Notes under the pieces: generated by a model | Databases searched by the model: none | What the model was told of the DNA's origin: nothing | Seen by the model: the letters and a program-made list of their open reading frames with translations, nothing else | Made by a program: the position numbers and the translations under genes | Virus record (IMG/VR): IMGVR_UViG_3300037248_000024 | Span: 1 to 64,000 of that record | Reading direction: 5' to 3' (one strand) | Source of the DNA: a virus | Length of the DNA stretch: 64,000 bases | In this document: positions 1 through 64,000 of the stretch, in pieces | Position numbering within the stretch: the first letter of the stretch is position 1 | How the letters are laid out: each line of letters starts with the position of its first letter

Positions 1-1
1 C

Positions 2-916
2 GATGACGATGCCGCCGCCGCTCGTGCCGCCGCTGAGATCGCGGGGCTTCGCCGCCAGACCGGAGAGGCCGAACGCCGCGCCGCCGAGGCGGAAACCGCG
101 CGACACAATGCCGATGCCGCCAGACTGGACGCGGAACGCCGCGCCACAGCCGCCGTTCAGGGCGCCGAGGACACTGGCTACACCGCGATCAATACCGCGC
201 TGACCTCGTTGGCCCGCGAGAAAGAAGCCTTGATCGCGGAAGCAAAAACAGCGGGCGAGTCCGGCGACTATGGCCGGGGAGCGGAAATCAGCGCGCGGCT
301 TGGCGAACTCGGCGCCGAAATGCGGGACCTCTCGCGCGGGAAGGACGAACTGGAACGGGAACGCCAGACACGGTTGAACGCGCCGCCCGCGACGGCTCCG
401 GCGCCGCAACCGCCCGCGCCAACCTTCTCTAATCCGGCGGAGGGCGATATTCTTCGTGGTCTCCGGGCGCCGTCGCGGGAAGCCTTCCTCGCCAGCCGAT
501 CCCCGGCGACCCGCGATTTTCTCTACCAGCACCCCGAGTTTTTCACCGATGTCGCCGCGCATCAGCGGATGACGGGTGCGGAATCAATGGCGCGTGGGCG
601 TGGGCTTGCCTTAGACTCGCCAGCCTACTTCGATGCCATCAGGGAAGCAGCCAGCATGAACGCGCCAGCACCAGTAACGTCCCCGCCCACGCAACGGCAG
701 ACTACCGACCGTCCGGCTGACCGCACGGTTCCTCCGGCGGCGCCTCCATCGCGACAGGCGCAGGGGCCGAGCGGTCGGCAAACGAATAACGGCGAGGTTT
801 ATGTGAGCCGTGACGATCAAACGACGGCCGACTGGATGGGAGTCGATTCCGTCGAAATGGTGCAAGAAAGGGAAAGGCTCCGACAAATTGGAGCGTGGCC
901 GTATGCAAGAAGGTAA
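2..916 (+). CDS. Scaffolding-like coiled-coil protein (5' truncated by window edge)
   Basis: Frame 2 is open from the window start (DDDAAAARAAAEIAGLRRQ...) into the 209..916 ORF; A/E/R-rich helices, P-rich linker, position upstream of capsid genes. Confidence 0.55.
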   Translation, partial: DDDAAAARAAAEIAGLRRQTGEAERRAAEAETARHNADAARLDAERRATAAVQGAEDTGYTAINTALTSLAREKEALIAEAKTAGESGDYGRGAEISARLGELGAEMRDLSRGKDELERERQTRLNAPPATAPAPQPPAPTFSNPAEGDILRGLRAPSREAFLASRSPATRDFLYQHPEFFTDVAAHQRMTGAESMARGRGLALDSPAYFDAIREAASMNAPAPVTSPPTQRQTTDRPADRTVPPAAPPSRQAQGPSGRQTNNGEVYVSRDDQTTADWMGVDSVEMVQERERLRQIGAWPYARR

Positions 917-976
917 TGATAAATGCCCCGCCCCGCCAAACCCTTCATCTCCCTGACGACCTTAAAGGAAGCCCAC

Positions 977-1516
977 ATGCCGTCACGCACCGAATCCTTG
1001 CACGATCCGATCCAGTCCGAACTTCGCAGCAACCTACCGGACTGGGACAACATGACCGACGAACAGATCATGGAGTACATGTCCAATGATCTGGAGGAAG
1101 ACAAATATGCCGTAGCGCACCTCGCGCCGGATGGCATGTACTACCAATGGGCGCGCTGCGAGGTGTTCGGCAAGCCGGATAATGGCCGCATTTCCGAGAT
1201 GGAGCAGAAGGGCTGGCGCCCGGTTCCACAGTCGCGTCATGATGGCCGGTTCATGCCGCCCGGCACGTCCGGTCCGATCACGATGGACGGTCAGATGTTG
1301 TTCGAAATCCCGCATCGCGTGGCTCGCATCAAGCGCGAACTCGCTTCCAAGGTTGCCCGCAACAAGGTCGAGGACATGAACGCGCAACTGGCGTATGCTG
1401 GGCCAGGACAGGGGCCGCGTATCGCCAGAACGCCCGGCACGCCTCTCGTGCAGCGTCAGTCCGGCGCGACCCAGGGCATCGGCAAGGATGGCCGCATGGA
1501 AATGGTGGTGGAGTGA
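977..1516 (+). CDS. Conserved phage head-module protein
   Basis: AAGGAAG RBS before ATG 977; motif YQWARCE...GWRPV...DGQMLFEIP recalled from genes between scaffold and capsid. Confidence 0.55.
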   Translation: MPSRTESLHDPIQSELRSNLPDWDNMTDEQIMEYMSNDLEEDKYAVAHLAPDGMYYQWARCEVFGKPDNGRISEMEQKGWRPVPQSRHDGRFMPPGTSGPITMDGQMLFEIPHRVARIKRELASKVARNKVEDMNAQLAYAGPGQGPRIARTPGTPLVQRQSGATQGIGKDGRMEMVVE

Positions 1517-1917
1517 ACGACCTGGAACCGACCGGGCGGGAGGATGATGCGGCGATCTCCGCGTACCTTATAATACACCCAGATGGACCCGCGTTCGCCA
1601 CTTTAGCCGAACAAGATCGCAACCGGTGGCGTCACGCCTTTGGCGTCGCCAGGAAGATTACGCCGATATTCATCGTAACCGACATCCAAATGGATTTTTC
1701 CGAAACGTCGTTTCTCTATGCGATTTCTCTTCTCGGACGGCCACCGACAGATCAGGTCACCATCTACCACACTAACTATTCATTCCGGGCGGCCTACGAT
1801 TTGTGTCAAAAGTACAACTGCGCCAGAATCGAAATGCCGCGTGAGATGCTTGTGACGCGTTTCGCCTGGGGTGTGGCGTCGCGAGATGGAATGGCGTGGT
1901 CGGCACCTTCTGATTGA
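1513..1917 (+). CDS. Hypothetical protein (lower-GC insertion)
   Basis: GTGA overlap with upstream stop; more AT-rich codons. Confidence 0.45.
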   Translation: MNDLEPTGREDDAAISAYLIIHPDGPAFATLAEQDRNRWRHAFGVARKITPIFIVTDIQMDFSETSFLYAISLLGRPPTDQVTIYHTNYSFRAAYDLCQKYNCARIEMPREMLVTRFAWGVASRDGMAWSAPSD

Positions 1918-1927
1918 TATTAACCCC

Positions 1928-1957
1928 TTGACACCCACTCCGAACCTCCCGTAGTTT
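1928..1957 (+). promoter_or_regulatory. Sigma70-type promoter upstream of capsid genes
   Basis: TTGACA-N18-TAGTTT in intergenic DNA. Confidence 0.55.
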
Positions 1958-2065
1958 CCCCACGCTTAACCAGCATTCCGTCGCGGCGCTCGCGGCGGTC
2001 CCCCACCCAGGACGTTTCCGAACCGATGCCCGGTGACGAATCGCCCCGATGCGGAGACCGCCCCA

Positions 2066-2683
2066 TTGGCGACCAACACACAGGTCGAGTTCGGCTTTCA
2101 GCCGTTCGGCAGTTCAGCCGGTGTCACCCCCAACTTCGGCCTTCGCCGCGCCACCATCGCGTATAATTACGGCACCGCGCTCTACAAGGGCGATCCGGTG
2201 TCATTCAATAGTTCCGGCGTCATCGTCATCGCGCCGAACGCGAATGGCCAGATCGATGGCATCTTCTGGGGGTGCGAATATCAACCCTCGGGATCGGCCA
2301 CCGCGCTTCCGATCAAATCACCGACCTGGCCCGGCGTCGCGCTGACCAATTCCTCCGCGATCGTGACCTGCTTCATCATCGACGATCCCAACGTCCTGTT
2401 CCGCGCCGCCACTTTCGGCACGCTGAGCGGCGGCCTTACCCAGGCGTCGGTTGGCGACAACATCGAGTTCCATACCGGCACCGGCAACGCCACCACCGGG
2501 CTGAGCGGGTACACCATCGATGACGGCAACATCGCGACCACATCGACCTATCCGTTCAAGATCGTGGACCTCTATTCTACCTACGCGCCGCCCGGCGTGA
2601 ACGGTTCGGCGGCGAACCAATACAATTGGGCGATCGTCAAGATGAACAACTCGGGCCGTGCCGCTGGCACGACCGGCGTATAA
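2066..2683 (+). CDS. Capsid decoration/minor capsid protein
   Basis: GGAG then TTG start (MATNTQVEFGFQPFG); G/T/N-rich beta protein with DDPNVLF motif, directly before the MCP. Confidence 0.65.
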   Translation: MATNTQVEFGFQPFGSSAGVTPNFGLRRATIAYNYGTALYKGDPVSFNSSGVIVIAPNANGQIDGIFWGCEYQPSGSATALPIKSPTWPGVALTNSSAIVTCFIIDDPNVLFRAATFGTLSGGLTQASVGDNIEFHTGTGNATTGLSGYTIDDGNIATTSTYPFKIVDLYSTYAPPGVNGSAANQYNWAIVKMNNSGRAAGTTGV

Positions 2684-2697
2684 GGGAGCCCTGACAC

Positions 2698-3609
2698 ATG
2701 GCAATCAATGTCGCGGCCCTCTACGATCTGACTCGCCCCGGCCTTCGCGGGATCGAGGGCAAATACAAGATGATTCCTCGGCAATGGCCGAAGTATCTGG
2801 AGCGCGGAACCTCCAAGATGGGGATCGAGCGCACCGCCGAAGTCCGCTTCGTCAGCCTGCCGCAGTTGAAGTTCGAGGGCGGCGCCACGGCGATGGACAA
2901 CAACGCCGGCGAACGCTTCATCTTCAACCACGAAGCGTTCGAGATCGGCTTGGGTTACGCGATGACCCGCAAGGCCATCGCGGACAACCTCTACGAGTCG
3001 CAGTTTCCGGCATCGAATCTCGGGCTTCAGAACAGCTTCGAACAGGCCGAGGAAATCTATTCGGCCAACGTGCTGAACAGTTCGACGACCTATAACCCGA
3101 ACATCGGCGGCGATGGCGTGGCGCTCCTATCCACCGCGCATCCCATCGACGGCGGAACCTACGCCAACACCTTCACCACGCAGTTGGACCTGTCCGAGGC
3201 ATCGCTGTTGCAGGCGCTGACCAACATGCGGACCAACTTCGTCGATCAGGCCGGGTTGAAAGTCTTTGCCCGCGGCAAGAAGCTTCTGGTGCCACCAGCA
3301 CTGGAATGGGTCGCGGCCCGGTTGTGGCATTCCACGCTGCGCGTTGGGACCGGCGATAACGACCCCAACGCGATGCGGGTCACCGGCTCGCTGAGCGACG
3401 GTTACGACGTGTTGGACTTCCTGACATCGTCCACATACTGGTTCGTGCTGTCGAACATTCCGGGGTTGATCTTCCTGGAACGGGAACCGTTTGAGATGTC
3501 GATGGAAGTGGACTTTATCACAGATAACCTCTTGGTAAAAGGATATCAACGTTATTATGTCGGATACTACAATCCGCGGGCCGTTTTTGGAAGTACGCCA
3601 AGTACGTAG
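2698..3609 (+). CDS. Major capsid protein (HK97 fold, Mu gpT-like)
   Basis: 303 aa; GGDGVALLSTAHP, LLVPPALE and terminal YQRY-GYYNPRAVFGS motifs; strongly C/G-ending codons. Confidence 0.85.
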   Translation: MAINVAALYDLTRPGLRGIEGKYKMIPRQWPKYLERGTSKMGIERTAEVRFVSLPQLKFEGGATAMDNNAGERFIFNHEAFEIGLGYAMTRKAIADNLYESQFPASNLGLQNSFEQAEEIYSANVLNSSTTYNPNIGGDGVALLSTAHPIDGGTYANTFTTQLDLSEASLLQALTNMRTNFVDQAGLKVFARGKKLLVPPALEWVAARLWHSTLRVGTGDNDPNAMRVTGSLSDGYDVLDFLTSSTYWFVLSNIPGLIFLEREPFEMSMEVDFITDNLLVKGYQRYYVGYYNPRAVFGSTPST

Positions 3610-3786
3610 TCTACAGCACGGTTTTTCGGTCACGATTGCGGACCGAGTAAAACCAGACTTAAATTCGGATTAACTGGAACCGCCTGAAAAGACACAATGA
3701 TAAAAGAGTTTCACAAGTCGGACTGTTCTGTCATTATCCTCGCAGATCGGCGCCCGTGTCGGGTGTCGCGCGAGGAGACCAGAGAC

Positions 3787-4761
3787 ATGCTGACTTTGGA
3801 GCAATATCAAGAAATCCTGGACTACAACCCTCAGACGGGGCGGTTTACCTGGAAAGTCGCCGCTGGCGGTAAACTGGCTGGGCGACGGGCGGGTAGTTTC
3901 CGCAACAATAACTACGGAATCGTGATTGAGGGTAAGATTACCTCAGGTGCGCGGTTGGCGTGGCTTTTCACTCATGGTGAGTGGCCGCCAACTCCGGTTC
4001 GGTTTGTCAGCGACGATCACCGCGACATCAGCATCGCAAATCTACGTCTGTCGGTCTCCAACGCCACGCGAGACGCACAAAAGCGCGAGGATATAGCGCG
4101 GCGGGCACGCGAGCGCGGGGCAACCTGGGGGCGAGAGCCAACCCAAGCCAGACTTCACGAGTTGTTTGTGTACGTTCCGGCTACAGGAAAGTTCTTCTGG
4201 AAGCACTCCAGCCAAGGTCGTACGCTGGGTGAACCCGCCGGCAGTGTTGACAACGGCCATATGGTTCTTCGCGTTGACGGTGTGAGCCATCAGCAACAAC
4301 GGCTGGCATGGATTTATGTTCATGGCGCCGTGCCTGATGGTCAGCGACTTCGTTTCGACAATGGGAATGGCCTGGACTGTCGAATCAGCAACCTCCGGCT
4401 GGCTCGCACGAAGGATGAGTCTAACGCGCTTTACCATGCGCGTCATCCTGGGGCGCGACGTGAAAACAGCCTTCACAAGTATGAAGGCATGACCACCGCC
4501 CGATACGAAGAGATGTTCACCGCACAGGGCGGCGTCTGCATCGTATGTTCTCAGCCCGAAACTCAGAAGCGGCTCGGCAAGCTGCGCCCATTGGTAGTTG
4601 ACCATCACCACGATAGCGGGATCGTGCGTGGTCTTTTATGCAGTCGCTGCAATACCATGATTGGATACGCACGCGAGAATGCGGAGCATCTGCGTAAAGC
4701 CGCTGATTTTGTCGATGACCACGCCGCGAAACGCCTTGATAAGAAAGACACCGCCGCATGA
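3787..4761 (+). CDS. Free-standing homing endonuclease: two degenerate HNH-like repeats plus endonuclease VII domain
   Basis: Repeats LDYNPQTGRFTW..RLAWLFTHGEWP..NLR and FVYVPATGKFFW..RLAWIYVHG..NLR; C-terminal CIVC..VDHHHDSGIVRGLLCSRCN; GAGGAG RBS upstream of ATG 3787. Confidence 0.8.
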   Translation: MLTLEQYQEILDYNPQTGRFTWKVAAGGKLAGRRAGSFRNNNYGIVIEGKITSGARLAWLFTHGEWPPTPVRFVSDDHRDISIANLRLSVSNATRDAQKREDIARRARERGATWGREPTQARLHELFVYVPATGKFFWKHSSQGRTLGEPAGSVDNGHMVLRVDGVSHQQQRLAWIYVHGAVPDGQRLRFDNGNGLDCRISNLRLARTKDESNALYHARHPGARRENSLHKYEGMTTARYEEMFTAQGGVCIVCSQPETQKRLGKLRPLVVDHHHDSGIVRGLLCSRCNTMIGYARENAEHLRKAADFVDDHAAKRLDKKDTAA

Positions 4762-5675
4762 GCATCACCTCCCATCAAGGCCCCCTCTTCGTTCCCGGCG
4801 CCGGTCCCGCGATCGGCGGTGTCACGATCGACACCAACGACAGCGCGGGGCCGTCATGCTTCGCGCACGGCGTCGGCATCGTCGATACCCGTTTCGGTCC
4901 TTTCGGGGGCGCCGATATTACCGCTGTCCGCCCGGTCTGGTGGGGATCGGATTTCATCTGTGTCCTCGATCAGGTTCCCGCCGCGTTGAGCACGACCAAC
5001 ATCGTGGCCGCCGCCGTGCCGGTTGCCGGAACGCCGATGACCCTGGCCGGGGCGTCCACCGGCATCACGGTTCTCGCCACACCTCTGTCCATCATCGCGG
5101 GCCAGGTCTTTCCCGCGGGCGCGTTGATGATCGACGGCAACCCCGCTTTAATCACGTTGGCGGCGGTTGGCGGCGGGGTGTCGATGTACGATCCCCGCAC
5201 CATGTCGGCGCGGACGCTGCTGTTTACCTCAGCCGGTAACGACAGTTCCGCGACCGCGACCGTGGTTGGTCAGGACATGTACGGCTACACCATCCACGAC
5301 ACCGTGACGTTGACGAACGCATCAACGGTGGCGACGACGAAGGCATTCAAGTCGGTGCAGTCCGTCACTCCGGCTGGCACCTTGTCCGGGTCGAATCTGA
5401 GCGTGGGCGTCAATGATACCTATGAGTTCGGCCTGGCGGCATGGGAGTTCCAGTTCGTGCAAATCTACTGGAACAGCACGTTGATCTCGGCTTCGACGGG
5501 GTATACCGCGCCGGTTACCACGACGCCATCGGCTACGACCGGGGATGTGCGGGGCACTTACACCGTGCAATCGTCGTCCGATGGAACGAAGAAGCTTCAG
5601 ATGTTCGTCCGGCCACAACCATGGAATCTGGTCGCGACGGGTGCCAATAGCCTGTTCGGCCAGGTGCAGTTTTGA
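4758..5675 (+). CDS. Virion structural protein
   Basis: T/G/S-rich, ATTGDVRGTY motif, located in head module. Confidence 0.6.
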   Translation: MSITSHQGPLFVPGAGPAIGGVTIDTNDSAGPSCFAHGVGIVDTRFGPFGGADITAVRPVWWGSDFICVLDQVPAALSTTNIVAAAVPVAGTPMTLAGASTGITVLATPLSIIAGQVFPAGALMIDGNPALITLAAVGGGVSMYDPRTMSARTLLFTSAGNDSSATATVVGQDMYGYTIHDTVTLTNASTVATTKAFKSVQSVTPAGTLSGSNLSVGVNDTYEFGLAAWEFQFVQIYWNSTLISASTGYTAPVTTTPSATTGDVRGTYTVQSSSDGTKKLQMFVRPQPWNLVATGANSLFGQVQF

Positions 5676-5697
5676 CCCTCCCGTGTGAAGGAACACG

Positions 5698-6174
5698 ATG
5701 ATGAGTGAGCATACCGAATCCCACGAGGAGATGATGAAGCGGCACCGCGAGGAGCGGTCGCGTCATCGCGAGAAGGCCGAGAAGCGCGCGGCCGGTGGTG
5801 CCGCCACTCTGGCGCGCGGTGGTGAAGCCGCTCACAAGCGCCACGAGCACGAGAAGCTCGCCCGAGGCGGTCCCGCCAAGGACGAAGGCGGTATCGGCGA
5901 AGACGGTTCGATGAAGGGCATGGAGTCCTACACCGCCGGCGATCCCGATGTTGAGAAAGAGGCGGAACGCCGCGCCAGGGGCGGTCCCGTGATGAAGAAG
6001 GGCAAGATGCCGACGATGGTTCACGGTTCCGCGCCGCGCCACCACAGCAACCGGCCCGGCCGGAAAAGCGGCGGTTCCGTGGGGGCCGACTCGCATCCGA
6101 TGACGGAAGCCTCGAAACTGAAGATGCCGGAAGGGCTGAGCCGTGACGGCGGGGTCGATCGCGAAGACGATTGA
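5698..6174 (+). CDS. Charged, probably disordered protein with repeated xAxGG motifs
   Basis: RAAGG, LARGG x2, RARGG, RKSGG. Confidence 0.65.
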   Translation: MMSEHTESHEEMMKRHREERSRHREKAEKRAAGGAATLARGGEAAHKRHEHEKLARGGPAKDEGGIGEDGSMKGMESYTAGDPDVEKEAERRARGGPVMKKGKMPTMVHGSAPRHHSNRPGRKSGGSVGADSHPMTEASKLKMPEGLSRDGGVDREDD

Positions 6175-6231
6175 TCCGGTTGGGGACGGGGGAATCCAGG
6201 CTGAAACTCTCGTAACCGAAAGGATATTCTC

Positions 6232-6660
6232 ATGACCGATGCACCAAAAACCTGGGCCGACAGCGCGAAAGACATCACGACCTCCATCGCGCATTGGGCG
6301 CTTGCGGAGTGCGCGAAATCCGGCACCCGCTGGACCGAACTGACCGATGGGCATGATCTGATCATGACCGCGACCCGGATCGGCCACACCATGGCGGAAC
6401 GGCTCGGCATCCCGACGGGGGCGGTAACCCTGACGCCGGGCGATACCCTGGCGGCAACCCAGGCGCTGGCCAGGGACGGTGCCGTGCCGAGCGCGCCGCT
6501 GCCGATGCAAGAAGAGCCGGTGGTGATCTCAACGACGGTACCAGCGAGCGGGGCGGTGACCTCTGGGACGTCATTCTCGGCCGGCACCGTCACATCATCC
6601 ATCGTTGAGCCGGTCAGTTCGTCCACGGTCACTTCTGGAGGTTCCGCGACCACATCGTGA
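6232..6660 (+). CDS. Hypothetical protein
   Basis: AAAGGA RBS; S/T-rich C-terminus. Confidence 0.5.
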   Translation: MTDAPKTWADSAKDITTSIAHWALAECAKSGTRWTELTDGHDLIMTATRIGHTMAERLGIPTGAVTLTPGDTLAATQALARDGAVPSAPLPMQEEPVVISTTVPASGAVTSGTSFSAGTVTSSIVEPVSSSTVTSGGSATTS

Positions 6661-7238
6661 CCCATCCCGCCCAACATCTCGTCGATGCGTCTCGTAAGCG
6701 GCAACGCGCGTGGGTGGAAGGGCGCGCGCGTGGTGGGCGTGCCGACAGGCCGGGGAAGTTGAAGGGCGGGGCGTCGGAGAATCGGGAGTCGCAGTCCACG
6801 TCGTTGCCGCCCGATCCGCATATTGAGAACGAGAAGGCACCGATCGGACGGGCGCGGGGCGGACGGGCGGATGGGGGTTCAGCCAGTAATCCAGCCGACT
6901 GGACGCCTGAAAAACGTGAAGCCTGGGAGCGTGAGAGCAGAGACTTTCGTGAACAGACCTTGCCTTCGTTGGAACAGGAGCGTGATGCTACCGCGCAGGG
7001 CGAAAAGGCCCGAGGCGGCGAAATCGCCCGCACCCCTTCCGGCGGCGTAAAGGCCAGCGCGAGACACAAGGCGGAACGCGAGGGCCACACGATGAAGGGT
7101 GGTTCGTTCCCTATCCGAAACGCTTCTGACCTCGCCAACGCCAAGCACGATGTCGGCCGCGCGAAAGACCCTGCCGCGGCACGTCGCTGGATCAACCGAC
7201 GCGCCCGCGAACTCGGCGAACCGCCGTTGGGTGCGTAG
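6657..7238 (+). CDS. xAxGG-repeat protein with C-terminal DUF6582-like head-associated domain
   Basis: RARGG x2, RADGG, KARGG; C-terminal GSFPIRNASDLANA..GRAKDPAAARRWINRRARELG. Confidence 0.55.
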   Translation: MTHPAQHLVDASRKRQRAWVEGRARGGRADRPGKLKGGASENRESQSTSLPPDPHIENEKAPIGRARGGRADGGSASNPADWTPEKREAWERESRDFREQTLPSLEQERDATAQGEKARGGEIARTPSGGVKASARHKAEREGHTMKGGSFPIRNASDLANAKHDVGRAKDPAAARRWINRRARELGEPPLGA

Positions 7239-7240
7239 AC

Positions 7241-7585
7241 GTGGCCAATCCGACCTACATCCCGATCACGGCCACCGGCACATTCGATTACTGGGCTGAC
7301 TACACCCAGTCACCGTTCAATCTGTCCTATGCCATCGAGTTCGCATCCGGCACCACGGGCAGCTTCCTGCTGAACTACACGCTCGACGATCCCAACACGC
7401 AGCCGAATACGCCAAATTATGGTTGGACGCCGATCTGGATTCCCGATCCCATCAACGGCACGGCGCAGACGGCTTCGATCGGAGGCTACTATCAGTTTCC
7501 GATCCGTGGATTGCAGGCGATCTTCTCCGCGCTTGGTGGAACGGGCTCTGTCATGTTCGCCATCATTCAGGGCAACCCTTCATAG
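7241..7585 (+). CDS. Small virion structural protein
   Basis: Beta-rich composition, operon position, GTG start. Confidence 0.55.
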   Translation: MANPTYIPITATGTFDYWADYTQSPFNLSYAIEFASGTTGSFLLNYTLDDPNTQPNTPNYGWTPIWIPDPINGTAQTASIGGYYQFPIRGLQAIFSALGGTGSVMFAIIQGNPS

Positions 7586-7594
7586 GAGGGTGCT

Positions 7595-8311
7595 TTGGCG
7601 GCTTCAGGAACATGGCAATTCAATCCGGCGTTAGGCTCCATTGGCACATTTGCCTTTGGGCGGTGCGGGATAAGGCGCCCACAGATCACTATTGAGCACC
7701 TGACCGACATGCAGATGGCGGCAAACCTGGTGCTTGTGGATTGGAGTGTGGACCAACCAAATTTGTGGGGCGTTGTTCTCAACAGCTTTTCGATGGTCCA
7801 GGGAATGACCGAGTATACACTCCCGTCTCAGGTGCTTCTTGTCCTGGATGTTTTCCGGCGCACGACGGTCAGTGGCGTGGCCAACGATACGATCCTCTAC
7901 GGCGTGTCGCGTTCGGAATACGCTTCTTACCCGAATAAACTGATGCAGGCCCCGCCGACTGTTTATTGGGCCGATCGTGTCCAACCGATTCAGATGTCGT
8001 TCTATCCGACGCCGGATGGAAACGGGCCATACACCTTGTTTTATTACGCGGTCCAACAAGACCAGGACGCGGCGATTGCAACGGCGTTCACGGGTGGAAC
8101 GCAACTCAGCACGCCATATCGGATGCTCTCTGCTTTCGCGGACGCCCTGGCGGCGAAGCTGGCGCTGAGCTATCCGCCGCCAGCGCCGATGACCATAGAT
8201 ATTCTGGACAAAGTGGCGGCGCGATCTTACGCGGCGGCGCGGGCGACCGAAAATGAAAATGTCCCGATGTTCATTACGCCGGGACTTAGCAGCTACTACA
8301 ATCAAAGGTGA
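7595..8311 (+). CDS. Head-tail adaptor / tail tubular protein A-like
   Basis: AGGAGG RBS and TTG start; SRSEYASYPNK..PPTVYW..FYPTPD pattern. Confidence 0.7.
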   Translation: MAASGTWQFNPALGSIGTFAFGRCGIRRPQITIEHLTDMQMAANLVLVDWSVDQPNLWGVVLNSFSMVQGMTEYTLPSQVLLVLDVFRRTTVSGVANDTILYGVSRSEYASYPNKLMQAPPTVYWADRVQPIQMSFYPTPDGNGPYTLFYYAVQQDQDAAIATAFTGGTQLSTPYRMLSAFADALAAKLALSYPPPAPMTIDILDKVAARSYAAARATENENVPMFITPGLSSYYNQR

Positions 8312-8940
8312 CTCTCTTAATGGGCGCATATCCGTCCGGTGCGAATGGTTTCGCGAAGGTTAATCCGAGATTCCCGGATGCCTTCGCGATCTGCGATCGT
8401 TGCGGACAGAGGTACAATAAATCCGACCTCGTGTGGCAGCATGACTGGAGGGGGAACTCGTTACAGAACCTCCGTATTTTGGTCTGCAAGCGCAAATGTC
8501 TGGATATCCCGCAACCGCAACTCGCGGCCTACTCCCCGCCCCCCGACCCCATCCCGATCCGCGACCCTCGCCCCGACCTCTCCTACATGGGTCTGGCGCC
8601 AAATCCGGTCTACACGCAGGCACAAACGCAATCGTTCCCCGTGCTGGATGGCTACGGCAATCCAGTGCTGGATGGCTACGGCAACTGGGTCATCGGCACC
8701 GCCGGGACCTATGGCTATCTGTTGCAGGCCGGAACGGGGCGCACGCTGGTCAACTTCGACCTCCCGGCATCGTTCGGCCTCTGGATCAATCCGCTTGGTG
8801 GGTTGTGTTCACCGACCGCACCAAACTGCGTCTTCTATGCGCCAAACACCTATTTCGAGGAATTTGGCGAAGCGGCGAACAATGCCATAACCTACTGGAC
8901 GACCATCGCGGGGCTGTTGATCGTGGTCCAGAGTCAGTAG
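8308..8940 (+). CDS. Virion protein with N-terminal CxxC motifs
   Basis: AICDRCG..LVCKRKCLDIPQPQL..DPRPD; tandem VLDGYGN repeat at 8641-8685. Confidence 0.6.
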   Translation: MTLLMGAYPSGANGFAKVNPRFPDAFAICDRCGQRYNKSDLVWQHDWRGNSLQNLRILVCKRKCLDIPQPQLAAYSPPPDPIPIRDPRPDLSYMGLAPNPVYTQAQTQSFPVLDGYGNPVLDGYGNWVIGTAGTYGYLLQAGTGRTLVNFDLPASFGLWINPLGGLCSPTAPNCVFYAPNTYFEEFGEAANNAITYWTTIAGLLIVVQSQ

Positions 8941-8941
8941 C

Positions 8942-10849
8942 ATGAAAAAATGGCTTCTCACCGCGTTGCTGTGCATCGTTCCGTCCCTGGCATGGGCGGC
9001 ATGTGAACCGACAAACGCCACTCCGGGAATGATTGGGTGCTGGCCGCAGGTCACCACGATGTCGCTTACCGATTCCGTGGACATCTGGCAACCGCTGGCA
9101 TTCCCGGCGTCCGCCAACCGAATTCATCTCCAGGACTTTTTGCATGTCGCACCACCGATTGGCGATGTCACGCCGAACACGGGAAGGTTTTCGACGCTGA
9201 CCGCGACGGGCGCGGCATCGCTGAACAGCGGCGGCGCACTCTCCGGCACCTTCACGGGCAACCCCATCTTCAATGGCAACCCCATCTTCTCCGGCGCGGT
9301 GACTTTCACCGGATCGGCGCCATCAGGGGCCGGTATCACGGCGTTGTTTGGTTCGCCTCCCGCGATCGGTTCCGTTGCTCCGGGGTCAGTCAGTTCCGCG
9401 AGTGGCGCGCTGAACGGAACGCTTGGTGCCACGACGCCGAATACGGCGGCGGTGACCTCTCTGACCCAGAGTATGTCCTATATCCAAATCGATCCCAATC
9501 CCTTCGATCTCGCCAGCGCCAGCACGCAACTCTGCACATCCGCTCAATTCTGGTGCAGCCACGCCACCGTTACGTCCATCGGTACGCTGACCGGCGTGAC
9601 CGATGCTACCTCGTTCGTCCTGGCGGACTCCGTGCTGTCCTCGGGCCAGGTTCAAGGATGGGATTATGTGTTGACGGTGGCTCCAAACGGAACCTCGGCG
9701 TCCGGGACGCGCCTCGGCATGGTGGTTCTACTTCAGCAGATCGGCACCTTGAACGGGGGAACCATAACCAACTCCGGCATATCGACCGCGTTTGGGGCAT
9801 CGGTGGCGATGAAATCCAATCTGGGCGGGACGGCCACGCTTTACGCCGGAGAGGGAAACGCTTTTGTTACTTATTGCGAACTTTTCGCCACCGCGACATA
9901 CACCCATGGATGCGCCGCTTATGAGACGGACATCGGCGTTGCCGCGGGTGGGTCGTACGATCAGATCAGTCACTTTAATCTGGTAACCTCATCCCAGCAC
10001 GCCGTGGAAGGTCTTACCAATAGCAATTTCGGGATTCAGATCACGGCGCAGACCGGCGCGCGCGCCGATATAAAATATGGGATCAAGTTCGCCGATGCCA
10101 GTTCGCAATATGCCTTTGATCCATTCGCTCATCTGCTGTCGTCACCCGTGCCGGGGTCGGGTTCGCTTTCAGCGGCGTCAGGAATTGATTTCGCCAACAT
10201 GACCTATAAGGCGTTCTCGTCGCGCCAACCATTTTCAATGGATGTGCCGCTACAGGCGACCGGCATCACCACGGCAACACGCCTGACCAGCACTGGCGCG
10301 GCGGCGAACTCATTTGTTTATGAAGCCGTCGTGACAGGACGCGGGACCGGCTATACGAGTAATCCCACGGTCGCGGTCACGGGATGCACGTCTACCGTCA
10401 TCAACGCTGAACCTGGAAACGGCGGGGCGTTCGGGTTATCCGGTGTCTACACACCGGGAAGCGCGTGCGCCGCCGAGTCCACGGCATCAATCAGTGGCGG
10501 CGGTGGTTCTGGTGCCACGATGGCGCTACAGATCGCTGGTAACACCGTCAATCTTCCGATCAATTCAACGAACACGATACAATGTTCCGCCGCGGCGCAG
10601 GATGCCAGCGGTCACAGCTATGGCTTCACGATTTCCTTTGGCGTTACGATGGGCGCCACTGCGAGTACGACGGCGCTTGTCGGTTCTCCCACCTGGATGC
10701 AGGTATATCCAGCCAGCGGGACAGCAATCGCATTATCGGTCGCGGCCGACACCACGCTTGGCGCCGTCAACATTACCGCGACCCCAACATCCGGGACGTG
10801 GAATATTGGCGGCAAATGCACCGTCGTTTCGACGAGTCAGGTGATCTGA
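8942..10849 (+). CDS. Tail fibre/spike-like protein with a Sec-type signal peptide
   Basis: MKKWLLTALLCIVPSLAWA|A; shaft repeats PIGDVTPNTGRFSTL and GTLGATTPNTAAVTSL; GTGYTSNPTV..SGGGGSGA. Confidence 0.65.
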   Translation: MKKWLLTALLCIVPSLAWAACEPTNATPGMIGCWPQVTTMSLTDSVDIWQPLAFPASANRIHLQDFLHVAPPIGDVTPNTGRFSTLTATGAASLNSGGALSGTFTGNPIFNGNPIFSGAVTFTGSAPSGAGITALFGSPPAIGSVAPGSVSSASGALNGTLGATTPNTAAVTSLTQSMSYIQIDPNPFDLASASTQLCTSAQFWCSHATVTSIGTLTGVTDATSFVLADSVLSSGQVQGWDYVLTVAPNGTSASGTRLGMVVLLQQIGTLNGGTITNSGISTAFGASVAMKSNLGGTATLYAGEGNAFVTYCELFATATYTHGCAAYETDIGVAAGGSYDQISHFNLVTSSQHAVEGLTNSNFGIQITAQTGARADIKYGIKFADASSQYAFDPFAHLLSSPVPGSGSLSAASGIDFANMTYKAFSSRQPFSMDVPLQATGITTATRLTSTGAAANSFVYEAVVTGRGTGYTSNPTVAVTGCTSTVINAEPGNGGAFGLSGVYTPGSACAAESTASISGGGGSGATMALQIAGNTVNLPINSTNTIQCSAAAQDASGHSYGFTISFGVTMGATASTTALVGSPTWMQVYPASGTAIALSVAADTTLGAVNITATPTSGTWNIGGKCTVVSTSQVI

Positions 10850-11016
10850 TGAGCATCCGCCGCGACGCAGGCCAGGATGTAGGATACGCGCAGGCCAGGA
10901 CATTTATCCGTCCGCGCGATGACCTTGCTCCAGGTCTCATCGCAACCAAAGCAACGGCTCGTGGCGTGGCGAGGGGCCGGGAAGTCATGGCCCTGGTACT
11001 CGGTTTCGATGGACAT
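10837..11016 (-). CDS. 59-aa Cys-containing hypothetical protein (below ORF-track cutoff)
   Basis: AGGAGG RBS then MSIETEYQGHDF..CFGCD..; last gene of the inverted island. Confidence 0.45.
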   Translation of the reverse strand: MSIETEYQGHDFPAPRHATSRCFGCDETWSKVIARTDKCPGLRVSYILACVAADAHQIT

Positions 11017-11028
11017 GCCGTCCTCCTG

Positions 11029-11385
11029 TCAGGGTTTCGGGGCCGCGGTGATGACGGCCGCCGCCGCCTTCGCTTCGTCCCGCTCCTTCGTCAGGGCGGC
11101 GACCTGTTCCCGCAACGCACTCGCCGCCGCCTCTCTGCCTTTGATTGCCGCCGACACGGCCGGGCATTGGCCTGTGTCGCGGGTCACGCCGTTCTGCGGC
11201 ACCTCAACCGACACGCAGGCCGCGATTGTGTTGATATAATCCGAGACCTCGCCGTACGGCCTCGCCGCGAGGTATTGCCGGATCGACACGACAAGAGCCG
11301 TGGGAAGCTCGAGGGTGGGCGGGGCTTCCTGTGCGAGGGCAGTAGCCGAAGCCAGAAGGCATGCAGCCAATGCTAAACGTTTCAT
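11029..11385 (-). CDS. Exported coiled-coil protein
   Basis: MKRLALAACLLASATALA|Q signal peptide; Cys pair; C-terminal coiled coil. Confidence 0.6.
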   Translation of the reverse strand: MKRLALAACLLASATALAQEAPPTLELPTALVVSIRQYLAARPYGEVSDYINTIAACVSVEVPQNGVTRDTGQCPAVSAAIKGREAAASALREQVAALTKERDEAKAAAAVITAAPKP

Positions 11386-11765
11386 TTCGGCGCTCCGGTG
11401 ATGGTCACAGTGTCGTCGCAGAGATCGATGGTGATGGGACCCGGAAGAGTGGTGCCTTCGTTAAGATGGATGCTGTGGCGCCAGCCAGGATTTACATCCC
11501 TGGGACCCACGGCGCGCTCACCGGCCTGAACCGAAAATGTAATTTCCATGTCGCACTTTCCGATTATTGGAACTCCTTCTCTTTCATGTTGGACGGGTGT
11601 TGGATAAAAGGGCCTCCAGTTATCGGCCCGGGGAATGCTTGTGGAATCGCAGCGCGTGACGAGATCGTCTTGCAAAACAACACATGGCGCGGCGTCTGTC
11701 CCGTTCGGCGCCTGTGCGAACGCAGGCCCGGCAACCAACAAAAACACAGCGGCGAGACGTTTCAT
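11382..11765 (-). CDS. Exported Cys-containing protein
   Basis: Likely start ATG 11765, MKRLAAVFLLVAGPAFA|Q; four Cys. Confidence 0.55.
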   Translation of the reverse strand: MKRLAAVFLLVAGPAFAQAPNGTDAAPCVVLQDDLVTRCDSTSIPRADNWRPFYPTPVQHEREGVPIIGKCDMEITFSVQAGERAVGPRDVNPGWRHSIHLNEGTTLPGPITIDLCDDTVTITGAPK

Positions 11766-11950
11766 GGGGTAGGGTCCTTTGTTTTTTCGGTCATGATAGC
11801 CGCTTCTTTCTTCGCCATGTCCGCCATCTTTTCCAGGACGGCCAACCGCACGAATGCGGAGAGCGTTAGCCCCATGGACTCGGCATGGACTTTCGCGCAT
11901 CGCTTCTGGAACGCGGTCAATCGCACCTCCAGGCTGTCGTTCTTTTTCAT
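11762..11950 (-). CDS. Ribbon-helix-helix (CopG/MobC-like) regulator, leaderless
   Basis: SLEVRLT..AESMGLTLSAFVRLAVLE; promoter ends 7 nt before ATG. Confidence 0.7.
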   Translation of the reverse strand: MKKNDSLEVRLTAFQKRCAKVHAESMGLTLSAFVRLAVLEKMADMAKKEAAIMTEKTKDPTP

Positions 11951-11957
11951 ACCGGAC

Positions 11958-11986
11958 AGACTAGGTGCATTACAAGGGCGCGTCAA
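11958..11986 (-). promoter_or_regulatory. Sigma70 promoter for the inverted island (leaderless)
   Basis: TTGACG-N17-TAGTCT-N7-ATG. Confidence 0.6.
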
Positions 11987-12007
11987 CCCCCTCAGGGAGA
12001 CCCCTTG

Positions 12008-12757
12008 ATGGCCGCGCAAAATTGGACCACGATCCAAAATGCCTGTCTGGTGGCGCTGTCGCAGTCCCCGGCCCCGTACAACGTCATCCCGGCCGATTTC
12101 ACGACGCAATTCCCACAAGCCACCAGCTATGCCGAGGATCGGATCAATACCGATCTCGCGTTGCTGAACACACGGCGGCGGGATACATCGACGGCGACCG
12201 GCGTGGGTAGCCGTGTTGTCTCCCTGTCCGCCGTGACGCCATTCATCACGGTGCCGGAGAGTTTCGCCCTTTTCTCTCCGGCCATCCTGAGCATACAGAA
12301 CGCGACCCGGTACCCTTTTATCGCGACGACCGTTGATTTCATCGATTCAATCTGGCCGATCGAGGGTAACATCATGGACCCAGCCCTGGCGTACAATGTT
12401 GGCCGTTACTGGGCATTGGCCGACGATCACACCATCATCTACGCGCCGACCGCGAATCAGGCCTACACCTGTGAAATCTGGGGTCAGTATCGTCCGGTAC
12501 CGATCTCGGCGGCCAATCCGACCACGTATCTTTCCACGTATTATTCGGGGTTGCTCATAGCGGGGTGCATGGTGTGGTTGATGGGGGCTTTGCTCCGTAA
12601 TTTTGGCGCGGCCAGCGAGGACCCCCGAGCCGCTTTATCGTGGGAGCAAGAGTACCAGACATTACTCTCTCTCGCGCGTTCGGAAGAGGCGCGTAGACGC
12701 CAGTTCGGCCCCGGCGGTTCCGCGAACGAAGCGCCGCCCGCCTCCGTGCGGGGGTAA
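12008..12757 (+). CDS. Tail adaptor/tubular protein
   Basis: GGGAGA RBS, ATG 12008; YAEDRI..DL, RYWA..IIYAPT..Y, SAANPTTYLSTYY..LLIAGCM. Confidence 0.7.
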   Translation: MAAQNWTTIQNACLVALSQSPAPYNVIPADFTTQFPQATSYAEDRINTDLALLNTRRRDTSTATGVGSRVVSLSAVTPFITVPESFALFSPAILSIQNATRYPFIATTVDFIDSIWPIEGNIMDPALAYNVGRYWALADDHTIIYAPTANQAYTCEIWGQYRPVPISAANPTTYLSTYYSGLLIAGCMVWLMGALLRNFGAASEDPRAALSWEQEYQTLLSLARSEEARRRQFGPGGSANEAPPASVRG

Positions 12758-12760
12758 GCC

Positions 12761-14788
12761 GTGGGAATCCCGCCGCGTCCTTTGATTCTCCAGCCTGGAA
12801 TAAGCACGCAGCAGACCGCCGTGCTGAATGAACAGGGTTGGTCGCAATCGCAACTCATCCGATTTTTTCAGGGCTTACTACAAAAATTAGGCGGGAGTGC
12901 CCGCGTCTCCAACTCAACTTTCTTCGGCATCTGCCGCGGCCTCCGGTCATGGTCGGACCTGACCGGGAATAATTACATCGGCATCGGCACGACGCAGCGC
13001 CTCTATGTCATGCTGAACTCGGTCCTGTCCGACATCACGCCGGTTCGTTCCGTCAGCAACCTGACGACGCCATTTACGACAACGGCGAGTTCTCCAATTG
13101 TCAGTGTGGCTGATGGCGCCGCCGCCGTCGCGCCAGGCGATTGGATCAATATTGAAAATCTGACCTATATCGACGGACTTCTGTTGCAAGGCTTCTATCC
13201 GGTCACGGCGGTCATCGGTGGCGGCTATCAGTTCGACGCCGGGGCGAATGCCATTGCTGGGGTTTCTGGTGGTGGCGCCGTATTACATTTTTCCACGTTG
13301 AACGCATCCCACACCGTCACGATCTCGCTCGGCGCTTATGTCTTCACCAACAACCAGGTCATCGAGGTCTTCTTTTCGACGACGGTCGGCGGCGTCACGC
13401 TGCAAGGTAATTACACGGTATCCGTCTCCGGTTCGACTTATACCATTCAGGCTTCGACCGCCGCCACGGGCAATAACACGATTTATGAAAACTCCAACCA
13501 GACGGCCATCGCGTATCTGATTGAAACAGCCATCGAAACCGGAAGCATCGGAAGCGGCGCGTTCGGTGTTGGGCTTTTCGGTTCCGGGCCGTATGGGACA
13601 TCCTCTTCGACACCACCGATCGGCGGTTGGCTCAGGCAGTGGTCGCTGGATGCCTGGGGCGAGGATTTGTTGGCCAATATCTGCTCAGGCCCGATCTATA
13701 CGTGGACGCCGCCCGTCGCCATCGGGAATACCGCGACCGTTCTGGCTAATTCGCCACCTCAAAATACCGGCATGTTCGTCAACGCGCCGAACCAACAGGT
13801 CATCGCGTTCGGCTGCACCGATCCGAACACGGGATTGCAGGACCCGATGCTGGTCCGGTGGTGCGATGTCGGTGACGATACCGACTGGACGGCCACGGCG
13901 ACCAATCAGGCCGGATCGTTCCGGTTGTCCTATGGCAATCAGATCGTGGGCGGCAGTCCCGTGGGCGGTCAGGCGATTCTTCAAACCGATCTCGACTTCT
14001 GGATGATGCAATATATCGGATTTCCGCTTGTCTATGGCTTCTTCCGAACCGCGCGGGACTGCGGACTTTACAGCCTGCGAAGCAGCGCGGTCTCCGGCAA
14101 TCTCATTGTCTGGCAAGGATATAACGATTTCCATCAGTACGACGGAAGCAGCGTGACAAACCTTCATTGCACGGTATGGGATTTTATCTTCAACAACATT
14201 GACAACAATTACCCTGGCGCGGCCTTCTCGGCGGTGGATGCGTACTTTACCGAGATGTTCTATTTTTTCCCAACGACGGGATCAAACGGCATCGCGAATG
14301 CTTATGTGAAGTTCAATTACAAGGATGGGTTGTGGGACTACGGCCCGATCGGGTCTCTTTCACGGTCGGCCTGGTATTCCGATGGTCCATCCGGGACGCC
14401 CCTCGGCACTGATTACAACGGCCTCGTGCAGGCTCAGGAGGCCGCGACCGACCTCGATGGCGTAGCGATGGACTCCTACGCGGTATCCGGCTGGATGGCA
14501 TTGAGTGAAGGCGACGAATATGCCTGCATGAAATGGTTCTTCCCCGATTTCATTATGACCGGCGGGAATGTCCTGGTGACCATTACGTTCAACGACTATT
14601 TCGATACGACCGACCCGTATAATCCGCCTCGGGTTTACGGGCCGTTCATCGTGACCCCGACGACACCTTATATCTGGGTGAATGGCCGGGGACGTTATTT
14701 CTCGGTCAAGGTCGAAAGCACTGGTCATGGTGTGTTCTGGCGGTTGGGCCGTTGCCGGATGATAATCCAACCCGATGGGAAACGCTAA
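12761..14788 (+). CDS. Tail nozzle / tail tubular protein B-like
   Basis: 675 aa; WSLDAWGEDL, DPMLVRWCD..DWTATATNQAGSFRL, terminal WRLGRCRMIIQPDGKR. Confidence 0.75.
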   Translation: MGIPPRPLILQPGISTQQTAVLNEQGWSQSQLIRFFQGLLQKLGGSARVSNSTFFGICRGLRSWSDLTGNNYIGIGTTQRLYVMLNSVLSDITPVRSVSNLTTPFTTTASSPIVSVADGAAAVAPGDWINIENLTYIDGLLLQGFYPVTAVIGGGYQFDAGANAIAGVSGGGAVLHFSTLNASHTVTISLGAYVFTNNQVIEVFFSTTVGGVTLQGNYTVSVSGSTYTIQASTAATGNNTIYENSNQTAIAYLIETAIETGSIGSGAFGVGLFGSGPYGTSSSTPPIGGWLRQWSLDAWGEDLLANICSGPIYTWTPPVAIGNTATVLANSPPQNTGMFVNAPNQQVIAFGCTDPNTGLQDPMLVRWCDVGDDTDWTATATNQAGSFRLSYGNQIVGGSPVGGQAILQTDLDFWMMQYIGFPLVYGFFRTARDCGLYSLRSSAVSGNLIVWQGYNDFHQYDGSSVTNLHCTVWDFIFNNIDNNYPGAAFSAVDAYFTEMFYFFPTTGSNGIANAYVKFNYKDGLWDYGPIGSLSRSAWYSDGPSGTPLGTDYNGLVQAQEAATDLDGVAMDSYAVSGWMALSEGDEYACMKWFFPDFIMTGGNVLVTITFNDYFDTTDPYNPPRVYGPFIVTPTTPYIWVNGRGRYFSVKVESTGHGVFWRLGRCRMIIQPDGKR

Positions 14789-15069
14789 TGGCCGGCGTCA
14801 ATGACATCTGGCAGACCTTCCAGCAACTGGTATTATCGGTTCAGTCGATCTCGAATCAGTTGAAGACGGGGCTTGTCGTTGATCCGGTGGCGACAAGTTA
14901 TACCGTGGCGATGCTTCCGGTTTCGGGCGCTCCGGGGCAGACTTTGTGGGCGAGTAACGGGCGTAAACCGGCCGAAGGTTCAGGGGCGGGAACTGGAGTT
15001 CCCGTGTTCTGGAACTCCGCTACGACACAGTGGTACTCTTATCTTTCTGGCACGCAGGTCACAAGCTAA
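14788..15069 (+). CDS. Small tail-associated protein
   Basis: TAATG coupling; YTVAMLP..GRKPAEGSGAGTGVPVFW. Confidence 0.6.
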   Translation: MAGVNDIWQTFQQLVLSVQSISNQLKTGLVVDPVATSYTVAMLPVSGAPGQTLWASNGRKPAEGSGAGTGVPVFWNSATTQWYSYLSGTQVTS

Positions 15070-15941
15070 TGCCGACATACACCTCCCAGAAGGGCCTTAT
15101 CCTTCCCACCGTTGGCGGTGACCTCAACGCATGGGGCGGCGAACTGAATGCCGGGTTGACGGCCATCCTGGATAATATCCTTGGTGGCGTCACCACGATC
15201 TCCGTTGCGGGGAATGCCAATGTCACGGTGACCTCTACGCAAGCGCAGTTTCTCTCGCAAAAACTGACCGGGATACTGACCGGAAATATCAATCTGATCT
15301 ACCCGACCGCCGGGGGTTTCTATTTCGTCAACAATGCCAGCACCGGATCGTTCTCGGTCACGGCCATCACCAGTGCGGGCAGCTCGACTGGTATTATCGT
15401 CCCTCAAGGGCAGATGACACTGGTCTGGTCCGATGGGACGAATGTTTATCCGGCCACATCCGCCTTCCAAACATTAACGGTTCTTGGCCTCCTGACGGCC
15501 AGCGGCGGGATTCTCGGCACGACGACGAACGACAACGCCGCCGCGGGGAATGTTGGGGAATATATTTCATCCACCGTTCTCAATCCAGCCGCCGTACCGC
15601 TGACCACGGGCATCCAAACAAATATCACATCAATTTCCCTTACGGCGGGGGATTGGGATGTCTGGGGTAATGTCGGACTGGTCCAGCCGTCGGACACCAT
15701 CATTGGCTTCGCCTATGTTGCCACGAACTCGGTGTCCGCGACGCTGCCAACCCCGCCAGGGAACGGCGGATCTACCACTTATACACCAGGTTCAACCCTC
15801 GCCGGAACCGCTCTTATACCCGCTGGGGTGGCTAGGTTTTCCCTGGCTGTCACTACGACGATCTATCTGGTAACGGAGGTCAACTTTACGGTTGATACCT
15901 GTTCGGCCTACGGCTTCATCGGCGCGCGGCGGGTTCGGTAG
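15069..15941 (+). CDS. Tail fibre protein (no signal peptide)
   Basis: N-terminal anchor MPTYT..G..NAWGGELN; GTTTNDNAAAGNVGEY..SLTAGDWDV..ARRVR tip. Confidence 0.7.
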   Translation: MPTYTSQKGLILPTVGGDLNAWGGELNAGLTAILDNILGGVTTISVAGNANVTVTSTQAQFLSQKLTGILTGNINLIYPTAGGFYFVNNASTGSFSVTAITSAGSSTGIIVPQGQMTLVWSDGTNVYPATSAFQTLTVLGLLTASGGILGTTTNDNAAAGNVGEYISSTVLNPAAVPLTTGIQTNITSISLTAGDWDVWGNVGLVQPSDTIIGFAYVATNSVSATLPTPPGNGGSTTYTPGSTLAGTALIPAGVARFSLAVTTTIYLVTEVNFTVDTCSAYGFIGARRVR

Positions 15942-15992
15942 TGACAAAGCGGTGCATGGTGTCATAAGGTCGCGCGGACAGGAGTTTTTGGG

Positions 15993-17030
15993 ATGCCGCT
16001 GGCGCAAGGAAACAGTCGGGAGATCGTGAGTTCCAACATCCGTGAAATGATCGCGTCGGGTCACCCCCGTGCTCAGGCCATCGCCGCCGCCCTCCGTACC
16101 GCCGATGAGTTCGGTAAACGCCGCGCCGCTGGTGGTTCAACGCCATCCGCTCCGACCGCTCCCACCTATCAAACAGCCTCTCCGCAAATCGCCAATGAGA
16201 GTAGTGGCTCCGGCATTCTCCCGAGCGGGCTGATGAGTGTGCCGCAGGTTGGTCCCTACACGCTCGACACAACCACCGGGGCACTGTCACCCTCGACGGT
16301 CGCCGCGTTGAACTCTTATGCGATGCGGGGGTTGCCGCCGCCTGGCATCACGGCTGGCGGGGTAGCGGCGGGGACTCCTCCTCTTACCGCCGCCGCTCAG
16401 ACGCCGTTCCAGACCATCGCCACGCTTTCCGCCCAGACCGATAAACGCGGTGGCCGGGTCGGGTTGGCCTCGGGCGGGTTCCCCTCGTCCTCTGAGGGTG
16501 CGCCATGGTTCATGCGTTCCGAGGCGCACGCAATGGATCATCCCTCGGGGCTGGTGCACGGGATCGGGGCGGGACGCACGGATACGGTGCCGATGAATCT
16601 GCCGAGCGGGAGTCATGTGATTCCGGCGGATATAATCTCGGGTCTGGGCCAAGGCAACACACTCTCCGGCGCGCACACCATGGGCATGGCCATGAAGGGT
16701 GGGCCTTATGGGATCAGCCTGCCGAGCGCGCCACACAAACCGATGTCACTTCCGAAACCGCCTGGGGGATTTCATCTCGCGGACGGCGGCGAGCCTCAGT
16801 TCGAGGGACACGCGATCAAGATCGCGAAGGGAAATGTGCCGGAGTCCGAGGGCGGCGTGAGGTGTATTTTGGCCAATGGCGAGTGGGTGTGCCACCCTGG
16901 GGAGGTACAGCGCATCCGATACAAGAAGTACAAAGGACACCAGGCCATTGATGAGTGGATTACCGACCGTCGCGCGGCTGACGTGAAGAAGATCAGAAAG
17001 CTGCCGGGGCCGGTGGGGATGGAGAAATGA
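15993..17030 (+). CDS. Internal virion protein with xAxGG motifs and two tape-measure-associated-type modules
   Basis: MPLAQGNSREIVSSNIREMIASGHPRAQAIAAAL; LASGG..GAGRTDTVPMNLPSGSHVIPAD; LADGG..LANGEWV. Confidence 0.6.
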   Translation: MPLAQGNSREIVSSNIREMIASGHPRAQAIAAALRTADEFGKRRAAGGSTPSAPTAPTYQTASPQIANESSGSGILPSGLMSVPQVGPYTLDTTTGALSPSTVAALNSYAMRGLPPPGITAGGVAAGTPPLTAAAQTPFQTIATLSAQTDKRGGRVGLASGGFPSSSEGAPWFMRSEAHAMDHPSGLVHGIGAGRTDTVPMNLPSGSHVIPADIISGLGQGNTLSGAHTMGMAMKGGPYGISLPSAPHKPMSLPKPPGGFHLADGGEPQFEGHAIKIAKGNVPESEGGVRCILANGEWVCHPGEVQRIRYKKYKGHQAIDEWITDRRAADVKKIRKLPGPVGMEK

Positions 17031-17049
17031 TCATTTTCGCGAGGGCCGC

Positions 17050-17535
17050 ATGACCCCCAAGCCCCAATCCGTCCGCCTCGCCCACCCCGGCGATGAAGAA
17101 CTTCTCTTCGCCCTGATCTGCGCCTCTGATGAGGAATGGTCATTCGGCACCCGCGATCTCGACAAAATCCGCAATGTGATCTGGGCCTCGATCCACACCG
17201 ACACACCAGAACGCCCGCGCTTTGGCGTCATTGAAGGGAGCGCCGTTCTGGAAGGGGCTATCGGTTTATTTCCCACGGAGCCGTGGAATTCATCGGACCT
17301 CTATCTCCGGGCATTCTTTCATTTCGTGCATCCGTTGTATCGTAAAACACGTCACGCCGTTGATCTCCGCGAGTTTGGCAAGTGGCTGGGCGACACCGCC
17401 GGGATGCCGGTGTTGTTCGAGTTGCCGCATATCGAACAGGCCGAGGCGAAGGCCAGGATGCTGGAGCGAGGCACGCAGTGGATCGGCGGGATGTTCATGC
17501 ACTGTGGGGTTGACGAGATGGTGTTGGTGGCGTGA
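17050..17535 (+). CDS. GNAT-like acetyltransferase, paralog 1
   Basis: VRLAHPGDEE..EGAIGL..PW..FVHPLYRKTRHA. Confidence 0.6.
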   Translation: MTPKPQSVRLAHPGDEELLFALICASDEEWSFGTRDLDKIRNVIWASIHTDTPERPRFGVIEGSAVLEGAIGLFPTEPWNSSDLYLRAFFHFVHPLYRKTRHAVDLREFGKWLGDTAGMPVLFELPHIEQAEAKARMLERGTQWIGGMFMHCGVDEMVLVA

Positions 17536-17783
17536 TGGAAATGCTCGCCGCCTTCCAGACCTGGAACGCGGGCCACCGCCATCCCGGCGCCACGTTCAAA
17601 AACCAGCACGAGGCACAGGCCGCCGTTCATGCCGAGATGAAGGCTGATCCTGAATTGGTCGCCGCACTAAGAGCAGAGCATGCCCGCGTCGCTGAAATCA
17701 CCGCGATCCGCAAAGAAGGTTGCATCATAACCGCCGACCGTCACCGCAGCCTGACCGCGATGCTGGCCGCGCACGATGGTTGA
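17535..17783 (+). CDS. Hypothetical protein
   Basis: Translationally coupled between the two GNAT-like genes. Confidence 0.45.
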   Translation: MEMLAAFQTWNAGHRHPGATFKNQHEAQAAVHAEMKADPELVAALRAEHARVAEITAIRKEGCIITADRHRSLTAMLAAHDG

Positions 17784-18270
17784 ATTTCCATCCGGTATGA
17801 GACTGGCGGCGGCGGGGGATGAAGGTCGCCTCTACGATCTGTTTCTCATGGCGCACATGGAGAACGGCTGGGGCGATGTTGACGAATCAATCGTGAGAAC
17901 GGCCATAGCGCGTGGATGCAAGCCCGATGGCGTCGTAATCGCACTGGTTGACGGCCCGGAACGGATTGAGGCGGCAATTGGGTTGCATCCGGTCAGGCCG
18001 TGGTATTGTTCGGATGCGGTGGGGAACTGGTATAATTCCGATCTTTTGATTTACGTGCATCCCTTGCATCGCCGGTCGCGTCATGCGGTAAAGCTCTTTC
18101 ATTTCGCGCAATGGTGGGAAGCCAAGACAGGGATGCCCGCGCTTCTCGGATTACTGCCAAAGGACGATCTCGAAGATAAGGAGCGGTTGTTCTCTAAATT
18201 TGGTCGGCGTATCGGTGGGTTGTATGTGATCGACAGTGCCGGACGTTGGCCTGAGAAGGCGGCGGCGTGA
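17776..18270 (+). CDS. GNAT-like acetyltransferase, paralog 2
   Basis: MRLAAAGDEG..EAAIGL..PW..YVHPLHRRSRHA; aligns by eye with 17050. Confidence 0.6.
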   Translation: MVEFPSGMRLAAAGDEGRLYDLFLMAHMENGWGDVDESIVRTAIARGCKPDGVVIALVDGPERIEAAIGLHPVRPWYCSDAVGNWYNSDLLIYVHPLHRRSRHAVKLFHFAQWWEAKTGMPALLGLLPKDDLEDKERLFSKFGRRIGGLYVIDSAGRWPEKAAA

Positions 18271-21200
18271 TCGTCGAAACCAAATTCAGAAAAGGACACC
18301 AACGCGCGGGGTTTGCATTTGCGTCTCGTAATGAACGGCGATTCAAGGGAAGCACTGGGACCAACACGGTGCAAACCCAGTCGGGACCGCCGGCCCAGGT
18401 GCTTCAAAACTACGAAAATGTCTACAACCAGGCCCAAAACGTCGCCGCGCAACCCCTCCAAACCTATCAGGGCGCGACCGTCGCCGGTTTCACCCCGATG
18501 CAGGAAGCGGGGTTCAATAACGTCAACACGGCGGTCAACGCGGCGACGCCTTATCTGAACGACGCCTCGCAGTACATGACCAATGCGGGGACTTCCATAG
18601 ACCCGACGAATTTCGGAACAACCGAAGCTGCTTATCAGTCGCCCTACACGTCGCAAGTGGTCAACGCCACCGAGGCTGAACAGGCCAACCAAAACGCCCA
18701 ACAGCAACAGCAGGTTGAGGGAAACGCGGTTTCTTCCGGAGCGTGGGGGGGCGATCGATCCGGTGTCGCGGCGGGTATCACGGCGGGACAACAGGCGCTG
18801 GCGGAAGAGCCGGTCATCGCCAACCTGGAAAATACCGGGTTTCAGAACGCCACGAACGCGGCGGAGTCAAATGCCTATCTCAACAGCCAAACCGGATACG
18901 GGCTGAGTAGCCTTGGTTCTGAGGCTGAGGGACTTGGGTTGACCGGCGCGAACGCGCAGATCACGGCTGGCGGCGCACAGCAACAACAGGAACAGAACGA
19001 ACTCAATGTGCCGTACCAGGCGTTCCAGGCGGCGCAGGCGTACCCCTACCAGACCACGAACTGGCTTGAGGGTATGGCGACCGGAACCGGGACGCCATCT
19101 GGCACAACGGGATCGACGACATCGCCTGGACCGAGCACGCTGTCTCAGGTCGCGGGTCTGGGGCTGACGGGGCTGGCGGGATATAATCTGGCGAATAACG
19201 CTGGGCTTTTTTCGGGTTCGGGGGTAGGCCCGTCGGGCACCTCTATCGCGAATGCCTATTACAACTCCGCGGCGAATTCGGGCGAAGATTTGTCTGGATT
19301 CTACTCGGATGCGACCGGCGGTAAATTCGGTGGCCGCATCGAACGCGCCCCAGGAGGCGCGGTCCCAGGTTTCATGCCCATGGCGGATGGCGGCGCCACG
19401 ATTAACGTTGGCACCAGTAACGGCCTTCTCGGTGGTTCGAACAATCTTTTGGGAGGCGGCGGTAATCTGCTTGGGGTAAGCGGTAGTCTACTTGGCGGCG
19501 GCGGTAACCTGATGACCACCCCAACCGGCTCAACATCGACCACGACTGGCGCCCCGATGGTCATTGGGCCGGAAGGGCAGGCCATCAACGCGGCGGGTCA
19601 GGCGGTCGCATCCTATTACGGAACGCCGATCGCCGGATTGGCGGCGGGGGCATTTTCGCGGGAATTCCCCGAACTCTCTCCTGGGGCCATGTTTCAGAGT
19701 GATCCGGCCGGGATGGTGTTGGGCGGCTTTGCTCGCGGCGGTCACGTCACCTTGGAGGACTTCGCGCATCATGTCGCCGGATTACGGCCCGTCCCGGTTC
19801 GTCCACGCGGGTTTGATGCAGGTGGGGATGTGTCTCCCGCGCTCACGGCATCCGTTGGCGGCAATCCCACCCTGGCTCAGGCGGCGCAGACTTATCAAGG
19901 ATTGCCGACCGACCAGCTTCGCCAAATGGCGCAGCGGTTCGCGCCGAGCACTCCTCAAGGCCAGTTGGTGGCGCGAGCGCTTCAACAGAGACAGATGTAT
20001 CCGCAGACCAATCCGGCACAACCAGCAGTGCCAGGGTTGGCGCCCCTGGGTGCGACAACACCACAAACCGGAACCGCGCCACCGGGGCCATTCGCCAAAG
20101 GCGGTGATGTCGAGGACGATCTCTCTGATCTGCCGGTCGCGCAACCCGGCCCCTCTGTCCCTGGCGGCTTGATGGCGGGACTTTCGTCAATGCAGGCCGA
20201 TCCCGCCGCCATGCTGGCGCAGCACGCCATGGCGATGAACCGGAGCGGAGGTTATGTGCCGCCACCACCCGATCTCGCCCCGGTGGTCATGGATGCCGCG
20301 CAACGGTCCAGTGTCGATCCAAAGGCATTGGCCTGGATGCTATCGCAGGAATCGCACTGGAACCCCGCTGCCTACAATCCCTCTTCGGGGACCGCCGGGC
20401 TGGGACAGTTCAAGGCGGCGACCGCGAAAGAAGAGGGTATCGATCCCCGCGATCCCATCCAGTCTATCTATGGGGCCGCCGACTATCTCCGCAAGAAGCT
20501 GGACCAGACCGGCGGTGATTACGAAGCCGCGATCGGGCGTTATGGCACGTTCTCAACCGGGCGCGGTTCCCAGGCCGACAACGCGGTGCGCGGACAGTAC
20601 CGGGCCTTCATGCAGGGGTCGAAGTTTGGTGGTGCGGTGAGATTGGCGGATGGGGGTGATCCAGGGGATGATTCGAACTATGTTGACCCTTCCGGCCTTT
20701 TACAGCCAGGAGGTCACGCTTCCGATACGCCGTGGTTGACTGGCGGGATGGCCACTCCTGTTTCTCAACCTCAAAACGCTGGCCTGGCACCGCTGCCCAA
20801 TCCGCCCTTGCAAGCCGTCGCGCCACCGCCAACCGCTGGCCTTACCGCTCTGCCCGGCGATGCTCAGGAGGCCCGTTCCACGATCAAGGCCGATCCCTGG
20901 CAGTCCGTCCTCACCGCCGGGCTTTCCATGATGGCGGGAACGTCGCCGCATCCGCTCACCAACATCGGCGCGGGAGGCGCGGCTGGCGTCAAGGATTACG
21001 AGCAGCAACGCCAACTCGCGATTCAGGATCAGCAGCGCGCCGATCTGGCGAAGACGAACCAGGCTTATCGCGCGGCGCAAAGCGCGTTGCTGGGGGCGAG
21101 AACGACGGCGGTTCCAGTGACGACTGGGATTGCCCAACAAAACGCTGACACCAGAGCGGCGGCGGTCGAGGCGGCGAATAAGCGGGCAGATACCTACAAA

Positions 21201-21749
21201 CTGGTTGGTGACGCCCGATCCGCTTATATCAAGGGGCAGTTGGATATGCTGCCAGCGGTCACGGATGCGAAAACAACGGCCGCCAATGCCGCAGCCGACC
21301 GCGCCGCCGCGGCAGGAACGGTCGCCGCCGCCAGAGCGCCGCTCCTGAACGCCCAGACAGCGGCGGTTCCGGTGACGACGGATGCGCGTACCGCTGGCTC
21401 CGCCGCCGCGACCTCCCGTGCCGCGACAGCCGCCAGTTCCGCCGCCGCCAACCTCGAATTAAACCGTTCCAAGGCCGTGGGCGATCTCATCGCGCGGACC
21501 AGCGATCCGTTCACACACGTCCCCACGATGTCGCCGGATCAGGCGCGGCAGAAACTTGGGTTTCCGCCAGCGGCGGCGCAGGCGCCCGCGCCATCTCAGA
21601 CGCCAATGGTTCCCGCTGCTCCGGCGGCTCCGGCGGCTCCCCCTCTCCCTCCTGGCCTTCCCTCTGGCGCCCGCAAGGCTCCCGATGGTAATTACTATGT
21701 CCCCAACCCGAATGGCGGGTGGTTAAGAGCGGTTCCGTCAGGAGGGTAG
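18267..21749 (+). CDS. DNA ejection / internal virion protein with SLT lytic transglycosylase domain
   Basis: Q/N/A-rich pilot-like N-terminus (GAWGGDRSG); SLT motifs QESHWNP, GLGQF, GAADYL, AIGRY at about 20290-20610. Confidence 0.8.
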   Translation: MIVETKFRKGHQRAGFAFASRNERRFKGSTGTNTVQTQSGPPAQVLQNYENVYNQAQNVAAQPLQTYQGATVAGFTPMQEAGFNNVNTAVNAATPYLNDASQYMTNAGTSIDPTNFGTTEAAYQSPYTSQVVNATEAEQANQNAQQQQQVEGNAVSSGAWGGDRSGVAAGITAGQQALAEEPVIANLENTGFQNATNAAESNAYLNSQTGYGLSSLGSEAEGLGLTGANAQITAGGAQQQQEQNELNVPYQAFQAAQAYPYQTTNWLEGMATGTGTPSGTTGSTTSPGPSTLSQVAGLGLTGLAGYNLANNAGLFSGSGVGPSGTSIANAYYNSAANSGEDLSGFYSDATGGKFGGRIERAPGGAVPGFMPMADGGATINVGTSNGLLGGSNNLLGGGGNLLGVSGSLLGGGGNLMTTPTGSTSTTTGAPMVIGPEGQAINAAGQAVASYYGTPIAGLAAGAFSREFPELSPGAMFQSDPAGMVLGGFARGGHVTLEDFAHHVAGLRPVPVRPRGFDAGGDVSPALTASVGGNPTLAQAAQTYQGLPTDQLRQMAQRFAPSTPQGQLVARALQQRQMYPQTNPAQPAVPGLAPLGATTPQTGTAPPGPFAKGGDVEDDLSDLPVAQPGPSVPGGLMAGLSSMQADPAAMLAQHAMAMNRSGGYVPPPPDLAPVVMDAAQRSSVDPKALAWMLSQESHWNPAAYNPSSGTAGLGQFKAATAKEEGIDPRDPIQSIYGAADYLRKKLDQTGGDYEAAIGRYGTFSTGRGSQADNAVRGQYRAFMQGSKFGGAVRLADGGDPGDDSNYVDPSGLLQPGGHASDTPWLTGGMATPVSQPQNAGLAPLPNPPLQAVAPPPTAGLTALPGDAQEARSTIKADPWQSVLTAGLSMMAGTSPHPLTNIGAGGAAGVKDYEQQRQLAIQDQQRADLAKTNQAYRAAQSALLGARTTAVPVTTGIAQQNADTRAAAVEAANKRADTYKLVGDARSAYIKGQLDMLPAVTDAKTTAANAAADRAAAAGTVAAARAPLLNAQTAAVPVTTDARTAGSAAATSRAATAASSAAANLELNRSKAVGDLIARTSDPFTHVPTMSPDQARQKLGFPPAAAQAPAPSQTPMVPAAPAAPAAPPLPPGLPSGARKAPDGNYYVPNPNGGWLRAVPSGG

Positions 21750-21752
21750 CGC

Positions 21753-24700
21753 GTGCCGGACGGCTGGTCACTGCAACCCGTTGAAGGCGATCCGTTCGCC
21801 GCACAATCAACGCCAGGGTGGAATTTACAGCCGGTCGAGGGCGATCCTTTTGCCGCGCCTCCCGCACAAGCGCCGCTTCATGGCTATGCTGGAACGGATC
21901 AAGCCGCGCATGTCCGTCAGTCTGTTACTCAGGCCGATGTTGACGCGATACCGGATCGGTCGGGGGATTTGAAGGACGCGGCACCCATTACGTCGATGGA
22001 TTCGACGATGACGGAGTATGGGCCGAGCGCGACGACGCCGGGTGTTGATCGTCTGGAACGAAACTATGACGTGACCGCGCGCAACATCGCGGAATCCGCC
22101 CGTCAGGCGTGGCAGGGACAACAACCCTTCATCACGCCTCAGGCGCAGCAATGGCTCCGCGACAAAGGCGTTCCCGACGCGGCGATCTCTACCCTCAACT
22201 CTCCGACGTACGCCCTGGCGGCGATGAACGCCATCATGCGCGGCGGCATCGAGGGGTTCCATTCGCTGTTGGAACCCGTGGTTGGAGAACAGGCGGCCCG
22301 TGACCTCTCCGCGATGCCGGAAGCGTTCCCCTTGGCCGGGCACGAACTCGGTGGGTTGGGTATCCCTGGCGCACCCCGATTGACCCAAGCCGAATCCGCC
22401 GCGATGTCTCAGGCTCAGGATTTCTCGCATCCATTCCTGGCCGGAAACGAAACAGATGCCACGATTGCCGGGCGTCAGATGCGGGAGGAACGCGAGGCGC
22501 TGAACGCACAGATGGAGGCGGCCGCACAGGCGAATCGTCCGAGGCTGACGGGGCCGGGCACTCCGGTGACGGAAGAAGCGCCAGCGGTTTCGCTCGCACC
22601 GGAAGCGCCGCTCCGCACTCCCATCACCCCCGAAGCCGCTGCCGCTACTGAAGCGGGAGAAACTGCTCCAACCTGGAACCTTGAACCCGTCGCGCATGAT
22701 CCGTTCGAGGCACCGCCCTCTCCCGTCGATGAGGCCGCTTCTCAGGCGGTTGAACCGACTCCAGCACAGGCGGAAGTCCCGGTTACCGCTGAATCGCCTT
22801 TATTGGAAGGCGAGGTCCTGCCGCCCGTCCTTCCCTACGCCATGTTCGACCCTCGCGATCTCACACTGGCTCCGGACACGTTCCAATACAAAGCCTCCGA
22901 TGAGCGCGGCGTGACCGGGGCGCTACGGGGCGCCACGCGGTGGGAGTCGGCGCTCGCCAACCCGATCACGGTCTGGCAGGCAAATGACGGAACCAATTAT
23001 GTCGTCAATGGCCATCAGCGCACCGATCTGGCATTGCGGGCGCAAGCCGCCGGTCAACCCGATGTCCAGATGCCAGCGCAGGTATTCCGTGAAGCCGATG
23101 GTTACACGCCGGAATACATGCGGGCGCTTGGCGCCTATCAGAACATTTCCGAGGGTAGCGGCACCGCGATTGATGCCGCCAAGGTGTTGCGGAGCGTTGG
23201 GCAAATCCCGGAGTCCAGGCGGTTGCCAGACTTACCACCGGGCGGCGAACTGGTGCGGCAAGGAACCGCACTGGCGAAACTGTCGCCCGAAGCGTTTGGG
23301 ATGGTCACGAACGAAATCGTGCCAGCCGCTTATGCCGCTCATGTCGGGGACCTGATTTCCGATCCTACCGAACAACTTGGCGCGCTACAGGTGTTGGCGC
23401 GTGCCGAACCGGCGAACTCGGCTCAGGCCAGGATCATGGTCCAGGATGCCGTCAATTCCGGTTTTGCGCGTGGTGTCCAAGGCGGACTGTTTGGCGAAGA
23501 AGCCTTCGCGCATTCGCTGATCCCAGAGCGGGCGCGTGTGCTGGACCAGGCGCTCCGGTCGCTACGCAAAGCCGGGGGCATCTATCGTGCCGCCGTCGAG
23601 GGCGAAGAACCTTTGACTTCCGCCGGGAATACCCTAAATCGTGAAGGGAATATTCAGGCGAGAACCGAAAATGGCCGACTTCTCGACATCCTCCAACGAG
23701 ACGCCACCACCCGAGGGCCAATCTCCGACGCCCTTTCACGGGCAGCAACCGATGTCGCCAGCGGCAAGCCAGTCGCCGGGGCATCCTCTCGCTTCCTCTC
23801 CAAAGCTCGGCAAATTGTCCGAAGCGGATCGGGAGCGGGCTTACGACCAGGCGATTTATCTCACGGCGTTGAACATCCGGCAGCGTCAGAGGTAGACCCC
23901 GCCGCCGCGTTCCGGGAGGAGCTGGGGCCTGGGTTGTTTGAGTCTCCCGTTCCTTTGTTTTCCCCCGTTGCCCGCGCCGTCGATGGGTTGAAGCAGGCCC
24001 GTGGGACCGGCGAGCAAATGCTGGCGCAGATCACGAAGACGCCAGGGGTTAAACCGGAAGAACTCGCGTGGATGGGATTGCCGGGATGGTTGCGGGATCA
24101 GAAGTCCGTGACGAAGGCGCAGATCGCGGATTTTGTTCGGGCGAATCAGTTGGATGTGAGGGAGGTGACACACCCAAGCGACGAACCGAATCAATTCACA
24201 GTGTCATCCGCCGCCGTGCCTGGAGGCCAGGGCGGAATGGCGAGGTTCAGGACTTACGATGAGGCATTGGCGGAATATTCCAGACGCCGGCAAGAGTATC
24301 CGAATGGATATCACAGCATTATGGAAATGCCGCCAGCAGGCACTCAACCGAAGTATAGCGGCTACACGCTTCCTGGCGGTTCCAATTATCGGGAGTTGCT
24401 GATTACGTTGCCGCCGAAGGCAACGACGCGTGAATCCGAACTGATGCGGGCTGCTGGCGCTCGTTTGCGGGCAGCGGAACAAGCAGAACTTGATGCGAGA
24501 GCGCGCGGCTTCGACGTGACGCGCATGGGCAACCTGACCGATGCGACTGACCGAGCGCGCGCCGCATTCGACCGCGCGCGAGAAGCCGTCAAACAAGCGC
24601 GTGGCCAGGTTTACCGCTCTCCCCACTGGGAAGAACCCAACGTCCTCGCGCATGTGAGATTTGATGAGCGGACCGCGCCGGATGGGGCGCGCGTGCTGAT

Positions 24701-27700
24701 GGTGCATGAGGTGCAATCCGACATGCACCAGGCTGGAAGAAAACGTGGATATTATAACAGCACGAAACCTTGGGAAGTATTCAATCCCGTCGACGGAGCG
24801 CCGGTCGCACGCTTCGCCACCGAAACAGAGGCGCGGGCCGATGCGAGGCGCAGAGGCGACGGATTTGATTTCGCGCGGGGAGACCAAGGCCGCGCCGCCA
24901 ATGCCATCCCCGACGCCCCCTTCAAAACCACATGGCCCGCGCTCGCGATGAAACGTATCATCAAACTCGCGGCGGATAACGGATTCGATCGTGTGGCGTG
25001 GGCGCCGGGAGAAGTGCAGGCGGATCGGTATGATCTGTCGAAACACATCAACCGTCTCGATTACGTTCCGAGCGAAAACACAATCTGGGCATACGATAAA
25101 AATGATCGCATCGCTCATACGATCCGCGATGTCACGCCCGAAAACATGGCGGACAAGATCGGCAAGGAAGCCGCTGAGAAGTTACTGGCGCAACCGGATC
25201 GCGCGCCCGTGACTGGCCCGATTCATGAAGGGCGGATGTGGAAGCGTCTTGAAGGCGCGGACTTGAAGGTGGGCGGCGAAGGCATGAAAACCTTCTATGA
25301 CAAAATGCTGCCAGCCGAAGTGAATAAGATCACGGGGCGGTTTGGCGCGAAGGTGGGGACGAGTGAAATAGCCACACACGACAAAGGGCCAGAAGGTGCG
25401 TGGATAGTTGAGCCGCCGGATCGTTCATGGCAACAGCGATTCAATACAGAGCAAGATGCAGAAGAATGGGCTAGACTTTCAGCGCGAGGATTTGGTCTCA
25501 CTCCGGAGGATATGACGGCAACGTTTGTTGGTAAGCCAGTTCTGCAACCCGTCCACTCCCTCGACATAACCCCCCGTCTTCGTTCCGCCGTCCAGTCCGA
25601 GGGGTTGGGGTTGTTCGCCGGTCGTCGCCTCCCCGCCCCACCACCCGCTGGCCAGGACCTCTTCGGCACCACCCGTGTCGCGTCAGCCCAGCGCACCCCA
25701 GAACCCACGATCCGCACCGATCAACGCCAGGCCGTCATGCCGGGTATGGAACCGTCAGCGATCCAGGCGCAGGCCGCACGGGATAACGCCCCGCCAAAAT
25801 CAAACCAACTCGCACCGAATGAGGGATTGTTCGCGCGCCAAGAACCCGTGCAGCCGCAACTCCCCACACGCACGTCCCGCTACCTCAACACCTCCCCCTT
25901 CACCGACGAACTCCACGAAGCCCCGCTCACTGGCCACGAAGCCGCCGCCGATTGGGTGTTCAACAGAGGCCGAGACACCGGACACGAACACGTCGCCGTG
26001 GTCGATAACCGCACCGGAGAGATTATCCATGCCGGAACCAGCGGCCTCGCGGATGAAGTCAAATGGAAGGGCGATAATGGCACTGATCTGCCGCCCGACA
26101 GCCTGACGATCCACCACAACCACCCCAACGGGTCCGCGCTGTCTGGACCTGACATCGGGATGCTGACAAATCCCGCGATCAGTCATGTCGTCGCGCATGG
26201 GGCAAATGGAACGACGACCGTTGCCTCTCTGGTCCCGAAGTGGAAACCGGAAACTACGGAGCAGATGGTTCCGTTGTTGCGATCAATTAACAGCGCACGT
26301 TTTCATGCCCACACCATCGCCCGATCTCTGTTGCAAGACCTCGTGAACAAGGACGCCATCTCCGGTCCCGTTGCCGATCTCGCCTATGAAGATGTCACCA
26401 ACCGCTTGCTTCATGCCGGTGGCGTCATCAACTACGCCTCCACGCTCGACCTAGCCGCGCCAATCAAGGCGGCGCTCGCCCCCGTATTGAGGAACCTTGG
26501 CCATGCCGATGCAACACATGATCGATATACCGTCGCCGTTCCGCCCGAGGAACGAACAGCAAGCCTTCCTGCGCCGGTTGCTGGCGATGCCGGAGAAGTC
26601 GCCCGAAATCCAGGACGCGATCAGAACGGTGCGGGCGAATCTGGCACCTCTGGGGAACGCCGCGGAGGCGGTGAGGGGGTTGAAGGGGGCGAGGCCACCC
26701 AAGGCAGCCTGAGCGCGGGTGAACCGCTAACCCCCGCCCAACGCGCCGTCCTCGCGCATAACTCCCGCAATGGTCCGTTGCCGCCACGCGAGATGCCGAA
26801 CCTGGTCGAGCAAGGGCCACCGAAACCGCCCAGAGAAGCGCGCGCCAGCCCCAGCCCAAGCGACGAACTCCCCCTCCGCGAACCGCCACAACCCGCCCAG
26901 GGGCACAACGGTGGTCCGCCGATGCCGCCCGATTCCCTATGGCCGCCGGATCAGCAGCCGCCGAAACGCCCACCGCCACCGCCGGAGATCGAGGCGGCAC
27001 GCATTACGGCGCCAGCCGCCACGAAAAACCTGAACCCCGTCGAGAAGTTGACGATCTTTCCGCAGACCCTCGCCAATCTCGACAATATGTCGGCGCGGCT
27101 TTGGAACTCGTGGCAGGCGCGCGAACGGACGGAGAGCACGAACGCCGCCGAACTGCGCGGCATTATACAGCCGAACTTTCTGAAACTATCGAAACCGGAT
27201 CGCCTCAAGGTGGCCGGAGCGCTGGAAATAGCGCGCATCGAAGGCGCGGAAAGTCTGGTCGAAAATCCGGACGGCACGATCACCGCGCACAACGGTTCCA
27301 TCCCGCACGCCAACTGGTCGAAGGTGGGCGACAGCATCCAACTCACCCCACAGCAAACCGCAGCCTATCACGAGGCCGTGCAACTTGGTCGCGATCAATG
27401 GACGATGCTGCAACGCGCGGCGGCGAAACGATATGGCTGGGATGGCGCCCTTGATCCAGCCGCCATACGCGCCGAAGCGCAGTCACGCGGCGAGCCGGGT
27501 GACTATCATCGGCTGAACCGTTTGGCTGACCTCTTGGACGTGATGCGGTCAAACCAGCAGGAAATCTACTTTCCCATGCAGCGGTTCGGATCGTATTTCA
27601 TCGCGATCCGTCCAAAGGCCGGAGAAGGCGTCATCGAAAATCTCGGTGGTCATCCGCCCCTGGCGTGGTTCGAGACCGTCGAAAAGCCAGCATTCCAGGA

Positions 27701-29759
27701 TTTGCTTGGGGCAACACGAGGCGCGGTTTCGGTTCAGGCGCGCGCGGCGAAACGAATCGCGGAACTGGAAAAAGATTTCCCGCCGGATAAATTCGACTAT
27801 CAGCACGGCGACTTCGCGCGGACCCCACAACTCCTGCGCCAACTCAATATTCCCGCCGTCGAAAAACTGTTCATGTTGATGGAGAACAAGGTCAAGGCCG
27901 GGATGACCGACGCCGTGATGCGCGGCGATAACCCGCCGACCACGAAGCAAGGTATTCGTGAGGAAGCGAAGAACCGTTATGATGCGTTACACGGGTCCAC
28001 ACTGGAAGCATTTTATGATGCGCTGTTCGAGGAACTGAAGTCGGGATATCGGCGTCGAGCAAAGGTTGTGCCTGGTTACTCCCAAAATTTTGATAGGGCC
28101 ATCAGCAGCCATCTCTATCAGATCGCTCGCAATGCCGCCGACACGGTTCACCGCGATAGTATCGAGTCAGACTATCAGAACATCCAGGATTATCATTCCC
28201 ACCAGAACGTCAAAAACTATTGGCGTGACTGGCGTGCTTATCAGGAAGACCCCGGATCGCCGTTGTCTCGCGCGGCGGCGACGATGAACCAGATCGGATT
28301 CGCCTACATGCTGGGGATGAATCCCTCGTCCACCATGATCATCGCGTCCCACATGCCGATGACGGCGGCGCCCGTGCTGTCGGTTGGGGTTGGACCTCGC
28401 GTGGCGGTTCCGGCGCTGGCACGCGGCCTGCGGTCGGCTTATGGCGCGCTGAAATTCGACACTGTTCATGGTGGCCAGATTGACCTTGAAAAGGCGATGG
28501 CGGGGATGCCGCCGGAGAAGCAGGCGTTTCTTCGTAAAATGGCGCAGGAGGGGCGCTTGGCTGCTGTCGGCACCCATGACATGGCGGCGCTAAACGATAA
28601 ACTCGCTCCTTTATTCCATGATCATGCCGATCTGGCGCGGCGTGCCATGGAGATCGCGACCTCGAATGTTCACGCCGTCGATCAGGCGAACCGGTTCGCC
28701 GTGGCCTCGGCGGCGTGGGACATCGCCTCCAATCCGGCGCACTTCAACGCCGCGGCAGCGCCGCTGATGCGGCACAATGCCGCCTTCCGCGAAATGGTCG
28801 CCCGCGAGATGGGCCTGTCGCCCGAGTCCTACGGTCGCTTCATGCTGTCCAGGGCCGCGTTCGATTGGGGGAAAGCGAATCAGGCGCCGATCATGCGCGG
28901 GCCTCTGGGCCAACTGATGTTCGCGCTGCATGGGTTCCAGACCCGGTATCTCTCGACCGCGTTCAACCTGATGAAGAACAGTGGACCGGAAGGAAGGCTT
29001 GGATTCTACCTCATGATGGCGGCGTTGTTCGCGGGCGCCGGGGCATTTGGACTGCCGTTCTCTCAGGATGCGTTGAAGGGGGCGGATGAGGTTTACAAGC
29101 ATTTTACCGGACGTGATCCCGCGCTGAAATTCAAAATCCACGACTTCATCCAGGATCATGGCTTTGGCGAGGCTGGCGCTGATATTCTCCTTGATGGCGC
29201 GGCCTCTTATGGGACCGGCATCAATCTTGGTTCTCGCATCGGATTTGGCGATGTCCTGCAACGGGAGTTCGAGAGCACCAATGTTCTCGGCACGATCCCG
29301 TCCATAGCATGGAATGCCTATTCAGGGGCATCCCTGCGATACGAAAGTGGTCAACCAGCGGCGGCGGTCGCGGCGGAAGCGGTCCCGGCGGCACTTCGTG
29401 GACCGCTGCGCGCGCTCGCCGCCTCGCAACAAGGGATCGTCAGTCGTCAAGGCATCGAACAGGTTCCCCCGGAAAATATCAGCAAAGCCGATATCGCCAA
29501 GATCGCGGCGGGATTTCAGCCTCTGGTCGCACAAAAACGCGCGGAAGAAACCCAGCGCTATATCGCCGCCCGGTCTCCCGACGCATGGCGCGACATGATC
29601 AGGAATGGCCAACAGGCCGAAGCCATCAAACAGATGAAAGCGGCCGGGTGGACGCCGGGTCGCGTCGAGGGCTTCATCTTCCAGGCCCATCGTCCTCCCG
29701 GTCCTGGCGTTCAGTTCAGGAATTTCGAACGCAACCGAACCGTTGCCCCGCCCCCCTGA
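21753..29759 (+). CDS. Large polyvalent internal virion protein (ParB-like, EVQSD domain, JAB/MPN, PLxRFG)
   Basis: 2668 aa; VVNGHQR (about 23000), HEVQSDMHQ (about 24710), HHNHPNGSALSGPD (about 26110), YFPMQRFGSYF (about 27570). Confidence 0.8.
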   Translation: MPDGWSLQPVEGDPFAAQSTPGWNLQPVEGDPFAAPPAQAPLHGYAGTDQAAHVRQSVTQADVDAIPDRSGDLKDAAPITSMDSTMTEYGPSATTPGVDRLERNYDVTARNIAESARQAWQGQQPFITPQAQQWLRDKGVPDAAISTLNSPTYALAAMNAIMRGGIEGFHSLLEPVVGEQAARDLSAMPEAFPLAGHELGGLGIPGAPRLTQAESAAMSQAQDFSHPFLAGNETDATIAGRQMREEREALNAQMEAAAQANRPRLTGPGTPVTEEAPAVSLAPEAPLRTPITPEAAAATEAGETAPTWNLEPVAHDPFEAPPSPVDEAASQAVEPTPAQAEVPVTAESPLLEGEVLPPVLPYAMFDPRDLTLAPDTFQYKASDERGVTGALRGATRWESALANPITVWQANDGTNYVVNGHQRTDLALRAQAAGQPDVQMPAQVFREADGYTPEYMRALGAYQNISEGSGTAIDAAKVLRSVGQIPESRRLPDLPPGGELVRQGTALAKLSPEAFGMVTNEIVPAAYAAHVGDLISDPTEQLGALQVLARAEPANSAQARIMVQDAVNSGFARGVQGGLFGEEAFAHSLIPERARVLDQALRSLRKAGGIYRAAVEGEEPLTSAGNTLNREGNIQARTENGRLLDILQRDATTRGPISDALSRAATDVASGKPVAGASSRFLSKARQIVRSGSGAGLRPGDLSHGVEHPAASEVDPAAAFREELGPGLFESPVPLFSPVARAVDGLKQARGTGEQMLAQITKTPGVKPEELAWMGLPGWLRDQKSVTKAQIADFVRANQLDVREVTHPSDEPNQFTVSSAAVPGGQGGMARFRTYDEALAEYSRRRQEYPNGYHSIMEMPPAGTQPKYSGYTLPGGSNYRELLITLPPKATTRESELMRAAGARLRAAEQAELDARARGFDVTRMGNLTDATDRARAAFDRAREAVKQARGQVYRSPHWEEPNVLAHVRFDERTAPDGARVLMVHEVQSDMHQAGRKRGYYNSTKPWEVFNPVDGAPVARFATETEARADARRRGDGFDFARGDQGRAANAIPDAPFKTTWPALAMKRIIKLAADNGFDRVAWAPGEVQADRYDLSKHINRLDYVPSENTIWAYDKNDRIAHTIRDVTPENMADKIGKEAAEKLLAQPDRAPVTGPIHEGRMWKRLEGADLKVGGEGMKTFYDKMLPAEVNKITGRFGAKVGTSEIATHDKGPEGAWIVEPPDRSWQQRFNTEQDAEEWARLSARGFGLTPEDMTATFVGKPVLQPVHSLDITPRLRSAVQSEGLGLFAGRRLPAPPPAGQDLFGTTRVASAQRTPEPTIRTDQRQAVMPGMEPSAIQAQAARDNAPPKSNQLAPNEGLFARQEPVQPQLPTRTSRYLNTSPFTDELHEAPLTGHEAAADWVFNRGRDTGHEHVAVVDNRTGEIIHAGTSGLADEVKWKGDNGTDLPPDSLTIHHNHPNGSALSGPDIGMLTNPAISHVVAHGANGTTTVASLVPKWKPETTEQMVPLLRSINSARFHAHTIARSLLQDLVNKDAISGPVADLAYEDVTNRLLHAGGVINYASTLDLAAPIKAALAPVLRNLGHADATHDRYTVAVPPEERTASLPAPVAGDAGEVARNPGRDQNGAGESGTSGERRGGGEGVEGGEATQGSLSAGEPLTPAQRAVLAHNSRNGPLPPREMPNLVEQGPPKPPREARASPSPSDELPLREPPQPAQGHNGGPPMPPDSLWPPDQQPPKRPPPPPEIEAARITAPAATKNLNPVEKLTIFPQTLANLDNMSARLWNSWQARERTESTNAAELRGIIQPNFLKLSKPDRLKVAGALEIARIEGAESLVENPDGTITAHNGSIPHANWSKVGDSIQLTPQQTAAYHEAVQLGRDQWTMLQRAAAKRYGWDGALDPAAIRAEAQSRGEPGDYHRLNRLADLLDVMRSNQQEIYFPMQRFGSYFIAIRPKAGEGVIENLGGHPPLAWFETVEKPAFQDLLGATRGAVSVQARAAKRIAELEKDFPPDKFDYQHGDFARTPQLLRQLNIPAVEKLFMLMENKVKAGMTDAVMRGDNPPTTKQGIREEAKNRYDALHGSTLEAFYDALFEELKSGYRRRAKVVPGYSQNFDRAISSHLYQIARNAADTVHRDSIESDYQNIQDYHSHQNVKNYWRDWRAYQEDPGSPLSRAAATMNQIGFAYMLGMNPSSTMIIASHMPMTAAPVLSVGVGPRVAVPALARGLRSAYGALKFDTVHGGQIDLEKAMAGMPPEKQAFLRKMAQEGRLAAVGTHDMAALNDKLAPLFHDHADLARRAMEIATSNVHAVDQANRFAVASAAWDIASNPAHFNAAAAPLMRHNAAFREMVAREMGLSPESYGRFMLSRAAFDWGKANQAPIMRGPLGQLMFALHGFQTRYLSTAFNLMKNSGPEGRLGFYLMMAALFAGAGAFGLPFSQDALKGADEVYKHFTGRDPALKFKIHDFIQDHGFGEAGADILLDGAASYGTGINLGSRIGFGDVLQREFESTNVLGTIPSIAWNAYSGASLRYESGQPAAAVAAEAVPAALRGPLRALAASQQGIVSRQGIEQVPPENISKADIAKIAAGFQPLVAQKRAEETQRYIAARSPDAWRDMIRNGQQAEAIKQMKAAGWTPGRVEGFIFQAHRPPGPGVQFRNFERNRTVAPPP

Positions 29760-29859
29760 CCCGTGTAACGTCCTTCCGGGCACGCCGCCCGGCCTGATCA
29801 CCCCGCGATCCGCACCAGAGCACGCCGCGACGGACAGGAACGCATGACGGAGAATCGTC

Positions 29860-30228
29860 GTGCTTCATTTTGTCCGGGCCCTGGCTGTTGTCTTGCTTTT
29901 GCGCGGATCGGCGTGGGGACAGAATGTTCCCGCTGTCGTGACGTGGCAGGCGCCCACGACGGGAACCGTTTCTTCCAGCGCCACCATTGTCGCGACCCCA
30001 GGGGGCAAGGCCACAACGGTATGCAATACCACGGCCTCTGGCGGCGGCAACATTTGGCTCAACCCGAATGGCGGCACGGCAGTCGTTGGCGCGGGACATG
30101 AGGCTGGCGTCGCACAATCGTCTACGGCCATGGGTGGCTGCGTGGTCTACGGCACGCCGCTCGCGCATCCCATAACGGGCGTCTGCGATAGCGGGACCTG
30201 TAGTTACACCGTCACGCGGGGGAACTGA
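29860..30228 (+). CDS. Small exported beta protein
   Basis: GGAGA RBS; signal-like N-terminus ..SAWG|Q; four Cys. Confidence 0.6.
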   Translation: MLHFVRALAVVLLLRGSAWGQNVPAVVTWQAPTTGTVSSSATIVATPGGKATTVCNTTASGGGNIWLNPNGGTAVVGAGHEAGVAQSSTAMGGCVVYGTPLAHPITGVCDSGTCSYTVTRGN

Positions 30229-30231
30229 CGG

Positions 30232-30786
30232 ATGCGGTGGATCGTTCTGATCGGATTACTGATGGCGATCCCGGCGTGGGCGCAGACCAGCCAGTCGCCA
30301 CCGTTGACCATCGTGGCTCCGCCTTCTGGTTCCAACTCCGGCGTCACCTCCCTCACCGCCGGCGCCTGCATCGCGCTGACGCCGAACCCGATCACGGGGA
30401 CGGGGAGTGTGGCGCTTAACCCGAACTGCGCCAATGTGTGGTCCGCGCAGCAATCGGCGACGATCACGACGCTTACGATCTCGACGGCGACGTTTACGCC
30501 AACGGGTGCCTCGAACGATTACGCGATCACGCTGACGAGTGCCTGTCCGTGCACGCTGGCCAATCCCTCGGCGACGCCGGTCGCGGGGACACATGGCATC
30601 ATCACGGTGACGCAAAGTTCGTCTGGAAGCAATACGATCGGGACGTGGGGGTCACAATACGAAGCGCCGGGAGGGACGGCATCGATCACGTTATCAACTG
30701 GGGCGAACGCGGTTGATGTTCTGTCTTATGTGGTGAAGGATTCGACGCATATTCTGATCGTTCCGTCCCTGAATTTCTCGCACTGA
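30232..30786 (+). CDS. Tail-fibre adaptor-like protein with Sec signal peptide
   Basis: MRWIVLIGLLMAIPAWA|Q; TLANPS..G.IITVTQ..WGSQY..GG..LSTGANAVDVLSY domain recalled from phage fibres. Confidence 0.6.
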   Translation: MRWIVLIGLLMAIPAWAQTSQSPPLTIVAPPSGSNSGVTSLTAGACIALTPNPITGTGSVALNPNCANVWSAQQSATITTLTISTATFTPTGASNDYAITLTSACPCTLANPSATPVAGTHGIITVTQSSSGSNTIGTWGSQYEAPGGTASITLSTGANAVDVLSYVVKDSTHILIVPSLNFSH

Positions 30787-30787
30787 C

Positions 30788-33682
30788 ATGAACCGGCGCA
30801 AACTTCTTCTCGGCGCATCGATCGGCGTCCTTGTGGCCGCACTGGAATGGCCGCGCGAGGCTCACGCCACCCCAACCACGATCAATTACACCGTCGCCTA
30901 TACCGGCGCGGACTTCACGTCCTACATCACCGCGACCAATTCGATGGGCACGAACTTCCCGGCGTCGTCCAGCGGAAACGTGACGCTGGCGGGAGCGACC
31001 TCAACAACTGTCCCACTCGCCCTGACGGAAACGGCGGACTTCACCGGACATCCCATAACGATCTCTGGTGTGACCGGCACGTATTTGATTACGTCATACA
31101 ACAACACAACCAAGGTCGCGACGATCTCGGCACTGGCCGGATATCCGGCGACGTTCGCGACGACGCCAGGAACGGGCGCGTCTTACACCATCGCGGACAT
31201 CGCGGTTGTCATCACGATTGGAGCGGCGGCGGCTTATACGGCCCCGCCGGTTCTGATGCCGGGGTCAAATGGGAACTGTTGGGAGCAAGGAACGTCAAAC
31301 TGGGAAATCAGCGGAGTAACTTTTGATTCCGCGCATACGCTGACGATCAATGGCAATACTCCATGGAACCCTCAGGCCGCGTTGCGCCCGAATTATACGG
31401 GTGATCTTACACAACCGGTTCTGATCACTTCAACCAATTACGGTGGCGCGGCCAATGACATCCTGCAACTCAATATAAGTGGAAGCGGCAATTTCATTTT
31501 CCTGAACAACATCCAGTTTCAAGTGCTAAACGCCAATCAACAAGGGCGCGGAGCAATTTTTGACTTTACCTTTCAGTACACCGTGAAAGTTACCGCTACG
31601 AACTGTTTGTTCCAGATCACCAACACGGCGTATGGACTTTTCGTATGTGGCGTCAACACCATGACAAACTGCATTCTCATGATGGATAATGCCACCGCTG
31701 GCCTGGTCGGAGGGACGGGCGAGACCTATAATAACTGCGCGATCTTCGGCTATTCACAGACAGGAATCGCGACGCCTACGACCGAAGCACTCGGCGGCGG
31801 TACGTTCAACGGGTGCTGGATTTTCGGAACCGCCGCACTGACCAACGGCACCGCCACCACATGCACCAAATGTTTCAGTGATTCATCGGGAACAGGCGTA
31901 ACCGTCGTCACGCCCGCGACGCAGATCGCATCGCTCAACGGCCAGTACTACAGCGACATGCGTCCCATCTCGACCACTTCGATGAGCGGCCAGAGTGGCG
32001 CACCACCAGCATCAACGGATATCTATGGTGTTACACGAACGTCCGGTAACTGGACCGCCGGGCCGGTGCAGACCACTTATGCGCTGCCGTCCACTCAAGC
32101 CATCGCCTATAACGTTGAAGCCTCTGGCGGCGACATCACCGCGCTCACCAATCCGTCTATACTCGATAACACGACCGGGCCGGACCTGACCTATTTTCAA
32201 AGCGGACAGGTGTGTTCCGGCACGGCGGCGGACAGTTCACATATCGTGCTCGCGACCACGGCGAGCGCATCGGTGGTCGGCCATCCGGTGCAGTGGAAAA
32301 CCGGCGTCATCGGTCTCATAACGGCGTTCAACGCCAGCACGCATGTCGCGACGATCTCGGCGATCGCCGGGTATCCGGCAAACTTTGGCGGCACTCCGCA
32401 AAGCGGAGATGCTTACACGATATTCCCGACTCAGGTTACCTTCATCATTGGCTATCCGGCGTCGGGCAATACGTGGCTTCTGGCGCAGATTTACAACCCG
32501 ACACCAGGAAGCACGGGCGCCCTGGTGGTCACGGGGCTTTCATCTCCAACCTCCCATGTCCGGGTGACCAGCAACTACACGTTCAATAAGTCGGCTGTTA
32601 TGGGCGACATCACTTCGCAGGCCGTTCCGTGTATCGCAAATCAGTTCGACCATGCTTCTATTTATGGCATAGGGACGCCATACTTTTATACGGACCACAT
32701 GCAGTATTGGATATATTATCAACCGCCAAATACCGCTCAGGAAGGAGAAGGGCTTTATAGGTTCGGCGCTGAGCCTGGAGCGTCTGGAACGCCTGGGGTA
32801 GCTCCCTTTGTTGTTGGCACTACGAAATGTCTGATGCGAAACGATAACCATTCCTCCGTTGGCGCGCACCAGTTCTTCATGCAGGACACCGCGTCATACG
32901 CGGATGGCTCGGTATTTTTCGATACCTGTATATTGGACAGTACGTGCTGGTATGAAACGGTTGGAAATCTGCAATTCACCGCTATCGATTGCACGATAAT
33001 GTGCAATTACAATCTGGTGCTGACCGCGACGGGCGCCACCACTTCCGGCGGCAATACAATCACGGTCGCAAGCACAGCCCAGATTGAGACGAGCCTGGGA
33101 GGATCGGCGGGGCCGCCGCTAGGATCGCTTTATTCCCTCTGGCCCTGCCACGGTTCGATCACGGTCGGCACGTCGGTTACAGTGACCAACGCGACGACTC
33201 TGACCTTGAGCGCGCCCACGACGGGAGCGATCAATATCGGCGACAAGATTTATTTCGGCGTTCAGGCCATGATTTCGTGGGGTGCAGGCGGTTCGTTGGA
33301 GAACACCGCCATTCTGGGATCGTCTTGTCCTGTTTATGCGGCTGGAGCAAGTTCCGTAATCCCGGCCTTTACGACCTGCGCGACGGACGTTCCGGTCACG
33401 GGCACGACTGGGCCGGGACAGACAACCAACCTCTCCGGCGCTGGATTTACCCAGGTGAATTTCGCGACATTGTTCAATGCCGGGTCGGGCGTTGGATCGA
33501 CGGGAATTGATTTGCGACTGGCCGCTGGCGGATCGCAACTCGCCGGGAGTGGCACGCATCGGTCCAGCAACCCGACCGACATCTTCGAACAGACCCGTGC
33601 CAATCCGCCGACCATTGGAGCGCAGGAGTTCGGCGTGGCGTCGACCGCCGGTAATCTAATGATGGGTATTCCAGTGCCGTGA
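30788..33682 (+). CDS. Tat-signal beta-helix protein with an internally duplicated module (receptor-binding/adhesin-like)
   Basis: MNRRKLLLG..AHA|T twin-arginine signal; beta-helix-like N/T/G/C periodicity; choice-of-anchor-Q-like ends TDIYGVTR.. and TDIFEQTRANPPTIGAQEF. Confidence 0.65.
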   Translation: MNRRKLLLGASIGVLVAALEWPREAHATPTTINYTVAYTGADFTSYITATNSMGTNFPASSSGNVTLAGATSTTVPLALTETADFTGHPITISGVTGTYLITSYNNTTKVATISALAGYPATFATTPGTGASYTIADIAVVITIGAAAAYTAPPVLMPGSNGNCWEQGTSNWEISGVTFDSAHTLTINGNTPWNPQAALRPNYTGDLTQPVLITSTNYGGAANDILQLNISGSGNFIFLNNIQFQVLNANQQGRGAIFDFTFQYTVKVTATNCLFQITNTAYGLFVCGVNTMTNCILMMDNATAGLVGGTGETYNNCAIFGYSQTGIATPTTEALGGGTFNGCWIFGTAALTNGTATTCTKCFSDSSGTGVTVVTPATQIASLNGQYYSDMRPISTTSMSGQSGAPPASTDIYGVTRTSGNWTAGPVQTTYALPSTQAIAYNVEASGGDITALTNPSILDNTTGPDLTYFQSGQVCSGTAADSSHIVLATTASASVVGHPVQWKTGVIGLITAFNASTHVATISAIAGYPANFGGTPQSGDAYTIFPTQVTFIIGYPASGNTWLLAQIYNPTPGSTGALVVTGLSSPTSHVRVTSNYTFNKSAVMGDITSQAVPCIANQFDHASIYGIGTPYFYTDHMQYWIYYQPPNTAQEGEGLYRFGAEPGASGTPGVAPFVVGTTKCLMRNDNHSSVGAHQFFMQDTASYADGSVFFDTCILDSTCWYETVGNLQFTAIDCTIMCNYNLVLTATGATTSGGNTITVASTAQIETSLGGSAGPPLGSLYSLWPCHGSITVGTSVTVTNATTLTLSAPTTGAINIGDKIYFGVQAMISWGAGGSLENTAILGSSCPVYAAGASSVIPAFTTCATDVPVTGTTGPGQTTNLSGAGFTQVNFATLFNAGSGVGSTGIDLRLAAGGSQLAGSGTHRSSNPTDIFEQTRANPPTIGAQEFGVASTAGNLMMGIPVP

Positions 33683-33870
33683 TCCCTCATCCCCCCCCAT
33701 GCGTATATCCCGCCCCTCCCCATGACGCACGAACTGTGACCATGCTCATAACTCCGCGACGCGATGACCCCCGATGATCCTCGCATCCCCAACATCCCGA
33801 TACCAAACCCACGCCCGATCCCTTATCGTGACGGCAACGTTATTTTATCGTTACCGGAGGGACGAATACC

Positions 33871-34335
33871 ATGAATCTGGCGGAACTCGCGGCCTTCGTG
33901 CCGGTTTCTCCTGGAAGTGTGGGCATCGTCACATCCGCCGTGGCCGCGATGGGTTACGGTCTGCGCTGGATGGCGGTAGACGCGGCGGAAAGAGTGGTGG
34001 CGCCCTTGAAGGAGCAACTCGCCGTGGTTAGCCTCAAGTCCGATACCATGTGGTCCGCCGCCATGGGCCGCGCGAGTGCCGCCGCCGTGATCGGAGGTTT
34101 GGCCACCATGAACAGTCCCCTGGTGTTCACCGACGAAGTGAAATCCTGGATGGACCACCTCGCCGTCGAGTTGAAGGCCGCGTTCCGCGCGGAGTGGTCG
34201 GCGTTGAATGACGATGATCTCGCCTTGGCCATCCAGCGGCGGTTTGGCGACCGGATCACGAAAGAGGTCTGCATTCCGCACGGGATCAAGGACCTGGAGT
34301 GCCTGCTGCTGGCGTGCGCGGTGGCGCGGGAGTGA
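33871..34335 (+). CDS. Membrane protein (holin/antiholin candidate)
   Basis: GGAGG RBS; N-terminal hydrophobic helix; end of structural module. Confidence 0.45.
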   Translation: MNLAELAAFVPVSPGSVGIVTSAVAAMGYGLRWMAVDAAERVVAPLKEQLAVVSLKSDTMWSAAMGRASAAAVIGGLATMNSPLVFTDEVKSWMDHLAVELKAAFRAEWSALNDDDLALAIQRRFGDRITKEVCIPHGIKDLECLLLACAVARE

Positions 34336-34703
34336 GCGCCAAATGGACCATCGCCACCCTCAAGCAGCATTTCGAGGCGCTACGAAAGGCGGATCAGCGT
34401 GCGCTGGAACTACAGGCCAGGGAACTCAAGCGGCGGCTCAAGATACTCAACGGAGAACACGCCACACTCGCACAGATGAAGGATACCTACGTCCCCCGTG
34501 AGGTCTACGATCGCGACATGGAGCGGGCCAGGGAAAACGAACAGACCTCCGCGACGGCGCAGGCCGCGGCATTACGCGAGGCCGGAATAGCGGCGACGGC
34601 CAACCGAAGGACCATGGTGTACGCTCTCGTGGGAGTCGCAATCGCGCTGGTCGGCTGGGCGATAACGATCCTGTTCCATTTCATACCCGAGGCGCATCCG
34701 TGA
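34332..34703 (+). CDS. Coiled-coil protein with C-terminal TM helix
   Basis: GTGA coupling; MVYALVGVAIALVGWAITILF. Confidence 0.5.
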   Translation: MSAKWTIATLKQHFEALRKADQRALELQARELKRRLKILNGEHATLAQMKDTYVPREVYDRDMERARENEQTSATAQAAALREAGIAATANRRTMVYALVGVAIALVGWAITILFHFIPEAHP

Positions 34704-35017
34704 TGCCTGACGCCTTCACCATCCCCGTTCCCCGCGCCCTGGCCGAGCACATCGTCGCGGAATGCGAGCGGCGCGGGATCAGCCACCGGTTGTGGTGGAC
34801 CGAGGCCGGGGAGTTGAAGGCGCGGCTGGATCGGGTGCTGGCGGGGAAGAAGCCGGAATAATTACCGTCCCTTCGGATCAATCGAACGCGCCGCCGCTGA
34901 TCGGGGAGTGTCCGGCGCGCGGCGCTGATGCGGGAAGCGGTGGCGTTGCGGAGAAGGTTCAACACGTTCGATACGCTGGACATCATTGATCGGATGCCGG
35001 TGGTGGAGGAGTGAGGG

Positions 35018-35046
35018 TTGCGCGGGACCGAGAGAAACGATAAAGT
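35018..35046 (+). promoter_or_regulatory. Possible sigma70 promoter
   Basis: TTGCGC-N17-TAAAGT upstream of ATG 35096. Confidence 0.4.
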
Positions 35047-35095
35047 CCAGTCGCCGCAACATCGCGGCTGTGTCCAGCATAAGGGGACATTTGAA

Positions 35096-35473
35096 ATGAA
35101 TCTCTCCGAGTTCAAAGCGTGGTTCGAAGGCTTCACGGAGTCCATGGAAGGGGCGCCGAGCGAAAAGGCATGGGAGCGGATCAAGGGCCGCGTCAAGGAA
35201 ATCAAGGACGCACCACCTGTTGAACGCCACCATTTCCATGACTATTATGTGAGGCCATGGAAGCGATATTGGGATTACGATTATCCCAGAGCCCATCTTT
35301 CCACCGAACGGACCGCGACGCAGATTTTTTCGCATAGCCGATCCAGCGGTTCCATTGCCCCTGTTAGCCGTGGGCGTGCGTCAATGCTAGTCGCCTCATC
35401 TGAGGCGCCATTCGACTCCCGCGCTGAGTTCAATCGTCTCGGTCGCGCGGAGGCTCTGTCTCTGGCGAAGTGA
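35096..35473 (+). CDS. Hypothetical phage protein (moron-like)
   Basis: MNLSEFKAWFEGF..PSEKAWERIK; flanked by its own promoter and terminator. Confidence 0.6.
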   Translation: MNLSEFKAWFEGFTESMEGAPSEKAWERIKGRVKEIKDAPPVERHHFHDYYVRPWKRYWDYDYPRAHLSTERTATQIFSHSRSSGSIAPVSRGRASMLVASSEAPFDSRAEFNRLGRAEALSLAK

Positions 35474-35486
35474 CCGCCATCGCAAG

Positions 35487-35526
35487 AAAGCAGGGCCGCT
35501 CGGGGCAACTCGGGCGGTTTTGCTTT
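35487..35526. terminator. Intrinsic terminator, probably bidirectional
   Basis: AAAGCAGGGCCGCTCGGG-GCAA-CTCGGGCGGTTTTGCTTT hairpin between convergent genes. Confidence 0.7.
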
Positions 35527-35561
35527 GTCCGGCGGGCGGTTCTCGGATGCGGACGTGGCGC

Positions 35562-35756
35562 TTATTCTGGGGCGGCCATCTTCGCCAATGCCACCCGAAC
35601 TGGACCAGGGATAGGCGCCTCCCCACGCCGGTACCGCCGCGCCGTTCGCTCATCGATCTCCAAACGCGAAGCGGCCCACCGATCGATATCCGTGATCGGT
35701 AGGCCGTCCGGCATTCCGGCGGCGTACAACGCCACCATGTAGGCGAGGCGGCTCAC
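35562..35756 (-). CDS. Small HTH protein
   Basis: AASRLEIDERTARRYRRGEAPIPGPV. Confidence 0.55.
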   Translation of the reverse strand: MSRLAYMVALYAAGMPDGLPITDIDRWAASRLEIDERTARRYRRGEAPIPGPVRVALAKMAAPE

Positions 35757-36148
35757 AGCGTTGCGAGCAACGCCTGCAAGTCTTCGAGAGATTGGCCTTC
35801 CAGAGCGGCATCTTGCTTGCGCGCCATGATGCCGAGAATCTTCTGCTTCTGTTCGGCTCTGGCGCGCGCTTCAAGGAGCGCCTTGTTTTCGGCCTTCTTG
35901 ACCTCAATGACGTGCTTCACGATGTCGAAACGGAGTTTCTGCTTCGGGTCGGGCGTTTCGATGTCATCCAGGAAGTCTGGCGTATCGTGCTTCAAATCAT
36001 TGTGAAGCGCGGTAGCGAGATCGTATAGGCACGGCCCGCGCGCGGCCTTGAACGGAAGCGCCCAAAGATCGTCGGCCTTCCACACGCCGCCGATGTTCGG
36101 CAGTTCAAAGTTAAGTCCCAGGCGTGAGGCTTGCTCGAAGATGTCCAT
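35753..36148 (-). CDS. Conserved phage protein, partner of the upstream 699-aa gene
   Basis: AAAGGAG RBS; MDIFEQASR..DDLWALP..LRFDIVKHVIEVK. Confidence 0.7.
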   Translation of the reverse strand: MDIFEQASRLGLNFELPNIGGVWKADDLWALPFKAARGPCLYDLATALHNDLKHDTPDFLDDIETPDPKQKLRFDIVKHVIEVKKAENKALLEARARAEQKQKILGIMARKQDAALEGQSLEDLQALLATL

Positions 36149-36162
36149 GATGTGTACTCCTT

Positions 36163-38262
36163 TCAGAAAGTGACTTTGAGTGTGCGAGAGAACGCCCCCT
36201 TGACGCGGGCGATGACGTGGTTTCGTTGCGTTGACGAAAAGCCGAGGCCCGAGAGTTGGTTCACGGTCTCGTCCGTCCGCATCTTCGCGCCGACCATTTC
36301 CAGAACCTTGCGGTGTTGGTCGAGATCGGCGCGGAGAAACTCATTGTAGAAACCGCGCGCCGTGCCGTCGTTCTGGCAACCATCCAGCATGAAGAAATAG
36401 TGCTTGTTTCCGACGCCATGACCGTCCCAATGGTTCGGAGAAAGCATGGCGACGGTCACGCGGTGGAAGGCTTCGGTGTCGATGGACCAGACCTTGCGCG
36501 ATACCGTGGTCATCGGGAGTGGACTGATTACGGTCAGGTTTCCGTTCTTGTAGTGAAGTTCCGCCACCACGACGCGTTCGCCTTGCCGCAACGCCTTGGG
36601 ATAGGCGAAGCGATGAACTGACCCCTTCCAGTCAATCTCCGCCTCGAAACCAACATCGGCGGTTTCTATCTTGGCGTATTGGTGGACGAACAGATTGTAA
36701 GTTCCTTCCGCCATACGATGCGCGGAGCCATAGAAGATATTCTCGACTGGTTCGCGCGTGCCGCGCCCAGGCGAACCACCACCAGCATTCATGTCCACGT
36801 CAAGTTGGCCACCGAGGCGAGATGGGCCTTTGTTCGCAAAGTGGATTTCGTTTCGGTCCGGCTCGACCATGTGAAAATCCAGGTCATCGAAATTCGACCA
36901 CGCCAACCGGCAACACAGATCGCCCGACACATTGCCTCCGGCCTTCTTCACGCGCTCCCGAATGGAATCCGCGAAGTCGCCGTTATAGGACCACGAAAAG
37001 CGGTTGTCCCATTTGAACAACGCTGCGGCCGACGCGTCGGCTGGCGCGATCAGAGACACCAGATTGCCGACGTGACGATTCTCCACCATGACTTCAATCG
37101 ATTCCGCCTTCGGAACGACATCCCCCAAAAACTTCTCAATGCCGATCTCTTCGACTTTATCGAAGGTCTTGGGCTTAACCGATGCCGTCGCGGCGAGGTC
37201 ATCGAACACGCCGCCGCCTGACATCGCCTTTCTGGCGTTGCGATCCGCGAACAGGATGTTGTTCACCGTGATATCGGTCAGGCGCGCGTAGCGGCGTTCC
37301 AACGCGGAAGTCAGGCCGAGTTCCGCGACAGTCGCTTTGGCGCGCTCGATCATCGCCTTGGTGACAAGCGCGGTGGGACGCTTGTAATTCGCGGGCGCGA
37401 CCATCGCCTCGAACTTCCGAACGGCACCTTCCATATCTTCGCCAGCGGAAAAGTCGATCAGCAACTGGCCGATGGATGTGTTTCGGATTTTGGAGACCGA
37501 GGCCGGGAGTTCCCCGATTTTCAGCCACACGAAATTGTCGCGATCTTCCGCCGCCAGCCTGTCGAAGGCGATCTTTTCCTGGCGGAACGTCGTCACGGCA
37601 TGGCGATGTTCCTCGCCGCGATAGAGTGAGTTCTGGCCGATCAGTTCGAGAACGGTATCGGCGGCGTCCATCGTCAGTTCGGTGAGTGAACGCAACAGGA
37701 CATCATGGGCCGCTTTCGAGTCAGACAGGCGTGGACCAATATCCTTTCCCGCGCATACTCGGCTGTTCGGAAGCGTGACGAAGAAATGCTCCCACGCCTT
37801 CACGACACCATCGGTGTCCTCGAAATTCTTGTCGGTCCCGACCTTGGCTTCGGTGTGCAGGAAACGGTTCTCGATGGCGCGTGCCTTGACCAGATCGCAC
37901 ATCGCCGTTGCTACGGCGTCATAGGTCGGATTGCCCGTGTAGATGTCCCAGATTGAGGTTAGTTTGCCGTCAATGATGGCGACCATATCCCCAATGGCGC
38001 GCACGAACTGACGGCAGCACGAACAGTCGTGCTCGGCGCGCTGGCGCATGATCGGGTTGGTGCCGGGCGGGAAACTGGTGAGGTAGGTTGTCCAGAGCGC
38101 GTCTTTCTCAACTCCGGTGCGGAACAATTCGTACGTGGACATGAACCCAAACTGAGCGGCGACGGCGGTTTTGATTTGGTGGAAGCCGGGATGATCCGGA
38201 ATGGTATTCGCCAGCGTTTCAGCTTTCGCGGCGACGGCGCGACGGCCAACGTGAGAGATCAT
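36163..38262 (-). CDS. Large conserved phage protein with HDCSCC motif and YfaP/DUF2135-like domain
   Basis: EHDCSCCRQF; LAWSNFDDLDFH..GGQLDVDMNAG..PVENI; start moved to ATG 38262 because the track start overlaps the tRNA. Confidence 0.7.
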   Translation of the reverse strand: MISHVGRRAVAAKAETLANTIPDHPGFHQIKTAVAAQFGFMSTYELFRTGVEKDALWTTYLTSFPPGTNPIMRQRAEHDCSCCRQFVRAIGDMVAIIDGKLTSIWDIYTGNPTYDAVATAMCDLVKARAIENRFLHTEAKVGTDKNFEDTDGVVKAWEHFFVTLPNSRVCAGKDIGPRLSDSKAAHDVLLRSLTELTMDAADTVLELIGQNSLYRGEEHRHAVTTFRQEKIAFDRLAAEDRDNFVWLKIGELPASVSKIRNTSIGQLLIDFSAGEDMEGAVRKFEAMVAPANYKRPTALVTKAMIERAKATVAELGLTSALERRYARLTDITVNNILFADRNARKAMSGGGVFDDLAATASVKPKTFDKVEEIGIEKFLGDVVPKAESIEVMVENRHVGNLVSLIAPADASAAALFKWDNRFSWSYNGDFADSIRERVKKAGGNVSGDLCCRLAWSNFDDLDFHMVEPDRNEIHFANKGPSRLGGQLDVDMNAGGGSPGRGTREPVENIFYGSAHRMAEGTYNLFVHQYAKIETADVGFEAEIDWKGSVHRFAYPKALRQGERVVVAELHYKNGNLTVISPLPMTTVSRKVWSIDTEAFHRVTVAMLSPNHWDGHGVGNKHYFFMLDGCQNDGTARGFYNEFLRADLDQHRKVLEMVGAKMRTDETVNQLSGLGFSSTQRNHVIARVKGAFSRTLKVTF

Positions 38263-38309
38263 GTTCGTATCCAGCCCCTGAGAACCGCCGAGGACGCGCG
38301 GAGGCAAAA

Positions 38310-38384
38310 TGGTGCCCAACCAAGGATTTGAACCTCGGACCCACGGTTTACAAAACCGTTGCTCTACCCCTGAGCTAGTCGGGC
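38310..38384 (-). tRNA. trnT: tRNA-Thr(UGU)
   Basis: Acceptor GCCCGAC/GTTGGGC, anticodon arm ACGGT-TTTGTAA-ACCGT, GGTTCAAATCC T-arm, encoded CCA. Confidence 0.93.
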
Positions 38385-38387
38385 GTA

Positions 38388-38464
38388 TGGCGCGCCATCC
38401 ACGGCTCGAACGTGGGACCTCCGCTTCCGAAGAGCGGCGCTCTATCCAACTGAGCTAACGGCGC
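38388..38464 (-). tRNA. trnR: tRNA-Arg(UCG)
   Basis: Acceptor GCGCCGT/ATGGCGC, anticodon arm CCGCT-CTTCGGA-AGCGG, GTTCGAGC T-loop, encoded CCA. Confidence 0.9.
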
Positions 38465-38470
38465 GGGGCC

Positions 38471-38500
38471 ATCCTTGAACGGTGTCTGGATGGTTGTCAA
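38471..38500 (-). promoter_or_regulatory. Promoter for the tRNA operon
   Basis: TTGACA-N18-AAGGAT ending 6 nt before tRNA-Arg. Confidence 0.5.
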
Positions 38501-38606
38501 CTCCAAATCGGACATCCTGTCCAATTATTTTCGGGAACCATGAGTATTTCCCGACCCTACCCCCGCCCCGCCGCCGGGCGCATGGTGCATCAGGAGGGTT
38601 GTGCCA

Positions 38607-38777
38607 ATGTTGCTGATCATCGTGCTGATTCTGTTGTTCGGAGGTCTCGGCGGCGGCTGGTACGGCTATCGTGGCGGATATTACGGCGGCGGCGGATTTG
38701 GCGGCATTGGGTTGCTGGTCCTGTTGCTCGTGCTGTTTCTTCTGTTCGGTGGCGGGATTCATGGGTTGAGGCATTGA
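38607..38777 (+). CDS. DUF3309-like Gly-rich small membrane protein (below ORF-track cutoff)
   Basis: AGGAGG RBS; MLLIIVLILLFGGLGGGWYGYRGGYYGGGGFGGIGLLVLLLVLFLLFG. Confidence 0.7.
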   Translation: MLLIIVLILLFGGLGGGWYGYRGGYYGGGGFGGIGLLVLLLVLFLLFGGGIHGLRH

Positions 38778-38780
38778 GCG

Positions 38781-38966
38781 ATGGGTGAACCCGCTACCCG
38801 CGCGATCTATTTCGGCGTCATCGCATGGTTGGCGACCTGGGACGTATCCCTTGTGATCGGACTGGCGAACGGACCCCTGACGCTCGGGATCGCGCTGGAT
38901 TTCATCATCGTGACGCTGTGTCTGTTCGCCATTCTGTGGCGGGCACCGAGGCCGTGGGCGGTTTGA
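38781..38966 (+). CDS. Small two-TM protein
   Basis: Two hydrophobic segments. Confidence 0.45.
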   Translation: MGEPATRAIYFGVIAWLATWDVSLVIGLANGPLTLGIALDFIIVTLCLFAILWRAPRPWAV

Positions 38967-39023
38967 TCTGCGTCGGGTGACGATCGGTTTGGGTTGGGGC
39001 GGCGGCGCAGGGGGTTGGTGGGG

Positions 39024-40052
39024 CTACGGACGATAACCAAGAATGTCAGCCAAATCCGCGCGGGCGCGTGACACGCGGCTTTTCATTGTTCCCACGGGAA
39101 CACCAACCTTTTCCGCCATGTCCTCATAGGACATTGACGATACACCGATCATCAGAAGCGCCTGACGATGTTCAGGACTTAATTTAGCCATGGCGGCTTT
39201 CAGGTCCAGAAATTCCATCCGGCTTTCTTGCGCGGGAGCGACTTTAACCGCCATCGCGTGAACGTCGTCAACGTCCTCGACCTCGCGCCCGCTTTTTCGA
39301 AAGTCGCCGTAATATAGGTTACGAAGAATAGTCATCAGCCATGCGATCATGTTCGATCCGGCCTGAAATGACTCGGCATTCGCCCAGGCTCTCGCTATCG
39401 TATCTTGCACCAGATCGTCAGCACGAGATGAATTCCGGCAGAGCGACATAGCGAAATTCCGTAGACGCGGCATAAGGGACAACATTTCATTTTGGAATTC
39501 CGCCGGAACAGTTGGCGCGATAACAATCTCTTTGGTGGGGTTAGCCAACGCGAGACGTGCAACGGTGGCCTTATTTAGCGTCCCCCTTTTACGGCCAGCG
39601 ATTCCAGTCCGGCGCAACACCCCCCGGAAATCGGACGGCCTATATAAATGAAGGAAAGCGGCGCGCGACTGAACTTTTGATGCTGTTATGTCCGAGCGAC
39701 TAAACGTCAGATTGATCTTATCCGCGATTAAAGCCGGTAAAATTCCAGCGACCCACCCCTCATGTAGGGTCGCATCCATCTCGGCTGTCCATACCTTGCG
39801 CCATGTCGAGAGGAATTCCGCCACCCTCGGCATCGTTGCCTTGCGATGCTGGCAACTTCCTTTGTGTCCCGCCGGTCGTCCACAAGGGCACGGCGGTCGC
39901 GCGACTGCCATCATGTATTTGCGGCATGTCGTCCAGTTGATGCCCGTCCTGACTGATGCCCGATGGTAGGTGACGCCATCCGAGGCTAGGCCACGGAGAA
40001 TGGCGCGCGCGTCTTCTGCCAGCGGTATTCGTCTGCCTCCTAGCGTGCTCAT
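39024..40052 (-). CDS. ECF sigma factor (EcfG/SigT-like) fused to N-terminal HTH, Cys/His motif and GcrA-like HTH
   Basis: Sigma2 LRNFAMSLC..ADDLVQDT..AWLMTILRN; sigma4 MSYEDMAEKVGVPVGTMKSRVSRAR; N-terminal CPCGRPAGHKGSC and WTAEMDATL..W..G..IADKI. Confidence 0.85.
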   Translation of the reverse strand: MSTLGGRRIPLAEDARAILRGLASDGVTYHRASVRTGINWTTCRKYMMAVARPPCPCGRPAGHKGSCQHRKATMPRVAEFLSTWRKVWTAEMDATLHEGWVAGILPALIADKINLTFSRSDITASKVQSRAAFLHLYRPSDFRGVLRRTGIAGRKRGTLNKATVARLALANPTKEIVIAPTVPAEFQNEMLSLMPRLRNFAMSLCRNSSRADDLVQDTIARAWANAESFQAGSNMIAWLMTILRNLYYGDFRKSGREVEDVDDVHAMAVKVAPAQESRMEFLDLKAAMAKLSPEHRQALLMIGVSSMSYEDMAEKVGVPVGTMKSRVSRARADLADILGYRP

Positions 40053-40057
40053 GGCTC

Positions 40058-40105
40058 ATTATCCCGTCGGACCCGTTGACAGTCAATCCCGTCCTACCGT
40101 ATAAC
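40058..40105. promoter_or_regulatory. Bidirectional promoter with overlapping -35 boxes (palindrome TTGACAGTCAA)
   Basis: Plus: TTGACA-N18-TATAAC-N6-ATG(40112). Minus: TTGACT-N17-GATAAT-N5-ATG(40052). Confidence 0.7.
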
Positions 40106-40111
40106 CCCGCC

Positions 40112-40273
40112 ATGGCCAAGCCGAAGGTCCTGGGAGACCGTATCACCGTGCGACTGCCGACCGGAACGCTCGCGGCGATCAAGGCTTCGTTGAAGCCGGA
40201 GGAAACCATGCAGGGCAAGTTGCAGGCCGTGATCGTTCGCCTCGCTACCCGCGGCCAGGCCACCGCCGCGTGA
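40112..40273 (+). CDS. Small RHH/Arc-like regulator, leaderless
   Basis: DRITVRLPTGTLAAIKA strand-helix pattern. Confidence 0.55.
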   Translation: MAKPKVLGDRITVRLPTGTLAAIKASLKPEETMQGKLQAVIVRLATRGQATAA

Positions 40274-40578
40274 GCCCGATTCCCGTCGAGGTTCTGGCGT
40301 CCGTTCGTGCCCGTTCTTGCCGCCGTGCTGGCGCCTGCATCGCGCACGCCATGGCCGAGACCGATACCGGCTTTAATGAGATGGCCGCCCGTCTCGGCGT
40401 TTCGGAACCCGCGCTCCAGAGACGGCTTACCGCGATGCTAAATGGAACGAACACCGACCTGGATATCATTTCGGATATGTTGTTCGCCTGCGGATGCGAA
40501 TTGAAAACCGGCGTCCAGAAATCGAATGAGGCAGTTGGTGCCGTTGTCGCCGGTGAAGGCGAGAGGGGCGCTGCGTGA
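40270..40578 (+). CDS. XRE-type HTH protein
   Basis: FNEMAARLGVSEPALQRRL..NTDLDIISDMLFACGCEL. Confidence 0.6.
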   Translation: MSPIPVEVLASVRARSCRRAGACIAHAMAETDTGFNEMAARLGVSEPALQRRLTAMLNGTNTDLDIISDMLFACGCELKTGVQKSNEAVGAVVAGEGERGAA

Positions 40579-40726
40579 GCCTCTGGACCATCATCTACGT
40601 CGGCCTCGCCTGTTTCTTCGTTGGCGTATTTGCTGGCCAGGGCATTCGCGTGAACATCAACTATCTGGAACTCGCCGCGTATCGGCTGGTCGCGAGGCGG
40701 CGGTACGACAGGGAAGGGGATGTATC

Positions 40727-40975
40727 GTGAGGGAACTCCCGAAGTGGTTATCGCCACGGACTCGTTGGGCGATCACGCAACCCGAGATGACGGCGGAACA
40801 ATTCTTTGAGGCCCGGGTTTTTCTCAAGATGACACAGCACTATCTCGCGCGATTGCTCGCCGTTTCCGAACAATCCGTGCGCCGATGGGAACATGGAAAG
40901 TCTCGTATTCCGCGACCCGCGCAAACGCTGGTCCGCGCCATGGTCTGGGATGAATTGCCGGAGAAGCCCGCGTGA
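40727..40975 (+). CDS. XRE-type HTH protein
   Basis: MTQHYLARLLAVSEQSVRRWEHGKSRIP. Confidence 0.65.
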   Translation: MRELPKWLSPRTRWAITQPEMTAEQFFEARVFLKMTQHYLARLLAVSEQSVRRWEHGKSRIPRPAQTLVRAMVWDELPEKPA

Positions 40976-41230
40976 GCCCCTGGGACGAACTCATGGCCGT
41001 CTGGCTTGGCGCGCGGGGTGGGTGATGGCATTCGATGCAACCATATTCCCCGGCAATAAATTTCTGCCGCCCGGTGTTGATGCTATGCAATGGTCCGCTG
41101 AGACCGGCACGCTCGCGCTGATGAAAGGCCATTGGGTTCGGTGGCCGTTGCCGCCCAGGCACGAACCAGAAGTTTTGGATGCCGCCCTCGCCGCCGAACT
41201 GGCCGAGCGGGCGCGGATGTGGGGGATGTG

Positions 41231-41533
41231 ATGGCGATTACGCCGGACAACCTTCGGGATCAGGGTTACCGAGAATATCCGGTGCCAGCCATAGACAAGT
41301 ATGACCGACTTTTCCAAAAGCGCATCGACGATCAGGCTGGCGCTATGTATTTTGTCAATTTTCGCGAATGGCACCATTCTGATGGCACCAATACTTACGA
41401 TGCCGATATGTCATGCGAAACGGCGACCCATGGCCATGTCTGGGTCACGATCAAAGAGGACACGATTGAAGCTACCGAAAACCGTGCCGGATTGATGTGG
41501 GCCGCCGCTGGTAGTGTTTATTATGATCTTTGA
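41231..41533 (+). CDS. Hypothetical protein
   Basis: TGATG coupling, MAITPDNLRDQG. Confidence 0.45.
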   Translation: MAITPDNLRDQGYREYPVPAIDKYDRLFQKRIDDQAGAMYFVNFREWHHSDGTNTYDADMSCETATHGHVWVTIKEDTIEATENRAGLMWAAAGSVYYDL

Positions 41534-41575
41534 TCTGGCAGCTCGCACAACCGCCGCACCAGATGGAGGGACGCC

Positions 41576-41863
41576 GTGACTGACTACCCGTTCGAGCCGC
41601 CGCGCACAGCCGAAGACCTGGATTCGTTGAACGACGATGAAATCTGGGAAGGATCACGGGACTATCAACATGGTGATCCCGAGCCGGGGCTCAACCGAGG
41701 CCGCGCCTACTGGTACGGCTGGCATGTCGCGGCGATGAACCACGGCGACCGCGAAACGGATGATGCGATGCGCGATCTGGTGCGAGCGATAACCGTTAGA
41801 GAGAATGGTGTGTTGCGGATCGTCACGGCGCAGGAACGCATGAAAGAAAGGCATCTGCCATGA
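41576..41863 (+). CDS. Hypothetical phage protein
   Basis: GGAGG RBS; PEPGLNRGRAYWYGW. Confidence 0.55.
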   Translation: MTDYPFEPPRTAEDLDSLNDDEIWEGSRDYQHGDPEPGLNRGRAYWYGWHVAAMNHGDRETDDAMRDLVRAITVRENGVLRIVTAQERMKERHLP

Positions 41864-42056
41864 TCGGTGAGAAAGAAGCCGCTGGCATGACGTATCTGAC
41901 CTATAAGCGGGTCTTTTGGGCGCGAATGTTGGCGGCATGGGAGCGCTACAGGTCTGACCATCCGGAGCGCGCCGCATTCGTTCGCGAACGGACCGCCATC
42001 GCCAAGGAACAGATTGCGATCTGGGCCAATCCTGAACTCGACCGGAGGTACAGGAC

Positions 42057-42530
42057 ATGACCCTCCAAATCACCCCCGACCGATCCGGCTTCGAAACCCT
42101 GATGCGCGCCCGCGAAGGCGAAGTCCTGAACGTCTACGCCGACACCAAGGGTATCCCGACCTGCGGCATCGGCCACAAGGTTCTCCCCGCCGATAATCTG
42201 GAACTGGGTGACATCATCACGCAGGCCCAGTGCGACGCCTTCTTCGCGGTTGATGGCGACGCGGCATGGGAAGCGGCGGTTGCTCAGGCCGATCAGGCGG
42301 GGATCACTTCGGCGGCGTTTCTGCCGTGGCTGGCGAGTGTGAATTTCCAGCTTGGGACGAACTGGATCGCTAAGTTCGCATCGACCTGGGAAATGATTTG
42401 TGCCGGGGATTATGATGCCGCGGCGGATCATATCGGAACGTTGCCATGGGCGAGCGAGACGCCGGTTCGTGTGGCGGATTTCGCTGGGGCGTTGCGGGCG
42501 TTGCCATCCAAGGAGACCATCTTATGCTGA
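42057..42530 (+). CDS. Endolysin, GH24/T4-type lysozyme
   Basis: REGEVLNVYADTKGIPTCGIGH with E-D-T catalytic pattern; NFQLG; WASETPVRV. Confidence 0.85.
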   Translation: MTLQITPDRSGFETLMRAREGEVLNVYADTKGIPTCGIGHKVLPADNLELGDIITQAQCDAFFAVDGDAAWEAAVAQADQAGITSAAFLPWLASVNFQLGTNWIAKFASTWEMICAGDYDAAADHIGTLPWASETPVRVADFAGALRALPSKETILC

Positions 42531-42703
42531 TCGCCCGTGCCATCCCCATTTTGGGCCTTGTTCTTGCTTTCTGTCAGGCGCTTGGCTTCGTCGAGACCGG
42601 GAATGGCTTTGCCTTCTTTGGTGCGCTGATTTGGCCGTGGCTGTCGCTGGCGACCTGGAATATCTATCGCGCCACACCCGCCACGCGACCGGAGGAAGGA
42701 TGA
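42524..42703 (+). CDS. Two-TM small protein (holin candidate)
   Basis: AAGGAG RBS; two hydrophobic segments; follows endolysin. Confidence 0.4.
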   Translation: MLIARAIPILGLVLAFCQALGFVETGNGFAFFGALIWPWLSLATWNIYRATPATRPEEG

Positions 42704-43196
42704 GCGCGCTTCCAGAAGTCAATGTTTTCGCGACGCCAGTGAAAATTGTAACGCATCCAACCGAATGGCATGTCGAACAAGTCGATTCGGATGGCGATGG
42801 CGGTATTGATGTTGCGATCTTTGTTGGGCCAAACGCAGAAGTTCGCGCGTCGGAATACGCCGACCGCCTCAGACTTGGATTAGGAGCAACCCCATGAGCA
42901 CCACCCGGATACCGACTGAGTGCTTTCATCCCTCGGTTCATATTCAGGAGGAACTTGACGCGCGCGGCTGGACGCGTGAAGAACTGGCGATTCGAATGGG
43001 CGGCGATCCCGTCGTCAATTTGTTAAGCATTGACTTATATTTTGAAGTCGGGCCGGTTGAGAGTGACCTACGGATCGGCGATTGTAACGATTTCGCTCGC
43101 GCTTTTAATTGCGAGGCGGCGTTCTTTCGCAATCTGGAAGCCGCGTGGCTGAACGGTCGCACCACACCCACCACGCGACCGGAGGAAAGATGAGCG
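42667..43196 (+). repeat. 40-bp direct repeat pair (42667-42706 and 43157-43196)
   Basis: TCGCrCCACACCCrCCACGCGACCGGAGGAArGATGAGCG with 3 mismatches; each copy includes RBS and ATG. Confidence 0.85.
42894..43193 (+). CDS. HigA-like HTH protein with no adjacent toxin
   Basis: FHPSVHIQEELDARGWTREELAIRMG..AFFRNLEAAW. Confidence 0.6.
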   Translation: MSTTRIPTECFHPSVHIQEELDARGWTREELAIRMGGDPVVNLLSIDLYFEVGPVESDLRIGDCNDFARAFNCEAAFFRNLEAAWLNGRTTPTTRPEER

Positions 43197-43719
43197 ACGA
43201 ATCAACCGGATGCGCGGATGACGGTAGCGATCTATCGGCGGCGCTCGCCACGATTGTAGTGAACGAAACGAAATTGGACCGCATCTTGTTGTCCGCCAGG
43301 ATTGAGAGACGCGTCAATGAGCGAATGTTGGATGTGCTCCACAAATCGTGGATGAGGACAATGCGGGACGATATCCTGCGAATCGTAAACGAAGAACTGG
43401 ACAGGTAAGGAGAAACGAACTTGACCACGACAACGACACAACCCATCGGCGCGGCGAATGGCGCGGGACCCATCATCACAATCACCCATAAGTTCAGGGA
43501 TATGTCCGAAGACAGGCGCCCGCAGGACCCCGGCATGAATGGCGAGGGCTGGACATTCGAAACCATGGAGCATGGCGGCGAATATCCTGACATGATGCCG
43601 CAAGCCATCAAAGCAACTGATGCAGAGGGACGTTCCTGCATCTACACCCCGGTATCGGTTGATGGCCGTGTCGTAGACAGCATTCTGTTTAATTATCACA
43701 CCGATTTCGGAACCACCCC

Positions 43720-44292
43720 ATGAAAACCCTCCTCCTCTCGACCGCCGTCTTCATTCTACCCGTCGCGTCATGGGCACAGGCCGCCACATCACCCGGTGTT
43801 GACCTCTCGCCCATCGTGCAGCCCATCCTGGCCATCATTGGCGCTGTCATCACGGGGTTGCTCGCCATCTATGTTCCGAAAGGGTTGGCGGCCTTCCAGG
43901 CGCGTACCGGCATCCAACTCACCGACCAGCAACGCGCCGTCATTCTTGGTGCCGTGCAGACGGCGGCGGGCAACCTGGAAACGCAACTCGACCAGGGCGC
44001 GCTCAGGGTTGCTCATATCAACATCGCCAACGCCACGGTGCGCTCGGAAGCCGTTGCCGCGATCAATGCCGTGCCGGACGCGATGGCGGCGCTGAACATG
44101 ACGACGGATGGCGTGGCGCGGATGATCGTGGGCAAGGTGGATACGGCGGCGCATGGGCAGGCGGTGGCGTCGCCGCAGGCCGCGCTCGGCGTGAATGCCG
44201 TCCAGGGTCCCGCCACGGCTGCCGCGTTGCCAACGGCGGTCGCGGCGCCCGTTGGTGGCCTGCCGCCCAATCCGCCCGTTGCGGGGGTGTGA
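43720..44292 (+). CDS. Holin-like membrane protein with signal-like N-terminus
   Basis: MKTLLLSTAVFILPVASWA|Q then TM ILAIIGAVITGLLAIYV; LL-H-holin-like pattern. Confidence 0.5.
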   Translation: MKTLLLSTAVFILPVASWAQAATSPGVDLSPIVQPILAIIGAVITGLLAIYVPKGLAAFQARTGIQLTDQQRAVILGAVQTAAGNLETQLDQGALRVAHINIANATVRSEAVAAINAVPDAMAALNMTTDGVARMIVGKVDTAAHGQAVASPQAALGVNAVQGPATAAALPTAVAAPVGGLPPNPPVAGV

Positions 44293-44951
44293 TGGACAAG
44301 GAACCCGCCAACGATGATGATGTCGTATCCCCGCCAATGATGACATTCTCCGATCTGGCTATCGGCCTCGGTCTGGACGAAGACACACTGTTACGGCGTT
44401 TCGCTGACATCCTCAATCGCCGTGAGCCACCCACCGCCCCGGACCCCTCGCCGTGACCCCGACCGCCGAATACGCCATCGCGAAACGCTCCATCGGGCCA
44501 CTTACCGCCATGGGTCTCGGTGCTGCTCTGGCCATGGCCATGACGGCGGACATCGCGCCTCTCGGTTCCCGTGCCGCATCCCGCTACGGTCCCTCTGAAA
44601 AGACAGCCCGTGCGATGACGAAATCGGACGCTAAAGCAAAACGCATCCGCCGCCTGCAACGCACCGCGCGCCGGGCGCGGAGGAGGGCGGGGTGAGCGAG
44701 GCGCACGATATTTATCGGATCGCGCCAGTGCACGGAGGCTACGAAGCCCAGATGCTCTACCATTGTGGCGCTCGCGAAGCGGAGGAATGGTTTCCGTTGA
44801 ACCCAGATGGATTCTGGTCCGACCCTGACGCATTTTCATTTGGCTTGATCTCGAAACGTCACGTCTTTGCTACTCAGACCGAGGCTGCGGCAGCCATTCG
44901 TAACGCTCAGGCCATTAACGTGTCTGATGAGTCTGAGCGACAGACGGCGAG

Positions 44952-45410
44952 ATGAGCCAACTGTTCGTTGATATGGACGGTGTTTTGGCGGACTTCGATA
45001 CCGGCCACGAACAAATGCTTGGCATCACGACAAGCAAGTTGACGGATAACGTGGACTGGAAGGCGGTTCGCGCGGTTCCTGGCTTTTACGTCAATCTACC
45101 TCCGATGCCGGACATGCACTTGCTTTGGGCTTACATTGAGCGGCACCGCCCGATCGTTCTGACTGGCGTTCCGCATTCGGTTGAAGAAGCGCCCGAGAAC
45201 AAACGCGCCTGGGTTCGTAAGCATCTGGGCTCGCACGTTGAGGTTCGGTGTTGCCAGTCCAGCGGGAAGTGCGAGCATGCCGCTCCGGGAGACATTCTGA
45301 TCGACGATTGGGAGAAATATCGCCATCTATGGGTTGCCAAAGGTGGCCTCTGGATCACCCACACGAACGCCGCCGACACGATCTTGCAACTTGAAGCCCT
45401 GGGCTTCTGA
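44952..45410 (+). CDS. HAD-family 5'(3')-deoxyribonucleotidase
   Basis: FVDMDGVLADF, VLTG, KRAWV, ILIDD motifs. Confidence 0.8.
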   Translation: MSQLFVDMDGVLADFDTGHEQMLGITTSKLTDNVDWKAVRAVPGFYVNLPPMPDMHLLWAYIERHRPIVLTGVPHSVEEAPENKRAWVRKHLGSHVEVRCCQSSGKCEHAAPGDILIDDWEKYRHLWVAKGGLWITHTNAADTILQLEALGF

Positions 45411-45430
45411 ACCCAACAAAGGAACCACCC

Positions 45431-45904
45431 ATGAACCCCCTCCGCACCCTCCCCATCGCCGCCGCCCTTCTGCTGGCGAGTTGCGCGACCCCGGTCAACC
45501 CAACCCTCCTCGCGGACGGCCAACTCGCCGTCGCGACGCTGAGCACGATCGACACCATCGCGGGCAACATCCCAGGCGTCCCGGCGTCCGTGACGGGGCT
45601 GATCGGTGTCGCCCTCACCGGCATCCAGGCCGGGCTGACGGACCTCCAGAGCGGTGCCCAGACGCCCGCGAGCGTGGCTACGTTGATCCAGACCGAAATC
45701 AAGACCGTGGCACAACCCGTGGCGACCGACCTCAAGGCCAACGCGACGATCCAGAACGGGTTGACGCTACTGTCCAATCTGGCGCCGGTCATCGCGGCGG
45801 ATGTGGCTCCGGTGCCTACGGCCTCTGTGACGGCTGCCGTGGCGCCCCATGCCGATCCGCGCGCGGCGCTGGCGGCGTGGAACGCGAAGCCGGGGCCGAG
45901 GTGA
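45431..45904 (+). CDS. Lipoprotein
   Basis: Lipobox LLAS|C; AAAGGA RBS. Confidence 0.65.
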   Translation: MNPLRTLPIAAALLLASCATPVNPTLLADGQLAVATLSTIDTIAGNIPGVPASVTGLIGVALTGIQAGLTDLQSGAQTPASVATLIQTEIKTVAQPVATDLKANATIQNGLTLLSNLAPVIAADVAPVPTASVTAAVAPHADPRAALAAWNAKPGPR

Positions 45905-46215
45905 TGGCCGACCGCGCCTTCCTTGAGCGCCTGACGAAACAGCTTGCCGATGAAGGTAGGCTGATCGAGGCTGGTTGGGTCGCCCTCCGGTTGGAATGCG
46001 TGCCTCTCAATGCGCCAGCGGTCCAACTGGAGGAAATGCGGAACGCGTACATGGCTGGCGCGCAACATCTGTTCGCAAGTATGCTGGGAATGCTCGATCC
46101 GGGCACCGAAGAAACGCCGGATGACATGAGGCGTATGGATTTGATCGCCCGTGAGATGGAAGTTTTCGGTAAAGAACTTGAACTGCGTGTGGCGCGAGCG
46201 AAGGGGAGCGCGTGA
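45904..46215 (+). CDS. Hypothetical phage protein
   Basis: TGATG coupling; APAVQLEEMRNAYMAGA. Confidence 0.55.
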   Translation: MADRAFLERLTKQLADEGRLIEAGWVALRLECVPLNAPAVQLEEMRNAYMAGAQHLFASMLGMLDPGTEETPDDMRRMDLIAREMEVFGKELELRVARAKGSA

Positions 46216-46526
46216 TGAGTGAAACCACAAACGGCGGTTGCTTCTATGCCGAATACAAGCCGACACTTTCGGAACGGTTCTGGCGCGCGATGGGCTTCAA
46301 ACGCGCGTATGTACACGCGCCGAATTTTATGGAGGAAGTCGAGGGGTTCGTTTCCGGCAGCATTACAACCAACGTGATTTGTCACATGGGATGGCTGGAT
46401 CGACTTCGGCTTCTGGTGAGCGGCAAGATGATTGTCGCCTTGGCCACCATGACCAATGTTACCGTTGATCGTGCCGTGACAGTCAGCGAGTGCGGCGTAT
46501 TGCCGCCTGGGGAGCATAAACCGTGA
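46215..46526 (+). CDS. Hypothetical protein
   Basis: Coupled ORF; WLDRLRLLVSG. Confidence 0.5.
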   Translation: MSETTNGGCFYAEYKPTLSERFWRAMGFKRAYVHAPNFMEEVEGFVSGSITTNVICHMGWLDRLRLLVSGKMIVALATMTNVTVDRAVTVSECGVLPPGEHKP

Positions 46527-47053
46527 CCCGCGCGGCGCGGGCGATGGGGAGCGGGAAGGTGAACGATCTTCTCGTCCAATCTAACGCGGACATTTCCGTC
46601 GATGGTAAATATCGCTATCGGCTTGAACGCCGCTGGTCAGATGTGCCTTCGTTGCCATTCGTCATGCTGAACCCCTCGACTGCCGACGCCGAGGTTGACG
46701 ATCCCACGATCCGCCGCTGCGTGGGATTCGCGCGTCGCGAAGGTGCTGGCGGGATCATCGTGGTTAATTTGTTTGGTCTTCGTGCGACTGATCCAAATGA
46801 ATTAAGTTTTGCCGATGATCCATTTGGCCCACAGAACGAGGCCGCGATTCGACGTGTAGCACAGGAAACTGCTCACACTTCCATGCCGATCATCTGCGCA
46901 TGGGGAGCCCACGTATCAAGATGCGCCGACACTCTGGCATTGCGGGACCTGCGTGCATGGGGCACCCTTAAATGTCTCGGTAAAACAAAATATGGCTATC
47001 CACGCCACCCGCTTGACGTAAAGGGCGATCAGCCATTGGAAACTTTCCCATGA
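46523..47053 (+). CDS. DUF1643 family protein
   Basis: YRYRLERRW, FVMLNPSTAD..DDPTIRRC, NLF..RATDP, AWG, PRHPL. Confidence 0.85.
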   Translation: MTRAARAMGSGKVNDLLVQSNADISVDGKYRYRLERRWSDVPSLPFVMLNPSTADAEVDDPTIRRCVGFARREGAGGIIVVNLFGLRATDPNELSFADDPFGPQNEAAIRRVAQETAHTSMPIICAWGAHVSRCADTLALRDLRAWGTLKCLGKTKYGYPRHPLDVKGDQPLETFP

Positions 47054-47144
47054 CAACCCAGATCGCCGTGATCCGCGCCACCAACGCCCTGGCCGACGCC
47101 GACGTGATTTCCATGCTCGGTGCTATAGCCGAAGGTATTTGCGA

Positions 47145-47702
47145 ATGATCATCCCCTACACCAAAATACCCGCCTGGTGCCACCAAGGAAATGAAGCGGA
47201 TTCGTTCGGCCTGTGCGCGTTCGCCGGAATGGGCAATCTCGCCCTGGTCCAGGGACTTCAAAAATTCCCCGATGTCGAGATCGAGTCCGCCGCCCGCGAG
47301 ATCGAGGGGTTCGATCCCTACATCCATGCCACGGACACCGGCATCGCGTTGGAGGTCTTGTTCGGTCGCGTTGCCGCGTTTGGTTGGCCTGGCGATCCTT
47401 CTCGGCTGATCCAATGGGCAAAGACGGACACCGACGGCATCCCCAATGTCATCGCCACGCGCGGCGGTTGCCTGGTGGCGCTACGGCTGCCGATGAACGA
47501 AGCGGGAGACGACTACGACTGGACGGATAATGCCATGGAGCGTGAGGCCAGTGGCGTCTATGGCCATGCGGTTCTCATCGTCGATTGCACCGGAACCGAA
47601 CTGACGGCGATTACCTGGGGCCGGACGCAGACGTTTCCGCGGCGGTGGTTCGAGGCTTATGGGTTTGGGCAGTATGATGTGTTGTGGACGGTTGAGACGT
47701 GA
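47145..47702 (+). CDS. Papain-like cysteine peptidase
   Basis: GLCAFAG (Cys), GHAVLIV (His), ITWG. Confidence 0.55.
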   Translation: MIIPYTKIPAWCHQGNEADSFGLCAFAGMGNLALVQGLQKFPDVEIESAAREIEGFDPYIHATDTGIALEVLFGRVAAFGWPGDPSRLIQWAKTDTDGIPNVIATRGGCLVALRLPMNEAGDDYDWTDNAMEREASGVYGHAVLIVDCTGTELTAITWGRTQTFPRRWFEAYGFGQYDVLWTVET

Positions 47703-47805
47703 AATACTGGATCGCCGCCGTCGTCACCATCATCCTCCTGGTCGTCTTCCGCAACGCCATCCCGACGTTTCTGATCGGTGTCGTTGATTTGTTGGAGTAT
47801 GGGCG

Positions 47806-48471
47806 GTGGTGAGGCCGCTGGCGATTGATTTGTTCTGCGGCGCTGGCGGCGCAGGCATGGGCTTACACCGTGCTGGATTCGACGTGATCGGGGTCGATAT
47901 AAAGCCGCAGCCGAGATATCCGTTTCCGTTCGTGCGGGCGGATGCCTGTGATCCGCCATTGGACCTTTCGCGAGCCGCGTTTGTCTGGGCCAGTCCGCCA
48001 TGTCAGCTTTACAGCGCCGGATCATTACCACAACGCCGAGGCGGGACACTATACCCAGACCTAATTCCGCCGGTCCGAACGATGCTCGCCCGTTTTCACG
48101 GAGGCACCGTCATAGAAAACGTGATGGGGGCTCCCTTGCGGGCCGATGTTGTTCTCGACGGCACGATGTTTCCGGACCTACGGGTTGTGCGGAAGCGGCA
48201 GTTTGAAACGAACTTTCGAGTTCCATTTCGGCTTGGCTTTCGGTCAATCGGGCTCGTCTCTAACCACGGCTGGTCGAGTGTGCATGGCGATGACGCCTCT
48301 TCGCATGTCAGGAAACGTCGTAAGACGCGTGGCCTGCGTCCATCTGATACCAGTGAGCAGCGCCGAATTGACATGGGCATCAGCTGGATGAACCGTAAGG
48401 AACTAAGCGAGTCAATCCCGCCAGCCTACAGCGAGTTCATCGGTCGCGCGTTTCTGGAGCAGCGAGGATAA
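47806..48471 (+). CDS. Short C5 cytosine DNA methyltransferase
   Basis: IDLFCGAGG, ASPPCQ, IENV motifs. Confidence 0.85.
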   Translation: MVRPLAIDLFCGAGGAGMGLHRAGFDVIGVDIKPQPRYPFPFVRADACDPPLDLSRAAFVWASPPCQLYSAGSLPQRRGGTLYPDLIPPVRTMLARFHGGTVIENVMGAPLRADVVLDGTMFPDLRVVRKRQFETNFRVPFRLGFRSIGLVSNHGWSSVHGDDASSHVRKRRKTRGLRPSDTSEQRRIDMGISWMNRKELSESIPPAYSEFIGRAFLEQRG

Positions 48472-49206
48472 CCCAAGCCGCCGCCGCGGATCGGGAGCGC
48501 CCCGGCCATGGTGTGGGGATTATCAACCCGCCAATGCTGTCACGAACGGCGTCACAACCTTTGGCATAGCGGCGGGATCGGCCAGATAAATCGCCTGCCA
48601 GCGCGGATCGTCGCCGTTCCGTTTCTGCCATTGGCCGCCCCAATAGTTAAGGGCGGAGTCACTTTTGAACGGCCCCACGATTTCGTAGCAATCGTCATAC
48701 ACACAGATAATGCAGTTCGCTTTCATCGGTCGTCTCCTGTTGACGACGGGATCGTGAGATGATCGCTCACCTAAATCAAGAACGACTTCGCAACGTACAT
48801 TTCATGGCTGGCGCCAATGTACCGGGCAGCTCTTGCATGGGGCGGAATACTGAGATAGGTTCAATTCAACGGAACGGTGCCAACAAGTCCGCCAGGCGCC
48901 GGAAACTGATCCGCTCAAGAGCCGCTTCGGGAAACCGGGGCGGTCTTTGATTCAGGACTCATTCTCCGCGAAGATTGCGACCCATTCCATATCAACTGAC
49001 CGGTTGGCCTTCATCTTGGAAATCCATTGCCGGAACGTCTCGCCGCGACACTCACTCATGTCTCCATTCGCGCCGCCAAACCAATATTCAACATATTCGC
49101 CGTCCGGGCCGTGTCGAATGCTCAGTATAGTGCGCGCCAGATGCGAGTCGGATTCGCGACTCGGCGTCCAGACATCACATTGCGTGAGGATGTGCATTGT
49201 TCCTCA

Positions 49207-49680
49207 TCACGTCCCCTCCCGCGTGGCGACGGCGGCTCGTAGCGCGATTAAAATAGCGCGAGCCTGCAAAAGTGCCTTGTGATGTTCGATTCGAGCCGGA
49301 CCGTTATCCGGATCGTCCCATCTGGCCAGGGGATGAGAAAAGTTCCAGCCCGCCTGTGCCACACAATTCATTTGCTCCGCGTTGTCCGGGTTGAGAAGTA
49401 TGCTGGCGGCTTCTAATGTCGTGATACGAGTTTCCGACGCGGCGAGCGCGGCGCAGAGGCGATCCCTCTCCGCCTCAATCTCTCGATAATCATCCTCCAC
49501 GCGTTGGCATTGCAGGATGCGTTCTTTGTGGAAACTTTTCAGTTCGGCGTATTGGGCGCGGAGTCGGTCGAGTTCATCGCGAAGCATCGCCTCGGTCGGA
49601 ACGCCTGTCACGCCAGCGACAAAACGGTCCGAACTCTCTTCCGCGAGCCTGATTACGGCGGCTTTCTGTTCTTCGTTCAT
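49207..49680 (-). CDS. Coiled-coil hypothetical protein
   Basis: GAAGGA RBS, MNEEQKAAV; coupled to neighbour. Confidence 0.5.
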   Translation of the reverse strand: MNEEQKAAVIRLAEESSDRFVAGVTGVPTEAMLRDELDRLRAQYAELKSFHKERILQCQRVEDDYREIEAERDRLCAALAASETRITTLEAASILLNPDNAEQMNCVAQAGWNFSHPLARWDDPDNGPARIEHHKALLQARAILIALRAAVATREGT

Positions 49681-50120
49681 GTCCGTTCCTTCAACGCGGC
49701 GATGGCCGAACGCGCCTCGTCTATCTTCGCCAGACAATCCATCGCCTCACCAATGATGCCGCCTTCGCTATCGTCCACGGATTTAATATCGCCGCCAAGC
49801 GTATGACTATCAACACGCACCTTCAATTCTTCGGTGACGAACTCGTGCGTAAATTTAAGCGCCCGCGCCACGACATCCACACTCGCCTCGTCGAGGGTGA
49901 CGGCGGCACGGCGGTTCCAGAACTCCGCAGCACTTTCAGCGGTTGGGCGATTCGCACCGTCGGCATGGCATGACTGGCACTCAACGCGCCAATATCCGGA
50001 CTGCGAAAGTCTCGGTTTGCCAGCACAAAACGGACAGTCTTTTATACCAAGCGCCTCACAGCGTTCACGATTAAGGCGAGCGAAGGGATGTTCGGGCGGC
50101 ACGAGCACGGGGTCAGTCAT
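49677..50120 (-). CDS. Lar-family restriction alleviation protein
   Basis: CPFCAG..VECQSC..AAEFWNRRA. Confidence 0.7.
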   Translation of the reverse strand: MTDPVLVPPEHPFARLNRERCEALGIKDCPFCAGKPRLSQSGYWRVECQSCHADGANRPTAESAAEFWNRRAAVTLDEASVDVVARALKFTHEFVTEELKVRVDSHTLGGDIKSVDDSEGGIIGEAMDCLAKIDEARSAIAALKERT

Positions 50121-50735
50121 GGGTGGGACCTTTCATGTGGTGCGTCGCGATGCATATATCCGGCGGACTGAGTACCCATCCATAGACGACGGCGATCTTT
50201 GTTTCCCTGTGGTGGCGATCCTCAATTTGTTCGTCGGTCCAGCCAAGTGTCTTGAGTGCTTTACAAGCCGCAGCGTAATGGTTTTCATCGGCGGAGATGC
50301 TGTCGATTATCGCTTTTTGCATCTTGTAAAACTCGTCCGGCGTCACCCTGATTTCATCGTCAATGAGATAGGCCATTGCCCGATCCCTCCGTCTCCGCGT
50401 GATTGTTGTCTGTCATGGGTGGGGTCATCTCTCCGTCCCTTTTCCACTATACGCGTGATCGATATGCGTGAACTCCAATCCGAGAGGGCCGTATTCGCTC
50501 GCGACCGTGACACCGACAATCATACTAATCGGCCCAAATATCGCCATAAAGAACGCTTCTCCCTGATCTGGCCCCTTCCACACAGCACACCAATCATGAT
50601 CTATTCCTCCCGTGACGGTGTTGCGTGACCACATCAGGCACGAATCGTTGTTTCGTTTCGTGAACAAGCCGTAGTCGATGACCCCGCAGACAATCCAGAA
50701 CAGCGCGACCATGACAGCAACCGGGAGCCATGTTC

Positions 50736-52220
50736 TCATCCCTCCGTCTCCGGCCGTCCGGCGTGGGGGCAGTCGATGCGTGTGCAGTGACCATAGTGTT
50801 TGCACGCTAATTGATATTTGCAATCCCCCGGCGGCCACGCGGGTTCCGGTGCCGGGGCGAAGGCGGCAGCCTTACGCTTCAGTGCCTCCCAAGCAAAACG
50901 GTCGTCAATCTCTTCGACCTTTATGCAATTCCCGTCTTTTGTCATAGCAACAAAAAGGAAGCGTACTTTGTTGATATGATAATGGTTCATTCCGACGATA
51001 GACCAGTCTTTAAGTTCCGGATAGTTCCACGGAGCCGTCCACTCCGGCGCCTTCGCCCCCGCGTCCACCACGTTGCCCAACATAACATCCAGCGCGGAAT
51101 GCGCGGAGATGTGTCCCGCGTCGACGGCATCAAGATCGCGCAAATGATTCGTCGTCCACAAATCCCTCTCCTCCCGCGTGAGATCGTGTGGCGCCAAAGC
51201 GTGCATGATATCGAACCGTTCGGGTGATTTATATTTCGCGGCGGCGACTCTGAGCGCGTCGTTTGGTTCTGGTGGATTTTCCAGTGCGGCGATGAAAGCC
51301 GCGCTGTCGCGTGGGCTGAGTGTCCAGTTGGTTCCGGTGACACGGGCGGTGTCGGCGGTCGAACCGAGGTCAGCATGTGGTTGAGCAAACATAGGATCGG
51401 GGTTGCGCGGTTCATTCCCCGTCAAGGAGGTCTTGGTGTAATGACACTCTCCATCCCGCAGGCAATTCGCACGCTGATCACAACCGTCCTGAACACCGCA
51501 GCGAGACCAATCTACCGGCAGTTGTTGCTGTACGTGCGCTTTGGTCGAACCGAGGTCGCCGGCGAGGGGGTCGTCACCGGGCGTATATCTGGAAGAAATA
51601 CAACCATCGTAGCCATAGGTCCAACCTTCGCCAGGAATCGCATCTGGACCGCTCATTCTGAGCCATTGGTCGGGAGTGATTGGTTTCATGCCAGGAATTA
51701 CCAACGCGTCGAATAAAGCCTGTGTAAATCGAGGGGGCTTCGTGCACTCAAGATAAGCCGCCGCCGCCTTGTGCGTACTTTGCTGTAAATCGTCATTGAT
51801 CGCACTCGGCCAAAAGTCCACGCATTCTTGCAGCAGCTTTCTCAGTCGTGCAATTTCGATCAGGTATAGAGGTGGTTCATAGTTTCGTCCGCGCGCACGG
51901 TCGGCGGCGGCGAGGGCTGTTTCTACGGCCGCATGGGGAATGTCAAAATTAGAGACATGGAAACGGTTTCTTCGCAACCAGATGTAAAGTTCTGACCGCG
52001 CCGCCTCAACCGCGTCGCCCGGCACGGCGGACGTGGCGGGTTCGCGGCCGCGCATGGCGGCTTCACACCGGAGCCAACCGCAAATAAAATTACGCGCGGC
52101 GATAGAATTATCGTCCGCCCCTGGATTGAACAGTCGCCAAGCGGCCAACGCTTTCATTTCTCGCGCGTCACTTGAGCTCGGCGTCATTCGTCCGGTCATG
52201 TCCTGGGGTCCTTGTGTCAT
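50736..52220 (-). CDS. Mosaic hypothetical protein containing a DUF1778 (TacA/AtaR) C-terminal-like segment
   Basis: TLSPRDSAAFIAALENPPEPNDALRVAAAKY at about 51230-51340; two Cys clusters. Confidence 0.55.
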   Translation of the reverse strand: MTQGPQDMTGRMTPSSSDAREMKALAAWRLFNPGADDNSIAARNFICGWLRCEAAMRGREPATSAVPGDAVEAARSELYIWLRRNRFHVSNFDIPHAAVETALAAADRARGRNYEPPLYLIEIARLRKLLQECVDFWPSAINDDLQQSTHKAAAAYLECTKPPRFTQALFDALVIPGMKPITPDQWLRMSGPDAIPGEGWTYGYDGCISSRYTPGDDPLAGDLGSTKAHVQQQLPVDWSRCGVQDGCDQRANCLRDGECHYTKTSLTGNEPRNPDPMFAQPHADLGSTADTARVTGTNWTLSPRDSAAFIAALENPPEPNDALRVAAAKYKSPERFDIMHALAPHDLTREERDLWTTNHLRDLDAVDAGHISAHSALDVMLGNVVDAGAKAPEWTAPWNYPELKDWSIVGMNHYHINKVRFLFVAMTKDGNCIKVEEIDDRFAWEALKRKAAAFAPAPEPAWPPGDCKYQLACKHYGHCTRIDCPHAGRPETEG

Positions 52221-53179
52221 GCGGGCATCGCTTTGTGTTCGCGGCCGTCAAGTAGGGAGCCGGCGAGTTTCTTGCCGAAGTTCTGCATTGGGCTATCGAG
52301 ACACTTCGGAACCGCCAGTATCGCGGAATCATTGCGGCCACGATCATAGGGTGCCCAACTTCCCCACTGCTTAAAAAAGTACGGCACACCGTTCGCCGCG
52401 CACCAGTCCCGAGTTGCCCGGTGCCAATCAGGATGTGATGGCCGCGCGCCCGGGCCGCTCTCCCCGCCCGATACCATCCATTTGATGAACTCCCAGCCGG
52501 GCCAGTTGATAGAGCCAAGCGCTGGTTCATAGCTGACCCAGGTGTTCCAGCCCATGCGTGCGAGGGCTTCCAGGTGCGGACGGCGTTCGTCGGCTTCTTG
52601 CTGGCGCTCGGCGCTGGCGCCGATCCAGACGTTCGGCATCCCACCATGAAAGCGATCGATGGTCTCTTCGCGAAAAGGAATTGCTTTGAGAGGGTAAGTC
52701 GTTTTCACGCCGCCGCTCGTGCGGCTCTGAAACTCCAACATAATCGCCTGGGCCATCCCGCCGATGTTGCCCATCATCGTCTTTCGGCTCCGCAGGTAGG
52801 CAAGTAGCCGCTCGGGGCGCTTGGTTAAAATCTGATAGCGATGCCAATGGGCTAGCGTAATGGCGGCGAATATGCGATCCAGCATCTCGTCCGTCACGCC
52901 TTCGTGCCCGATGTCCCCGTGCGCGGCCACGAAAATGTCTCGTGGCTCTTTCCATCGCAGTGGCTGATCGAGCCATTGTTCATTGAACCGAACTTCGCCG
53001 GTCCAGATATGGTTGCCGTTGACCTCTCGGGTCAGCCCGGCGCGGGACGAATGGTTGCGTAACCGTGTTCCAGCAAGACGCATCGCATAGCAGTTCGTGC
53101 AGCCGGGTGATTTGATCGAGCAACCGGTCACGATCTGCCAAGTCGCATCCGTCCATTCGATATGCGTGCCGTCACCCAT
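52217..53179 (-). CDS. DUF5131 / phage Gp37-Gp68 radical-SAM-like protein
   Basis: IEWTDATW..GCSIKSPGCTNCYA, YQILTKRP, SYEPALG, GGESGPGARP, FFKQWG. Confidence 0.9.
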   Translation of the reverse strand: MGDGTHIEWTDATWQIVTGCSIKSPGCTNCYAMRLAGTRLRNHSSRAGLTREVNGNHIWTGEVRFNEQWLDQPLRWKEPRDIFVAAHGDIGHEGVTDEMLDRIFAAITLAHWHRYQILTKRPERLLAYLRSRKTMMGNIGGMAQAIMLEFQSRTSGGVKTTYPLKAIPFREETIDRFHGGMPNVWIGASAERQQEADERRPHLEALARMGWNTWVSYEPALGSINWPGWEFIKWMVSGGESGPGARPSHPDWHRATRDWCAANGVPYFFKQWGSWAPYDRGRNDSAILAVPKCLDSPMQNFGKKLAGSLLDGREHKAMPA

Positions 53180-54053
53180 CGTTCTGTCCTTGTGTTGGCT
53201 TACTCATCGCGGGGGTCTGGGGTGACGCTCGGACGCTGCGTCACATGCACGACGTGCCGGTATCCCCAGGCGTCGTAATAGGCTGACTCCCCGCGACAGA
53301 TCACGACCTGTCTGCGGGCGACCGGGGCGTGCCATTCGGGGTGGTCAAGGAAATCGAGTGCGATATGCAGCGCTTCGGCTTCGGTGCCGGGTGGACATTC
53401 GAGAACGATCTTGCGGTGTTCTTTGTCCATCATCCGCCCTCCAACGCACGACGCGCGGCTTGTTCGAGGGCGGCGCGGGCTTCTGTGTCCGTTTCATATC
53501 TTCCGACAAGTTCACGTTCACCAAAAGTCAGAAAAACCGCCCATGGTTCAGTTGGATTCAGGATTGGCGCGCGACACAAATAACCAAGGCCAACCCGACC
53601 AACAAAAAGATTGTCGATAGTGCCATCTTTGTTGGCCGCGCCCCACGCCAGCCGCGTGTTGATCGTGGTCATATCCTGTCTCCATTCAACGCGATCCGCG
53701 CCTCGGCTTCCGTGATTTGCTTCGCGTCCCGCAACGTCGCGCATAATGGTAGGTCTCGCGTATCGCCATTGCCGCTAAGTACGAGATGACCGCCCCATTT
53801 TGTGCGATGATTGACCCAGCCGATATAGATGCGGCCGGCATAGAGATCGTGGGTTAACGTTCTCCGGTCCAGTTTCCAGGTGAGGGTCACGTTCGGGATC
53901 GTGGTCATTGAGCGTGCCCCGACAAGAATTGTCCAGCCACCGCGCATGCCGCCGACAGGAAGATCAACGCCGTTGGAAATATCCCCAGACCATAGCGATT
54001 CAGCGCCGCAGCCGCGTTGATTCCGGCAACCAGGCTAAGGATGTATAAGCCGT

Positions 54054-54488
54054 TCATACCGTCACCTTTCGGATCGCGGCGAGGGCGGTGCGGGCCGCGA
54101 TAATTTCTGGAAATGCGTCTTTGGCTATTAAACCATCGACAAGACGTAACAACTTACCCAAAGCCTCCCCGGCCAGCTTCAACGCGGCGTCACGGGGGTC
54201 GGTGGCGGGCGGTTGAGCGAGAAGCGCGCGAATATCAGCGGCATACTGTTCGTGCCACTGCGCGGCCTGCTCGCGTCCGCCGAACATCGTTATGCTGGGA
54301 CGTTCCCGGTTTACGTCCGGTCCGGTTCGTAGTCTCGCGGCCTGGTCTTCGTGGTATTTTATCGCCATCCCGATCGTCTCCGCGTCGTGGGCCTCGATCG
54401 CCGCGACCCATAATCTTAAATCATCAGCGGTGTCCGCGATGTAAAGAGTTTCGGCGAGGGCGCGGGCATGGGAGGGTGGGGTTGTCAT
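54054..54488 (-). CDS. Hypothetical protein
   Basis: Coupled ORF in the minus-strand operon. Confidence 0.45.
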   Translation of the reverse strand: MTTPPSHARALAETLYIADTADDLRLWVAAIEAHDAETIGMAIKYHEDQAARLRTGPDVNRERPSITMFGGREQAAQWHEQYAADIRALLAQPPATDPRDAALKLAGEALGKLLRLVDGLIAKDAFPEIIAARTALAAIRKVTV

Positions 54489-54928
54489 TCCGCTTCGATC
54501 CTCAACATGTCGGTTGCCTCAATCCGTTGCAGAACCGTCTCGCCCGTCGATAGCAATATCTGGCCTAAGAATGCACCTTCGAACGACATCATACCGACCT
54601 CAATGGCAGTCACCTGTCCCTTGATCCAGTCTCGCAAAATTGAATAGACGGAGAGTTGCGCCTGCTGTAGCGCGCGGCGTTCGTAGTCAACGCGGGTGCC
54701 GCGAGTCCGCGAAGTCATGGGATGATGTTTCAGCCATGCAGCGGCGTAACCCTTGAAGCTGGCGCGGATCGTCACGTTGCGGGTTCGATATGTGAACTGG
54801 ACGATGACCTCTCCTTTGTCGAACTCTTCCATGACGCCGAAGGATGCCGCGCCGAAGCCTCTCAAAAGTTTCTGCATGTCGGCCACGGCGTTCTTACCAC
54901 TGGTCGCATTTTCGTATGGAAGCGCCAT
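54485..54928 (-). CDS. Conserved phage protein
   Basis: GGAGGAGG RBS; MALPYENATSG..SILRDWIKGQVTAIE. Confidence 0.65.
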   Translation of the reverse strand: MALPYENATSGKNAVADMQKLLRGFGAASFGVMEEFDKGEVIVQFTYRTRNVTIRASFKGYAAAWLKHHPMTSRTRGTRVDYERRALQQAQLSVYSILRDWIKGQVTAIEVGMMSFEGAFLGQILLSTGETVLQRIEATDMLRIEAE

Positions 54929-55939
54929 CACCCTCCTCCCAACCCAACCACGAACGCCCGGACGGCCGCACACAGCAATGCCGCGCACACCGCCAGTCCG
55001 ATCGCCTTCTGGATCAGTCCACGGCGTCTGGCGGCGCGGCAGGTCTGGCAATGGCAGCGCGCCGGGATTTGGAAGGGGAAGGCGCGCGGGGTCATGGCCG
55101 TTGCCTGGGACGAAGATGGATGCCGCGGCGTTCGAGGGCGTCGCAGATAGCTTCTCCAGCGGCGTGAGTCACACCCAAGAAGATGCCCCCGGCTGCTACC
55201 AGGATGGCCATCCCAAGCGTTCCAAATAGCATGCATCCGAATACGCCTCTCGCATTATCCGGCGCGTCCGTGGCAACCACGAACCAATGCCCAAGATAAT
55301 AGGCGCCATAGAAAAAGGGGACCAAGAGAACCGCAACAACGCCAGCCCCCATCACGCTTTCCGTGATCTCGCGGCGCGGTTCGCGGAGGATGTTCGACAG
55401 TGACATTGGCTGTTCCTTTGCGGTTATCAGGTGTCGGCGCGAAGGGTCATGTCTCATCCTTCCATTCACCGAGTTCGCGGAGGGCGGCTTCGGCGCGGTC
55501 GCAGGCGGCGCGGTGGGTCGTTACCGTTTCCTGATTGAGATGACTCGCAGGCACATTCATGGTTGCCGCCACCTGCGTCTTTAGTTGCTGGAAACCAATC
55601 TCCCTTATGCGGTCAGATGCCTCTTTGCCGACCCTGATATAGGACCGGGTGCCGGGCACCTTACTACTTCCATATCGCCGATCATATTTTGTCTTGTCGC
55701 TCAAAATGATTAGATGCGTTGTCACTTGACGAACCGTCTCCTGGTGCGGCGAAAAGCCAAACAAGAACAGCGTCACAGTATCCCCCTTGGCCACCTCTGC
55801 CAACGTCTGCGGCTCTACCCGATCTGTCATCTGACTATCCCTTTCATTCAGCCAATCACCGCCCAACACACCACCATCCCGGCGCAGGCGATGGCGAGCG
55901 AAACGGTAACGGCGTGCATCAGGCGGGGGAGGAAGTCGG

Positions 55940-56239
55940 TCACGCGGCGCCGCCGAGATGTTTAGCGCGGTAATGATCGAAGAACGCTTCACACTTCATC
56001 GTCGCCTGGAATTTCTTTTTGCAGCCAAGGACGACGCAGGGAAAGAATGTCTCTGACCGCGAGCGTCTAGTTCTACGCGGAACTTCTGTTTGCGGCTCAT
56101 CGTCAGGTTGGCAAGCCGAACAGTACATCGGATATCCCGGCCCATCCGCGCCAGGAAATCCATCTGCTGTGTCGTGTAGAAATTCACCGCAGCCTTGGCA
56201 CATCGTTCCATCCAGCATCATGTCCGCGATTTCGCCCAT
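55940..56239 (-). CDS. Zn-finger phage protein
   Basis: MGEIADMMLDGTMCQGCG..CSAC..C2H2-like C-terminus; GGAGG RBS. Confidence 0.6.
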   Translation of the reverse strand: MGEIADMMLDGTMCQGCGEFLHDTADGFPGADGPGYPMYCSACQPDDEPQTEVPRRTRRSRSETFFPCVVLGCKKKFQATMKCEAFFDHYRAKHLGGAA

Positions 56240-56693
56240 CTCATCCTCCCCAAATCAAAGTCAGCACCACCATCAACAAATCGAACGCCAGCACCGCGAT
56301 AATCAATGGCCACGCGCGACCGAAGGCGGCGCGGAGGGCGATGGGGTGGATCACGACGCCCTCGGATCATTACATTCGCCTGACGGATTACAAGAACGGC
56401 AATGCGGGCAGATATAGCCGTGGGCTACGAGCCGATCCCCCTTGCATCGCGTGGTTTTGGGACCAAAAGCTCTGCATAACCGGAGCATGTCCTGCTCATC
56501 AGGATCGAGTGCGTCAACCGGAGGCGATACTGGCTTGTCCCGTGGCACCGGAGCGGCCCAAGGTTTCCAGAACATGGCGCCTCCCTGAGTTTCCAGAAGC
56601 GCTATCCAGGTCGTTCCATCATCGGCAAGGGCCAGCGTGTCATCGCCAGCCGCCACCAGTTGGATTATCTTGCGTGTCATTGCGTCCTCCCCA

Positions 56694-57623
56694 TCACGCC
56701 ATGTGCTCCACACAAACCGCGCGCTGAAACTTCCCATCCAGCCGCATTCGAGGTGCGAAGCCGCCGCACCAATACCAGGACTGCGCGATGATCTGTTGCA
56801 ACCGATCGACCGGCGCGCGGGTGACCATGGCGACGCCATCCACCAGTTCCGTTATTGCGTTCGCCGGTCTGAAGTCATCAGCGAGCATCCCGGCGCGATC
56901 TGCTTCAACTAGCGCGCCCGCGCCGCAAATATATATTCGCCGCACGAGGCGCTGACTCAGGGCCGGGTGTTGCTCAACAAACCATTCCGTGGTCGGCAGA
57001 AAACGAACGCCCAGGAAATCGTTGACCATTCCCTTGCGGAAGACCTGGTTGGCCGATGCCGCACCTTGAAACAATGCCCTAAAGTCAGGATCGGAGAACA
57101 ACTGACGGGCCGAAACCGGGTCCAGGTGGCAGTTAAACGCTCCATCGATTTGCGGAACACCAGCATTCAAAAGTTCCGCGACGCCATCAAGCAGCGCTTG
57201 CATGGTCAGAAGATCGCCAGCCAACAATTCAGCCGTTTCGCTCCGGCGATTGACACGGAACACTGAATCCGGGTCGGCTTCGAAGCCGCGGCGCAAGGCG
57301 TTCCGAGCGAGTTCGTCGAGGCTTCGCGCGGCCTGTTCGCCGTTGGTGTATGCGTTTTGTAAGAACTGGCTGGCGATGCCAACGCGCGCGACCATCATAT
57401 TGAGGTCGCTGATGGCGGCATAGTGATTGACCTGAAATTCCGCGATTTCGTTGCCGGCTGTAAAATCACCCTCCTGACCGATACCCACATCCGTATCAAT
57501 ACGATCAGCACAGAGCCGGTAGGATTTACGTGAGTTCAGCGCCTGCTCGAACTCGCGCGCCAGGAACCCTTGCTGGATGAGAGGTTGAAGCATGGCGGGG
57601 AAGTTTCGGATATTGTCTTTCAT
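56694..57623 (-). CDS. Second, shortened major-capsid-like protein (DUF4043/N4-gp56-like)
   Basis: NFPAMLQPLIQQGFLAREFEQAL, VGIASQFLQNA..GEQAARSLDELARNAL, LDPVSARQLFSDPDF, PVDRLQQIIAQSWYW, RAVCVEH; recalled from Acetobacteraceae prophage capsids. Confidence 0.7.
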   Translation of the reverse strand: MKDNIRNFPAMLQPLIQQGFLAREFEQALNSRKSYRLCADRIDTDVGIGQEGDFTAGNEIAEFQVNHYAAISDLNMMVARVGIASQFLQNAYTNGEQAARSLDELARNALRRGFEADPDSVFRVNRRSETAELLAGDLLTMQALLDGVAELLNAGVPQIDGAFNCHLDPVSARQLFSDPDFRALFQGAASANQVFRKGMVNDFLGVRFLPTTEWFVEQHPALSQRLVRRIYICGAGALVEADRAGMLADDFRPANAITELVDGVAMVTRAPVDRLQQIIAQSWYWCGGFAPRMRLDGKFQRAVCVEHMA

Positions 57624-57946
57624 CGTGACATTCCTTCCATTCTCAGAAACGCCTCTTTCGCCTCATCGGGTGCCTTTGGCAGCAGCCGGACCATCACCGG
57701 GCCATTCCTCATATTGCCTGTCATCAATCCATGCAAAGCGGACATTTCGGTCGTATTCAGGTTGCGCCACTTCTGAATGTCGTAATTTCCGAACAGGATG
57801 CCGCGAGGGTCTCCGCGTTGCTTTCGGCCAACACTAAACCCACGAGCGGCGAGCCACGCCTCCGCTTCTCTGCAAGCGGCAAAATCGCCCGGCTTATCAA
57901 ATCGGATGCCGTGGCGGAGAAGTTCTGTTTTAACTGAATCGTCCAT
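57620..57946 (-). CDS. Conserved phage protein
   Basis: FDKPGDFAA..GFSVG..PRGILFG.YDIQKWRNL..G.MRNGPV. Confidence 0.6.
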   Translation of the reverse strand: MDDSVKTELLRHGIRFDKPGDFAACREAEAWLAARGFSVGRKQRGDPRGILFGNYDIQKWRNLNTTEMSALHGLMTGNMRNGPVMVRLLPKAPDEAKEAFLRMEGMSR

Positions 57947-58608
57947 GGTTACTTTCCCTCCGCCTCCGCCAGTTCCCGCCCCGCCGCGCGCACCCCGAAC
58001 GTCAACGCATACTCACACCCGGCATGCCTCCGCTCACGAACGACTGATGTCCCATCCGCGAAAACATACCGGATGCGCGGACCAATGGCCTCGGCTGATG
58101 CGACGGAATGCCAGTCCGGTGCGCCGTCCCCCTTCCACGAAACCGGGATGCCGCGCGCGATGGCGGCGTTGATCTCGTGCGCCTCATGGGCGGCGAGTTG
58201 TGCGCTGGTGCGCTGGACGCCTCTGACGTAGGGGTGAGGGCCGTCATCGTGCCAGACCGGGCGTGGGGCGGTCGGGCGTGGCAACGCCGCCAGCCGCTCA
58301 CGGGAGGCGTCGGAGAGGGCGGCGATGCGGGGGGAGAGGGGGATCACGTCGCGTCCACCACTTCAGAGATCGGCTCAATGGCGACATCGGAAAGTGAGGC
58401 AGCGTGTAATCTGTCCCGCACTGATCGTGCGGCGATCGTGGCCATACGGACGCAATGCGCATTATGACCAGGACACCGATTAAGCGCCGGGTCTTCTGCC
58501 ATTATTTCGCTGAGTTGTCTGTCTATATCCAAAAGGTGGTTCAGCATTGATTCCACGTCGCTTCGGGTGAGAGTGTTCATAATTACCTCGCTATTGACTG
58601 GCCCGGAA

Positions 58609-58923
58609 CTATGGGGCGATTCCTGAGTTGTAATCTTCCTCATGGTTTGGTCCCATTTCGCTCTCAAGCCACGCCTTGTATTCATCGCTCGCATCACCAA
58701 GGCATGCCCGGAATTCCATTTCGCCGTTATCCCACCGGGCAATATAAACTTTGACGGGCGTGCCTTTCAGAATACGGACAACCTGATCCAGAACCCATGC
58801 CTTGTGGTGGTCTCCGTCGATTTGTCCGTATTGCTCGATCCAATGGAGCGCCCATTGCTCTTTGGTGCAGCCCGCGAATGGGCCGTCATCATCGATCAAT
58901 GTTTCACCAAGATAGCCTTCCAT
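58609..58923 (-). CDS. Conserved phage protein
   Basis: YGQIDGDHHKAWVLDQVVR..GIAP. Confidence 0.6.
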   Translation of the reverse strand: MEGYLGETLIDDDGPFAGCTKEQWALHWIEQYGQIDGDHHKAWVLDQVVRILKGTPVKVYIARWDNGEMEFRACLGDASDEYKAWLESEMGPNHEEDYNSGIAP

Positions 58924-59084
58924 TACGGCCACTCCCCTTCCCTCTCCATCGCCCGATCCATCTCCTCATCAGGAACACACTCGGTATCCACCACGTCGCC
59001 GGGCGCCATCACCTCCGCGAGGTGCCAGCACACACCGACAGCGGGACACGCCAGCGGGCCGGTGCCGCGGACGATGGCGCGCGG

Positions 59085-59260
59085 GGTCTGGGCGAGGGCG
59101 CAGATTGACATGCTCTGCTCCTTTCGGATTCAGATTTCCGAAGCTCGACATCAAGCCGTCCTCCGGATGCTTCCTGCTTCGTCCGGTCCTTTAGGAGGAT
59201 GTCCGTCCACAGGCTTCAACGCGCTGTCCGCGCGCCGTAGTATGATGATCGCCGCGTTGG
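59085..59260 (-). ncRNA. Putative TnpB omegaRNA (scaffold ending at ATGTCAA/59105, guide about 59104-59085)
   Basis: Overlaps tnpB 3' end; GGAAATCTGAATCCGAAAGGAGCAGAGCATGTCAA resembles IS200/IS605 right ends; 5' limit is approximate. Confidence 0.6.
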
Positions 59261-60356
59261 TGTCGGCATTGGCTTCGTATCCGCATCCTGTGCAGACAAA
59301 CCGTACCTGATCCTGTCGGCTTCGTGCATCCACCACGCCACATTCAGCGCACGTCTGGCTTGTGTATGCGGCTGGAACTTCGATGAGCCTGCCACCACGA
59401 TCCGCCAGCTTGTAGGCCAGCATGGTCCGGAAACCGCCCCATCCCTGATCCAGAATGGCACGGTTCAGCGCTGCCTTTTGCCGGACCATCCTGCCCGGTT
59501 CGGCTGCGGTGCCTTTCGCAGATGCGGTCATGTTCCGCACCTTCAATGCCTCCAAAACGACAGCGCCGTGGTTCTTGGCGATGTCAGTTGAAACCTTATG
59601 GAGGAAGTTCTTACGGGCGTTCGCCACCCGCATCTGTATCTTCGCCACGCGGCGGATGGCCTTGCGGCGATTGGACGAACCGCGCTTCTTGCGGCTCAGG
59701 TCGCGTTGCGCCTTCCGGAGCGCCCGGAGCGCCTTTTTGCCGCAGTTCACCGGGGCGATGTTGACGCCGTTGGACAACGCGGCGAATACAGCGACGCCGC
59801 GATCAATTCCGACCGCTGGCAGAGTGGATGGCGCTGGATCAACTATCTTGTGCTGCCATTGAACGGAGACGCGCCATTGTCCCGCGTGGCGTGAGACAGT
59901 CGCGTTGCGAATGTCTCCAACAACGCGGCGCCAACCTCGAAATGAAATCCACCCTAGTTTTGGCAGTTTAATACGTCCAGAAGAGTTGCCGGTGCGTTCA
60001 ATCCTAAAGGCCTCCGGGTGCGGAAACCGAAAGCTATCATTCAACCCCTTCTTACGCGGCGTTGGGTACCCGGAACGACTCTTCCACCAGTTCTGATAGG
60101 CTTTGTTGAGGTCCATCATCACCTGATGCAACGCATCCGCCGGTACATCCCTAATCCAATCAACTTGCCTTCGAAGCATGGTGACTTCACGGCACTGACT
60201 GGCAAAATTGATCCCCCGTCCGGCGCGGCCAAAAGTCCGCCGCTGTTCCAAGGCGAGGTTGTAGACGAACCGGCACGCACCCGCGAATCGCGCCATTTTC
60301 TGCGATTGCTCGGATGTCGGGTAGAGCCGATAGGTGTTGGCCTTGCGAATAATCAT
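59151..60356 (-). CDS. tnpB: TnpB RNA-guided endonuclease (IS200/IS605 family), no tnpA
   Basis: YRLYPT..GACRFVYN; RuvC VGIDRG, VLEAL, NADTNAA; Zn ribbon TSQTCAECG..CTGCG. Confidence 0.92.
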   Translation of the reverse strand: MIIRKANTYRLYPTSEQSQKMARFAGACRFVYNLALEQRRTFGRAGRGINFASQCREVTMLRRQVDWIRDVPADALHQVMMDLNKAYQNWWKSRSGYPTPRKKGLNDSFRFPHPEAFRIERTGNSSGRIKLPKLGWISFRGWRRVVGDIRNATVSRHAGQWRVSVQWQHKIVDPAPSTLPAVGIDRGVAVFAALSNGVNIAPVNCGKKALRALRKAQRDLSRKKRGSSNRRKAIRRVAKIQMRVANARKNFLHKVSTDIAKNHGAVVLEALKVRNMTASAKGTAAEPGRMVRQKAALNRAILDQGWGGFRTMLAYKLADRGGRLIEVPAAYTSQTCAECGVVDARSRQDQVRFVCTGCGYEANADTNAAIIILRRADSALKPVDGHPPKGPDEAGSIRRTA

Positions 60357-60362
60357 AGGCGC

Positions 60363-60453
60363 ACCATGCCAGACTCCAATCCGCGATGCAATAGCAAAAT
60401 CGCACAATCCGCGAAATTATTGCCTTGACCCTCCCAGGAACCTCGTATAGGAT
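60363..60453. promoter_or_regulatory. Divergent leaderless promoters with two CAATCCGCGA direct repeats
   Basis: Plus: TTGACC-N17-TAGGAT-N7-ATG(60461). Minus: TTGCAT-N17-CATGGT-N6-ATG(60356). Repeats at 60377-60386 and 60405-60414. Confidence 0.6.
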
Positions 60454-60460
60454 GCGATCC

Positions 60461-60682
60461 ATGAGCCTCAAACAGATCATCAAGGCCCAGGGCCGCACAC
60501 AACGGTGGATCGCCGGGGAACTCGGCATCTCCGAGGATACATTCTCTCGTATGATACTCGAAAAGCAGCCGTTCCCCGTCGATAAGGTCGAACCACTAGC
60601 TGACCTGCTCGGTGTTCCGGTGGTGGACGTGCTGCACGCGGTCGCACCGCCCGGTGCCACCCCACCCGCGAGCGTGTCGTGA
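60461..60682 (+). CDS. Cro-like HTH regulator
   Basis: LKQIIKAQGRTQRWIAGELGISEDTFSRM..LADLLGVPV. Confidence 0.75.
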   Translation: MSLKQIIKAQGRTQRWIAGELGISEDTFSRMILEKQPFPVDKVEPLADLLGVPVVDVLHAVAPPGATPPASVS

Positions 60683-61056
60683 CCGCCATCCTCAACGTCG
60701 CCACGCCGGAAGGCCGTGCTCTCGGTCGAGAGATTGCCCGGCTCTGCGACGGCGAATTGAAAAACAAACCCGATAACCGTTGCGGGACCTGCGCGGGTCG
60801 TGGTGGCGATCATCTCGCGAACGGTTCGCCAGCAACACTGATGTCGTTCGTCAAAAGCATCGCGGAACGAACGCCGTTCTGGTGCCATGAGCATGATCGT
60901 CCCTGCGCTGCATGGCTGGCGCTGCGGTTTTCGAAACCCGTGGAAGTGCCATGGGATCACTGTCAGGTCGCTGACGATGCGCCTTGGCTGGTGACCGGCG
61001 ATGGCGTCGTGGTGACGCCGGATGCGCGTTCGTATTCATCTTTATTGGAGTCATGA
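60679..61056 (+). CDS. Cys-motif phage protein
   Basis: RCGTCA..ANGSPATL..PFWCH..CAAW. Confidence 0.55.
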   Translation: MTAILNVATPEGRALGREIARLCDGELKNKPDNRCGTCAGRGGDHLANGSPATLMSFVKSIAERTPFWCHEHDRPCAAWLALRFSKPVEVPWDHCQVADDAPWLVTGDGVVVTPDARSYSSLLES

Positions 61057-61418
61057 CCATGCCGTTCGATCCTGAAATCCCTCTCCGCGACACGCCAACG
61101 GTTCATCCGAGGTGGCGGGAGATTGCCACGCTTCACAATATGAAGGCTCGCCTTTCCAACCCCGACCAATGGTGTCGAGGAAGGCTGTTCGATGGCGCGG
61201 CGTCTTGTCTCGTCGGTTCGCTGTGGCTTTCAAATGGTATTGCCGATCCGACGGAATGGTCACAAATGCCGATCAGCGGCCAGCAAATATATGACCGGCT
61301 GAGAAAACTCACGGCGCGGAGAGATGTCGCGAGTTTCAATGATGATCCCGCCGTCTCTCATGACGATGTCATGGGTCTTTTGGAGATGGCGTTGCAATCG
61401 TTTGAGATGGAGTCCTGA
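61053..61418 (+). CDS. DUF6197-like protein
   Basis: WCRG..CLVGSL..VASFNDDP..HDDV. Confidence 0.55.
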   Translation: MTMPFDPEIPLRDTPTVHPRWREIATLHNMKARLSNPDQWCRGRLFDGAASCLVGSLWLSNGIADPTEWSQMPISGQQIYDRLRKLTARRDVASFNDDPAVSHDDVMGLLEMALQSFEMES

Positions 61419-61420
61419 TC

Positions 61421-61750
61421 ATGCCCCGCGATGTCCCGTTGAACTTCCCCGAAACCGAAGCCGCGCCGGACCTGAGCGTGCCGACGCTGCGGGGGTTGGC
61501 GTGGTTGTTACGGCACAAAGAGATGTGGCCAAAAAACCATAGATGGGACTTTAAGGAGTGCGATACGTGCGCGATCGGACTCTCTCAAAGAATGTGGCCC
61601 GGAACCAATGCGATAAAACTCACGGGCGATTACGATATGGCACGGTATTTTTTCAATCGGAGATCGTATCTTCCGGTGGTGGTCGCGCACGTTACCCCAG
61701 AAATGGTAGCGGATCGGATCGACCAATGCCTTACCCGGAGCGCCACCTGA
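61421..61750 (+). CDS. Hypothetical protein
   Basis: GGAG RBS; VTPEMVADRI. Confidence 0.5.
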   Translation: MPRDVPLNFPETEAAPDLSVPTLRGLAWLLRHKEMWPKNHRWDFKECDTCAIGLSQRMWPGTNAIKLTGDYDMARYFFNRRSYLPVVVAHVTPEMVADRIDQCLTRSAT

Positions 61751-61965
61751 TGCCCACCGGCACCGTCAAATGGTACAGTTCCGAGAAGGGTTACGGCTTC
61801 ATTTCCCCGGACAACAACACCGGCGGACGGGACCATTTTGTTCATCGCACCGCCCTGGCCCGCGCCAACATCGCCACGCTCCATGAAGGCCAGCGCGTCG
61901 AATACGAACTGGAACGCGACGACAGGACGGGGAAGGTGGCGGCGGTGGGGTTGAGGGTGGTGTGA
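61750..61965 (+). CDS. cspA: Cold-shock domain protein
   Basis: GTVKWYSSEKGYGFISPD..DHFVH..LHEGQRVEYE. Confidence 0.9.
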   Translation: MPTGTVKWYSSEKGYGFISPDNNTGGRDHFVHRTALARANIATLHEGQRVEYELERDDRTGKVAAVGLRVV

Positions 61966-62183
61966 TGGGCGCTTCCGAATATCTTCGCGGCAATACCAAT
62001 CGTTACCGGCCGAATCATAAGCCGGAGACTATTGGTTATGCCCGGCATCTTTGGGATCATGATTGGTCGGCGTCGGAAATAGCGGCGCAGATCGAACTCA
62101 GCCGGAACGCGATTTGCGCCATCGCGAGACGGAATGATTTCGCGGAGCGCGGGTCTCCGATAAAGAGACGAACCAATGGGTAA
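61965..62183 (+). CDS. GcrA-like N-terminal HTH protein
   Basis: LWDHDWSASEIAAQIELSRNAICAIARR..RGSPIK. Confidence 0.7.
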   Translation: MGASEYLRGNTNRYRPNHKPETIGYARHLWDHDWSASEIAAQIELSRNAICAIARRNDFAERGSPIKRRTNG

Positions 62184-63003
62184 GGCCATGGGCTCAAACG
62201 CACGGGCCTATCCAATGGGCGGCATGGCACGCTACCGCAACGTCCCGATGACGGAGCCGGTGCCGCGTCATCGTGTGGGGTTGGTCGCCGATAGCGTGGC
62301 CCTCCTGGAAAATCGTTCCATCCACCAGAGTTATGTTTTTGACGCGGAAGACCGCGAACGAGTGCTGATTGATGGCATCAACAACGCCAAGATCGGAAAT
62401 CGCGTCACCAAAGGCCCGTGGAGGGGGATGCGAATTTTTACCCTGGCACTTGAAGAACGCGCAACCTGTCCGGCGTCATGTTCTCTGCTTCGGGAATGCT
62501 ACGGAAACGGAATGCCTGTCGCGGTTCGGTTCCGGCATACACCTTCTCTCATGGCGCGGCTGGACGAAGAATTAGCTGTGCTTGACGATAAGTATCAGAA
62601 CGGCTTTGTCGTTCGTCTCCATGTGTTGGGTGATTTCCCCACCGCGCTTTATGTTCGGCATTGGGAAGTCTGGTCTGATGAATTTCCGGCGCTTCATGTC
62701 TGGGGCTATACGGCACATCCGCGCGATAGCGAAATAGGCCGCTTGATCGCTGGCATGAATGACCACAGGCCAGACCGCTGGTCGATTCGTTTCAGTGTGC
62801 CTACAGATGTCAGGTGGTCGCCCATGCAAGCCGCCACGATCTGGACGCCGGAAGAAATGCACACGCCGCTTGACGCATTGGTGTGCCCACAAGAGTTAGG
62901 AAAGACGCAGACCTGCGGGACATGCGCGCTTTGCTGGTCTCCGGCAATGAAAGATACACGGATTCTGTTTCTTGGACACGGCGGCAGGGGGCACAAGAAA
63001 TGA
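62176..63003 (+). CDS. GP88-like Cys-rich phage protein
   Basis: TCPASC..CYG, VRLHVLGDF, WGYT, VCP..TCGTCALCW. Confidence 0.65.
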   Translation: MGKAMGSNARAYPMGGMARYRNVPMTEPVPRHRVGLVADSVALLENRSIHQSYVFDAEDRERVLIDGINNAKIGNRVTKGPWRGMRIFTLALEERATCPASCSLLRECYGNGMPVAVRFRHTPSLMARLDEELAVLDDKYQNGFVVRLHVLGDFPTALYVRHWEVWSDEFPALHVWGYTAHPRDSEIGRLIAGMNDHRPDRWSIRFSVPTDVRWSPMQAATIWTPEEMHTPLDALVCPQELGKTQTCGTCALCWSPAMKDTRILFLGHGGRGHKK

Positions 63004-63299
63004 TAACCATCCCAGACATTCAGTTCGCCGTGGCGAGTGAGTTCAGCGTCTCCATGGCAGACATGGTGGAACGCCAACGTTCGGCGCGTATCGCGAGGCC
63101 GCGTCAGGTCGCGATGTATTTGTCTCGTCTTCTGACGGGACAAAAGTTCGTGGCGATAGCCTCGCATTTCGGTGACCGGCATCACACAACGATCATCCAC
63201 GCGATCAACCGTGTTGGCTGGTTTATTGAAGAAGACATGACATTCGCGAGCATCGTCGCCGGTCTTGAATACCGGCTTCGCGGTATGCGTGACGCCTGA
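63000..63299 (+). CDS. Stand-alone DnaA C-terminal (DnaA-box-binding) domain
   Basis: RSARIARPRQVAMYLSR.LT..IASHFGDRHHTTIIHA. Confidence 0.85.
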   Translation: MITIPDIQFAVASEFSVSMADMVERQRSARIARPRQVAMYLSRLLTGQKFVAIASHFGDRHHTTIIHAINRVGWFIEEDMTFASIVAGLEYRLRGMRDA

Positions 63300-63345
63300 C
63301 CAAAACCGAAGCCGCCCGGTCGCGCGGCACATGAGAAGGAATGAG

Positions 63346-63624
63346 ATGATGACCAAACCATTGACCGTGACTTTCAATATCGACCAGCCAGACAACATTC
63401 TGGAACGTGGCGCCGTGCTGACCGATACCGCTAAGGCCGTCGAAGCCTTCAAGACCTCGATGGAAGGGGCCAAGCATAAGCTGACGGTGACGACGACCGA
63501 GGGCGAGCCGGAGGTGAAAACGCGCAAGCCGCGCACCGTTCATCCGGTGGCCGACGCTCCGGCGCAACCGCCCGTCGTGAAGCCGCGTTCGTTGCATGGC
63601 GATGCTGATACGAAAGTCGCCTGA
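63346..63624 (+). CDS. Hypothetical protein
   Basis: AAGGAA RBS. Confidence 0.5.
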   Translation: MMTKPLTVTFNIDQPDNILERGAVLTDTAKAVEAFKTSMEGAKHKLTVTTTEGEPEVKTRKPRTVHPVADAPAQPPVVKPRSLHGDADTKVA

Positions 63625-63668
63625 ACACACCGCCCGCGCCTCTCGCGCGGGTCATGGAGGGAAAGAGA

Positions 63669-64000
63669 ATGGCCAGCCCCGGTTCACTCACCGCGCGGAT
63701 CGTCGCGGAAGGCGGCACGGTAACGCAAGGTTTCCTTGTGCCGATCGATCATATCCACGTCGAACCGGGGTTCAACCTTCGAATCCCCGGTCCTGACCTG
63801 GATGCCCATATCCGCTGGCTCGCGGATCAGATCAAGCGCGTTGGGTTCGACAGCACGCAACCCCTGGCCGTGATCCGGCATCCCGAACTGGATGGTCATG
63901 TCATCATCCGCAAGGGGCATTGCCGATACCAGGGCGCCGTTCTGGCCAGGAAAGAGGGGCGCGAAATCGTCGCGCTACCCTGTCTGCCGGAACCGCGCGG
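63669..64000 (+). CDS. ParB/Srx-like protein (3' truncated by window edge)
   Basis: IHVEPGFNLR..LADQIK..G..QPLAV..IIRKGHCRY; frame open to window end. Confidence 0.7.
   Translation, partial: MASPGSLTARIVAEGGTVTQGFLVPIDHIHVEPGFNLRIPGPDLDAHIRWLADQIKRVGFDSTQPLAVIRHPELDGHVIIRKGHCRYQGAVLARKEGREIVALPCLPEPR

Follow-up and report, generated by a model that had tools for sequence, protein, structure and literature searches.

Fibre- and spike-like proteins with predicted Sec and Tat signals in the late virion operon of an uncultured phage: evidence for probable periplasmic maturation

Export-signal genes within the late virion operon

The window considered here is a stretch of 64,000 nucleotides (positions 1 to 64,000 of IMG/VR record IMGVR_UViG_3300037248_000024) from the complete, 98-kb genome, with terminal repeats, of an uncultured phage. 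The original prediction had placed four genes with export signals in its virion module, and all four are indeed present as written inside the late virion operon; we name them P0001 (8942-10849), P0002 (29860-30228), P0003 (30232-30786) and P0004 (30788-33682). These genes share the orientation of the structural genes and are tightly packed, with starts 1-4 bases past the upstream stops (a single base both for P0001 after its upstream ORF and for P0004 after the ORF at 30232), which suggests translational coupling. Promoter and terminator scans around the P0002/P0003/P0004 trio yielded only shuffle-level signals. The features to be discussed are the following (the arrow marks the predicted cleavage site):

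8942..10849, + strand: P0001, 635 aa, with an n-h-c Sec signal (8942-8998) ending AWA↓A
11029..11385, − strand: small protein, 118 aa, predicted Sec signal, 2 Cys, in a minus-strand island within the virion module
11382..11765, − strand: small protein, probably starting at an internal ATG of an ORF that extends to 11900 at its longest; read from the translation, this start gives a signal of the Sec type
15069..15941, + strand: tail fibre without a signal, adjoining the nozzle-type gene at 12761-14788
18267..29759, + strand: two ejection/internal proteins, one of 1160 aa that bears an SLT domain and one of 2668 aa, at the end of the core virion block, with the exported trio close behind
29860..30228, + strand: P0002, 122 aa, Sec signal, 4 Cys, GTG start with GGAG 7 nt upstream
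30232..30786, + strand: P0003, 184 aa, Sec signal ending AWA↓Q, short linker, tail-fibre tip domain
30788..33682, + strand: P0004, 964 aa, twin-arginine signal (30788-30868) with N-R-R-K-L-L-L and AHA↓T
42057..42530, + strand: soluble lysozyme-type endolysin, its N-terminus on inspection lacking a signal or SAR segment

All signals are predictions from an n-h-c/AxA heuristic made for this analysis. A Sec signal needs a positive n-region, an h-region of 8-16 hydrophobic residues free of charge, and small side chains at -3 and -1; a Tat signal was recognized by an RR motif of the S/T-R-R-x-F-L-K type, a mildly hydrophobic h-region and AxA, often with a basic c-region residue. The positives in this phage are P0001 to P0004, the minus-strand ORF at 11029, the ORF at 43720 and a lipobox protein at 45431. 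The background is low: the remaining 141 ORFs gave four weak positives, 523 internal windows gave two, and there was none among 30 structural ORFs of phage RW or the nine other virion proteins of phage phi18:3. The signal-less state of the fibre at 15069 is likewise borne out, and this protein is a candidate for the canonical receptor-binding fibre. The list of exported proteins as first drawn up was incomplete, having missed the two small minus-strand proteins at 11029-11385 and 11382-11765. Beyond P0001 to P0004, the phage thus encodes several small moron-type proteins with predicted export signals.

A megablast search of the region 8900-33800 against cultured phages returned no match, and a Pfam search of P0001 to P0004, using a copy of the database without the PF26209 model, was equally negative.

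Domain architectures of the exported proteins

P0001 opens with its Sec signal; the mature N-terminus carries a Cys loop, after which come fibre-shaft repeats, then a beta-rich body, and finally a C-terminal domain (aa 426-635) of the tail-fibre/tailspike type (structural match with Z 8.9, rmsd 4.2 and 112 residues aligned). Its N-terminal ~90 aa are shared with the homolog P0022, the distal part of which differs, in keeping with the modular pattern of fibres. The body (aa 216-634) is 44-47% identical to signal-less tail fibres from three other loci (L003-L005), in which it forms the distal part of collagen-anchored fibres. No relative was recovered for P0001 by tblastn against cultured phages, nor for its N-terminal 100 aa in IMG/VR.

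The P0003 tip resembles PF26209 (Phage_phiTE_241_C, a putative tail-fibre C-terminal domain): several P0003 homologs have precomputed matches to this model, and the nearest Atlas clusters carry it (feature score 0.91, TM 0.64/0.82). The same tip domain also occurs on Mtd_N-type fibres, and it is 39-40% identical in signal-less fibres of locus L014 and of the Roseobacter phage CRP-811 ("fiber protein"). Among 185,579 bacterial genomes, the P0003 family has matches in just 2 MAG contigs; hence, it is a trait of lytic phages rather than of cells. P0002 belongs to a family of small proteins with predicted export signals, and its own signal is shorter than the others, with a short h-region and ending AWG↓Q.

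In P0004, the twin arginines are followed by a mildly hydrophobic stretch, an Arg in the c-region and the AHA↓T site. The mature protein is composed of two tandem right-handed beta-helices (aa 29-430 and aa 438-950), with a repeated ~90-aa beta domain ahead of each helix module. The AF2 model, with a mean pLDDT of 60.8, places both helices in the pectin-esterase, lyase or tailspike type (VIA, both halves: Z 11-15.6, 205-246 residues aligned, rmsd 3.3-4.4). Pectin methylesterases and lyases head its structural matches (Z 12-13, 207-246 residues aligned), and these best matches are monomeric secreted or periplasmic enzymes; the N-terminal helix also matches the periplasmic depolymerase VexL with Z 10.6, and the Foldseek matches are weak (best E 1.4e-3). 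A search of Pfam and PHROG found no match for P0004, and the invariant columns of its homolog alignment contain no known catalytic motif; a CE8-type QDT motif was considered and rejected for lack of conservation across the alignment. No anchor or particle-binding domain was recognized in the mature protein, where the beta-helix begins directly. Searches for P0004 relatives in IMG/VR, in the 185,579 genomes and, by tblastn, in cultured phages found none, and metagenomes yielded a single locus. The homolog in locus L002 has signal-bearing, Ser/Thr/Gly-rich proteins as neighbors, which are analogues of P0002 and P0003 without being homologous to either. With the P0001 shaft and C-terminal domain, the P0003 tip and the P0004 beta-helices, the claim that most of the exported proteins carry fibre or spike motifs stands.

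Signatures of probable periplasmic maturation

The predicted signals are retained by most members of all four families, a check that had been proposed along with the original prediction: the Sec-type signal is kept in 8 of 11 full-length homologs of P0001, 18 of 21 of P0002 and 96 of 119 of P0003 by the same heuristic, and the signal of the P0004 family in 4 of 6 full-length proteins and in locus L002. An RR motif with an AxA site is seen in P0005, P0006, P0007, P0009 and L002, and 4 of 6 signals in this family, including that of P0004, have a basic c-region residue. Signals appear to be missing in P0010 and P0011, and two P0004 homologs begin at the mature N-terminus. Phage beta-helix/spike ORFs unrelated to these, in L018 and in the complete myovirus genome G003, carry canonical RR motifs as well. 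Thus, the function of these segments has been kept across four unrelated families even as their sequences diverge.

The expectation of several cysteines per protein also holds: the mature forms of P0001, P0002, P0003 and P0004 contain 10, 4, 4 and 18, all even numbers, and the two ejection/internal proteins at 18267..29759 have none. Among signal-bearing homologs, even mature counts are found in 95 of 96 (P0003), 18 of 18 (P0002) and 8 of 8 (P0001), figures that are inflated by the relatedness of the sequences. The residue at the predicted +1 position is Gln in 53/96, 10/18 and 4/8 of the same sets, against a background of 3%. Of the nine signal-bearing members that share the P0001 body, seven have all of its Cys pairs 312/324, 482/509 and 548/626 and two retain them in part, but the pairs are absent in all five signal-less, collagen-anchored members (counts again inflated by relatedness). 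The N-termini of P0001 to P0004 bear a signal in place of an anchor; homologs with real anchors lack signals. The conserved signals, the +1 Gln, the even Cys counts and the covariation of Cys pairs with the signal together support export and maturation outside the cytoplasm, and on these sequence features the host periplasm is very probably where P0001 to P0004 mature.

It is conceivable that the N-termini instead reflect chance hydrophobicity, wrongly chosen starts or uncleaved helices used in cytoplasmic assembly. This would fit with the heuristic nature of the predictions, the short h-region of P0002 and the two P0004 homologs that start at the mature N-terminus. We consider it highly improbable, given the retention of signals across four unrelated families, the RR motifs of the unrelated spike/beta-helix ORFs in L018 and G003, the very low rate of false positives among internal windows, RW ORFs and phi18:3 proteins, and the co-varying Cys pairs. 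Furthermore, a search for alternative starts close to the predicted cleavage sites of P0001 to P0004 found none.

Possible roles of the exported proteins

Tailed-phage assembly is, in the textbook view, wholly cytoplasmic. The original prediction held that receptor-binding parts mature in the periplasm and either join particles at lysis or are exported as receptor blockers or adhesins; its first element is strongly supported by the signals, the +1 Gln and the cysteines, whereas joining the particle is not separated from a role as blocker or adhesin. By analogy with other phages (see below), we tentatively favor the possibility that the exported set joins particles at lysis. The virion-type build of P0001 and P0003, the modular N-terminus shared with P0022 and the close packing with structural genes also speak for this reading. 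P0001 to P0004, and probably also the two small minus-strand proteins, would be made late alongside the virion proteins and then exported, P0001, P0002 and P0003 via Sec and the pre-folded double beta-helix of P0004 via Tat. Signal peptidase I would cleave at the AxA sites and periplasmic oxidation would fix the Cys pairs, giving an accessory set for host-surface recognition (P0001 as fibre, P0003 as fibre-tip protein, P0002 as small partner and P0004 as glycan-active spike) kept apart from cytoplasmic assembly. The soluble endolysin, lacking a signal or SAR segment, points by inference to a large-hole holin, and hence the cytoplasm and periplasm could mix at lysis. The holin lesion and the endolysin would then merge the compartments, and the matured parts could meet finished particles and dock on them as additional fibres or spikes, next to the signal-less 15069 fibre.

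Several observations speak against docking. The fibre in the canonical place in this same phage, at 15069, has no signal. The cultured Caulobacter phage RW, a relative in portal and capsid, has zero signal-bearing structural ORFs, and the exported set is thus dispensable for this type of particle. In the related myovirus G003, the baseplate-adjacent fibre is again signal-less, and its nine signal-bearing ORFs form a separate 20-kb cassette between the head and tail genes. These nine proteins found no match in Pfam, nor did the 1935-aa protein of G003 and a signal protein of L012 in tblastn searches of cultured phages. In addition, mature P0004 opens straight into its beta-helix, no particle-binding domain being recognizable, and its best matches are the monomeric enzymes named above. 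Docking would also need to happen within the short lysis interval.

Almost as likely is that these are free envelope-acting accessory proteins that never enter the particle, with P0004 as a Tat-exported glycanase or esterase and P0001 to P0003 as binders of glycans or receptors. Working from the periplasm or the cell surface, P0004 would trim or destroy the capsule, EPS or O-antigen of the host, and the late stripping or masking of receptors would spare progeny from debris and block superinfection, export serving to separate these proteins from assembly. The pectin methylesterases and lyases at the top of the P0004 matches, the similarity of its N-terminal helix to VexL and to WceF, a Tat-exported tailspike-fold EPS glycanase (Z 10.7), and its lack of an anchor domain are in line with such a role. 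So are the retention of signal-less canonical fibres by both this phage and G003, the lack of the set in the cultured relative RW and the other small moron-type exported proteins of this phage. However, P0004 has neither an assignable catalytic motif nor a Pfam or PHROG match, and such a role would require a path from the periplasm to surface receptors before lysis. The exported proteins are also not paralogous to the phage's own fibre in an all-against-all BLAST; nothing therefore points to a simple masking of its own receptor, and the idea that they are decoy copies of that fibre was rejected. Moreover, long shafts, and distal parts exchanged behind a conserved N-terminal module, are better suited to docked fibres than to soluble blockers, and analogous signal-bearing proteins of two cultured phages have been found in virion preparations. 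It is unlikely that the proteins are instead surface-displayed adhesins, with the fibres reaching the outer face via host type II or other secretion or vesicles and gluing the infected cell to neighboring hosts or matrix, thereby aiding local spread. Such a role is known for exported fibre adhesins of Bdellovibrio, whose layout of signal, conserved N-terminal domain and variable tips is matched by P0001/P0022, and the giant Sec proteins of G003 (1935 and 2177 aa) are of bacterial-adhesin size; but no lipobox, beta-barrel, autotransporter feature or C-terminal sorting motif was seen in P0001 to P0004, and the P0003 family is nearly confined to phages, as noted above.

Returning to docking at lysis, none of the papers in our literature searches described tailed phages whose tail fibres or tailspikes are exported. 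With due reserve, we propose that tailed phages of several lineages might use a two-compartment assembly, in which Sec/Tat-exported fibres, tips and glycan-cutting spikes fold oxidatively in the periplasm and dock on finished particles at lysis; in this phage it would involve Tat export of a double beta-helix spike that is already folded. If receptor-binding parts do mature in the periplasm, Sec, Tat, DsbA and signal peptidase would become determinants of infectivity and host range, recombinant fibres and depolymerases of this kind would need periplasmic expression, and annotation pipelines would be mistaken in counting a signal peptide against a virion role. Should the proteins instead act freely, they would represent large late cassettes that remodel the surface glycans of the infected cell, a function that has barely been studied. 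Under either reading, the covariation of cysteines with the signal provides a simple sequence marker for telling cytoplasmic from exported fibre variants in metagenomes.

Comparison with known systems

Signal-peptide proteins encoded in or beside tail-fibre genes and acting in the envelope include Lom and Bor of lambda, Llp of T5 and Cor of phi80 and N15. Unlike P0001 to P0004, these are small outer-membrane proteins or lipoproteins with no fibre or spike modules, and, to our knowledge, none of them uses Tat. The canonical signal-less fibres (L003-L005, L014 and CRP-811) do have the P0001 body or P0003 tip modules in common with the exported proteins, but have collagen-like or Mtd_N-type anchors instead of signals and lack the three Cys pairs.

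Exported proteins with fibre or spike folds are also known from bacteria. The WceF protein of Pantoea stewartii (PDB 6TGF) acts on exopolysaccharide through a tailspike-like right-handed beta-helix, which directly follows a ~28-aa Tat signal (PMC7949094). This is the order seen in P0004, of which aa 28-378 match WceF (rmsd 4.5, 219 residues aligned, at the Z score given above). WceF, however, is encoded within a chromosomal EPS synthesis cluster and forms trimers with a single helix in each chain, whereas P0004, the product of a phage late gene, has its two helices in tandem and shows no detectable similarity to WceF in sequence. The MAT fibres of Bdellovibrio bacteriovorus, which this predatory bacterium encodes for its own surface, are tail-fibre-like trimers, and in all 21 a conserved N-terminal domain follows the signal peptide while the tips vary (PMC10769870). 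Many of them contain S74 chaperone-protease domains, none of which were seen in the proteins of this phage.

A close parallel in gene layout comes from the Cellulophaga phages phi18:3 (gp085-087; NC_021794) and phi10:1 (gp091-095; NC_021802), whose consecutive late fibre, tail and pectate-lyase genes lie at the edge of the virion module. By the same heuristic, each of their products has a Sec-type signal like those of P0001 to P0003; we found no paper commenting on these signals. The likeness noted is one of gene layout and signals, with a Bacteroidota host in place of the probable alphaproteobacterium here; the Cellulophaga proteins have 0-3 Cys, no conserved pairs and no Tat signal, unlike P0001 to P0004. 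Seven of the eight (gp085-087 of phi18:3 and gp091-094 of phi10:1) are annotated as "structural", "tail protein", "tail fiber" or "pectate lyase" from virion MS/MS, annotations that show neither cleaved N-termini nor attachment and could include co-purifying envelope debris. It is this presence of signal-bearing fibre and lyase proteins among the MS-annotated virion proteins of two cultured phages that leads us to favor, with caution, the joining of the exported set to particles.

Genome context and export signals

The whole virus record is 98,050 bp long, is rated complete and bears a 127-bp direct terminal repeat; the window is its first 64 kb, with the terminase, portal and a GroES-like gene located at the far end of the record. 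No tube, sheath or tape-measure genes were seen in this phage, and among cultured phages its portal is closest to those of podoviruses infecting Caulobacter, Roseobacter and Pelagibacter. The pertinent features in the window are:

2698, major capsid gene
8942-10849, plus strand, P0001, Sec-type signal
11382-11765, minus strand, small ORF whose internal ATG gives a Sec-type N-terminus
12761, nozzle-type protein
15030/15069, tail fibre
18267, SLT-bearing ejection protein, 1160 aa
21753, ejection/internal protein of 2668 aa, after the SLT-bearing protein gene
29860-30228, plus strand, P0002, Sec-type signal
30232-30786, plus strand, P0003, Sec-type signal
30788-33682, plus strand, P0004, twin-arginine (Tat) signal
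43720-44292, 190-aa Ala/Val-rich Sec protein (phrog_17576), outside the virion block
45431-45904, 157-aa Ala/Val-rich lipobox protein, outside the virion block

The original prediction that fibre-like genes carry Sec and Tat signals is borne out for P0001-P0004: all four ORFs are present, with starts made credible by their spacing from upstream stops (1 base for P0001, 3 bases past the P0002 stop for P0003, and 1 base past the P0003 stop for P0004) or, for the GTG start of P0002, by a GGAG 7 bases upstream. Signals were called with a purpose-written n-h-c/AxA heuristic, which also recovered ORF 11029 (minus strand) and the 43720 and 45431 products, with possible spanin or exclusion roles for the latter two. 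It made four weak calls on the remaining 141 ORFs, called 2 of 523 internal windows, and gave none among 30 structural ORFs of the cultured Caulobacter phage RW.

Several neighboring loci merit mention. An HNH/endonuclease VII homing-type gene (3697-4761) lies immediately behind the major capsid gene. The virion module is interrupted by a three-gene minus-strand island (10837-11900), which looks moron-like and specifies two small products with Sec signals. Two 160-aa paralogues with 33% identity (17050-17535 and 17776-18270) directly precede the ejection protein gene.

Conservation of the signals and the cysteine signature

In four separate families the homologues keep their signals despite sequence drift. 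A signal is predicted in 8 of 11 P0001 homologues (28-53% identity), in 18 of 21 P0002 representatives, with a nineteenth overlooked by the heuristic, and in 96 of 119 P0003 relatives. In the P0004 family, an RR motif ahead of a mildly hydrophobic core, together with an AxA site, recurs in P0005, P0006, P0007, P0009 and the metagenome locus L002. A basic c-region residue, typical of Tat signals, is found in four of these six signals, that of P0004 included. Two further P0004 homologues start precisely at the predicted mature N-terminus, suggesting that the signal is a separable module. That the proteins are not exported at all appears most improbable.

The mature proteins contain 10 (P0001), 4 (P0002), 4 (P0003) and 18 (P0004) cysteines, and that of ORF 11029 has two. 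Cysteine content is 1.6-3.9% in the exported proteins near the ejection genes, as against 0.76% in signal-less virion-module proteins. The two ejection/internal proteins (18267-29759) have none in 3,828 residues, which may reflect tail passage and action in the oxidising periplasm. Cysteine counts are even in almost all signal-bearing members (95/96 for P0003, 18/18 for P0002, 8/8 for P0001), and glutamine occupies the +1 position in 53/96, 10/18 and 4/8, respectively, against a background of 3%. Of the nine signal-bearing members that share the P0001 body, seven, including a 1935-aa protein from another phage, have the full set of cysteines 312/324, 482/509 and 548/626, and two (P0014 and P0019) retain it in part. 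All five signal-less members, with collagen-like or other N-termini, have non-cysteine residues at every one of these positions. This covariation is the most telling periplasmic signature in these sequences; it reflects few independent events because the sequences are related, but its direction is uniform.

Domain architectures

P0001 combines fibre-shaft repeats with a C-terminal domain (aa 426-635, model pLDDT 70-84), whose best matches are phage tail-fibre and tailspike C-terminal domains, namely Kp9 gp42 (Z 8.9, rmsd 4.2, 112 aligned) and Acinetobacter tailspikes (Z 7.8-7.9). Its residues 216-634 share 44-47% identity with ordinary collagen-anchored fibres encoded behind the head genes of ~40-kb phages. 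Comparison with its relative P0022 reveals a fibre-like modular pattern, with the N-terminal ~90 aa conserved and the distal part swapped. P0003 has a ~120-aa tip domain, which also terminates signal-less fibres in the locus L014 and in Roseobacter phage CRP-811. Several P0003 relatives carry PF26209, a putative tail-fibre C-terminal domain, some being fused to an Mtd_N anchor; their clusters are 83-100% viral among members with a taxon record, and the family is nearly missing from bacterial genomes.

P0004 is modeled as two tandem right-handed β-helices (mean pLDDT 60.8). With VIA-align, the first resembles pectin methylesterases and lyases (Z 12-13) and the second Rhombotarget A (Z 15.6), with tailspikes, WceF (Z 10.7) and VexL (Z 10.6) also listed; by Foldseek alone the matches are weak, and no catalytic signature was assignable. 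Ahead of each helix is a copy of a ~90-aa β domain (aa 60-147 and 466-547; window ~30965-31228 and ~32183-32428) with the motif G-H-P ... A-G-Y-P-A-x-F, where conservation across the family is highest. L002, the sole metagenome locus with a P0004 relative, has a 463-aa TPR-plus-glycosyltransferase-like gene (299-1690) followed by an analogous trio of signal-bearing genes.

Occurrence in other phages

Genes of this type recur in capsid-related phages: in L012, four signal-bearing ORFs in a row are flanked by a fibre-like gene and the adaptor homologue, and L018 has three large ones, among them an unrelated protein showing a near-consensus Tat motif. At L013, three such ORFs lie behind ejection proteins. 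G003, a complete 106.8-kb myovirus with sheath, tape-measure, hub, wedge, capsid and fibre genes confirmed by PHROGs, devotes about 20 kb (9512-30936 of its record; 19% of the genome) to nine consecutive signal-bearing ORFs of 119 to 2177 aa, one of them Tat, between the head and tail genes. A Pfam search of these nine gave no match. The G003 fibre adjoining the baseplate is without a signal, and the cultured relative RW lacks a signal-bearing set.

Destination of the exported proteins

The original prediction had the proteins maturing in the periplasm and joining particles at lysis, or serving as blockers or adhesins. We tentatively favor docking on particles. By analogy, this would be supported by the RefSeq records of the Cellulophaga phages phi18:3 and phi10:1, where gp085-087 of the former and gp091-094 of the latter are described, on the strength of experimental MS/MS proteomics, as structural, tail, tail-fibre or pectate-lyase proteins: each of the seven, along with gp095, begins with a Sec-type signal by the heuristic, which called none of nine other MS-annotated phi18:3 virion proteins. 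Docking is also suited by the modular pattern of P0001 and P0022, by the anchor-like motifs immediately behind the signal in some relatives, and by the soluble endolysin, which would imply a large-hole holin. Free action in the envelope is only slightly less likely: the closest characterised protein, bacterial WceF, is a Tat-exported enzyme of tailspike fold that trims exopolysaccharide, mature P0004 is without an anchor domain, this phage and G003 retain ordinary fibres, and the set is dispensable in RW. A role as surface adhesins is unlikely.

Comparison with known systems

Lom, Bor, Llp and Cor are among the exported proteins of phages. Endolysins that are secreted or of the SAR type are also known, along with the RI antiholin of T4 (PMC6116005), as are exported tail-fibre-like proteins in Bdellovibrio (PMC10769870) and the exported tailspike-like enzyme WceF of Pantoea (PMC7949094). 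Literature searches for export signals on fibre or spike modules in tailed-phage late operons yielded no account of them. What is added here is a Tat signal on a double β-helix and the covariation of cysteines with the signal inside one fibre family.

Follow-up and report, generated by a model that had tools for sequence, protein, structure and literature searches.

The window analysed here comprises 64,000 nucleotides (positions 1 to 64,000 of IMG/VR record IMGVR_UViG_3300037248_000024) and belongs to a 98-kb phage of alphaproteobacteria. On its minus strand, at positions 39024-40052 with the stop codon included, it carries an intact open reading frame (P0001) that encodes one polypeptide of 342 residues. 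In this polypeptide an EcfG-type sigma factor is preceded by an HTH, a knuckle of the Zn type and a second, GcrA-like HTH, and the chimera that had been described in a sequence-only reading of this DNA was thereby recovered. A near-consensus sigma-70-type promoter (TTGACT-N17-GATAAT, positions 40058-40086, minus strand, 10/12 consensus matches) is placed exactly at the ATG at 40052 and ends 5 nt before it, so that a leaderless mRNA is predicted for the fusion gene. The same leaderless layout is found elsewhere in the phage, at 40076(+), 60425(+), 67377(+) and 70113(+). Judged by its promoter, the fusion gene is an early-type phage gene that would be run by the sigma-70 of the host.

The first of these other promoters, TTGACA-N18-TATAAC-N6-ATG, is the divergent partner of the fusion promoter and is followed by a small gene (40112-40273; promoter and gene together 40076-40273, plus strand). 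The -35 boxes of both promoters overlap in a common palindrome, TTGACAGTCAA. The small gene has no match in Pfam or among the PHROGs, appears ribbon-helix-helix-like by eye and heads an HTH/lysozyme operon, with HTH_3 and Phage_lysozyme genes downstream. On the other side, a gene at 38604-38777 (plus strand) is convergent with the fusion gene and encodes a small Gly-rich protein with two TM segments. A DUF3309-like gene had been announced as adjoining. The gene itself is present (scored as 38604-38750, plus strand), but its likeness to DUF3309 is weak, as PF11752 scores only 13.9 bits (E 0.007) against a cut-off of 22.3, and no Pfam match at E<0.01 was listed for it.

It has to be asked whether a sequencing or assembly error has made one gene of two neighbours, or whether only a shorter form of 266-269 residues is real. 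In favour of a shorter form, the IMG gene call (P0002) starts inside the fusion at GTG V77, and a crude codon-score gene calling preferred M74 as the start. However, the junction between the N-terminal module and the sigma factor (residues 168-183) lies far downstream of both V77 and M74, so that the short form would also be a fusion. The full-length start is indicated by the position of the promoter at ATG 40052. Furthermore, a second, independently assembled contig of 97,953 bp (Logan) encodes the full, identical 342-residue product, the junction shows neither a homopolymer or frameshift-prone run nor an internal RBS, and 24 relatives align without a break through the first HTH, the knuckle and the second HTH. 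The homologue P0004 can be aligned with the fusion from residue 18 on and is 63% identical over residues 18-167. We therefore regard an artefact as extremely improbable.

An EcfG-type sigma factor

EcfG, NepR and PhyR constitute the master stress switch of the Alphaproteobacteria, among whose members are plant symbionts, methylotrophs, acetic acid bacteria and pathogens. Residues 184-342 of the phage protein form a complete ECF sigma factor, with Pfam matches to Sigma70_r2 (PF04542, residues 193-256) and Sigma70_r4_2 (PF08281, residues 283-334). Sigma domain 2 (residues 184-256; positions 39285-39503, minus strand) aligns with EcfG and is also matched by PhyR_sigma2 (PF22029) at residues 194-243. 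A linker with low pLDDT at residues 255-279 (residues 257-279; 39216-39284, minus strand) connects it to sigma domain 4 (residues 280-338; 39039-39215, minus strand). This half thus shows the minimal ECF architecture of sigma-2 and sigma-4 only, preceded by 183 extra N-terminal residues. The -35 recognition helix of sigma-4, VGTMKSRVSRAR, does not deviate from the EcfG consensus, and the sigma half is 50-58% identical to cellular EcfGs whose loci carry both nepR and phyR.

In a phylogenetic tree, the phage sigma groups with four EcfGs that were verified by nepR/phyR synteny (stem support 94/99, stem length 1.31), while all other ECFs of the two genomes G001 and G002 fall outside this clade, and the placement was reproduced after viral sequences had been added. 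By this sequence comparison the phage sigma sits inside the EcfG clade, an ECF15-type assignment that is based on tree and alignment. The closest solved structure in a profile search was 5uxx_A (E 3e-43, 150 bits), followed by the next ECF at 74 bits; we take 5UXX to be the EcfG of Bartonella quintana with NepR, on the strength only of the neighbouring PhyR entries 5uxv, 5uxw and 4qic. The C-terminal EcfG-like sigma of the earlier reading has therefore held up in domain content, tree position and recognition helix, and the possibility that the sigma is not ECF15-like is contradicted by the tree. The protein also matches the phage sigma family phrog_1740 (E 1e-32), and its sigma is the only one in the phage. 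When the 98 kb of the phage were searched with PF18557, no NepR was found at E<=1, and thus no separate anti-sigma factor.

At near-invariant EcfG columns (at least 90% conserved), the phage sigma is identical in 53 of 62. Seven substitutions at otherwise near-invariant positions are found in sigma-4, where they cluster at residues 284-316. Five substitutions (N199, Q297, S306, M312 and V316) are absent from all 103 cellular EcfGs compared; four of the five fall within sigma-4, between residues 297 and 316, and leave the DNA-reading helix untouched. The five unique substitutions would be compatible with an altered binding of a partner such as NepR.

This pattern also bears on a reading that is suggested by the divergent layout. 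The fusion could be a cI-like switch repressor or activator, whose head binds the palindromic -35 region and operators, and whose sigma part does not initiate transcription and instead serves as a decoy for NepR or core RNA polymerase. A leaderless gene that diverges from the small-gene/HTH/lysis operon, with both -35 boxes overlapping in TTGACAGTCAA, would suit such a switch. Yet no integrase or resolvase was found in the phage, and hence no sign of lysogeny, and a mere decoy would not need the preserved near-invariant positions, which include the DNA-reading ones. We think that such a switch is improbable.

The N-terminal head

Pfam gave no match on the N-terminal half, whether searched whole or in pieces, even at E<10. 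AF2 nevertheless predicts a confident fold for residues 1-170 (pLDDT 86). The first HTH (HTH1, residues ~10-48; 39909-40025, minus strand) is a three-helix domain of the resolvase/transposase/Tc3 type with helices at 13-24, 29-36 and 40-47; its structural matches (VIA) are 2r0q_C (Z 6.0) and 1tc3_C (Z 5.7), and its profile matches are the HTHs of IstA and Sleeping Beauty. It is followed by the knuckle Cys55-x-Cys57-G-R-P-x-G-His63-x-G-x-Cys67 (39852-39890, minus strand; pLDDT 86-93). The residues C55, C57, H63 and C67 are invariant in alignments of 24 and of 33 relatives, and the knuckle is a putative Zn site that may bind metal. The knuckle unit also occurs in other proteins, alone or as about six tandem copies. 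Fold and invariant residues agree with the HTH and the Zn motif that had been noticed in this half.

The second HTH (HTH2, residues 81-136; 39645-39812, minus strand) carries the pattern W88-T-x-E...IA...R-A-x-x-L-x-L and is a GcrA/Myb-like DNA-binding domain; GcrA is the Caulobacter cell-cycle regulator that recognises CcrM-methylated GANTC. The top structural match of HTH2 among 48,161 chains is the DNA-binding domain of GcrA (5yiu_A, 49/49 residues aligned, 26% identity) with a Z of 7.1, in a region of Z where HTHs of the Myb/SANT and terminase types are likewise met with (5.7-6.6). Foldseek superposes HTH2 on 5yiv_A with a TM of 0.89 and an rmsd of 1.0 A, and hhalign against six real GcrAs gave a probability of 96.5%, compared with at most 17% for the controls. 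The Pfam family of GcrA (PF07750), however, had no above-threshold match on the fusion, and none even at E<10. In a six-frame search of the phage genome it matched another gene, and on the homologous unit of the relative P0128 its score of 26.4 bits fell just short of the cut-off (26.9). The GcrA-type HTH of the earlier reading is thus upheld at the level of the fold, but stays below the threshold of the GcrA family.

Behind HTH2 follow a basic helical tail that is conserved in the family (residues 137-170, R-P...GR.RG..N...R, helices at 142-149 and 161-170; 39543-39644, minus strand) and a fusion linker that is predicted to be disordered (residues 171-183, pLDDT <50 at 171-181; 39504-39542, minus strand). 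The C-terminal sigma-70-interacting domain of GcrA is missing, and the ECF sigma occupies its position. The Cys-rich tails of the relatives P0128, P0129 and P0136 can be placed in register with GcrA C-termini, though at a probability of only 14%.

Such a head might also act in cis, as an on-board anti-sigma-like element or a zinc or redox sensor that blocks the sigma until it is released by a signal, a mechanism that has been suggested for other ECFs with extensions. A regulatory role is commonly ascribed to the extensions of ECF sigmas, of which the N-terminal ones are unstudied (PMC8103513), the head contains an invariant Cys2-His-Cys site, and the phage has no separate anti-sigma. On the other hand, the full-length AF2 model (pTM 0.29) does not dock the head on sigma-2 or sigma-4, from which it is separated by the disordered linker, and the head is built from two DNA-binding HTH folds and occurs in about 50 proteins that have no sigma. 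Its knuckle, C-x-C-x5-H-x3-C, is moreover not the H-x3-C-x2-C of the ZAS domain. Regulation in cis has in our view only a small chance of being the function of the head.

Distribution of the module

The head belongs to an unnamed family, defined by an N-terminal HTH1, the C-x-C-G-R-P-x-G-H-x-G-x-C knuckle, a W-T-x-E HTH2 and a basic tail, all of which are present in the fusion. A phmmer search of 1.8 billion proteins retrieved 52 representatives. The relatives, about 50 of which carry the head without any sigma, have other C-terminal effector parts in its place, and the phage protein is the only one that couples the head to a sigma. The domain-architecture search that had been proposed as a check thus supports the fusion as unique in this set. 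No other viral contig was found to encode the full fusion, a module search with a tighter alignment yielded one viral and six metagenome contigs, none with a sigma, and the same fusion is absent from 401 alphaproteobacterial genomes. A megablast search of 20 kb against phage genomes found no relative, tblastn against isolated phages found only ECF sigmas of 28-36% identity, for example the rpoE of phiM9, and a protein-language atlas and a viral fold library gave only weak leads. The HTH-knuckle unit appears to be a rare, undescribed DNA-binding module, and its combination with a sigma seems, as far as these databases reach, to be found nowhere else.

Phage promoters and possible functions

The sequence-only reading had left two roles side by side, namely a self-targeting sigma that redirects polymerase to phage promoters, and a sigma that switches on or titrates the general stress response of the host. 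For the former, promoters of the EcfG type would be expected upstream of phage genes. The motif AAC/GGAAC-N15-18-CGTT is found in none of 50 intergenic upstream regions, with 1.6 expected by chance, and upstream of phage genes no match was obtained with the exact motif, with one mismatch allowed or with a minimal form. The phage genome contains seven exact matches, all of which are intragenic. A tempting match at 133-157 was rejected as a promoter because it is intragenic: a frame runs through the supposed "127-bp DTR", which is an assembly overlap. Upstream regions are not enriched in GGAAC (7 observed vs 8.9 expected), and in the 49 intergenic regions compared neither de novo dyads nor all-against-all blast, judged against controls, detected a repeated promoter-like motif. 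The sole over-represented intergenic word, GTAGGAACA, was also discarded as a promoter, because its copies (8 of 8) are confined to a single origin-like iteron array instead of marking operon starts. GANTC is 2-fold depleted, not enriched, in intergenic DNA. The phage encodes a PF01555 methyltransferase. The fusion gene itself has a sigma-70 promoter and no EcfG promoter, and hence lacks the autoregulation that is typical of EcfG. Redirection to phage promoters and self-targeting, as first proposed, are therefore not supported.

A middle or late phage sigma could still operate if the head recognises phage sites, replaces or supplements -35 recognition, and fires non-canonical phage promoters. 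The protein is the sole sigma of the phage and matches a phage sigma family, its early-type sigma-70 promoter is as expected of a temporal switch, a PF00940 search found no T7-like RNA polymerase (although the control gave no match either), and the head looks like a portable targeting unit that is joined to other effectors in the relatives. The repeated motif that such a sigma should leave was, however, not seen, neither as enriched GGAAC nor as words at operon starts, and the DNA-reading residues are unchanged from the host EcfG, which argues against a new specificity. We consider this classical late-gene role unlikely, though it deserves to be kept in mind.

Instead, with no NepR, no second sigma and no EcfG promoter in the upstream regions, we favour, tentatively and at somewhat less than an even chance, the view that the fusion acts on the stress regulon of the host or on its NepR gate. 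Of the two roles first proposed, the one in the host stress response seems to fit the evidence better, because the DNA-reading residues are canonical, the phage lacks NepR and the promoter is an early sigma-70 one. In the proposed mechanism, the sigma half would bind the core RNA polymerase of the host and would read the GGAAC/CGTT general-stress promoters of the host. As NepR is missing from the phage, where PhyR was not noticed either, this could amount to a takeover of the NepR-gated response, either with the fusion as a NepR-insensitive surrogate of EcfG, or with the fusion soaking up NepR and thereby freeing the EcfG of the host. The DNA-binding head would add anchoring or target selection. 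On phage DNA, the palindrome region (40053-40111), the repeats at 85,582 and 85,606 and the iteron array (77,651-77,994) would be the foremost candidate sites for the head.

Several points weigh against this host-stress role. Promoters of the phage may lie within genes or be non-canonical EcfG-type promoters, and R. etli EcfG2 illustrates that a paralogue of EcfG may work with different motifs that are as yet undefined (PMC8103513). In related viral contigs, standalone EcfG-like sigmas lie within replication modules, which hints at a phage-internal role of such sigmas. To our knowledge, phage sigmas that have been characterised serve, with few exceptions, the transcription of phage genes. Binding of NepR, or escape from it, is something we purely infer, and what a phage would gain from switching on a stress response is a matter of speculation.

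A further, rather doubtful version is that the head is sequence-specific, holds the holoenzyme at selected sites and frees the EcfG-type sigma from NepR/PhyR, which would result in an ungated self-targeting device. The fusion would then parallel GcrA, except that its HTH is linked to a sigma covalently, whereas the similar HTH of GcrA is tethered to sigma-70 by non-covalent contacts. Conceivably, the fusion could also couple transcription to replication, by binding to the iteron array of the phage origin, which contains GGAAC.

No published description of a phage-borne EcfG was found in our searches, and how ECF sigmas make use of N-terminal extensions is a recognised gap (PMC8103513). The fusion, with which the phage may circumvent or hijack the stress switch of its host, is thus a natural experiment on whether a virus can override the NepR gate and on how a DNA-binding domain ahead of sigma-2 affects promoter choice. 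It also raises the question whether the principle of GcrA, a small HTH that steers RNA polymerase via sigma, can be hard-wired to another sigma. If the self-targeting version were true, the phage would have turned a gated stress sigma of its host into an ungated transcription device. For the synthetic control of transcription, the fusion would offer a part that is compact and orthogonal.

Comparison with known systems

The closest relatives of the sigma half are EcfG, SigT and RpoE2, which share sigma-2 and sigma-4 at the above identity, the clade and the -35 recognition helix. The fusion differs from them in being phage-borne, in its 183-residue DNA-binding extension and in the five substitutions, four of them in sigma-4, that are unseen in the cellular homologues. 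Cellular loci contain nepR and phyR, whereas no nepR adjoins the phage gene and no phyR was noticed beside it. Canonical EcfGs are autoregulated from a GGAAC/CGTT promoter (AAC...CGTT in PMC8103513), in contrast to the sigma-70 promoter of the fusion.

The standalone viral EcfG-like sigmas (IMG/VR loci L144, L145 and L147), which have DnaB, primosomal, ParB and methylase genes as neighbours, are likewise phage-borne and 42% identical, but they lack an N-terminal module and branch just outside the core EcfG clade. PhyR is an anti-anti-sigma factor with an EcfG-derived sigma-like domain. Like the fusion, which is matched by PhyR_sigma2, it joins an EcfG-type fold to a second domain, and it acts on the NepR switch. 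Its sigma-like domain, however, is degenerate and fused to a C-terminal receiver, whereas the phage sigma is intact, has no receiver and carries its fusion partner at the N-terminus.

ECFs with N-terminal extensions, first noted in Planctomycetes, also have extra sequence before sigma-2 and no neighbouring anti-sigma gene; their extensions are uncharacterised and thought to be regulatory (PMC8103513). The extension of the phage protein differs in consisting of recognisable DNA-binding folds, and the sigma in being of the ECF15 type and phage-borne. The ZAS domain differs not only in its motif but also in its docking to sigma-2 and sigma-4, as no interdomain packing is predicted in the fusion. 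Sporulation-type sigmas of Bacillus phages are a parallel in that a phage carries a close copy of an alternative sigma of its host, and they could reprogramme the stress or dormancy regulon of the host instead of phage genes (bioRxiv 10.1101/2021.11.12.468384 / PMC9429907). They belong to another sigma family and host clade and have no DNA-binding module fused.

The head finally leads back to GcrA. Residues 81-136 superpose on the DNA-binding domain of GcrA with the W-T-x-E...L...W..G...IA register in both, and both proteins combine a DNA-binding head, a flexible linker and a part that engages RNA polymerase. The fusion has an additional HTH and a Cys2-His-Cys knuckle ahead of this domain, and where GcrA ends in a domain that interacts with region 2 of sigma-70, the phage protein possesses the sigma factor itself.

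The fusion gene is intact and full length

The ORF at 39024-40052 on the minus strand encodes a protein of 342 aa, in which an N-terminal module (residues 1-170) is followed by an EcfG-like sigma half (184-342). The IMG gene call starts at an internal GTG (V77, 266 aa) and our in-house crude caller favoured M74; even these short gene calls remain fusions. The long form is fixed by its promoter, its relatives, an independent assembly and its junction sequence. A near-consensus sigma-70 promoter (TTGACT-N17-GATAAT) stops five bases before the ATG at 40052, and the transcript is therefore predicted to start at the start codon or directly beside it, a leaderless layout that is predicted again at four other operon starts of the phage. 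The metagenomic relative P0004 (420 aa) aligns over residues 18-167 with 63% identity, and the region upstream of V77 is aligned without a break in 23 further, more distant relatives. An identical protein, called full length, is found on an independent Logan assembly (97,953-bp contig), and at the junction between module and sigma (168-183) there is neither a homopolymer run nor an internal ribosome-binding site, and no alternative frame continues across it. The single chimeric gene proposed by the sequence-only reading is thereby confirmed, and a merging of two genes by a sequence error is made very unlikely by the Logan contig together with the lack of a homopolymer run at the junction.

The C-terminal half is an EcfG-type sigma factor

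Pfam recognizes Sigma70_r2 (193-256), Sigma70_r4_2 (283-334) and also PhyR_sigma2 in the sigma half, and the top NCBIfam models fall under their equivalog cut-offs. The best match among all PDB sequences is 5uxx_A (E 3e-43, 150 bits), which scores twice as high as the next-best ECF, SigH (74 bits). We take 5UXX to be the Bartonella quintana EcfG-NepR complex; its neighbouring entries 5uxv and 5uxw, and also 4qic, are PhyR. The nearest cellular proteins share 50-58% identity, and their genes adjoin Pfam-verified nepR and phyR in the loci inspected. In a maximum-likelihood tree that took in all sigma-70-family genes from two candidate host-clade genomes, the phage sigma falls within a clade of four synteny-verified EcfGs and Methylobacterium EcfG paralogues. 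The stem of this clade has a support of 94/99 and a length of 1.31, all other ECFs lie outside, and the placement was kept after viral sequences had been added.

The phage sigma agrees at 53 of the 62 columns whose conservation among 103 cellular relatives is 90% or higher, and the entire sigma-4 recognition helix is among the retained positions. It deviates at nine near-invariant positions, seven of which, all outside the DNA-reading helix, are found in sigma-4 between 284 and 316; N199, Q297, S306, M312 and V316 are residues absent from the 103-member set at those positions. By sequence and phylogeny, the sigma half is an EcfG-type sigma, and the earlier recognition of a complete, EcfG-like ECF sigma is borne out by Pfam domains, identity, tree placement and recognition helix alike.

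The N-terminal module contains a GcrA-like helix-turn-helix

For the N-terminal half, Pfam and NCBIfam give no match and PHROG no informative one, and an exhaustive phmmer search found only 52 relatives of the module among 1.84 billion representatives. These have in common an HTH, an invariant C-x-C-G-R-P-x-G-H-x-G-x-C knuckle, a second helical unit starting with W-T-x-E, and a basic tail. The AlphaFold2 model of the module, built from the alignment of the relatives, is confident (mean pLDDT 86). In a Foldseek-independent search of 48,161 PDB representatives, the DNA-binding domain of Caulobacter GcrA ranks first on residues 81-136, the second HTH (5yiu_A, Z 7.1, 49 of 49 residues aligned, 26% identity), and Foldseek superimposes 5yiv_A on this HTH with a TM of 0.89 and an rmsd of 1.0 Å. 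The runners-up are Myb/SANT and small-terminase HTHs at Z 5.7-6.6, so that the fold class is certain and the kinship to GcrA only moderately separated. When the family profile of the second HTH was compared by hhalign with one built from six genuine GcrAs of alphaproteobacterial genomes, a probability of 96.5% was obtained in the expected W-T-x-E...L...W..G...IA register, against 17% for sigma region 4, 0.1% for sigma region 2 and less than 1% for column shuffles. The Pfam GcrA model gives 26.4 bits (cut-off 26.9) on the equivalent unit of another relative, P0128, and is not significant on the fusion protein itself. Of the initial description as an HTH, a Zn-type motif and a GcrA-type HTH, fold and profile comparison support the last element, for which the Pfam model stays below significance on this protein.

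The first HTH (residues ~10-48) is generic, of resolvase/transposase type. The HTH-plus-knuckle unit occurs elsewhere in metagenomic proteins, alone or in about six tandem copies; the 761-aa tandem protein on contig L104 (634-2919, plus strand) shows that it is a repeatable building block of putative DNA-binding function. In the full-length AlphaFold2 model the domains are well folded and the linkers disordered (pTM 0.29); the model predicts a tethered head that does not dock on the sigma. That the head is a cis-regulatory part of the fusion is a minor alternative.

The fusion is unique so far

Most relatives of the module finish in a short conserved tail, three carry a Cys-rich C-terminal segment that aligns weakly with the GcrA C-terminus (14% probability), and the C-terminus of P0004 consists of further HTHs. 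Only the fusion protein pairs the module with a sigma domain among the 52 relatives, which answers the call for a domain-architecture search: the fusion is a real architecture, unique so far. A search of 401 sampled alphaproteobacterial genomes did not recover the module, and in IMG/VR it was found on just one contig.

EcfG-like sigmas exist on other viral contigs, none of them with the module. In some cases nepR lies directly upstream of the sigma gene; these could be phage-borne pairs or flanking host DNA. Standalone genes on three IMG/VR contigs (L144, 3989-4468; L145, 3983-4477; L147, 3989-4648) overlap operon-fashion with genes for a DnaB helicase, a primosomal protein, a ParB-like protein and a DNA methyltransferase, and these replication-module sigmas are placed by the tree just outside the core EcfG clade.

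The phage genome

The virus record is complete at 98,050 bp, of which the window covers the first 64 kb; gene calls were home-made. An apparent 127-bp direct terminal repeat (1-127 = 97,924-98,050) was rejected as a physical repeat, as an ORF crosses the junction and the match is an exact assembly overlap; the contig is therefore a whole genome in circularly permuted form. The structural genes form a long block on the plus strand, whose products include a major head protein, a virion structural protein, a 1160-aa SLT-domain protein and a 2668-aa giant protein (21753-29759, no Pfam domain at E<0.001). A lysozyme gene is present, and no integrase or resolvase was found in the phage. At 36163-38464 on the minus strand, its two tRNAs, tRNA-Arg(TCG) and tRNA-Thr(TGT), are followed by a 718-aa protein matching phrog_1735 (unknown function, E 1e-265) and then a 131-aa ORF.

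Also on the minus strand are a TnpB/IS605 OrfB-type protein of 401 aa (59151-60356; HTH_OrfB_IS605, OrfB_IS605 and Cas12f1-like TNB domains) and a 487-aa ORF (50736-52199), residues 293-324 of which form a short segment resembling the TacA1 antitoxin (PF08681, 26.1 bits). A separate 72-aa ORF (61965-62183, plus strand; phrog_16311) is GcrA-like, with PF07750 at 21.5 bits, below the cut-off, so that a free GcrA-type HTH exists in the phage besides the one fused to the sigma. Outside the window, at 66,454-67,338 of the genome (L136), lies a PF01555-family N6/N4 DNA methyltransferase gene (82 bits). In the phage, GANTC sites are depleted about 2-fold (237 sites, roughly 490 expected), and intergenic DNA is not enriched.

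Promoters, candidate operators and possible function

EcfG-type promoters have the form AAC/GGAAC-N16-17-CGTT (PMC8103513). No such promoter was found in 50 upstream intergenic regions, whether searched exactly, with one -35 mismatch or as minimal AAC...CGTT (1.6 expected by chance for the latter), in searches that are blind to non-canonical and intragenic promoters. The seven exact matches genome-wide are all intragenic. De novo dyad counting, all-against-all intergenic comparison and GGAAC counts revealed no common phage promoter; the recognisable promoters are sigma-70-like.

If its residues mean what they say, the sigma half would read canonical EcfG promoters, and the fusion could act on the general stress circuit of the host, either as a surrogate sigma free of gating or as a sponge for NepR, a tentative reading to which we give slightly less than an even chance. 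A classical role in phage late-gene transcription, with the head supplying promoter recognition, is a strong rival that we consider less likely: the fusion is the only sigma encoded by the phage, and EcfG paralogues exist that are non-canonical and whose promoters are undefined (PMC8103513). With a canonical EcfG reader, early expression, and neither an own anti-sigma (no NepR was found in the phage genome) nor cognate phage promoters found, action on the host stress circuit fits better than classical late-gene transcription. Of the two roles originally proposed, the one in host stress is thus favoured, and redirection to phage promoters is weakened by the 50 upstream regions.

The fusion gene is preceded by a 59-bp divergent control region (40053-40111), in which the palindrome TTGACAGTCAA provides the -35 element both to the fusion promoter and to the opposing promoter of a small-gene/HTH/lysis operon; leaderless mRNAs are predicted from both. 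A cI-like switch is a minor alternative for the fusion.

Two further sites lie outside the window. The first, at 77,651-77,994 of the genome (L138:1750-2095), is an array of some 13 copies, in both orientations, of a 9-11-nt unit, (G)GTAGG(A/C)ACA. An A/T-rich tract adjoins it, a gene of VapE-like primase/helicase type (PF05272, 253 bits) lies immediately upstream, and all eight genome copies of GTAGGAACA lie within the array. It is probably the replication origin. The unit holds GGAAC, the EcfG -35 core, with no CGTT 16-17 nt on; the array is a candidate binding site for the fusion protein. GTTTGTGC occurs twice, 24 nt apart (85,582 and 85,606), in an A/T-rich divergent region heading the long plus-strand block into the structural genes, and may form an operator pair.

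Comparison with known systems

The literature search found no paper on a phage EcfG. By sequence and phylogeny the sigma half is an EcfG, but the fusion lacks two contextual hallmarks, namely the NepR/PhyR partnership (NepR was searched for) and autoregulation. GcrA has an HTH that a linker connects to a sigma-70-holding domain; in the fusion, by contrast, a similar HTH is covalently joined to the sigma itself; that it works like GcrA is suggested by analogy only. ECFs with N-terminal extensions are known, their mechanism being unexplored (PMC8103513). The nearest conceptual precedent is that of phages with copies of the host's developmental sigmas, by which host programmes are altered (PMC9429907).

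Follow-up and report, generated by a model that had tools for sequence, protein, structure and literature searches.

The trimmed gene, its neighbourhood and the carrier phage

The stretch of DNA analysed here (64,000 nt, referred to as the window) belongs to G000, an uncultured phage record of 98 kb that has terminal repeats and was rated 100% complete. The gene under study sits within a run of small genes and encodes a protein of 309 aa, P0001 (Table 1). A preliminary description of this DNA had listed an intact frame with a ribosome binding site, and the direct reading of the sequence agreed with this: the frame is open throughout and is preceded by a Shine-Dalgarno sequence. Its start is translationally coupled to the upstream 108-aa ORF. 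Promoter-like sites in the region were no more numerous than in shuffled sequence, and the one in front of the four-gene run is a consensus match alone.

Table 1. Features of the trimmed capsid-derived gene, its flanks and the capsid gene of the carrier phage (positions in the window; residues refer to the 309-aa protein).
Feature	Position	Strand	Description	Basis
Trimmed capsid-derived gene P0001, 309 aa	56694..57623	-	HK97 fold, N4-gp56-like class	open frame
Shine-Dalgarno sequence	57632..57638	-	GGAAGGA, 8 nt 5' of the ATG of the capsid-derived gene	direct sequence reading
Upstream ORF, 108 aa	57620..57946	-	ends within the start of the capsid-derived gene (ATGA overlap); without family match	
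Downstream ORF, 109 aa	56351..56680	-	start 13 nt past the stop of the capsid-derived gene, preceded by GGGGAGGA; without family match	
Promoter-like site	58741..58770	-	9/12 matches; heads a four-gene run ending in the capsid-derived gene	consensus match only
E-loop stub, residues 45-66	57426..57491	-	short hairpin (strands 51-56 and 59-64) versus a 28-residue excursion in long forms	alignment, DSSP of short and long models
Linker RRGFEADPDS, residues 111-120	57264..57293	-	replaces a beta-rich insertion of ~94 aa	alignment
Shortened C-terminal loop, residues 290-300	56724..56756	-	11 aa below long forms	alignment
Major capsid protein of the phage itself, 303 aa	2698..3609	+	Mu gpT-like	phrog_371, E 1.6e-7; ESM Atlas features 0.99 to Mu GpT clusters

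No ORF between 54 and 60.4 kb, a region that includes a TnpB gene, matched a head family in PHROGs or Pfam, which bore out the claim that head genes are missing around the 309-aa gene. The possibility of a decayed head module at this site was rejected, as tblastn of 12 neighbouring ORFs gave no match in ~160 loci of the related long capsid gene described below. P0001, its distant relative P0145 and eight neighbours did not match the PADLOC defence models.

The head module of the phage lies elsewhere. TerL was found at positions 90218-91870 and the portal gene at 92676-94973 of the genome, and the phage has a major capsid protein of its own. BLASTP revealed no similarity between this capsid protein and the 309-aa protein. 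An unrelated capsid gene at a distance of ~53 kb on the opposite strand had been described before, and this was confirmed. The links of G000 to Acetobacteraceae consist of the capsid-derived gene, TnpB (67-68% nucleotide identity) and two further short DNA matches. Acetobacteraceae are thus a candidate for the host family. The thinness of this linkage counts against a role of the gene as poison for a rival element from that family.

A capsid protein that has lost three segments

The 309-aa protein matched PHROG 1357 'major head protein' (E 8e-21) and, with E ~1e-110, capsid proteins of 440 aa from Acetobacteraceae prophage-like particle elements, for which 'DUF4043' is the annotation name in the source databases. 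Relatives with a capsid annotation also occur in Ralstonia phage Raharianne (45% identity to the short form) and as coat protein in Komagataeibacter phage phiKX1 (41%), and homology to annotated capsid proteins is thus given. The core shared with a 442-aa long form is 64% identical. The identity amounts to 69% in the N-arm, 79% in the spine helix and 67-75% in the A-domain blocks and drops to only 32-42% in the junction regions. The N-arm and the capsomer-forming core of the short form are conserved to much the same degree as its other parts.

Alignment with the relatives of 440-442 aa revealed three missing segments, which together account for the 133 aa between 442 and 309. The first comprises 28 aa of the distal E-loop after VGIG(Q/E), the second is a beta-rich insertion of ~94 aa located past the spine helix, after the motif ELARNAL, and the third is a C-terminal loop of 11 aa in front of RAVxxEH. 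All three losses had been predicted at these sites. The further claim that short linkers replaced the segments holds for the insertion, with variants of the linker RRGFEADPDS being conserved in P0001-P0004, P0019 and P0122. It does not hold in this simple form for the E-loop, which is shortened to a stub. In the long-form model the strands of the insertion extend across residues 144-237, between the helix of residues 109-140 and the A-domain. We infer from HK97 topology that the region shortened to a stub is the E-loop. The short protein retains N-arm, spine helix, P-domain and A-domain core, while distal E-loop, insertion domain and C-terminal loop are gone. We concluded that the 309-aa gene descends from the 440-aa capsid protein of the Acetobacteraceae elements, and it is in this sense foreign to the phage, as was proposed before.

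Structure models were calculated for both forms. The AF2 model of the short form reached a pLDDT of 94.4 and a pTM of 0.90 and the long-form model a pLDDT of 90.2, and both proteins are confidently predicted to fold as HK97-type capsid proteins. They share N-arm, spine helix, P-domain and A-domain, whereas only the long form is located in an operon of TerL, portal, scaffold and capsid genes and the carriers of the short form use another capsid family. Foldseek with the short form returned phage capsids including those of Pan3 and N4 (E 6.5e-10) and an N4-gp56 family capsid protein from BFVD (E 1.5e-16, TM 0.65), and ESM Atlas features gave 0.98 for the N4-gp56 class. The fold of P0001 is thus closest to N4-type capsids, with the E-loop present only as a stub of ~14 residues.

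The gp56-type capsids of N4 (PDB 9e99; PF13252 Phage_capsid_3, formerly DUF4043) are the best structural class for the short form, but sequence identity to these structures is 9-16%, no Pfam model matches, and the short form is encoded outside a head module. Pfam yielded no family at E <= 1 for P0001, encapsulin models included, and P0001 had no match to PF13252 above the gathering score. No family was obtained at E <= 0.001 for the 442-aa P0014 or at E <= 0.01 for P0121 and P0146. Of the preliminary assignment to a DUF4043/N4-gp56-like class, the N4-gp56-like part is therefore supported by structure, while the Pfam model DUF4043/Phage_capsid_3 matches neither the short nor the 442-aa form. 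Encapsulins were ranked below phage capsids by Foldseek. The short form lacks a match to an encapsulin family model in Pfam, and its small flanking genes, among which an encapsulin would be expected to have a cargo gene with a targeting peptide, are not conserved between contexts.

Long forms in Acetobacteraceae and short forms in phages

Of 301 genomes sampled from the family to which Rhodopila globiformis belongs (Acetobacteraceae), 154 contained the long form. It lies in a structural cluster of ~24 kb, in an operon with the order TerL-portal-scaffold-capsid-sheath, and by this gene order it is the working capsid gene of the element. A plausible target for the short form thus exists.

About 16 intact short forms with 258-317 aa and 31-86% identity were collected, namely fifteen database proteins (258-314 aa) and one 317-aa protein from the locus L179. 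One of them, P0123, carries an N-terminal extension of 109 aa. All short forms are without the insertion, and their E-loop region has 5-30 residues compared to 43-62 in the long forms. In P0145 and P0156 only 5-7 residues are left in this region and the E-loop is essentially absent; such complete loss is restricted to distant short forms. A subunit without a full E-loop might not enter capsomers at all, which would speak against an interference with capsid assembly.

The closest short forms, P0002 and P0004, are encoded on contigs of 88 kb and 95 kb. In all three contexts that could be read (G000, G001 and L179), the short-form gene is an orphan among early genes, and the orphan status noted for the gene in G000 is therefore a recurrent one. 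G001, a myovirus fragment of 35 kb, has TerL, portal and protease genes of its own and a phrog_264 capsid protein ~27 kb from the short form, so that here, as in G000, the head module is elsewhere. L179 is a viral contig of 5.6 kb, on which a Sak4-like ATPase was the only other gene with a homologue detected by BLAST. BLAST, the only comparison applied to the ORFs of L179, revealed no head-gene homologue. G000 and G001 share only the short-form gene and the Sak4-like ATPase, and the small genes flanking the short form showed no conservation between them. By gene content, the phages of G001 and L179 appear to be otherwise unrelated to G000, the context of L179 being limited to 5.6 kb. The view that the gene is cargo of the nearby TnpB element was rejected, since G001 and L179 have no TnpB homologue.

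Two metagenome scans (P0001; P0150) and viral scans with P0001, P0002, P0272 and P0150 yielded no further short-form locus. Scanning for the motif G[FY]YNCY retrieved long forms only, plus G001, and a spacing-specific pattern retrieved one new short form, that of L179. Four different short forms as queries found no short form in 50,697 cultured phage records, and the 80 best bacterial loci contained none. Two short open frames that were checked among the listed matches in genomes of the family of R. globiformis turned out to be frameshifted long forms.

The trimmed gene had been suggested to reflect selection rather than decay, and several observations agree with this. The short forms remain intact down to 31% identity, recur as orphans in early contexts, and the model of P0001 has a pLDDT of 94. 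At 0.65, the GC3 of the gene is close to the mean of the phage (0.64, sd 0.08) and lies below the 0.74-0.91 of long forms; its codon composition thus fits the phage and not the donors. Comparison to the genes of L179 and G001 gave dN values of 0.35-0.64; dS was saturated and hence no dN/dS ratio is given. Because of these features together, the trimming appears to be maintained by selection. GC3 and the level of dN against saturated dS suggest a long residence in the phage under constraint, and the gene is to all appearance functional and not decaying.

In the phylogenetic tree the short forms were scattered around the Acetobacteraceae long forms and were united in one group in 0 of 200 bootstrap trees; the AU test did not reject a single clade of short and intermediate forms (p 0.24). 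Branches of short forms measured 0.25-2.0 compared to 0.03-0.08 for the Acetobacteraceae long forms. The long branches do not visibly track the long forms, and this was counted against interference with the assembly of the latter. Distant short forms, like that of G001 in a phage of 50% GC, have only ~40-44% identity to any sampled long form.

Possible functions of the short forms

Taken together, the short forms make up a conserved family of reduced capsid proteins, encoded by orphan early or accessory genes in phages using other capsid families for their heads. The reading we favour, with a probability of roughly 0.35, is that the short form acts as a soluble early mimic that derails head assembly of a resident DUF4043-type element. 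It would be produced early, resemble the rival's capsid subunit and still engage the assembly partners of the rival: the faces of the A- and P-domains would contact neighbouring subunits, or the conserved N-arm would contact the scaffolding protein. The short form would be unable to provide the contacts of E-loop and insertion domain that lock subunits and capsomers. Head assembly of the element in the infected cell would thereby be capped or derailed, and resources and lysis timing would be left to the infecting phage. A role as assembly poison, as suggested in the preliminary description, is plausible. The prediction of a complex of long and short form, run without controls, gave a median score of 0.26 compared to a mark of 0.32, a value that was counted neither in favour of binding nor against it.

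Assembly interference by homologues or mimics has precedents. Ccm of SaPIbov5 is a homologue of the capsid protein of the helper phage phi12 and redirects helper capsid assembly (PMC8569155, PMC5052747), and the Tai systems interfere with tail assembly (PMC11364771). Like Ccm, the short form is a capsid-protein homologue on one mobile element that is related to the capsid of another, with 64% core identity to the long form as its presumed target. This likeness is one of sequence. Ccm is borne by a satellite, which needs the helper capsid and builds usable small capsids, whereas the short form is encoded by a complete phage with TerL, portal and capsid protein of its own and, unlike Ccm, has lost E-loop and insertion elements. 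Since the distant short forms are only ~40-44% identical to long forms, their quality as mimics would be low unless unsampled elements include matching targets. It is doubtful whether the proposal can be extended to an exchange of a dedicated anti-particle weapon among unrelated phages, in which a trimmed capsid subunit of a structural-only, possibly GTA-like or defective-prophage system found in about half of the Acetobacteraceae species would be made early to poison the head assembly of that system. On this wider reading, warfare of viruses against resident particles by capsid mimicry would be a general, unrecognised accessory function of phages.

The co-occurrence of the Sak4-like ATPase in the three contexts hints instead at DNA metabolism. 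The core of the HK97 fold may have been re-used for a non-capsid job in an early recombination or replication module, either in concert with this ATPase or by serving as a binding platform for DNA ends or host factors. The ATPases are 46-56% identical between the phages and belong to the only two proteins common to G000 and G001; in G001 and L179 they are encoded ~0.8-0.9 kb downstream of the short form and on its strand. In G000, however, the two genes are ~14 kb apart on opposite strands, and with Sak4-like genes being common in early regions of phages, three co-occurrences weigh little. Furthermore, the short form keeps the non-globular N-arm and the capsomer-forming core, compatible with retained capsid-type contacts. 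To our knowledge, no role of the HK97 fold in recombination is known. We regard such a re-use as rather unlikely. Somewhat less likely is a function as immune decoy, in which an early capsid look-alike occupies a capsid sensor of host or prophage without triggering it. Capsid proteins recur as triggers of defence by CapRel, Thoeris and CBASS-type systems (PMC13728456). The surroundings of early or accessory genes, found in three contexts, would fit, and so would the long branches, which are compatible with an arms race. The capsid proteins of G000 and G001 belong, however, to other families and have no detectable sequence similarity with the short form or with one another. The decoy is weakened because a copy from a third family would not resemble what sensors of the carriers' own capsids see. 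PADLOC models gave no match, no conserved neighbour could serve as partner, and the literature searched contained no phage decoy of the capsid-copy kind.

Self-assembly of the short form appears very unlikely, be it into a small early shell, into a compartment resembling encapsulins, or into the phage head as one of its minor or vertex components. Proteins with HK97 fold and 260-310 aa do build shells, for instance the LME-1 capsid (288 aa) and encapsulins, which were both among the Foldseek matches, and N4-gp56 family capsid proteins of ~320-346 aa exist. This has to be set against an E-loop that is a stub in P0001 and essentially absent in P0145 and P0156, the lack of a conserved adjacent cargo gene and of any Pfam match, encapsulin models included, the location of the gene far away from the head module and on the opposite strand in the two readable phage genomes (G000 and G001), and the missing similarity to the phage's own capsid protein, which would be needed as partner for co-assembly. 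The view that the gene is a functionless remnant of a captured capsid gene, as its orphan status and the missing parts of the parent protein might suggest, is close to refuted. The frames are intact in all ~16 diverged short forms, which have the deletions in common; the predicted fold is of high confidence, the gene has a coupled start and a ribosome binding site, its composition is ameliorated, dN is far below saturated dS, and the arrangement recurs in unrelated phages.

Capsid proteins are usually read as structural genes, and a family of cut-down early accessory forms would constitute a new category of auxiliary phage genes. Automatic annotation will label the short forms "major capsid protein", with the consequence that head modules are mis-called. 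The source of the short form is a particle element that is common in the likely host family. If the short form does poison head assembly of a rival, phages would here have their first counterpart to the satellite protein Ccm, and the production of prophage or GTA-like particles could be switched off with it. Cultured strains with the full-length element exist, the carriers of the long form including Rhodopila globiformis DSM 161 and Acidisphaera rubrifaciens HS-AP3.

The trimmed capsid protein and its predicted structure

The 309-aa protein P0001 matched PHROG 1357 ('major head protein', E 8e-21), and no Pfam model matched it. More than 2,600 database proteins matched P0001, nearly all of them 440-442 aa in length, and the named matches were 'DUF4043 domain-containing protein [Acetobacteraceae bacterium]'. 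The relatives from cultured phages are annotated as capsid proteins (Ralstonia phage Raharianne, 45% identity; Komagataeibacter phages phiKX1/2, 41%). As proposed in the preliminary description, alignment to a 442-aa long form revealed a block-by-block match with three segments lost or replaced. After VGIG 28 aa were gone, the linker RRGFEADPDS stood in place of about 94 aa after ELARNAL, and the stretch ahead of the C-terminal RAVxxEH was 11 aa shorter. Identity over the shared columns was 64% (N-arm 69%, spine helix 79%, A-domain blocks 67-75%), while the junction regions reached only 32-42%.

AlphaFold2 modeled P0001 with a pLDDT of 94.4 and a pTM of 0.90, and the long form with a pLDDT of 90.2. 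Both models matched the HK97-fold capsids of phages Pan3, N4, GP4 and LME-1, with encapsulins ranked lower; the best BFVD match of P0001 was an N4-gp56 family capsid protein (E 1.5e-16). According to DSSP, hairpin strands 49-55 and 84-90 surround a 28-residue excursion in the long model, and its spine helix (109-140) is followed directly by a beta-rich domain (residues 144-237). The short model keeps a 6-residue hairpin (51-56 and 59-64), and its spine helix (83-116) runs almost straight into the A-domain. From HK97 topology we infer the labels 'E-loop' and 'insertion domain' for the two reduced elements. In HK97-type capsids the E-loop extends over neighboring subunits, and added domains often stabilize contacts within or between capsomers.

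Gene neighborhood and carrier phages

The features of the carriers are compiled in the table. P0001 is encoded by an intact ORF with a ribosome binding site, as had been noticed earlier. Since its start overlaps the stop of the upstream 108-aa ORF (ATGA) and the next ORF, preceded by GGGGAGGA, begins 13 nt past its stop, the gene was placed as the fourth in a tightly packed leftward run. The other ORFs at 54-59 kb of the window are small and mostly without family match, and for the ORFs around the gene, including TnpB, the DUF5131 protein and the 494-aa protein, there was no match to a family of head or defence genes or to any other informative family. Relatives of TnpB with 67-68% nucleotide identity occur in several Rhodopila-family genomes; a homolog is absent from the two other carriers, G001 and L179. 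Residues 300-331 of the 494-aa protein form a short TacA-antitoxin-like segment, and the DUF5131 protein adjoins it in the same leftward arm (50736-53179).

Coordinates of features in the phage record (G000) and of the Sak4-like genes in all carriers
Feature	Location	Strand	Remarks
P0001 gene	window 56694-57623	-	open frame, 309 codons
Shine-Dalgarno GGAAGGA	8 nt before P0001 ATG	-	from sequence
Weak promoter-like site	window 58741-58770		near start of leftward run containing P0001 gene
TnpB	window 59151-60407	-	IS605 OrfB with HTH, OrfB and Cas12f1-like TNB domains; 1.5 kb upstream of P0001 gene
DUF5131 protein (phrog_2045)	window 52217-53179	-	further downstream of P0001 gene, leftward arm
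494-aa mosaic protein	window 50736-52220	-	further downstream of P0001 gene, leftward arm
Own capsid protein, 303 aa	window 2698-3609		phrog_371, E 1.6e-7; ESM Atlas features 0.99 to Mu GpT-type clusters
HNH/endonuclease VII-like protein, 354 aa	window 3697-4761	+	directly after own capsid gene
Virion-module protein, 2,668 aa	window 21753-29759	+	portal-associated/ParB-like, DarB-like antirestriction and endolysin-like segments
TerL	genome 90218-91870
Portal	genome 92676-94973
Sak4-like ATPase (phrog_124)	genome 71268-72227 (outside window)		~14 kb from P0001 gene
Sak4-like ATPase (phrog_124)	L085:2417-3337 (G001 context)	same as short capsid gene
Sak4-like ATPase (phrog_124)	L179:1654-2568	same as short capsid gene

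The window covers bases 1-64000 of G000 (98,050 bp, IMG/VR). This record ends in direct repeats of 127 bp, its completeness is rated at 100%, and it yielded no tyrosine integrase. By BLASTP, P0001 had no similarity to the phage's own 303-aa capsid protein or to any other G000 product. Together with the missing head families among the neighbors, this upheld the earlier statement that the phage's own capsid protein is unrelated and that no head genes lie nearby.

Three genomic contexts of short forms were read (G000, G001 and L179). G001, an IMG/VR record of a 35-kb linear myovirus fragment with 50% GC, encodes the short form P0145 (263 aa, 40% identical). Its own TerL, portal, Mu-F-like protein, protease, phrog_264 capsid protein, sheath, tape measure and baseplate lie at 0-20 kb, and the short capsid gene is located about 27 kb from its own head genes on the opposite strand, with a Sak4-like annealase/ATPase and SSB about 0.8 kb downstream. 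The 5.6-kb viral contig L179 was found by a spacing-specific DNA pattern. It encodes a short form of 317 aa (58% identity to P0001, 65% to P0007). As in G000, small ORFs precede the gene and its start is an overlapping one, and a Sak4-like gene is present about 0.9 kb downstream. The comparison of the L179 ORFs was limited to BLAST against G000 and G001. G000 and G001 have only the short capsid protein and the Sak4-like ATPase in common; the ATPases are 46-56% identical between the phages, and the small genes on either side of the short capsid gene show no conservation from one context to another. No short form was present in 50,697 cultured phage records.

A family of short forms with signs of selection

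A word-indexed search retrieved the short forms P0002 (308 aa, 86% identity to P0001), P0003 (310 aa, 81%), P0004 (303 aa, 69%), P0007 (310 aa, 60%) and P0019 (292 aa, 59%). An exhaustive HMMER search of 1.84 billion representatives added P0121, P0122, P0123, P0130, P0135, P0145, P0146, P0156 and P0174 (258-314 aa, identity down to 31%). Short forms have 11-26 residues at the insertion site and 5-30 in the E-loop region, compared to 93-156 and 43-62 in long forms. Judged from these sequences, the short form is a family and not a one-off. In P0123 (425 aa) the short-form body stands behind a 109-aa Cys/His-rich N-terminal extension, which may reflect either a genuine fusion or a wrongly assigned start.

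P0124 (400 aa) and P0150 (415 aa) are intermediate, with a short E-loop and the insertion kept, and fall among the short forms in trees. In these trees, calculated on core columns with the trait columns taken out, every short or intermediate form fell within or adjacent to the 440-aa forms of Acetobacteraceae type, apart from other long-form lineages. Terminal branches of short forms were 0.25-2.0 changes per site, versus 0.03-0.08 for Acetobacteraceae long forms. The short forms were one group in no bootstrapped tree, and a single clade uniting short and intermediate forms was not rejected by the AU test (p 0.24); trimming may have occurred once or several times, both being compatible with these results.

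All short forms have intact frames despite deep divergence, and the insertion-site linker is conserved within the P0001-P0004/P0019/P0122 group. GC3 of the P0001 gene was 0.65, compared to a phage mean of 0.64 (sd 0.08) and 0.74-0.91 for eight long-form genes, and the gene has thus resided in phage genomes for long. Between P0001 and the L179 and G001 genes, dN was 0.35-0.64 with synonymous sites saturated, so that no usable dN/dS ratio was obtained; dN well under saturated synonymous sites fits purifying selection. These observations agree with the earlier view of selection rather than decay, and a dead relic is highly improbable. None of 12 neighboring ORFs matched about 160 long-form loci. 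The gene is thus a lone capture, and its descent from a head module that decayed around it was rejected.

Proposed role and full-length elements

The best-supported reading, tentative at a probability of about 0.35, is a capsid-subunit mimic acting against DUF4043-type head assembly by putative binding. It keeps the N-arm and the capsomer-forming core, lacks the elements tying subunits and capsomers together, and would be made from an early/accessory operon by phages using other capsid families. The most economical target would be head assembly of DUF4043-type elements that reside in the probable host. The SaPIbov5 capsid-protein homolog Ccm redirects helper capsid assembly (PMC8569155, PMC5052747) and Tai systems block tail assembly (PMC11364771); assembly interference by homologs or mimics thus has precedent. 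Like Ccm, the short form is a homolog of another element's capsid protein, and by analogy it may interfere.

The probability is no higher because distant short forms resemble none of the sampled long forms well enough in sequence to be good mimics, binding is putative, the Acetobacteraceae-like host is putative too, and the Sak4-like ATPase repeatedly accompanies the short capsid gene. This recurrence, in 3/3 contexts, hints at a function in DNA metabolism together with the ATPase, which we regard as unlikely. An immune decoy appears somewhat less probable still, as the own capsids of both carriers with readable genomes (G000, G001) belong to unrelated families. With the E-loop reduced or absent and the gene far from head genes, a shell-forming or virion role is very unlikely. 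The fold and parent family of the short forms are already known. Of a conserved, trimmed, orphan capsid derivative carried among early genes by unrelated phages, no description was found in the literature searched.

At a locus with the full-length gene (L042), the order was TerL, portal, scaffold, 440-aa capsid, small genes and tail sheath. Species-representative genomes encoded relatives in 353 stretches. The best 80 of these were all long forms from Acetobacteraceae, Rhodopila, Acidisphaera and Rhodospirillales genomes, including the cultured strains Rhodopila globiformis DSM 161 and Acidisphaera rubrifaciens HS-AP3. Within the R. globiformis family 154 of 301 sampled genomes had a match, mostly as one gene in three pieces, the long-form signature. 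In a DNA comparison, a 20-kb region around the P0001 gene matched genomes of this family in the capsid-derived gene (66-72% over about 400 bp), TnpB (67-68%) and two other short spots, which is compatible with an Acetobacteraceae-like host for G000 but does not prove it.

Host genes upstream of TerL vary by genome (TGT, alcohol dehydrogenase, CoaE), and collinearity between four Acetobacteraceae-family chromosomes (L180-L187) starts at TerL and extends over only about 23-29 kb; the element was also read at L042 and L102. In five large assemblies, a zone reaching about 18 kb from the long-form capsid gene contained no tyrosine integrase, and the nearest ones look XerC/D-like. Because of these features the element may be a particle cluster of structural-only, defective-prophage-like or GTA-like type. 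Among the R. globiformis-family matches, two frames that seemed to be short forms were frameshifted long forms. At L177 (G027:C1:3184500-3188500) and L178 (G224:C17:257500-261000) the long-form capsid gene is broken across two reading frames, either as a frameshifted pseudogene or by an assembly error.
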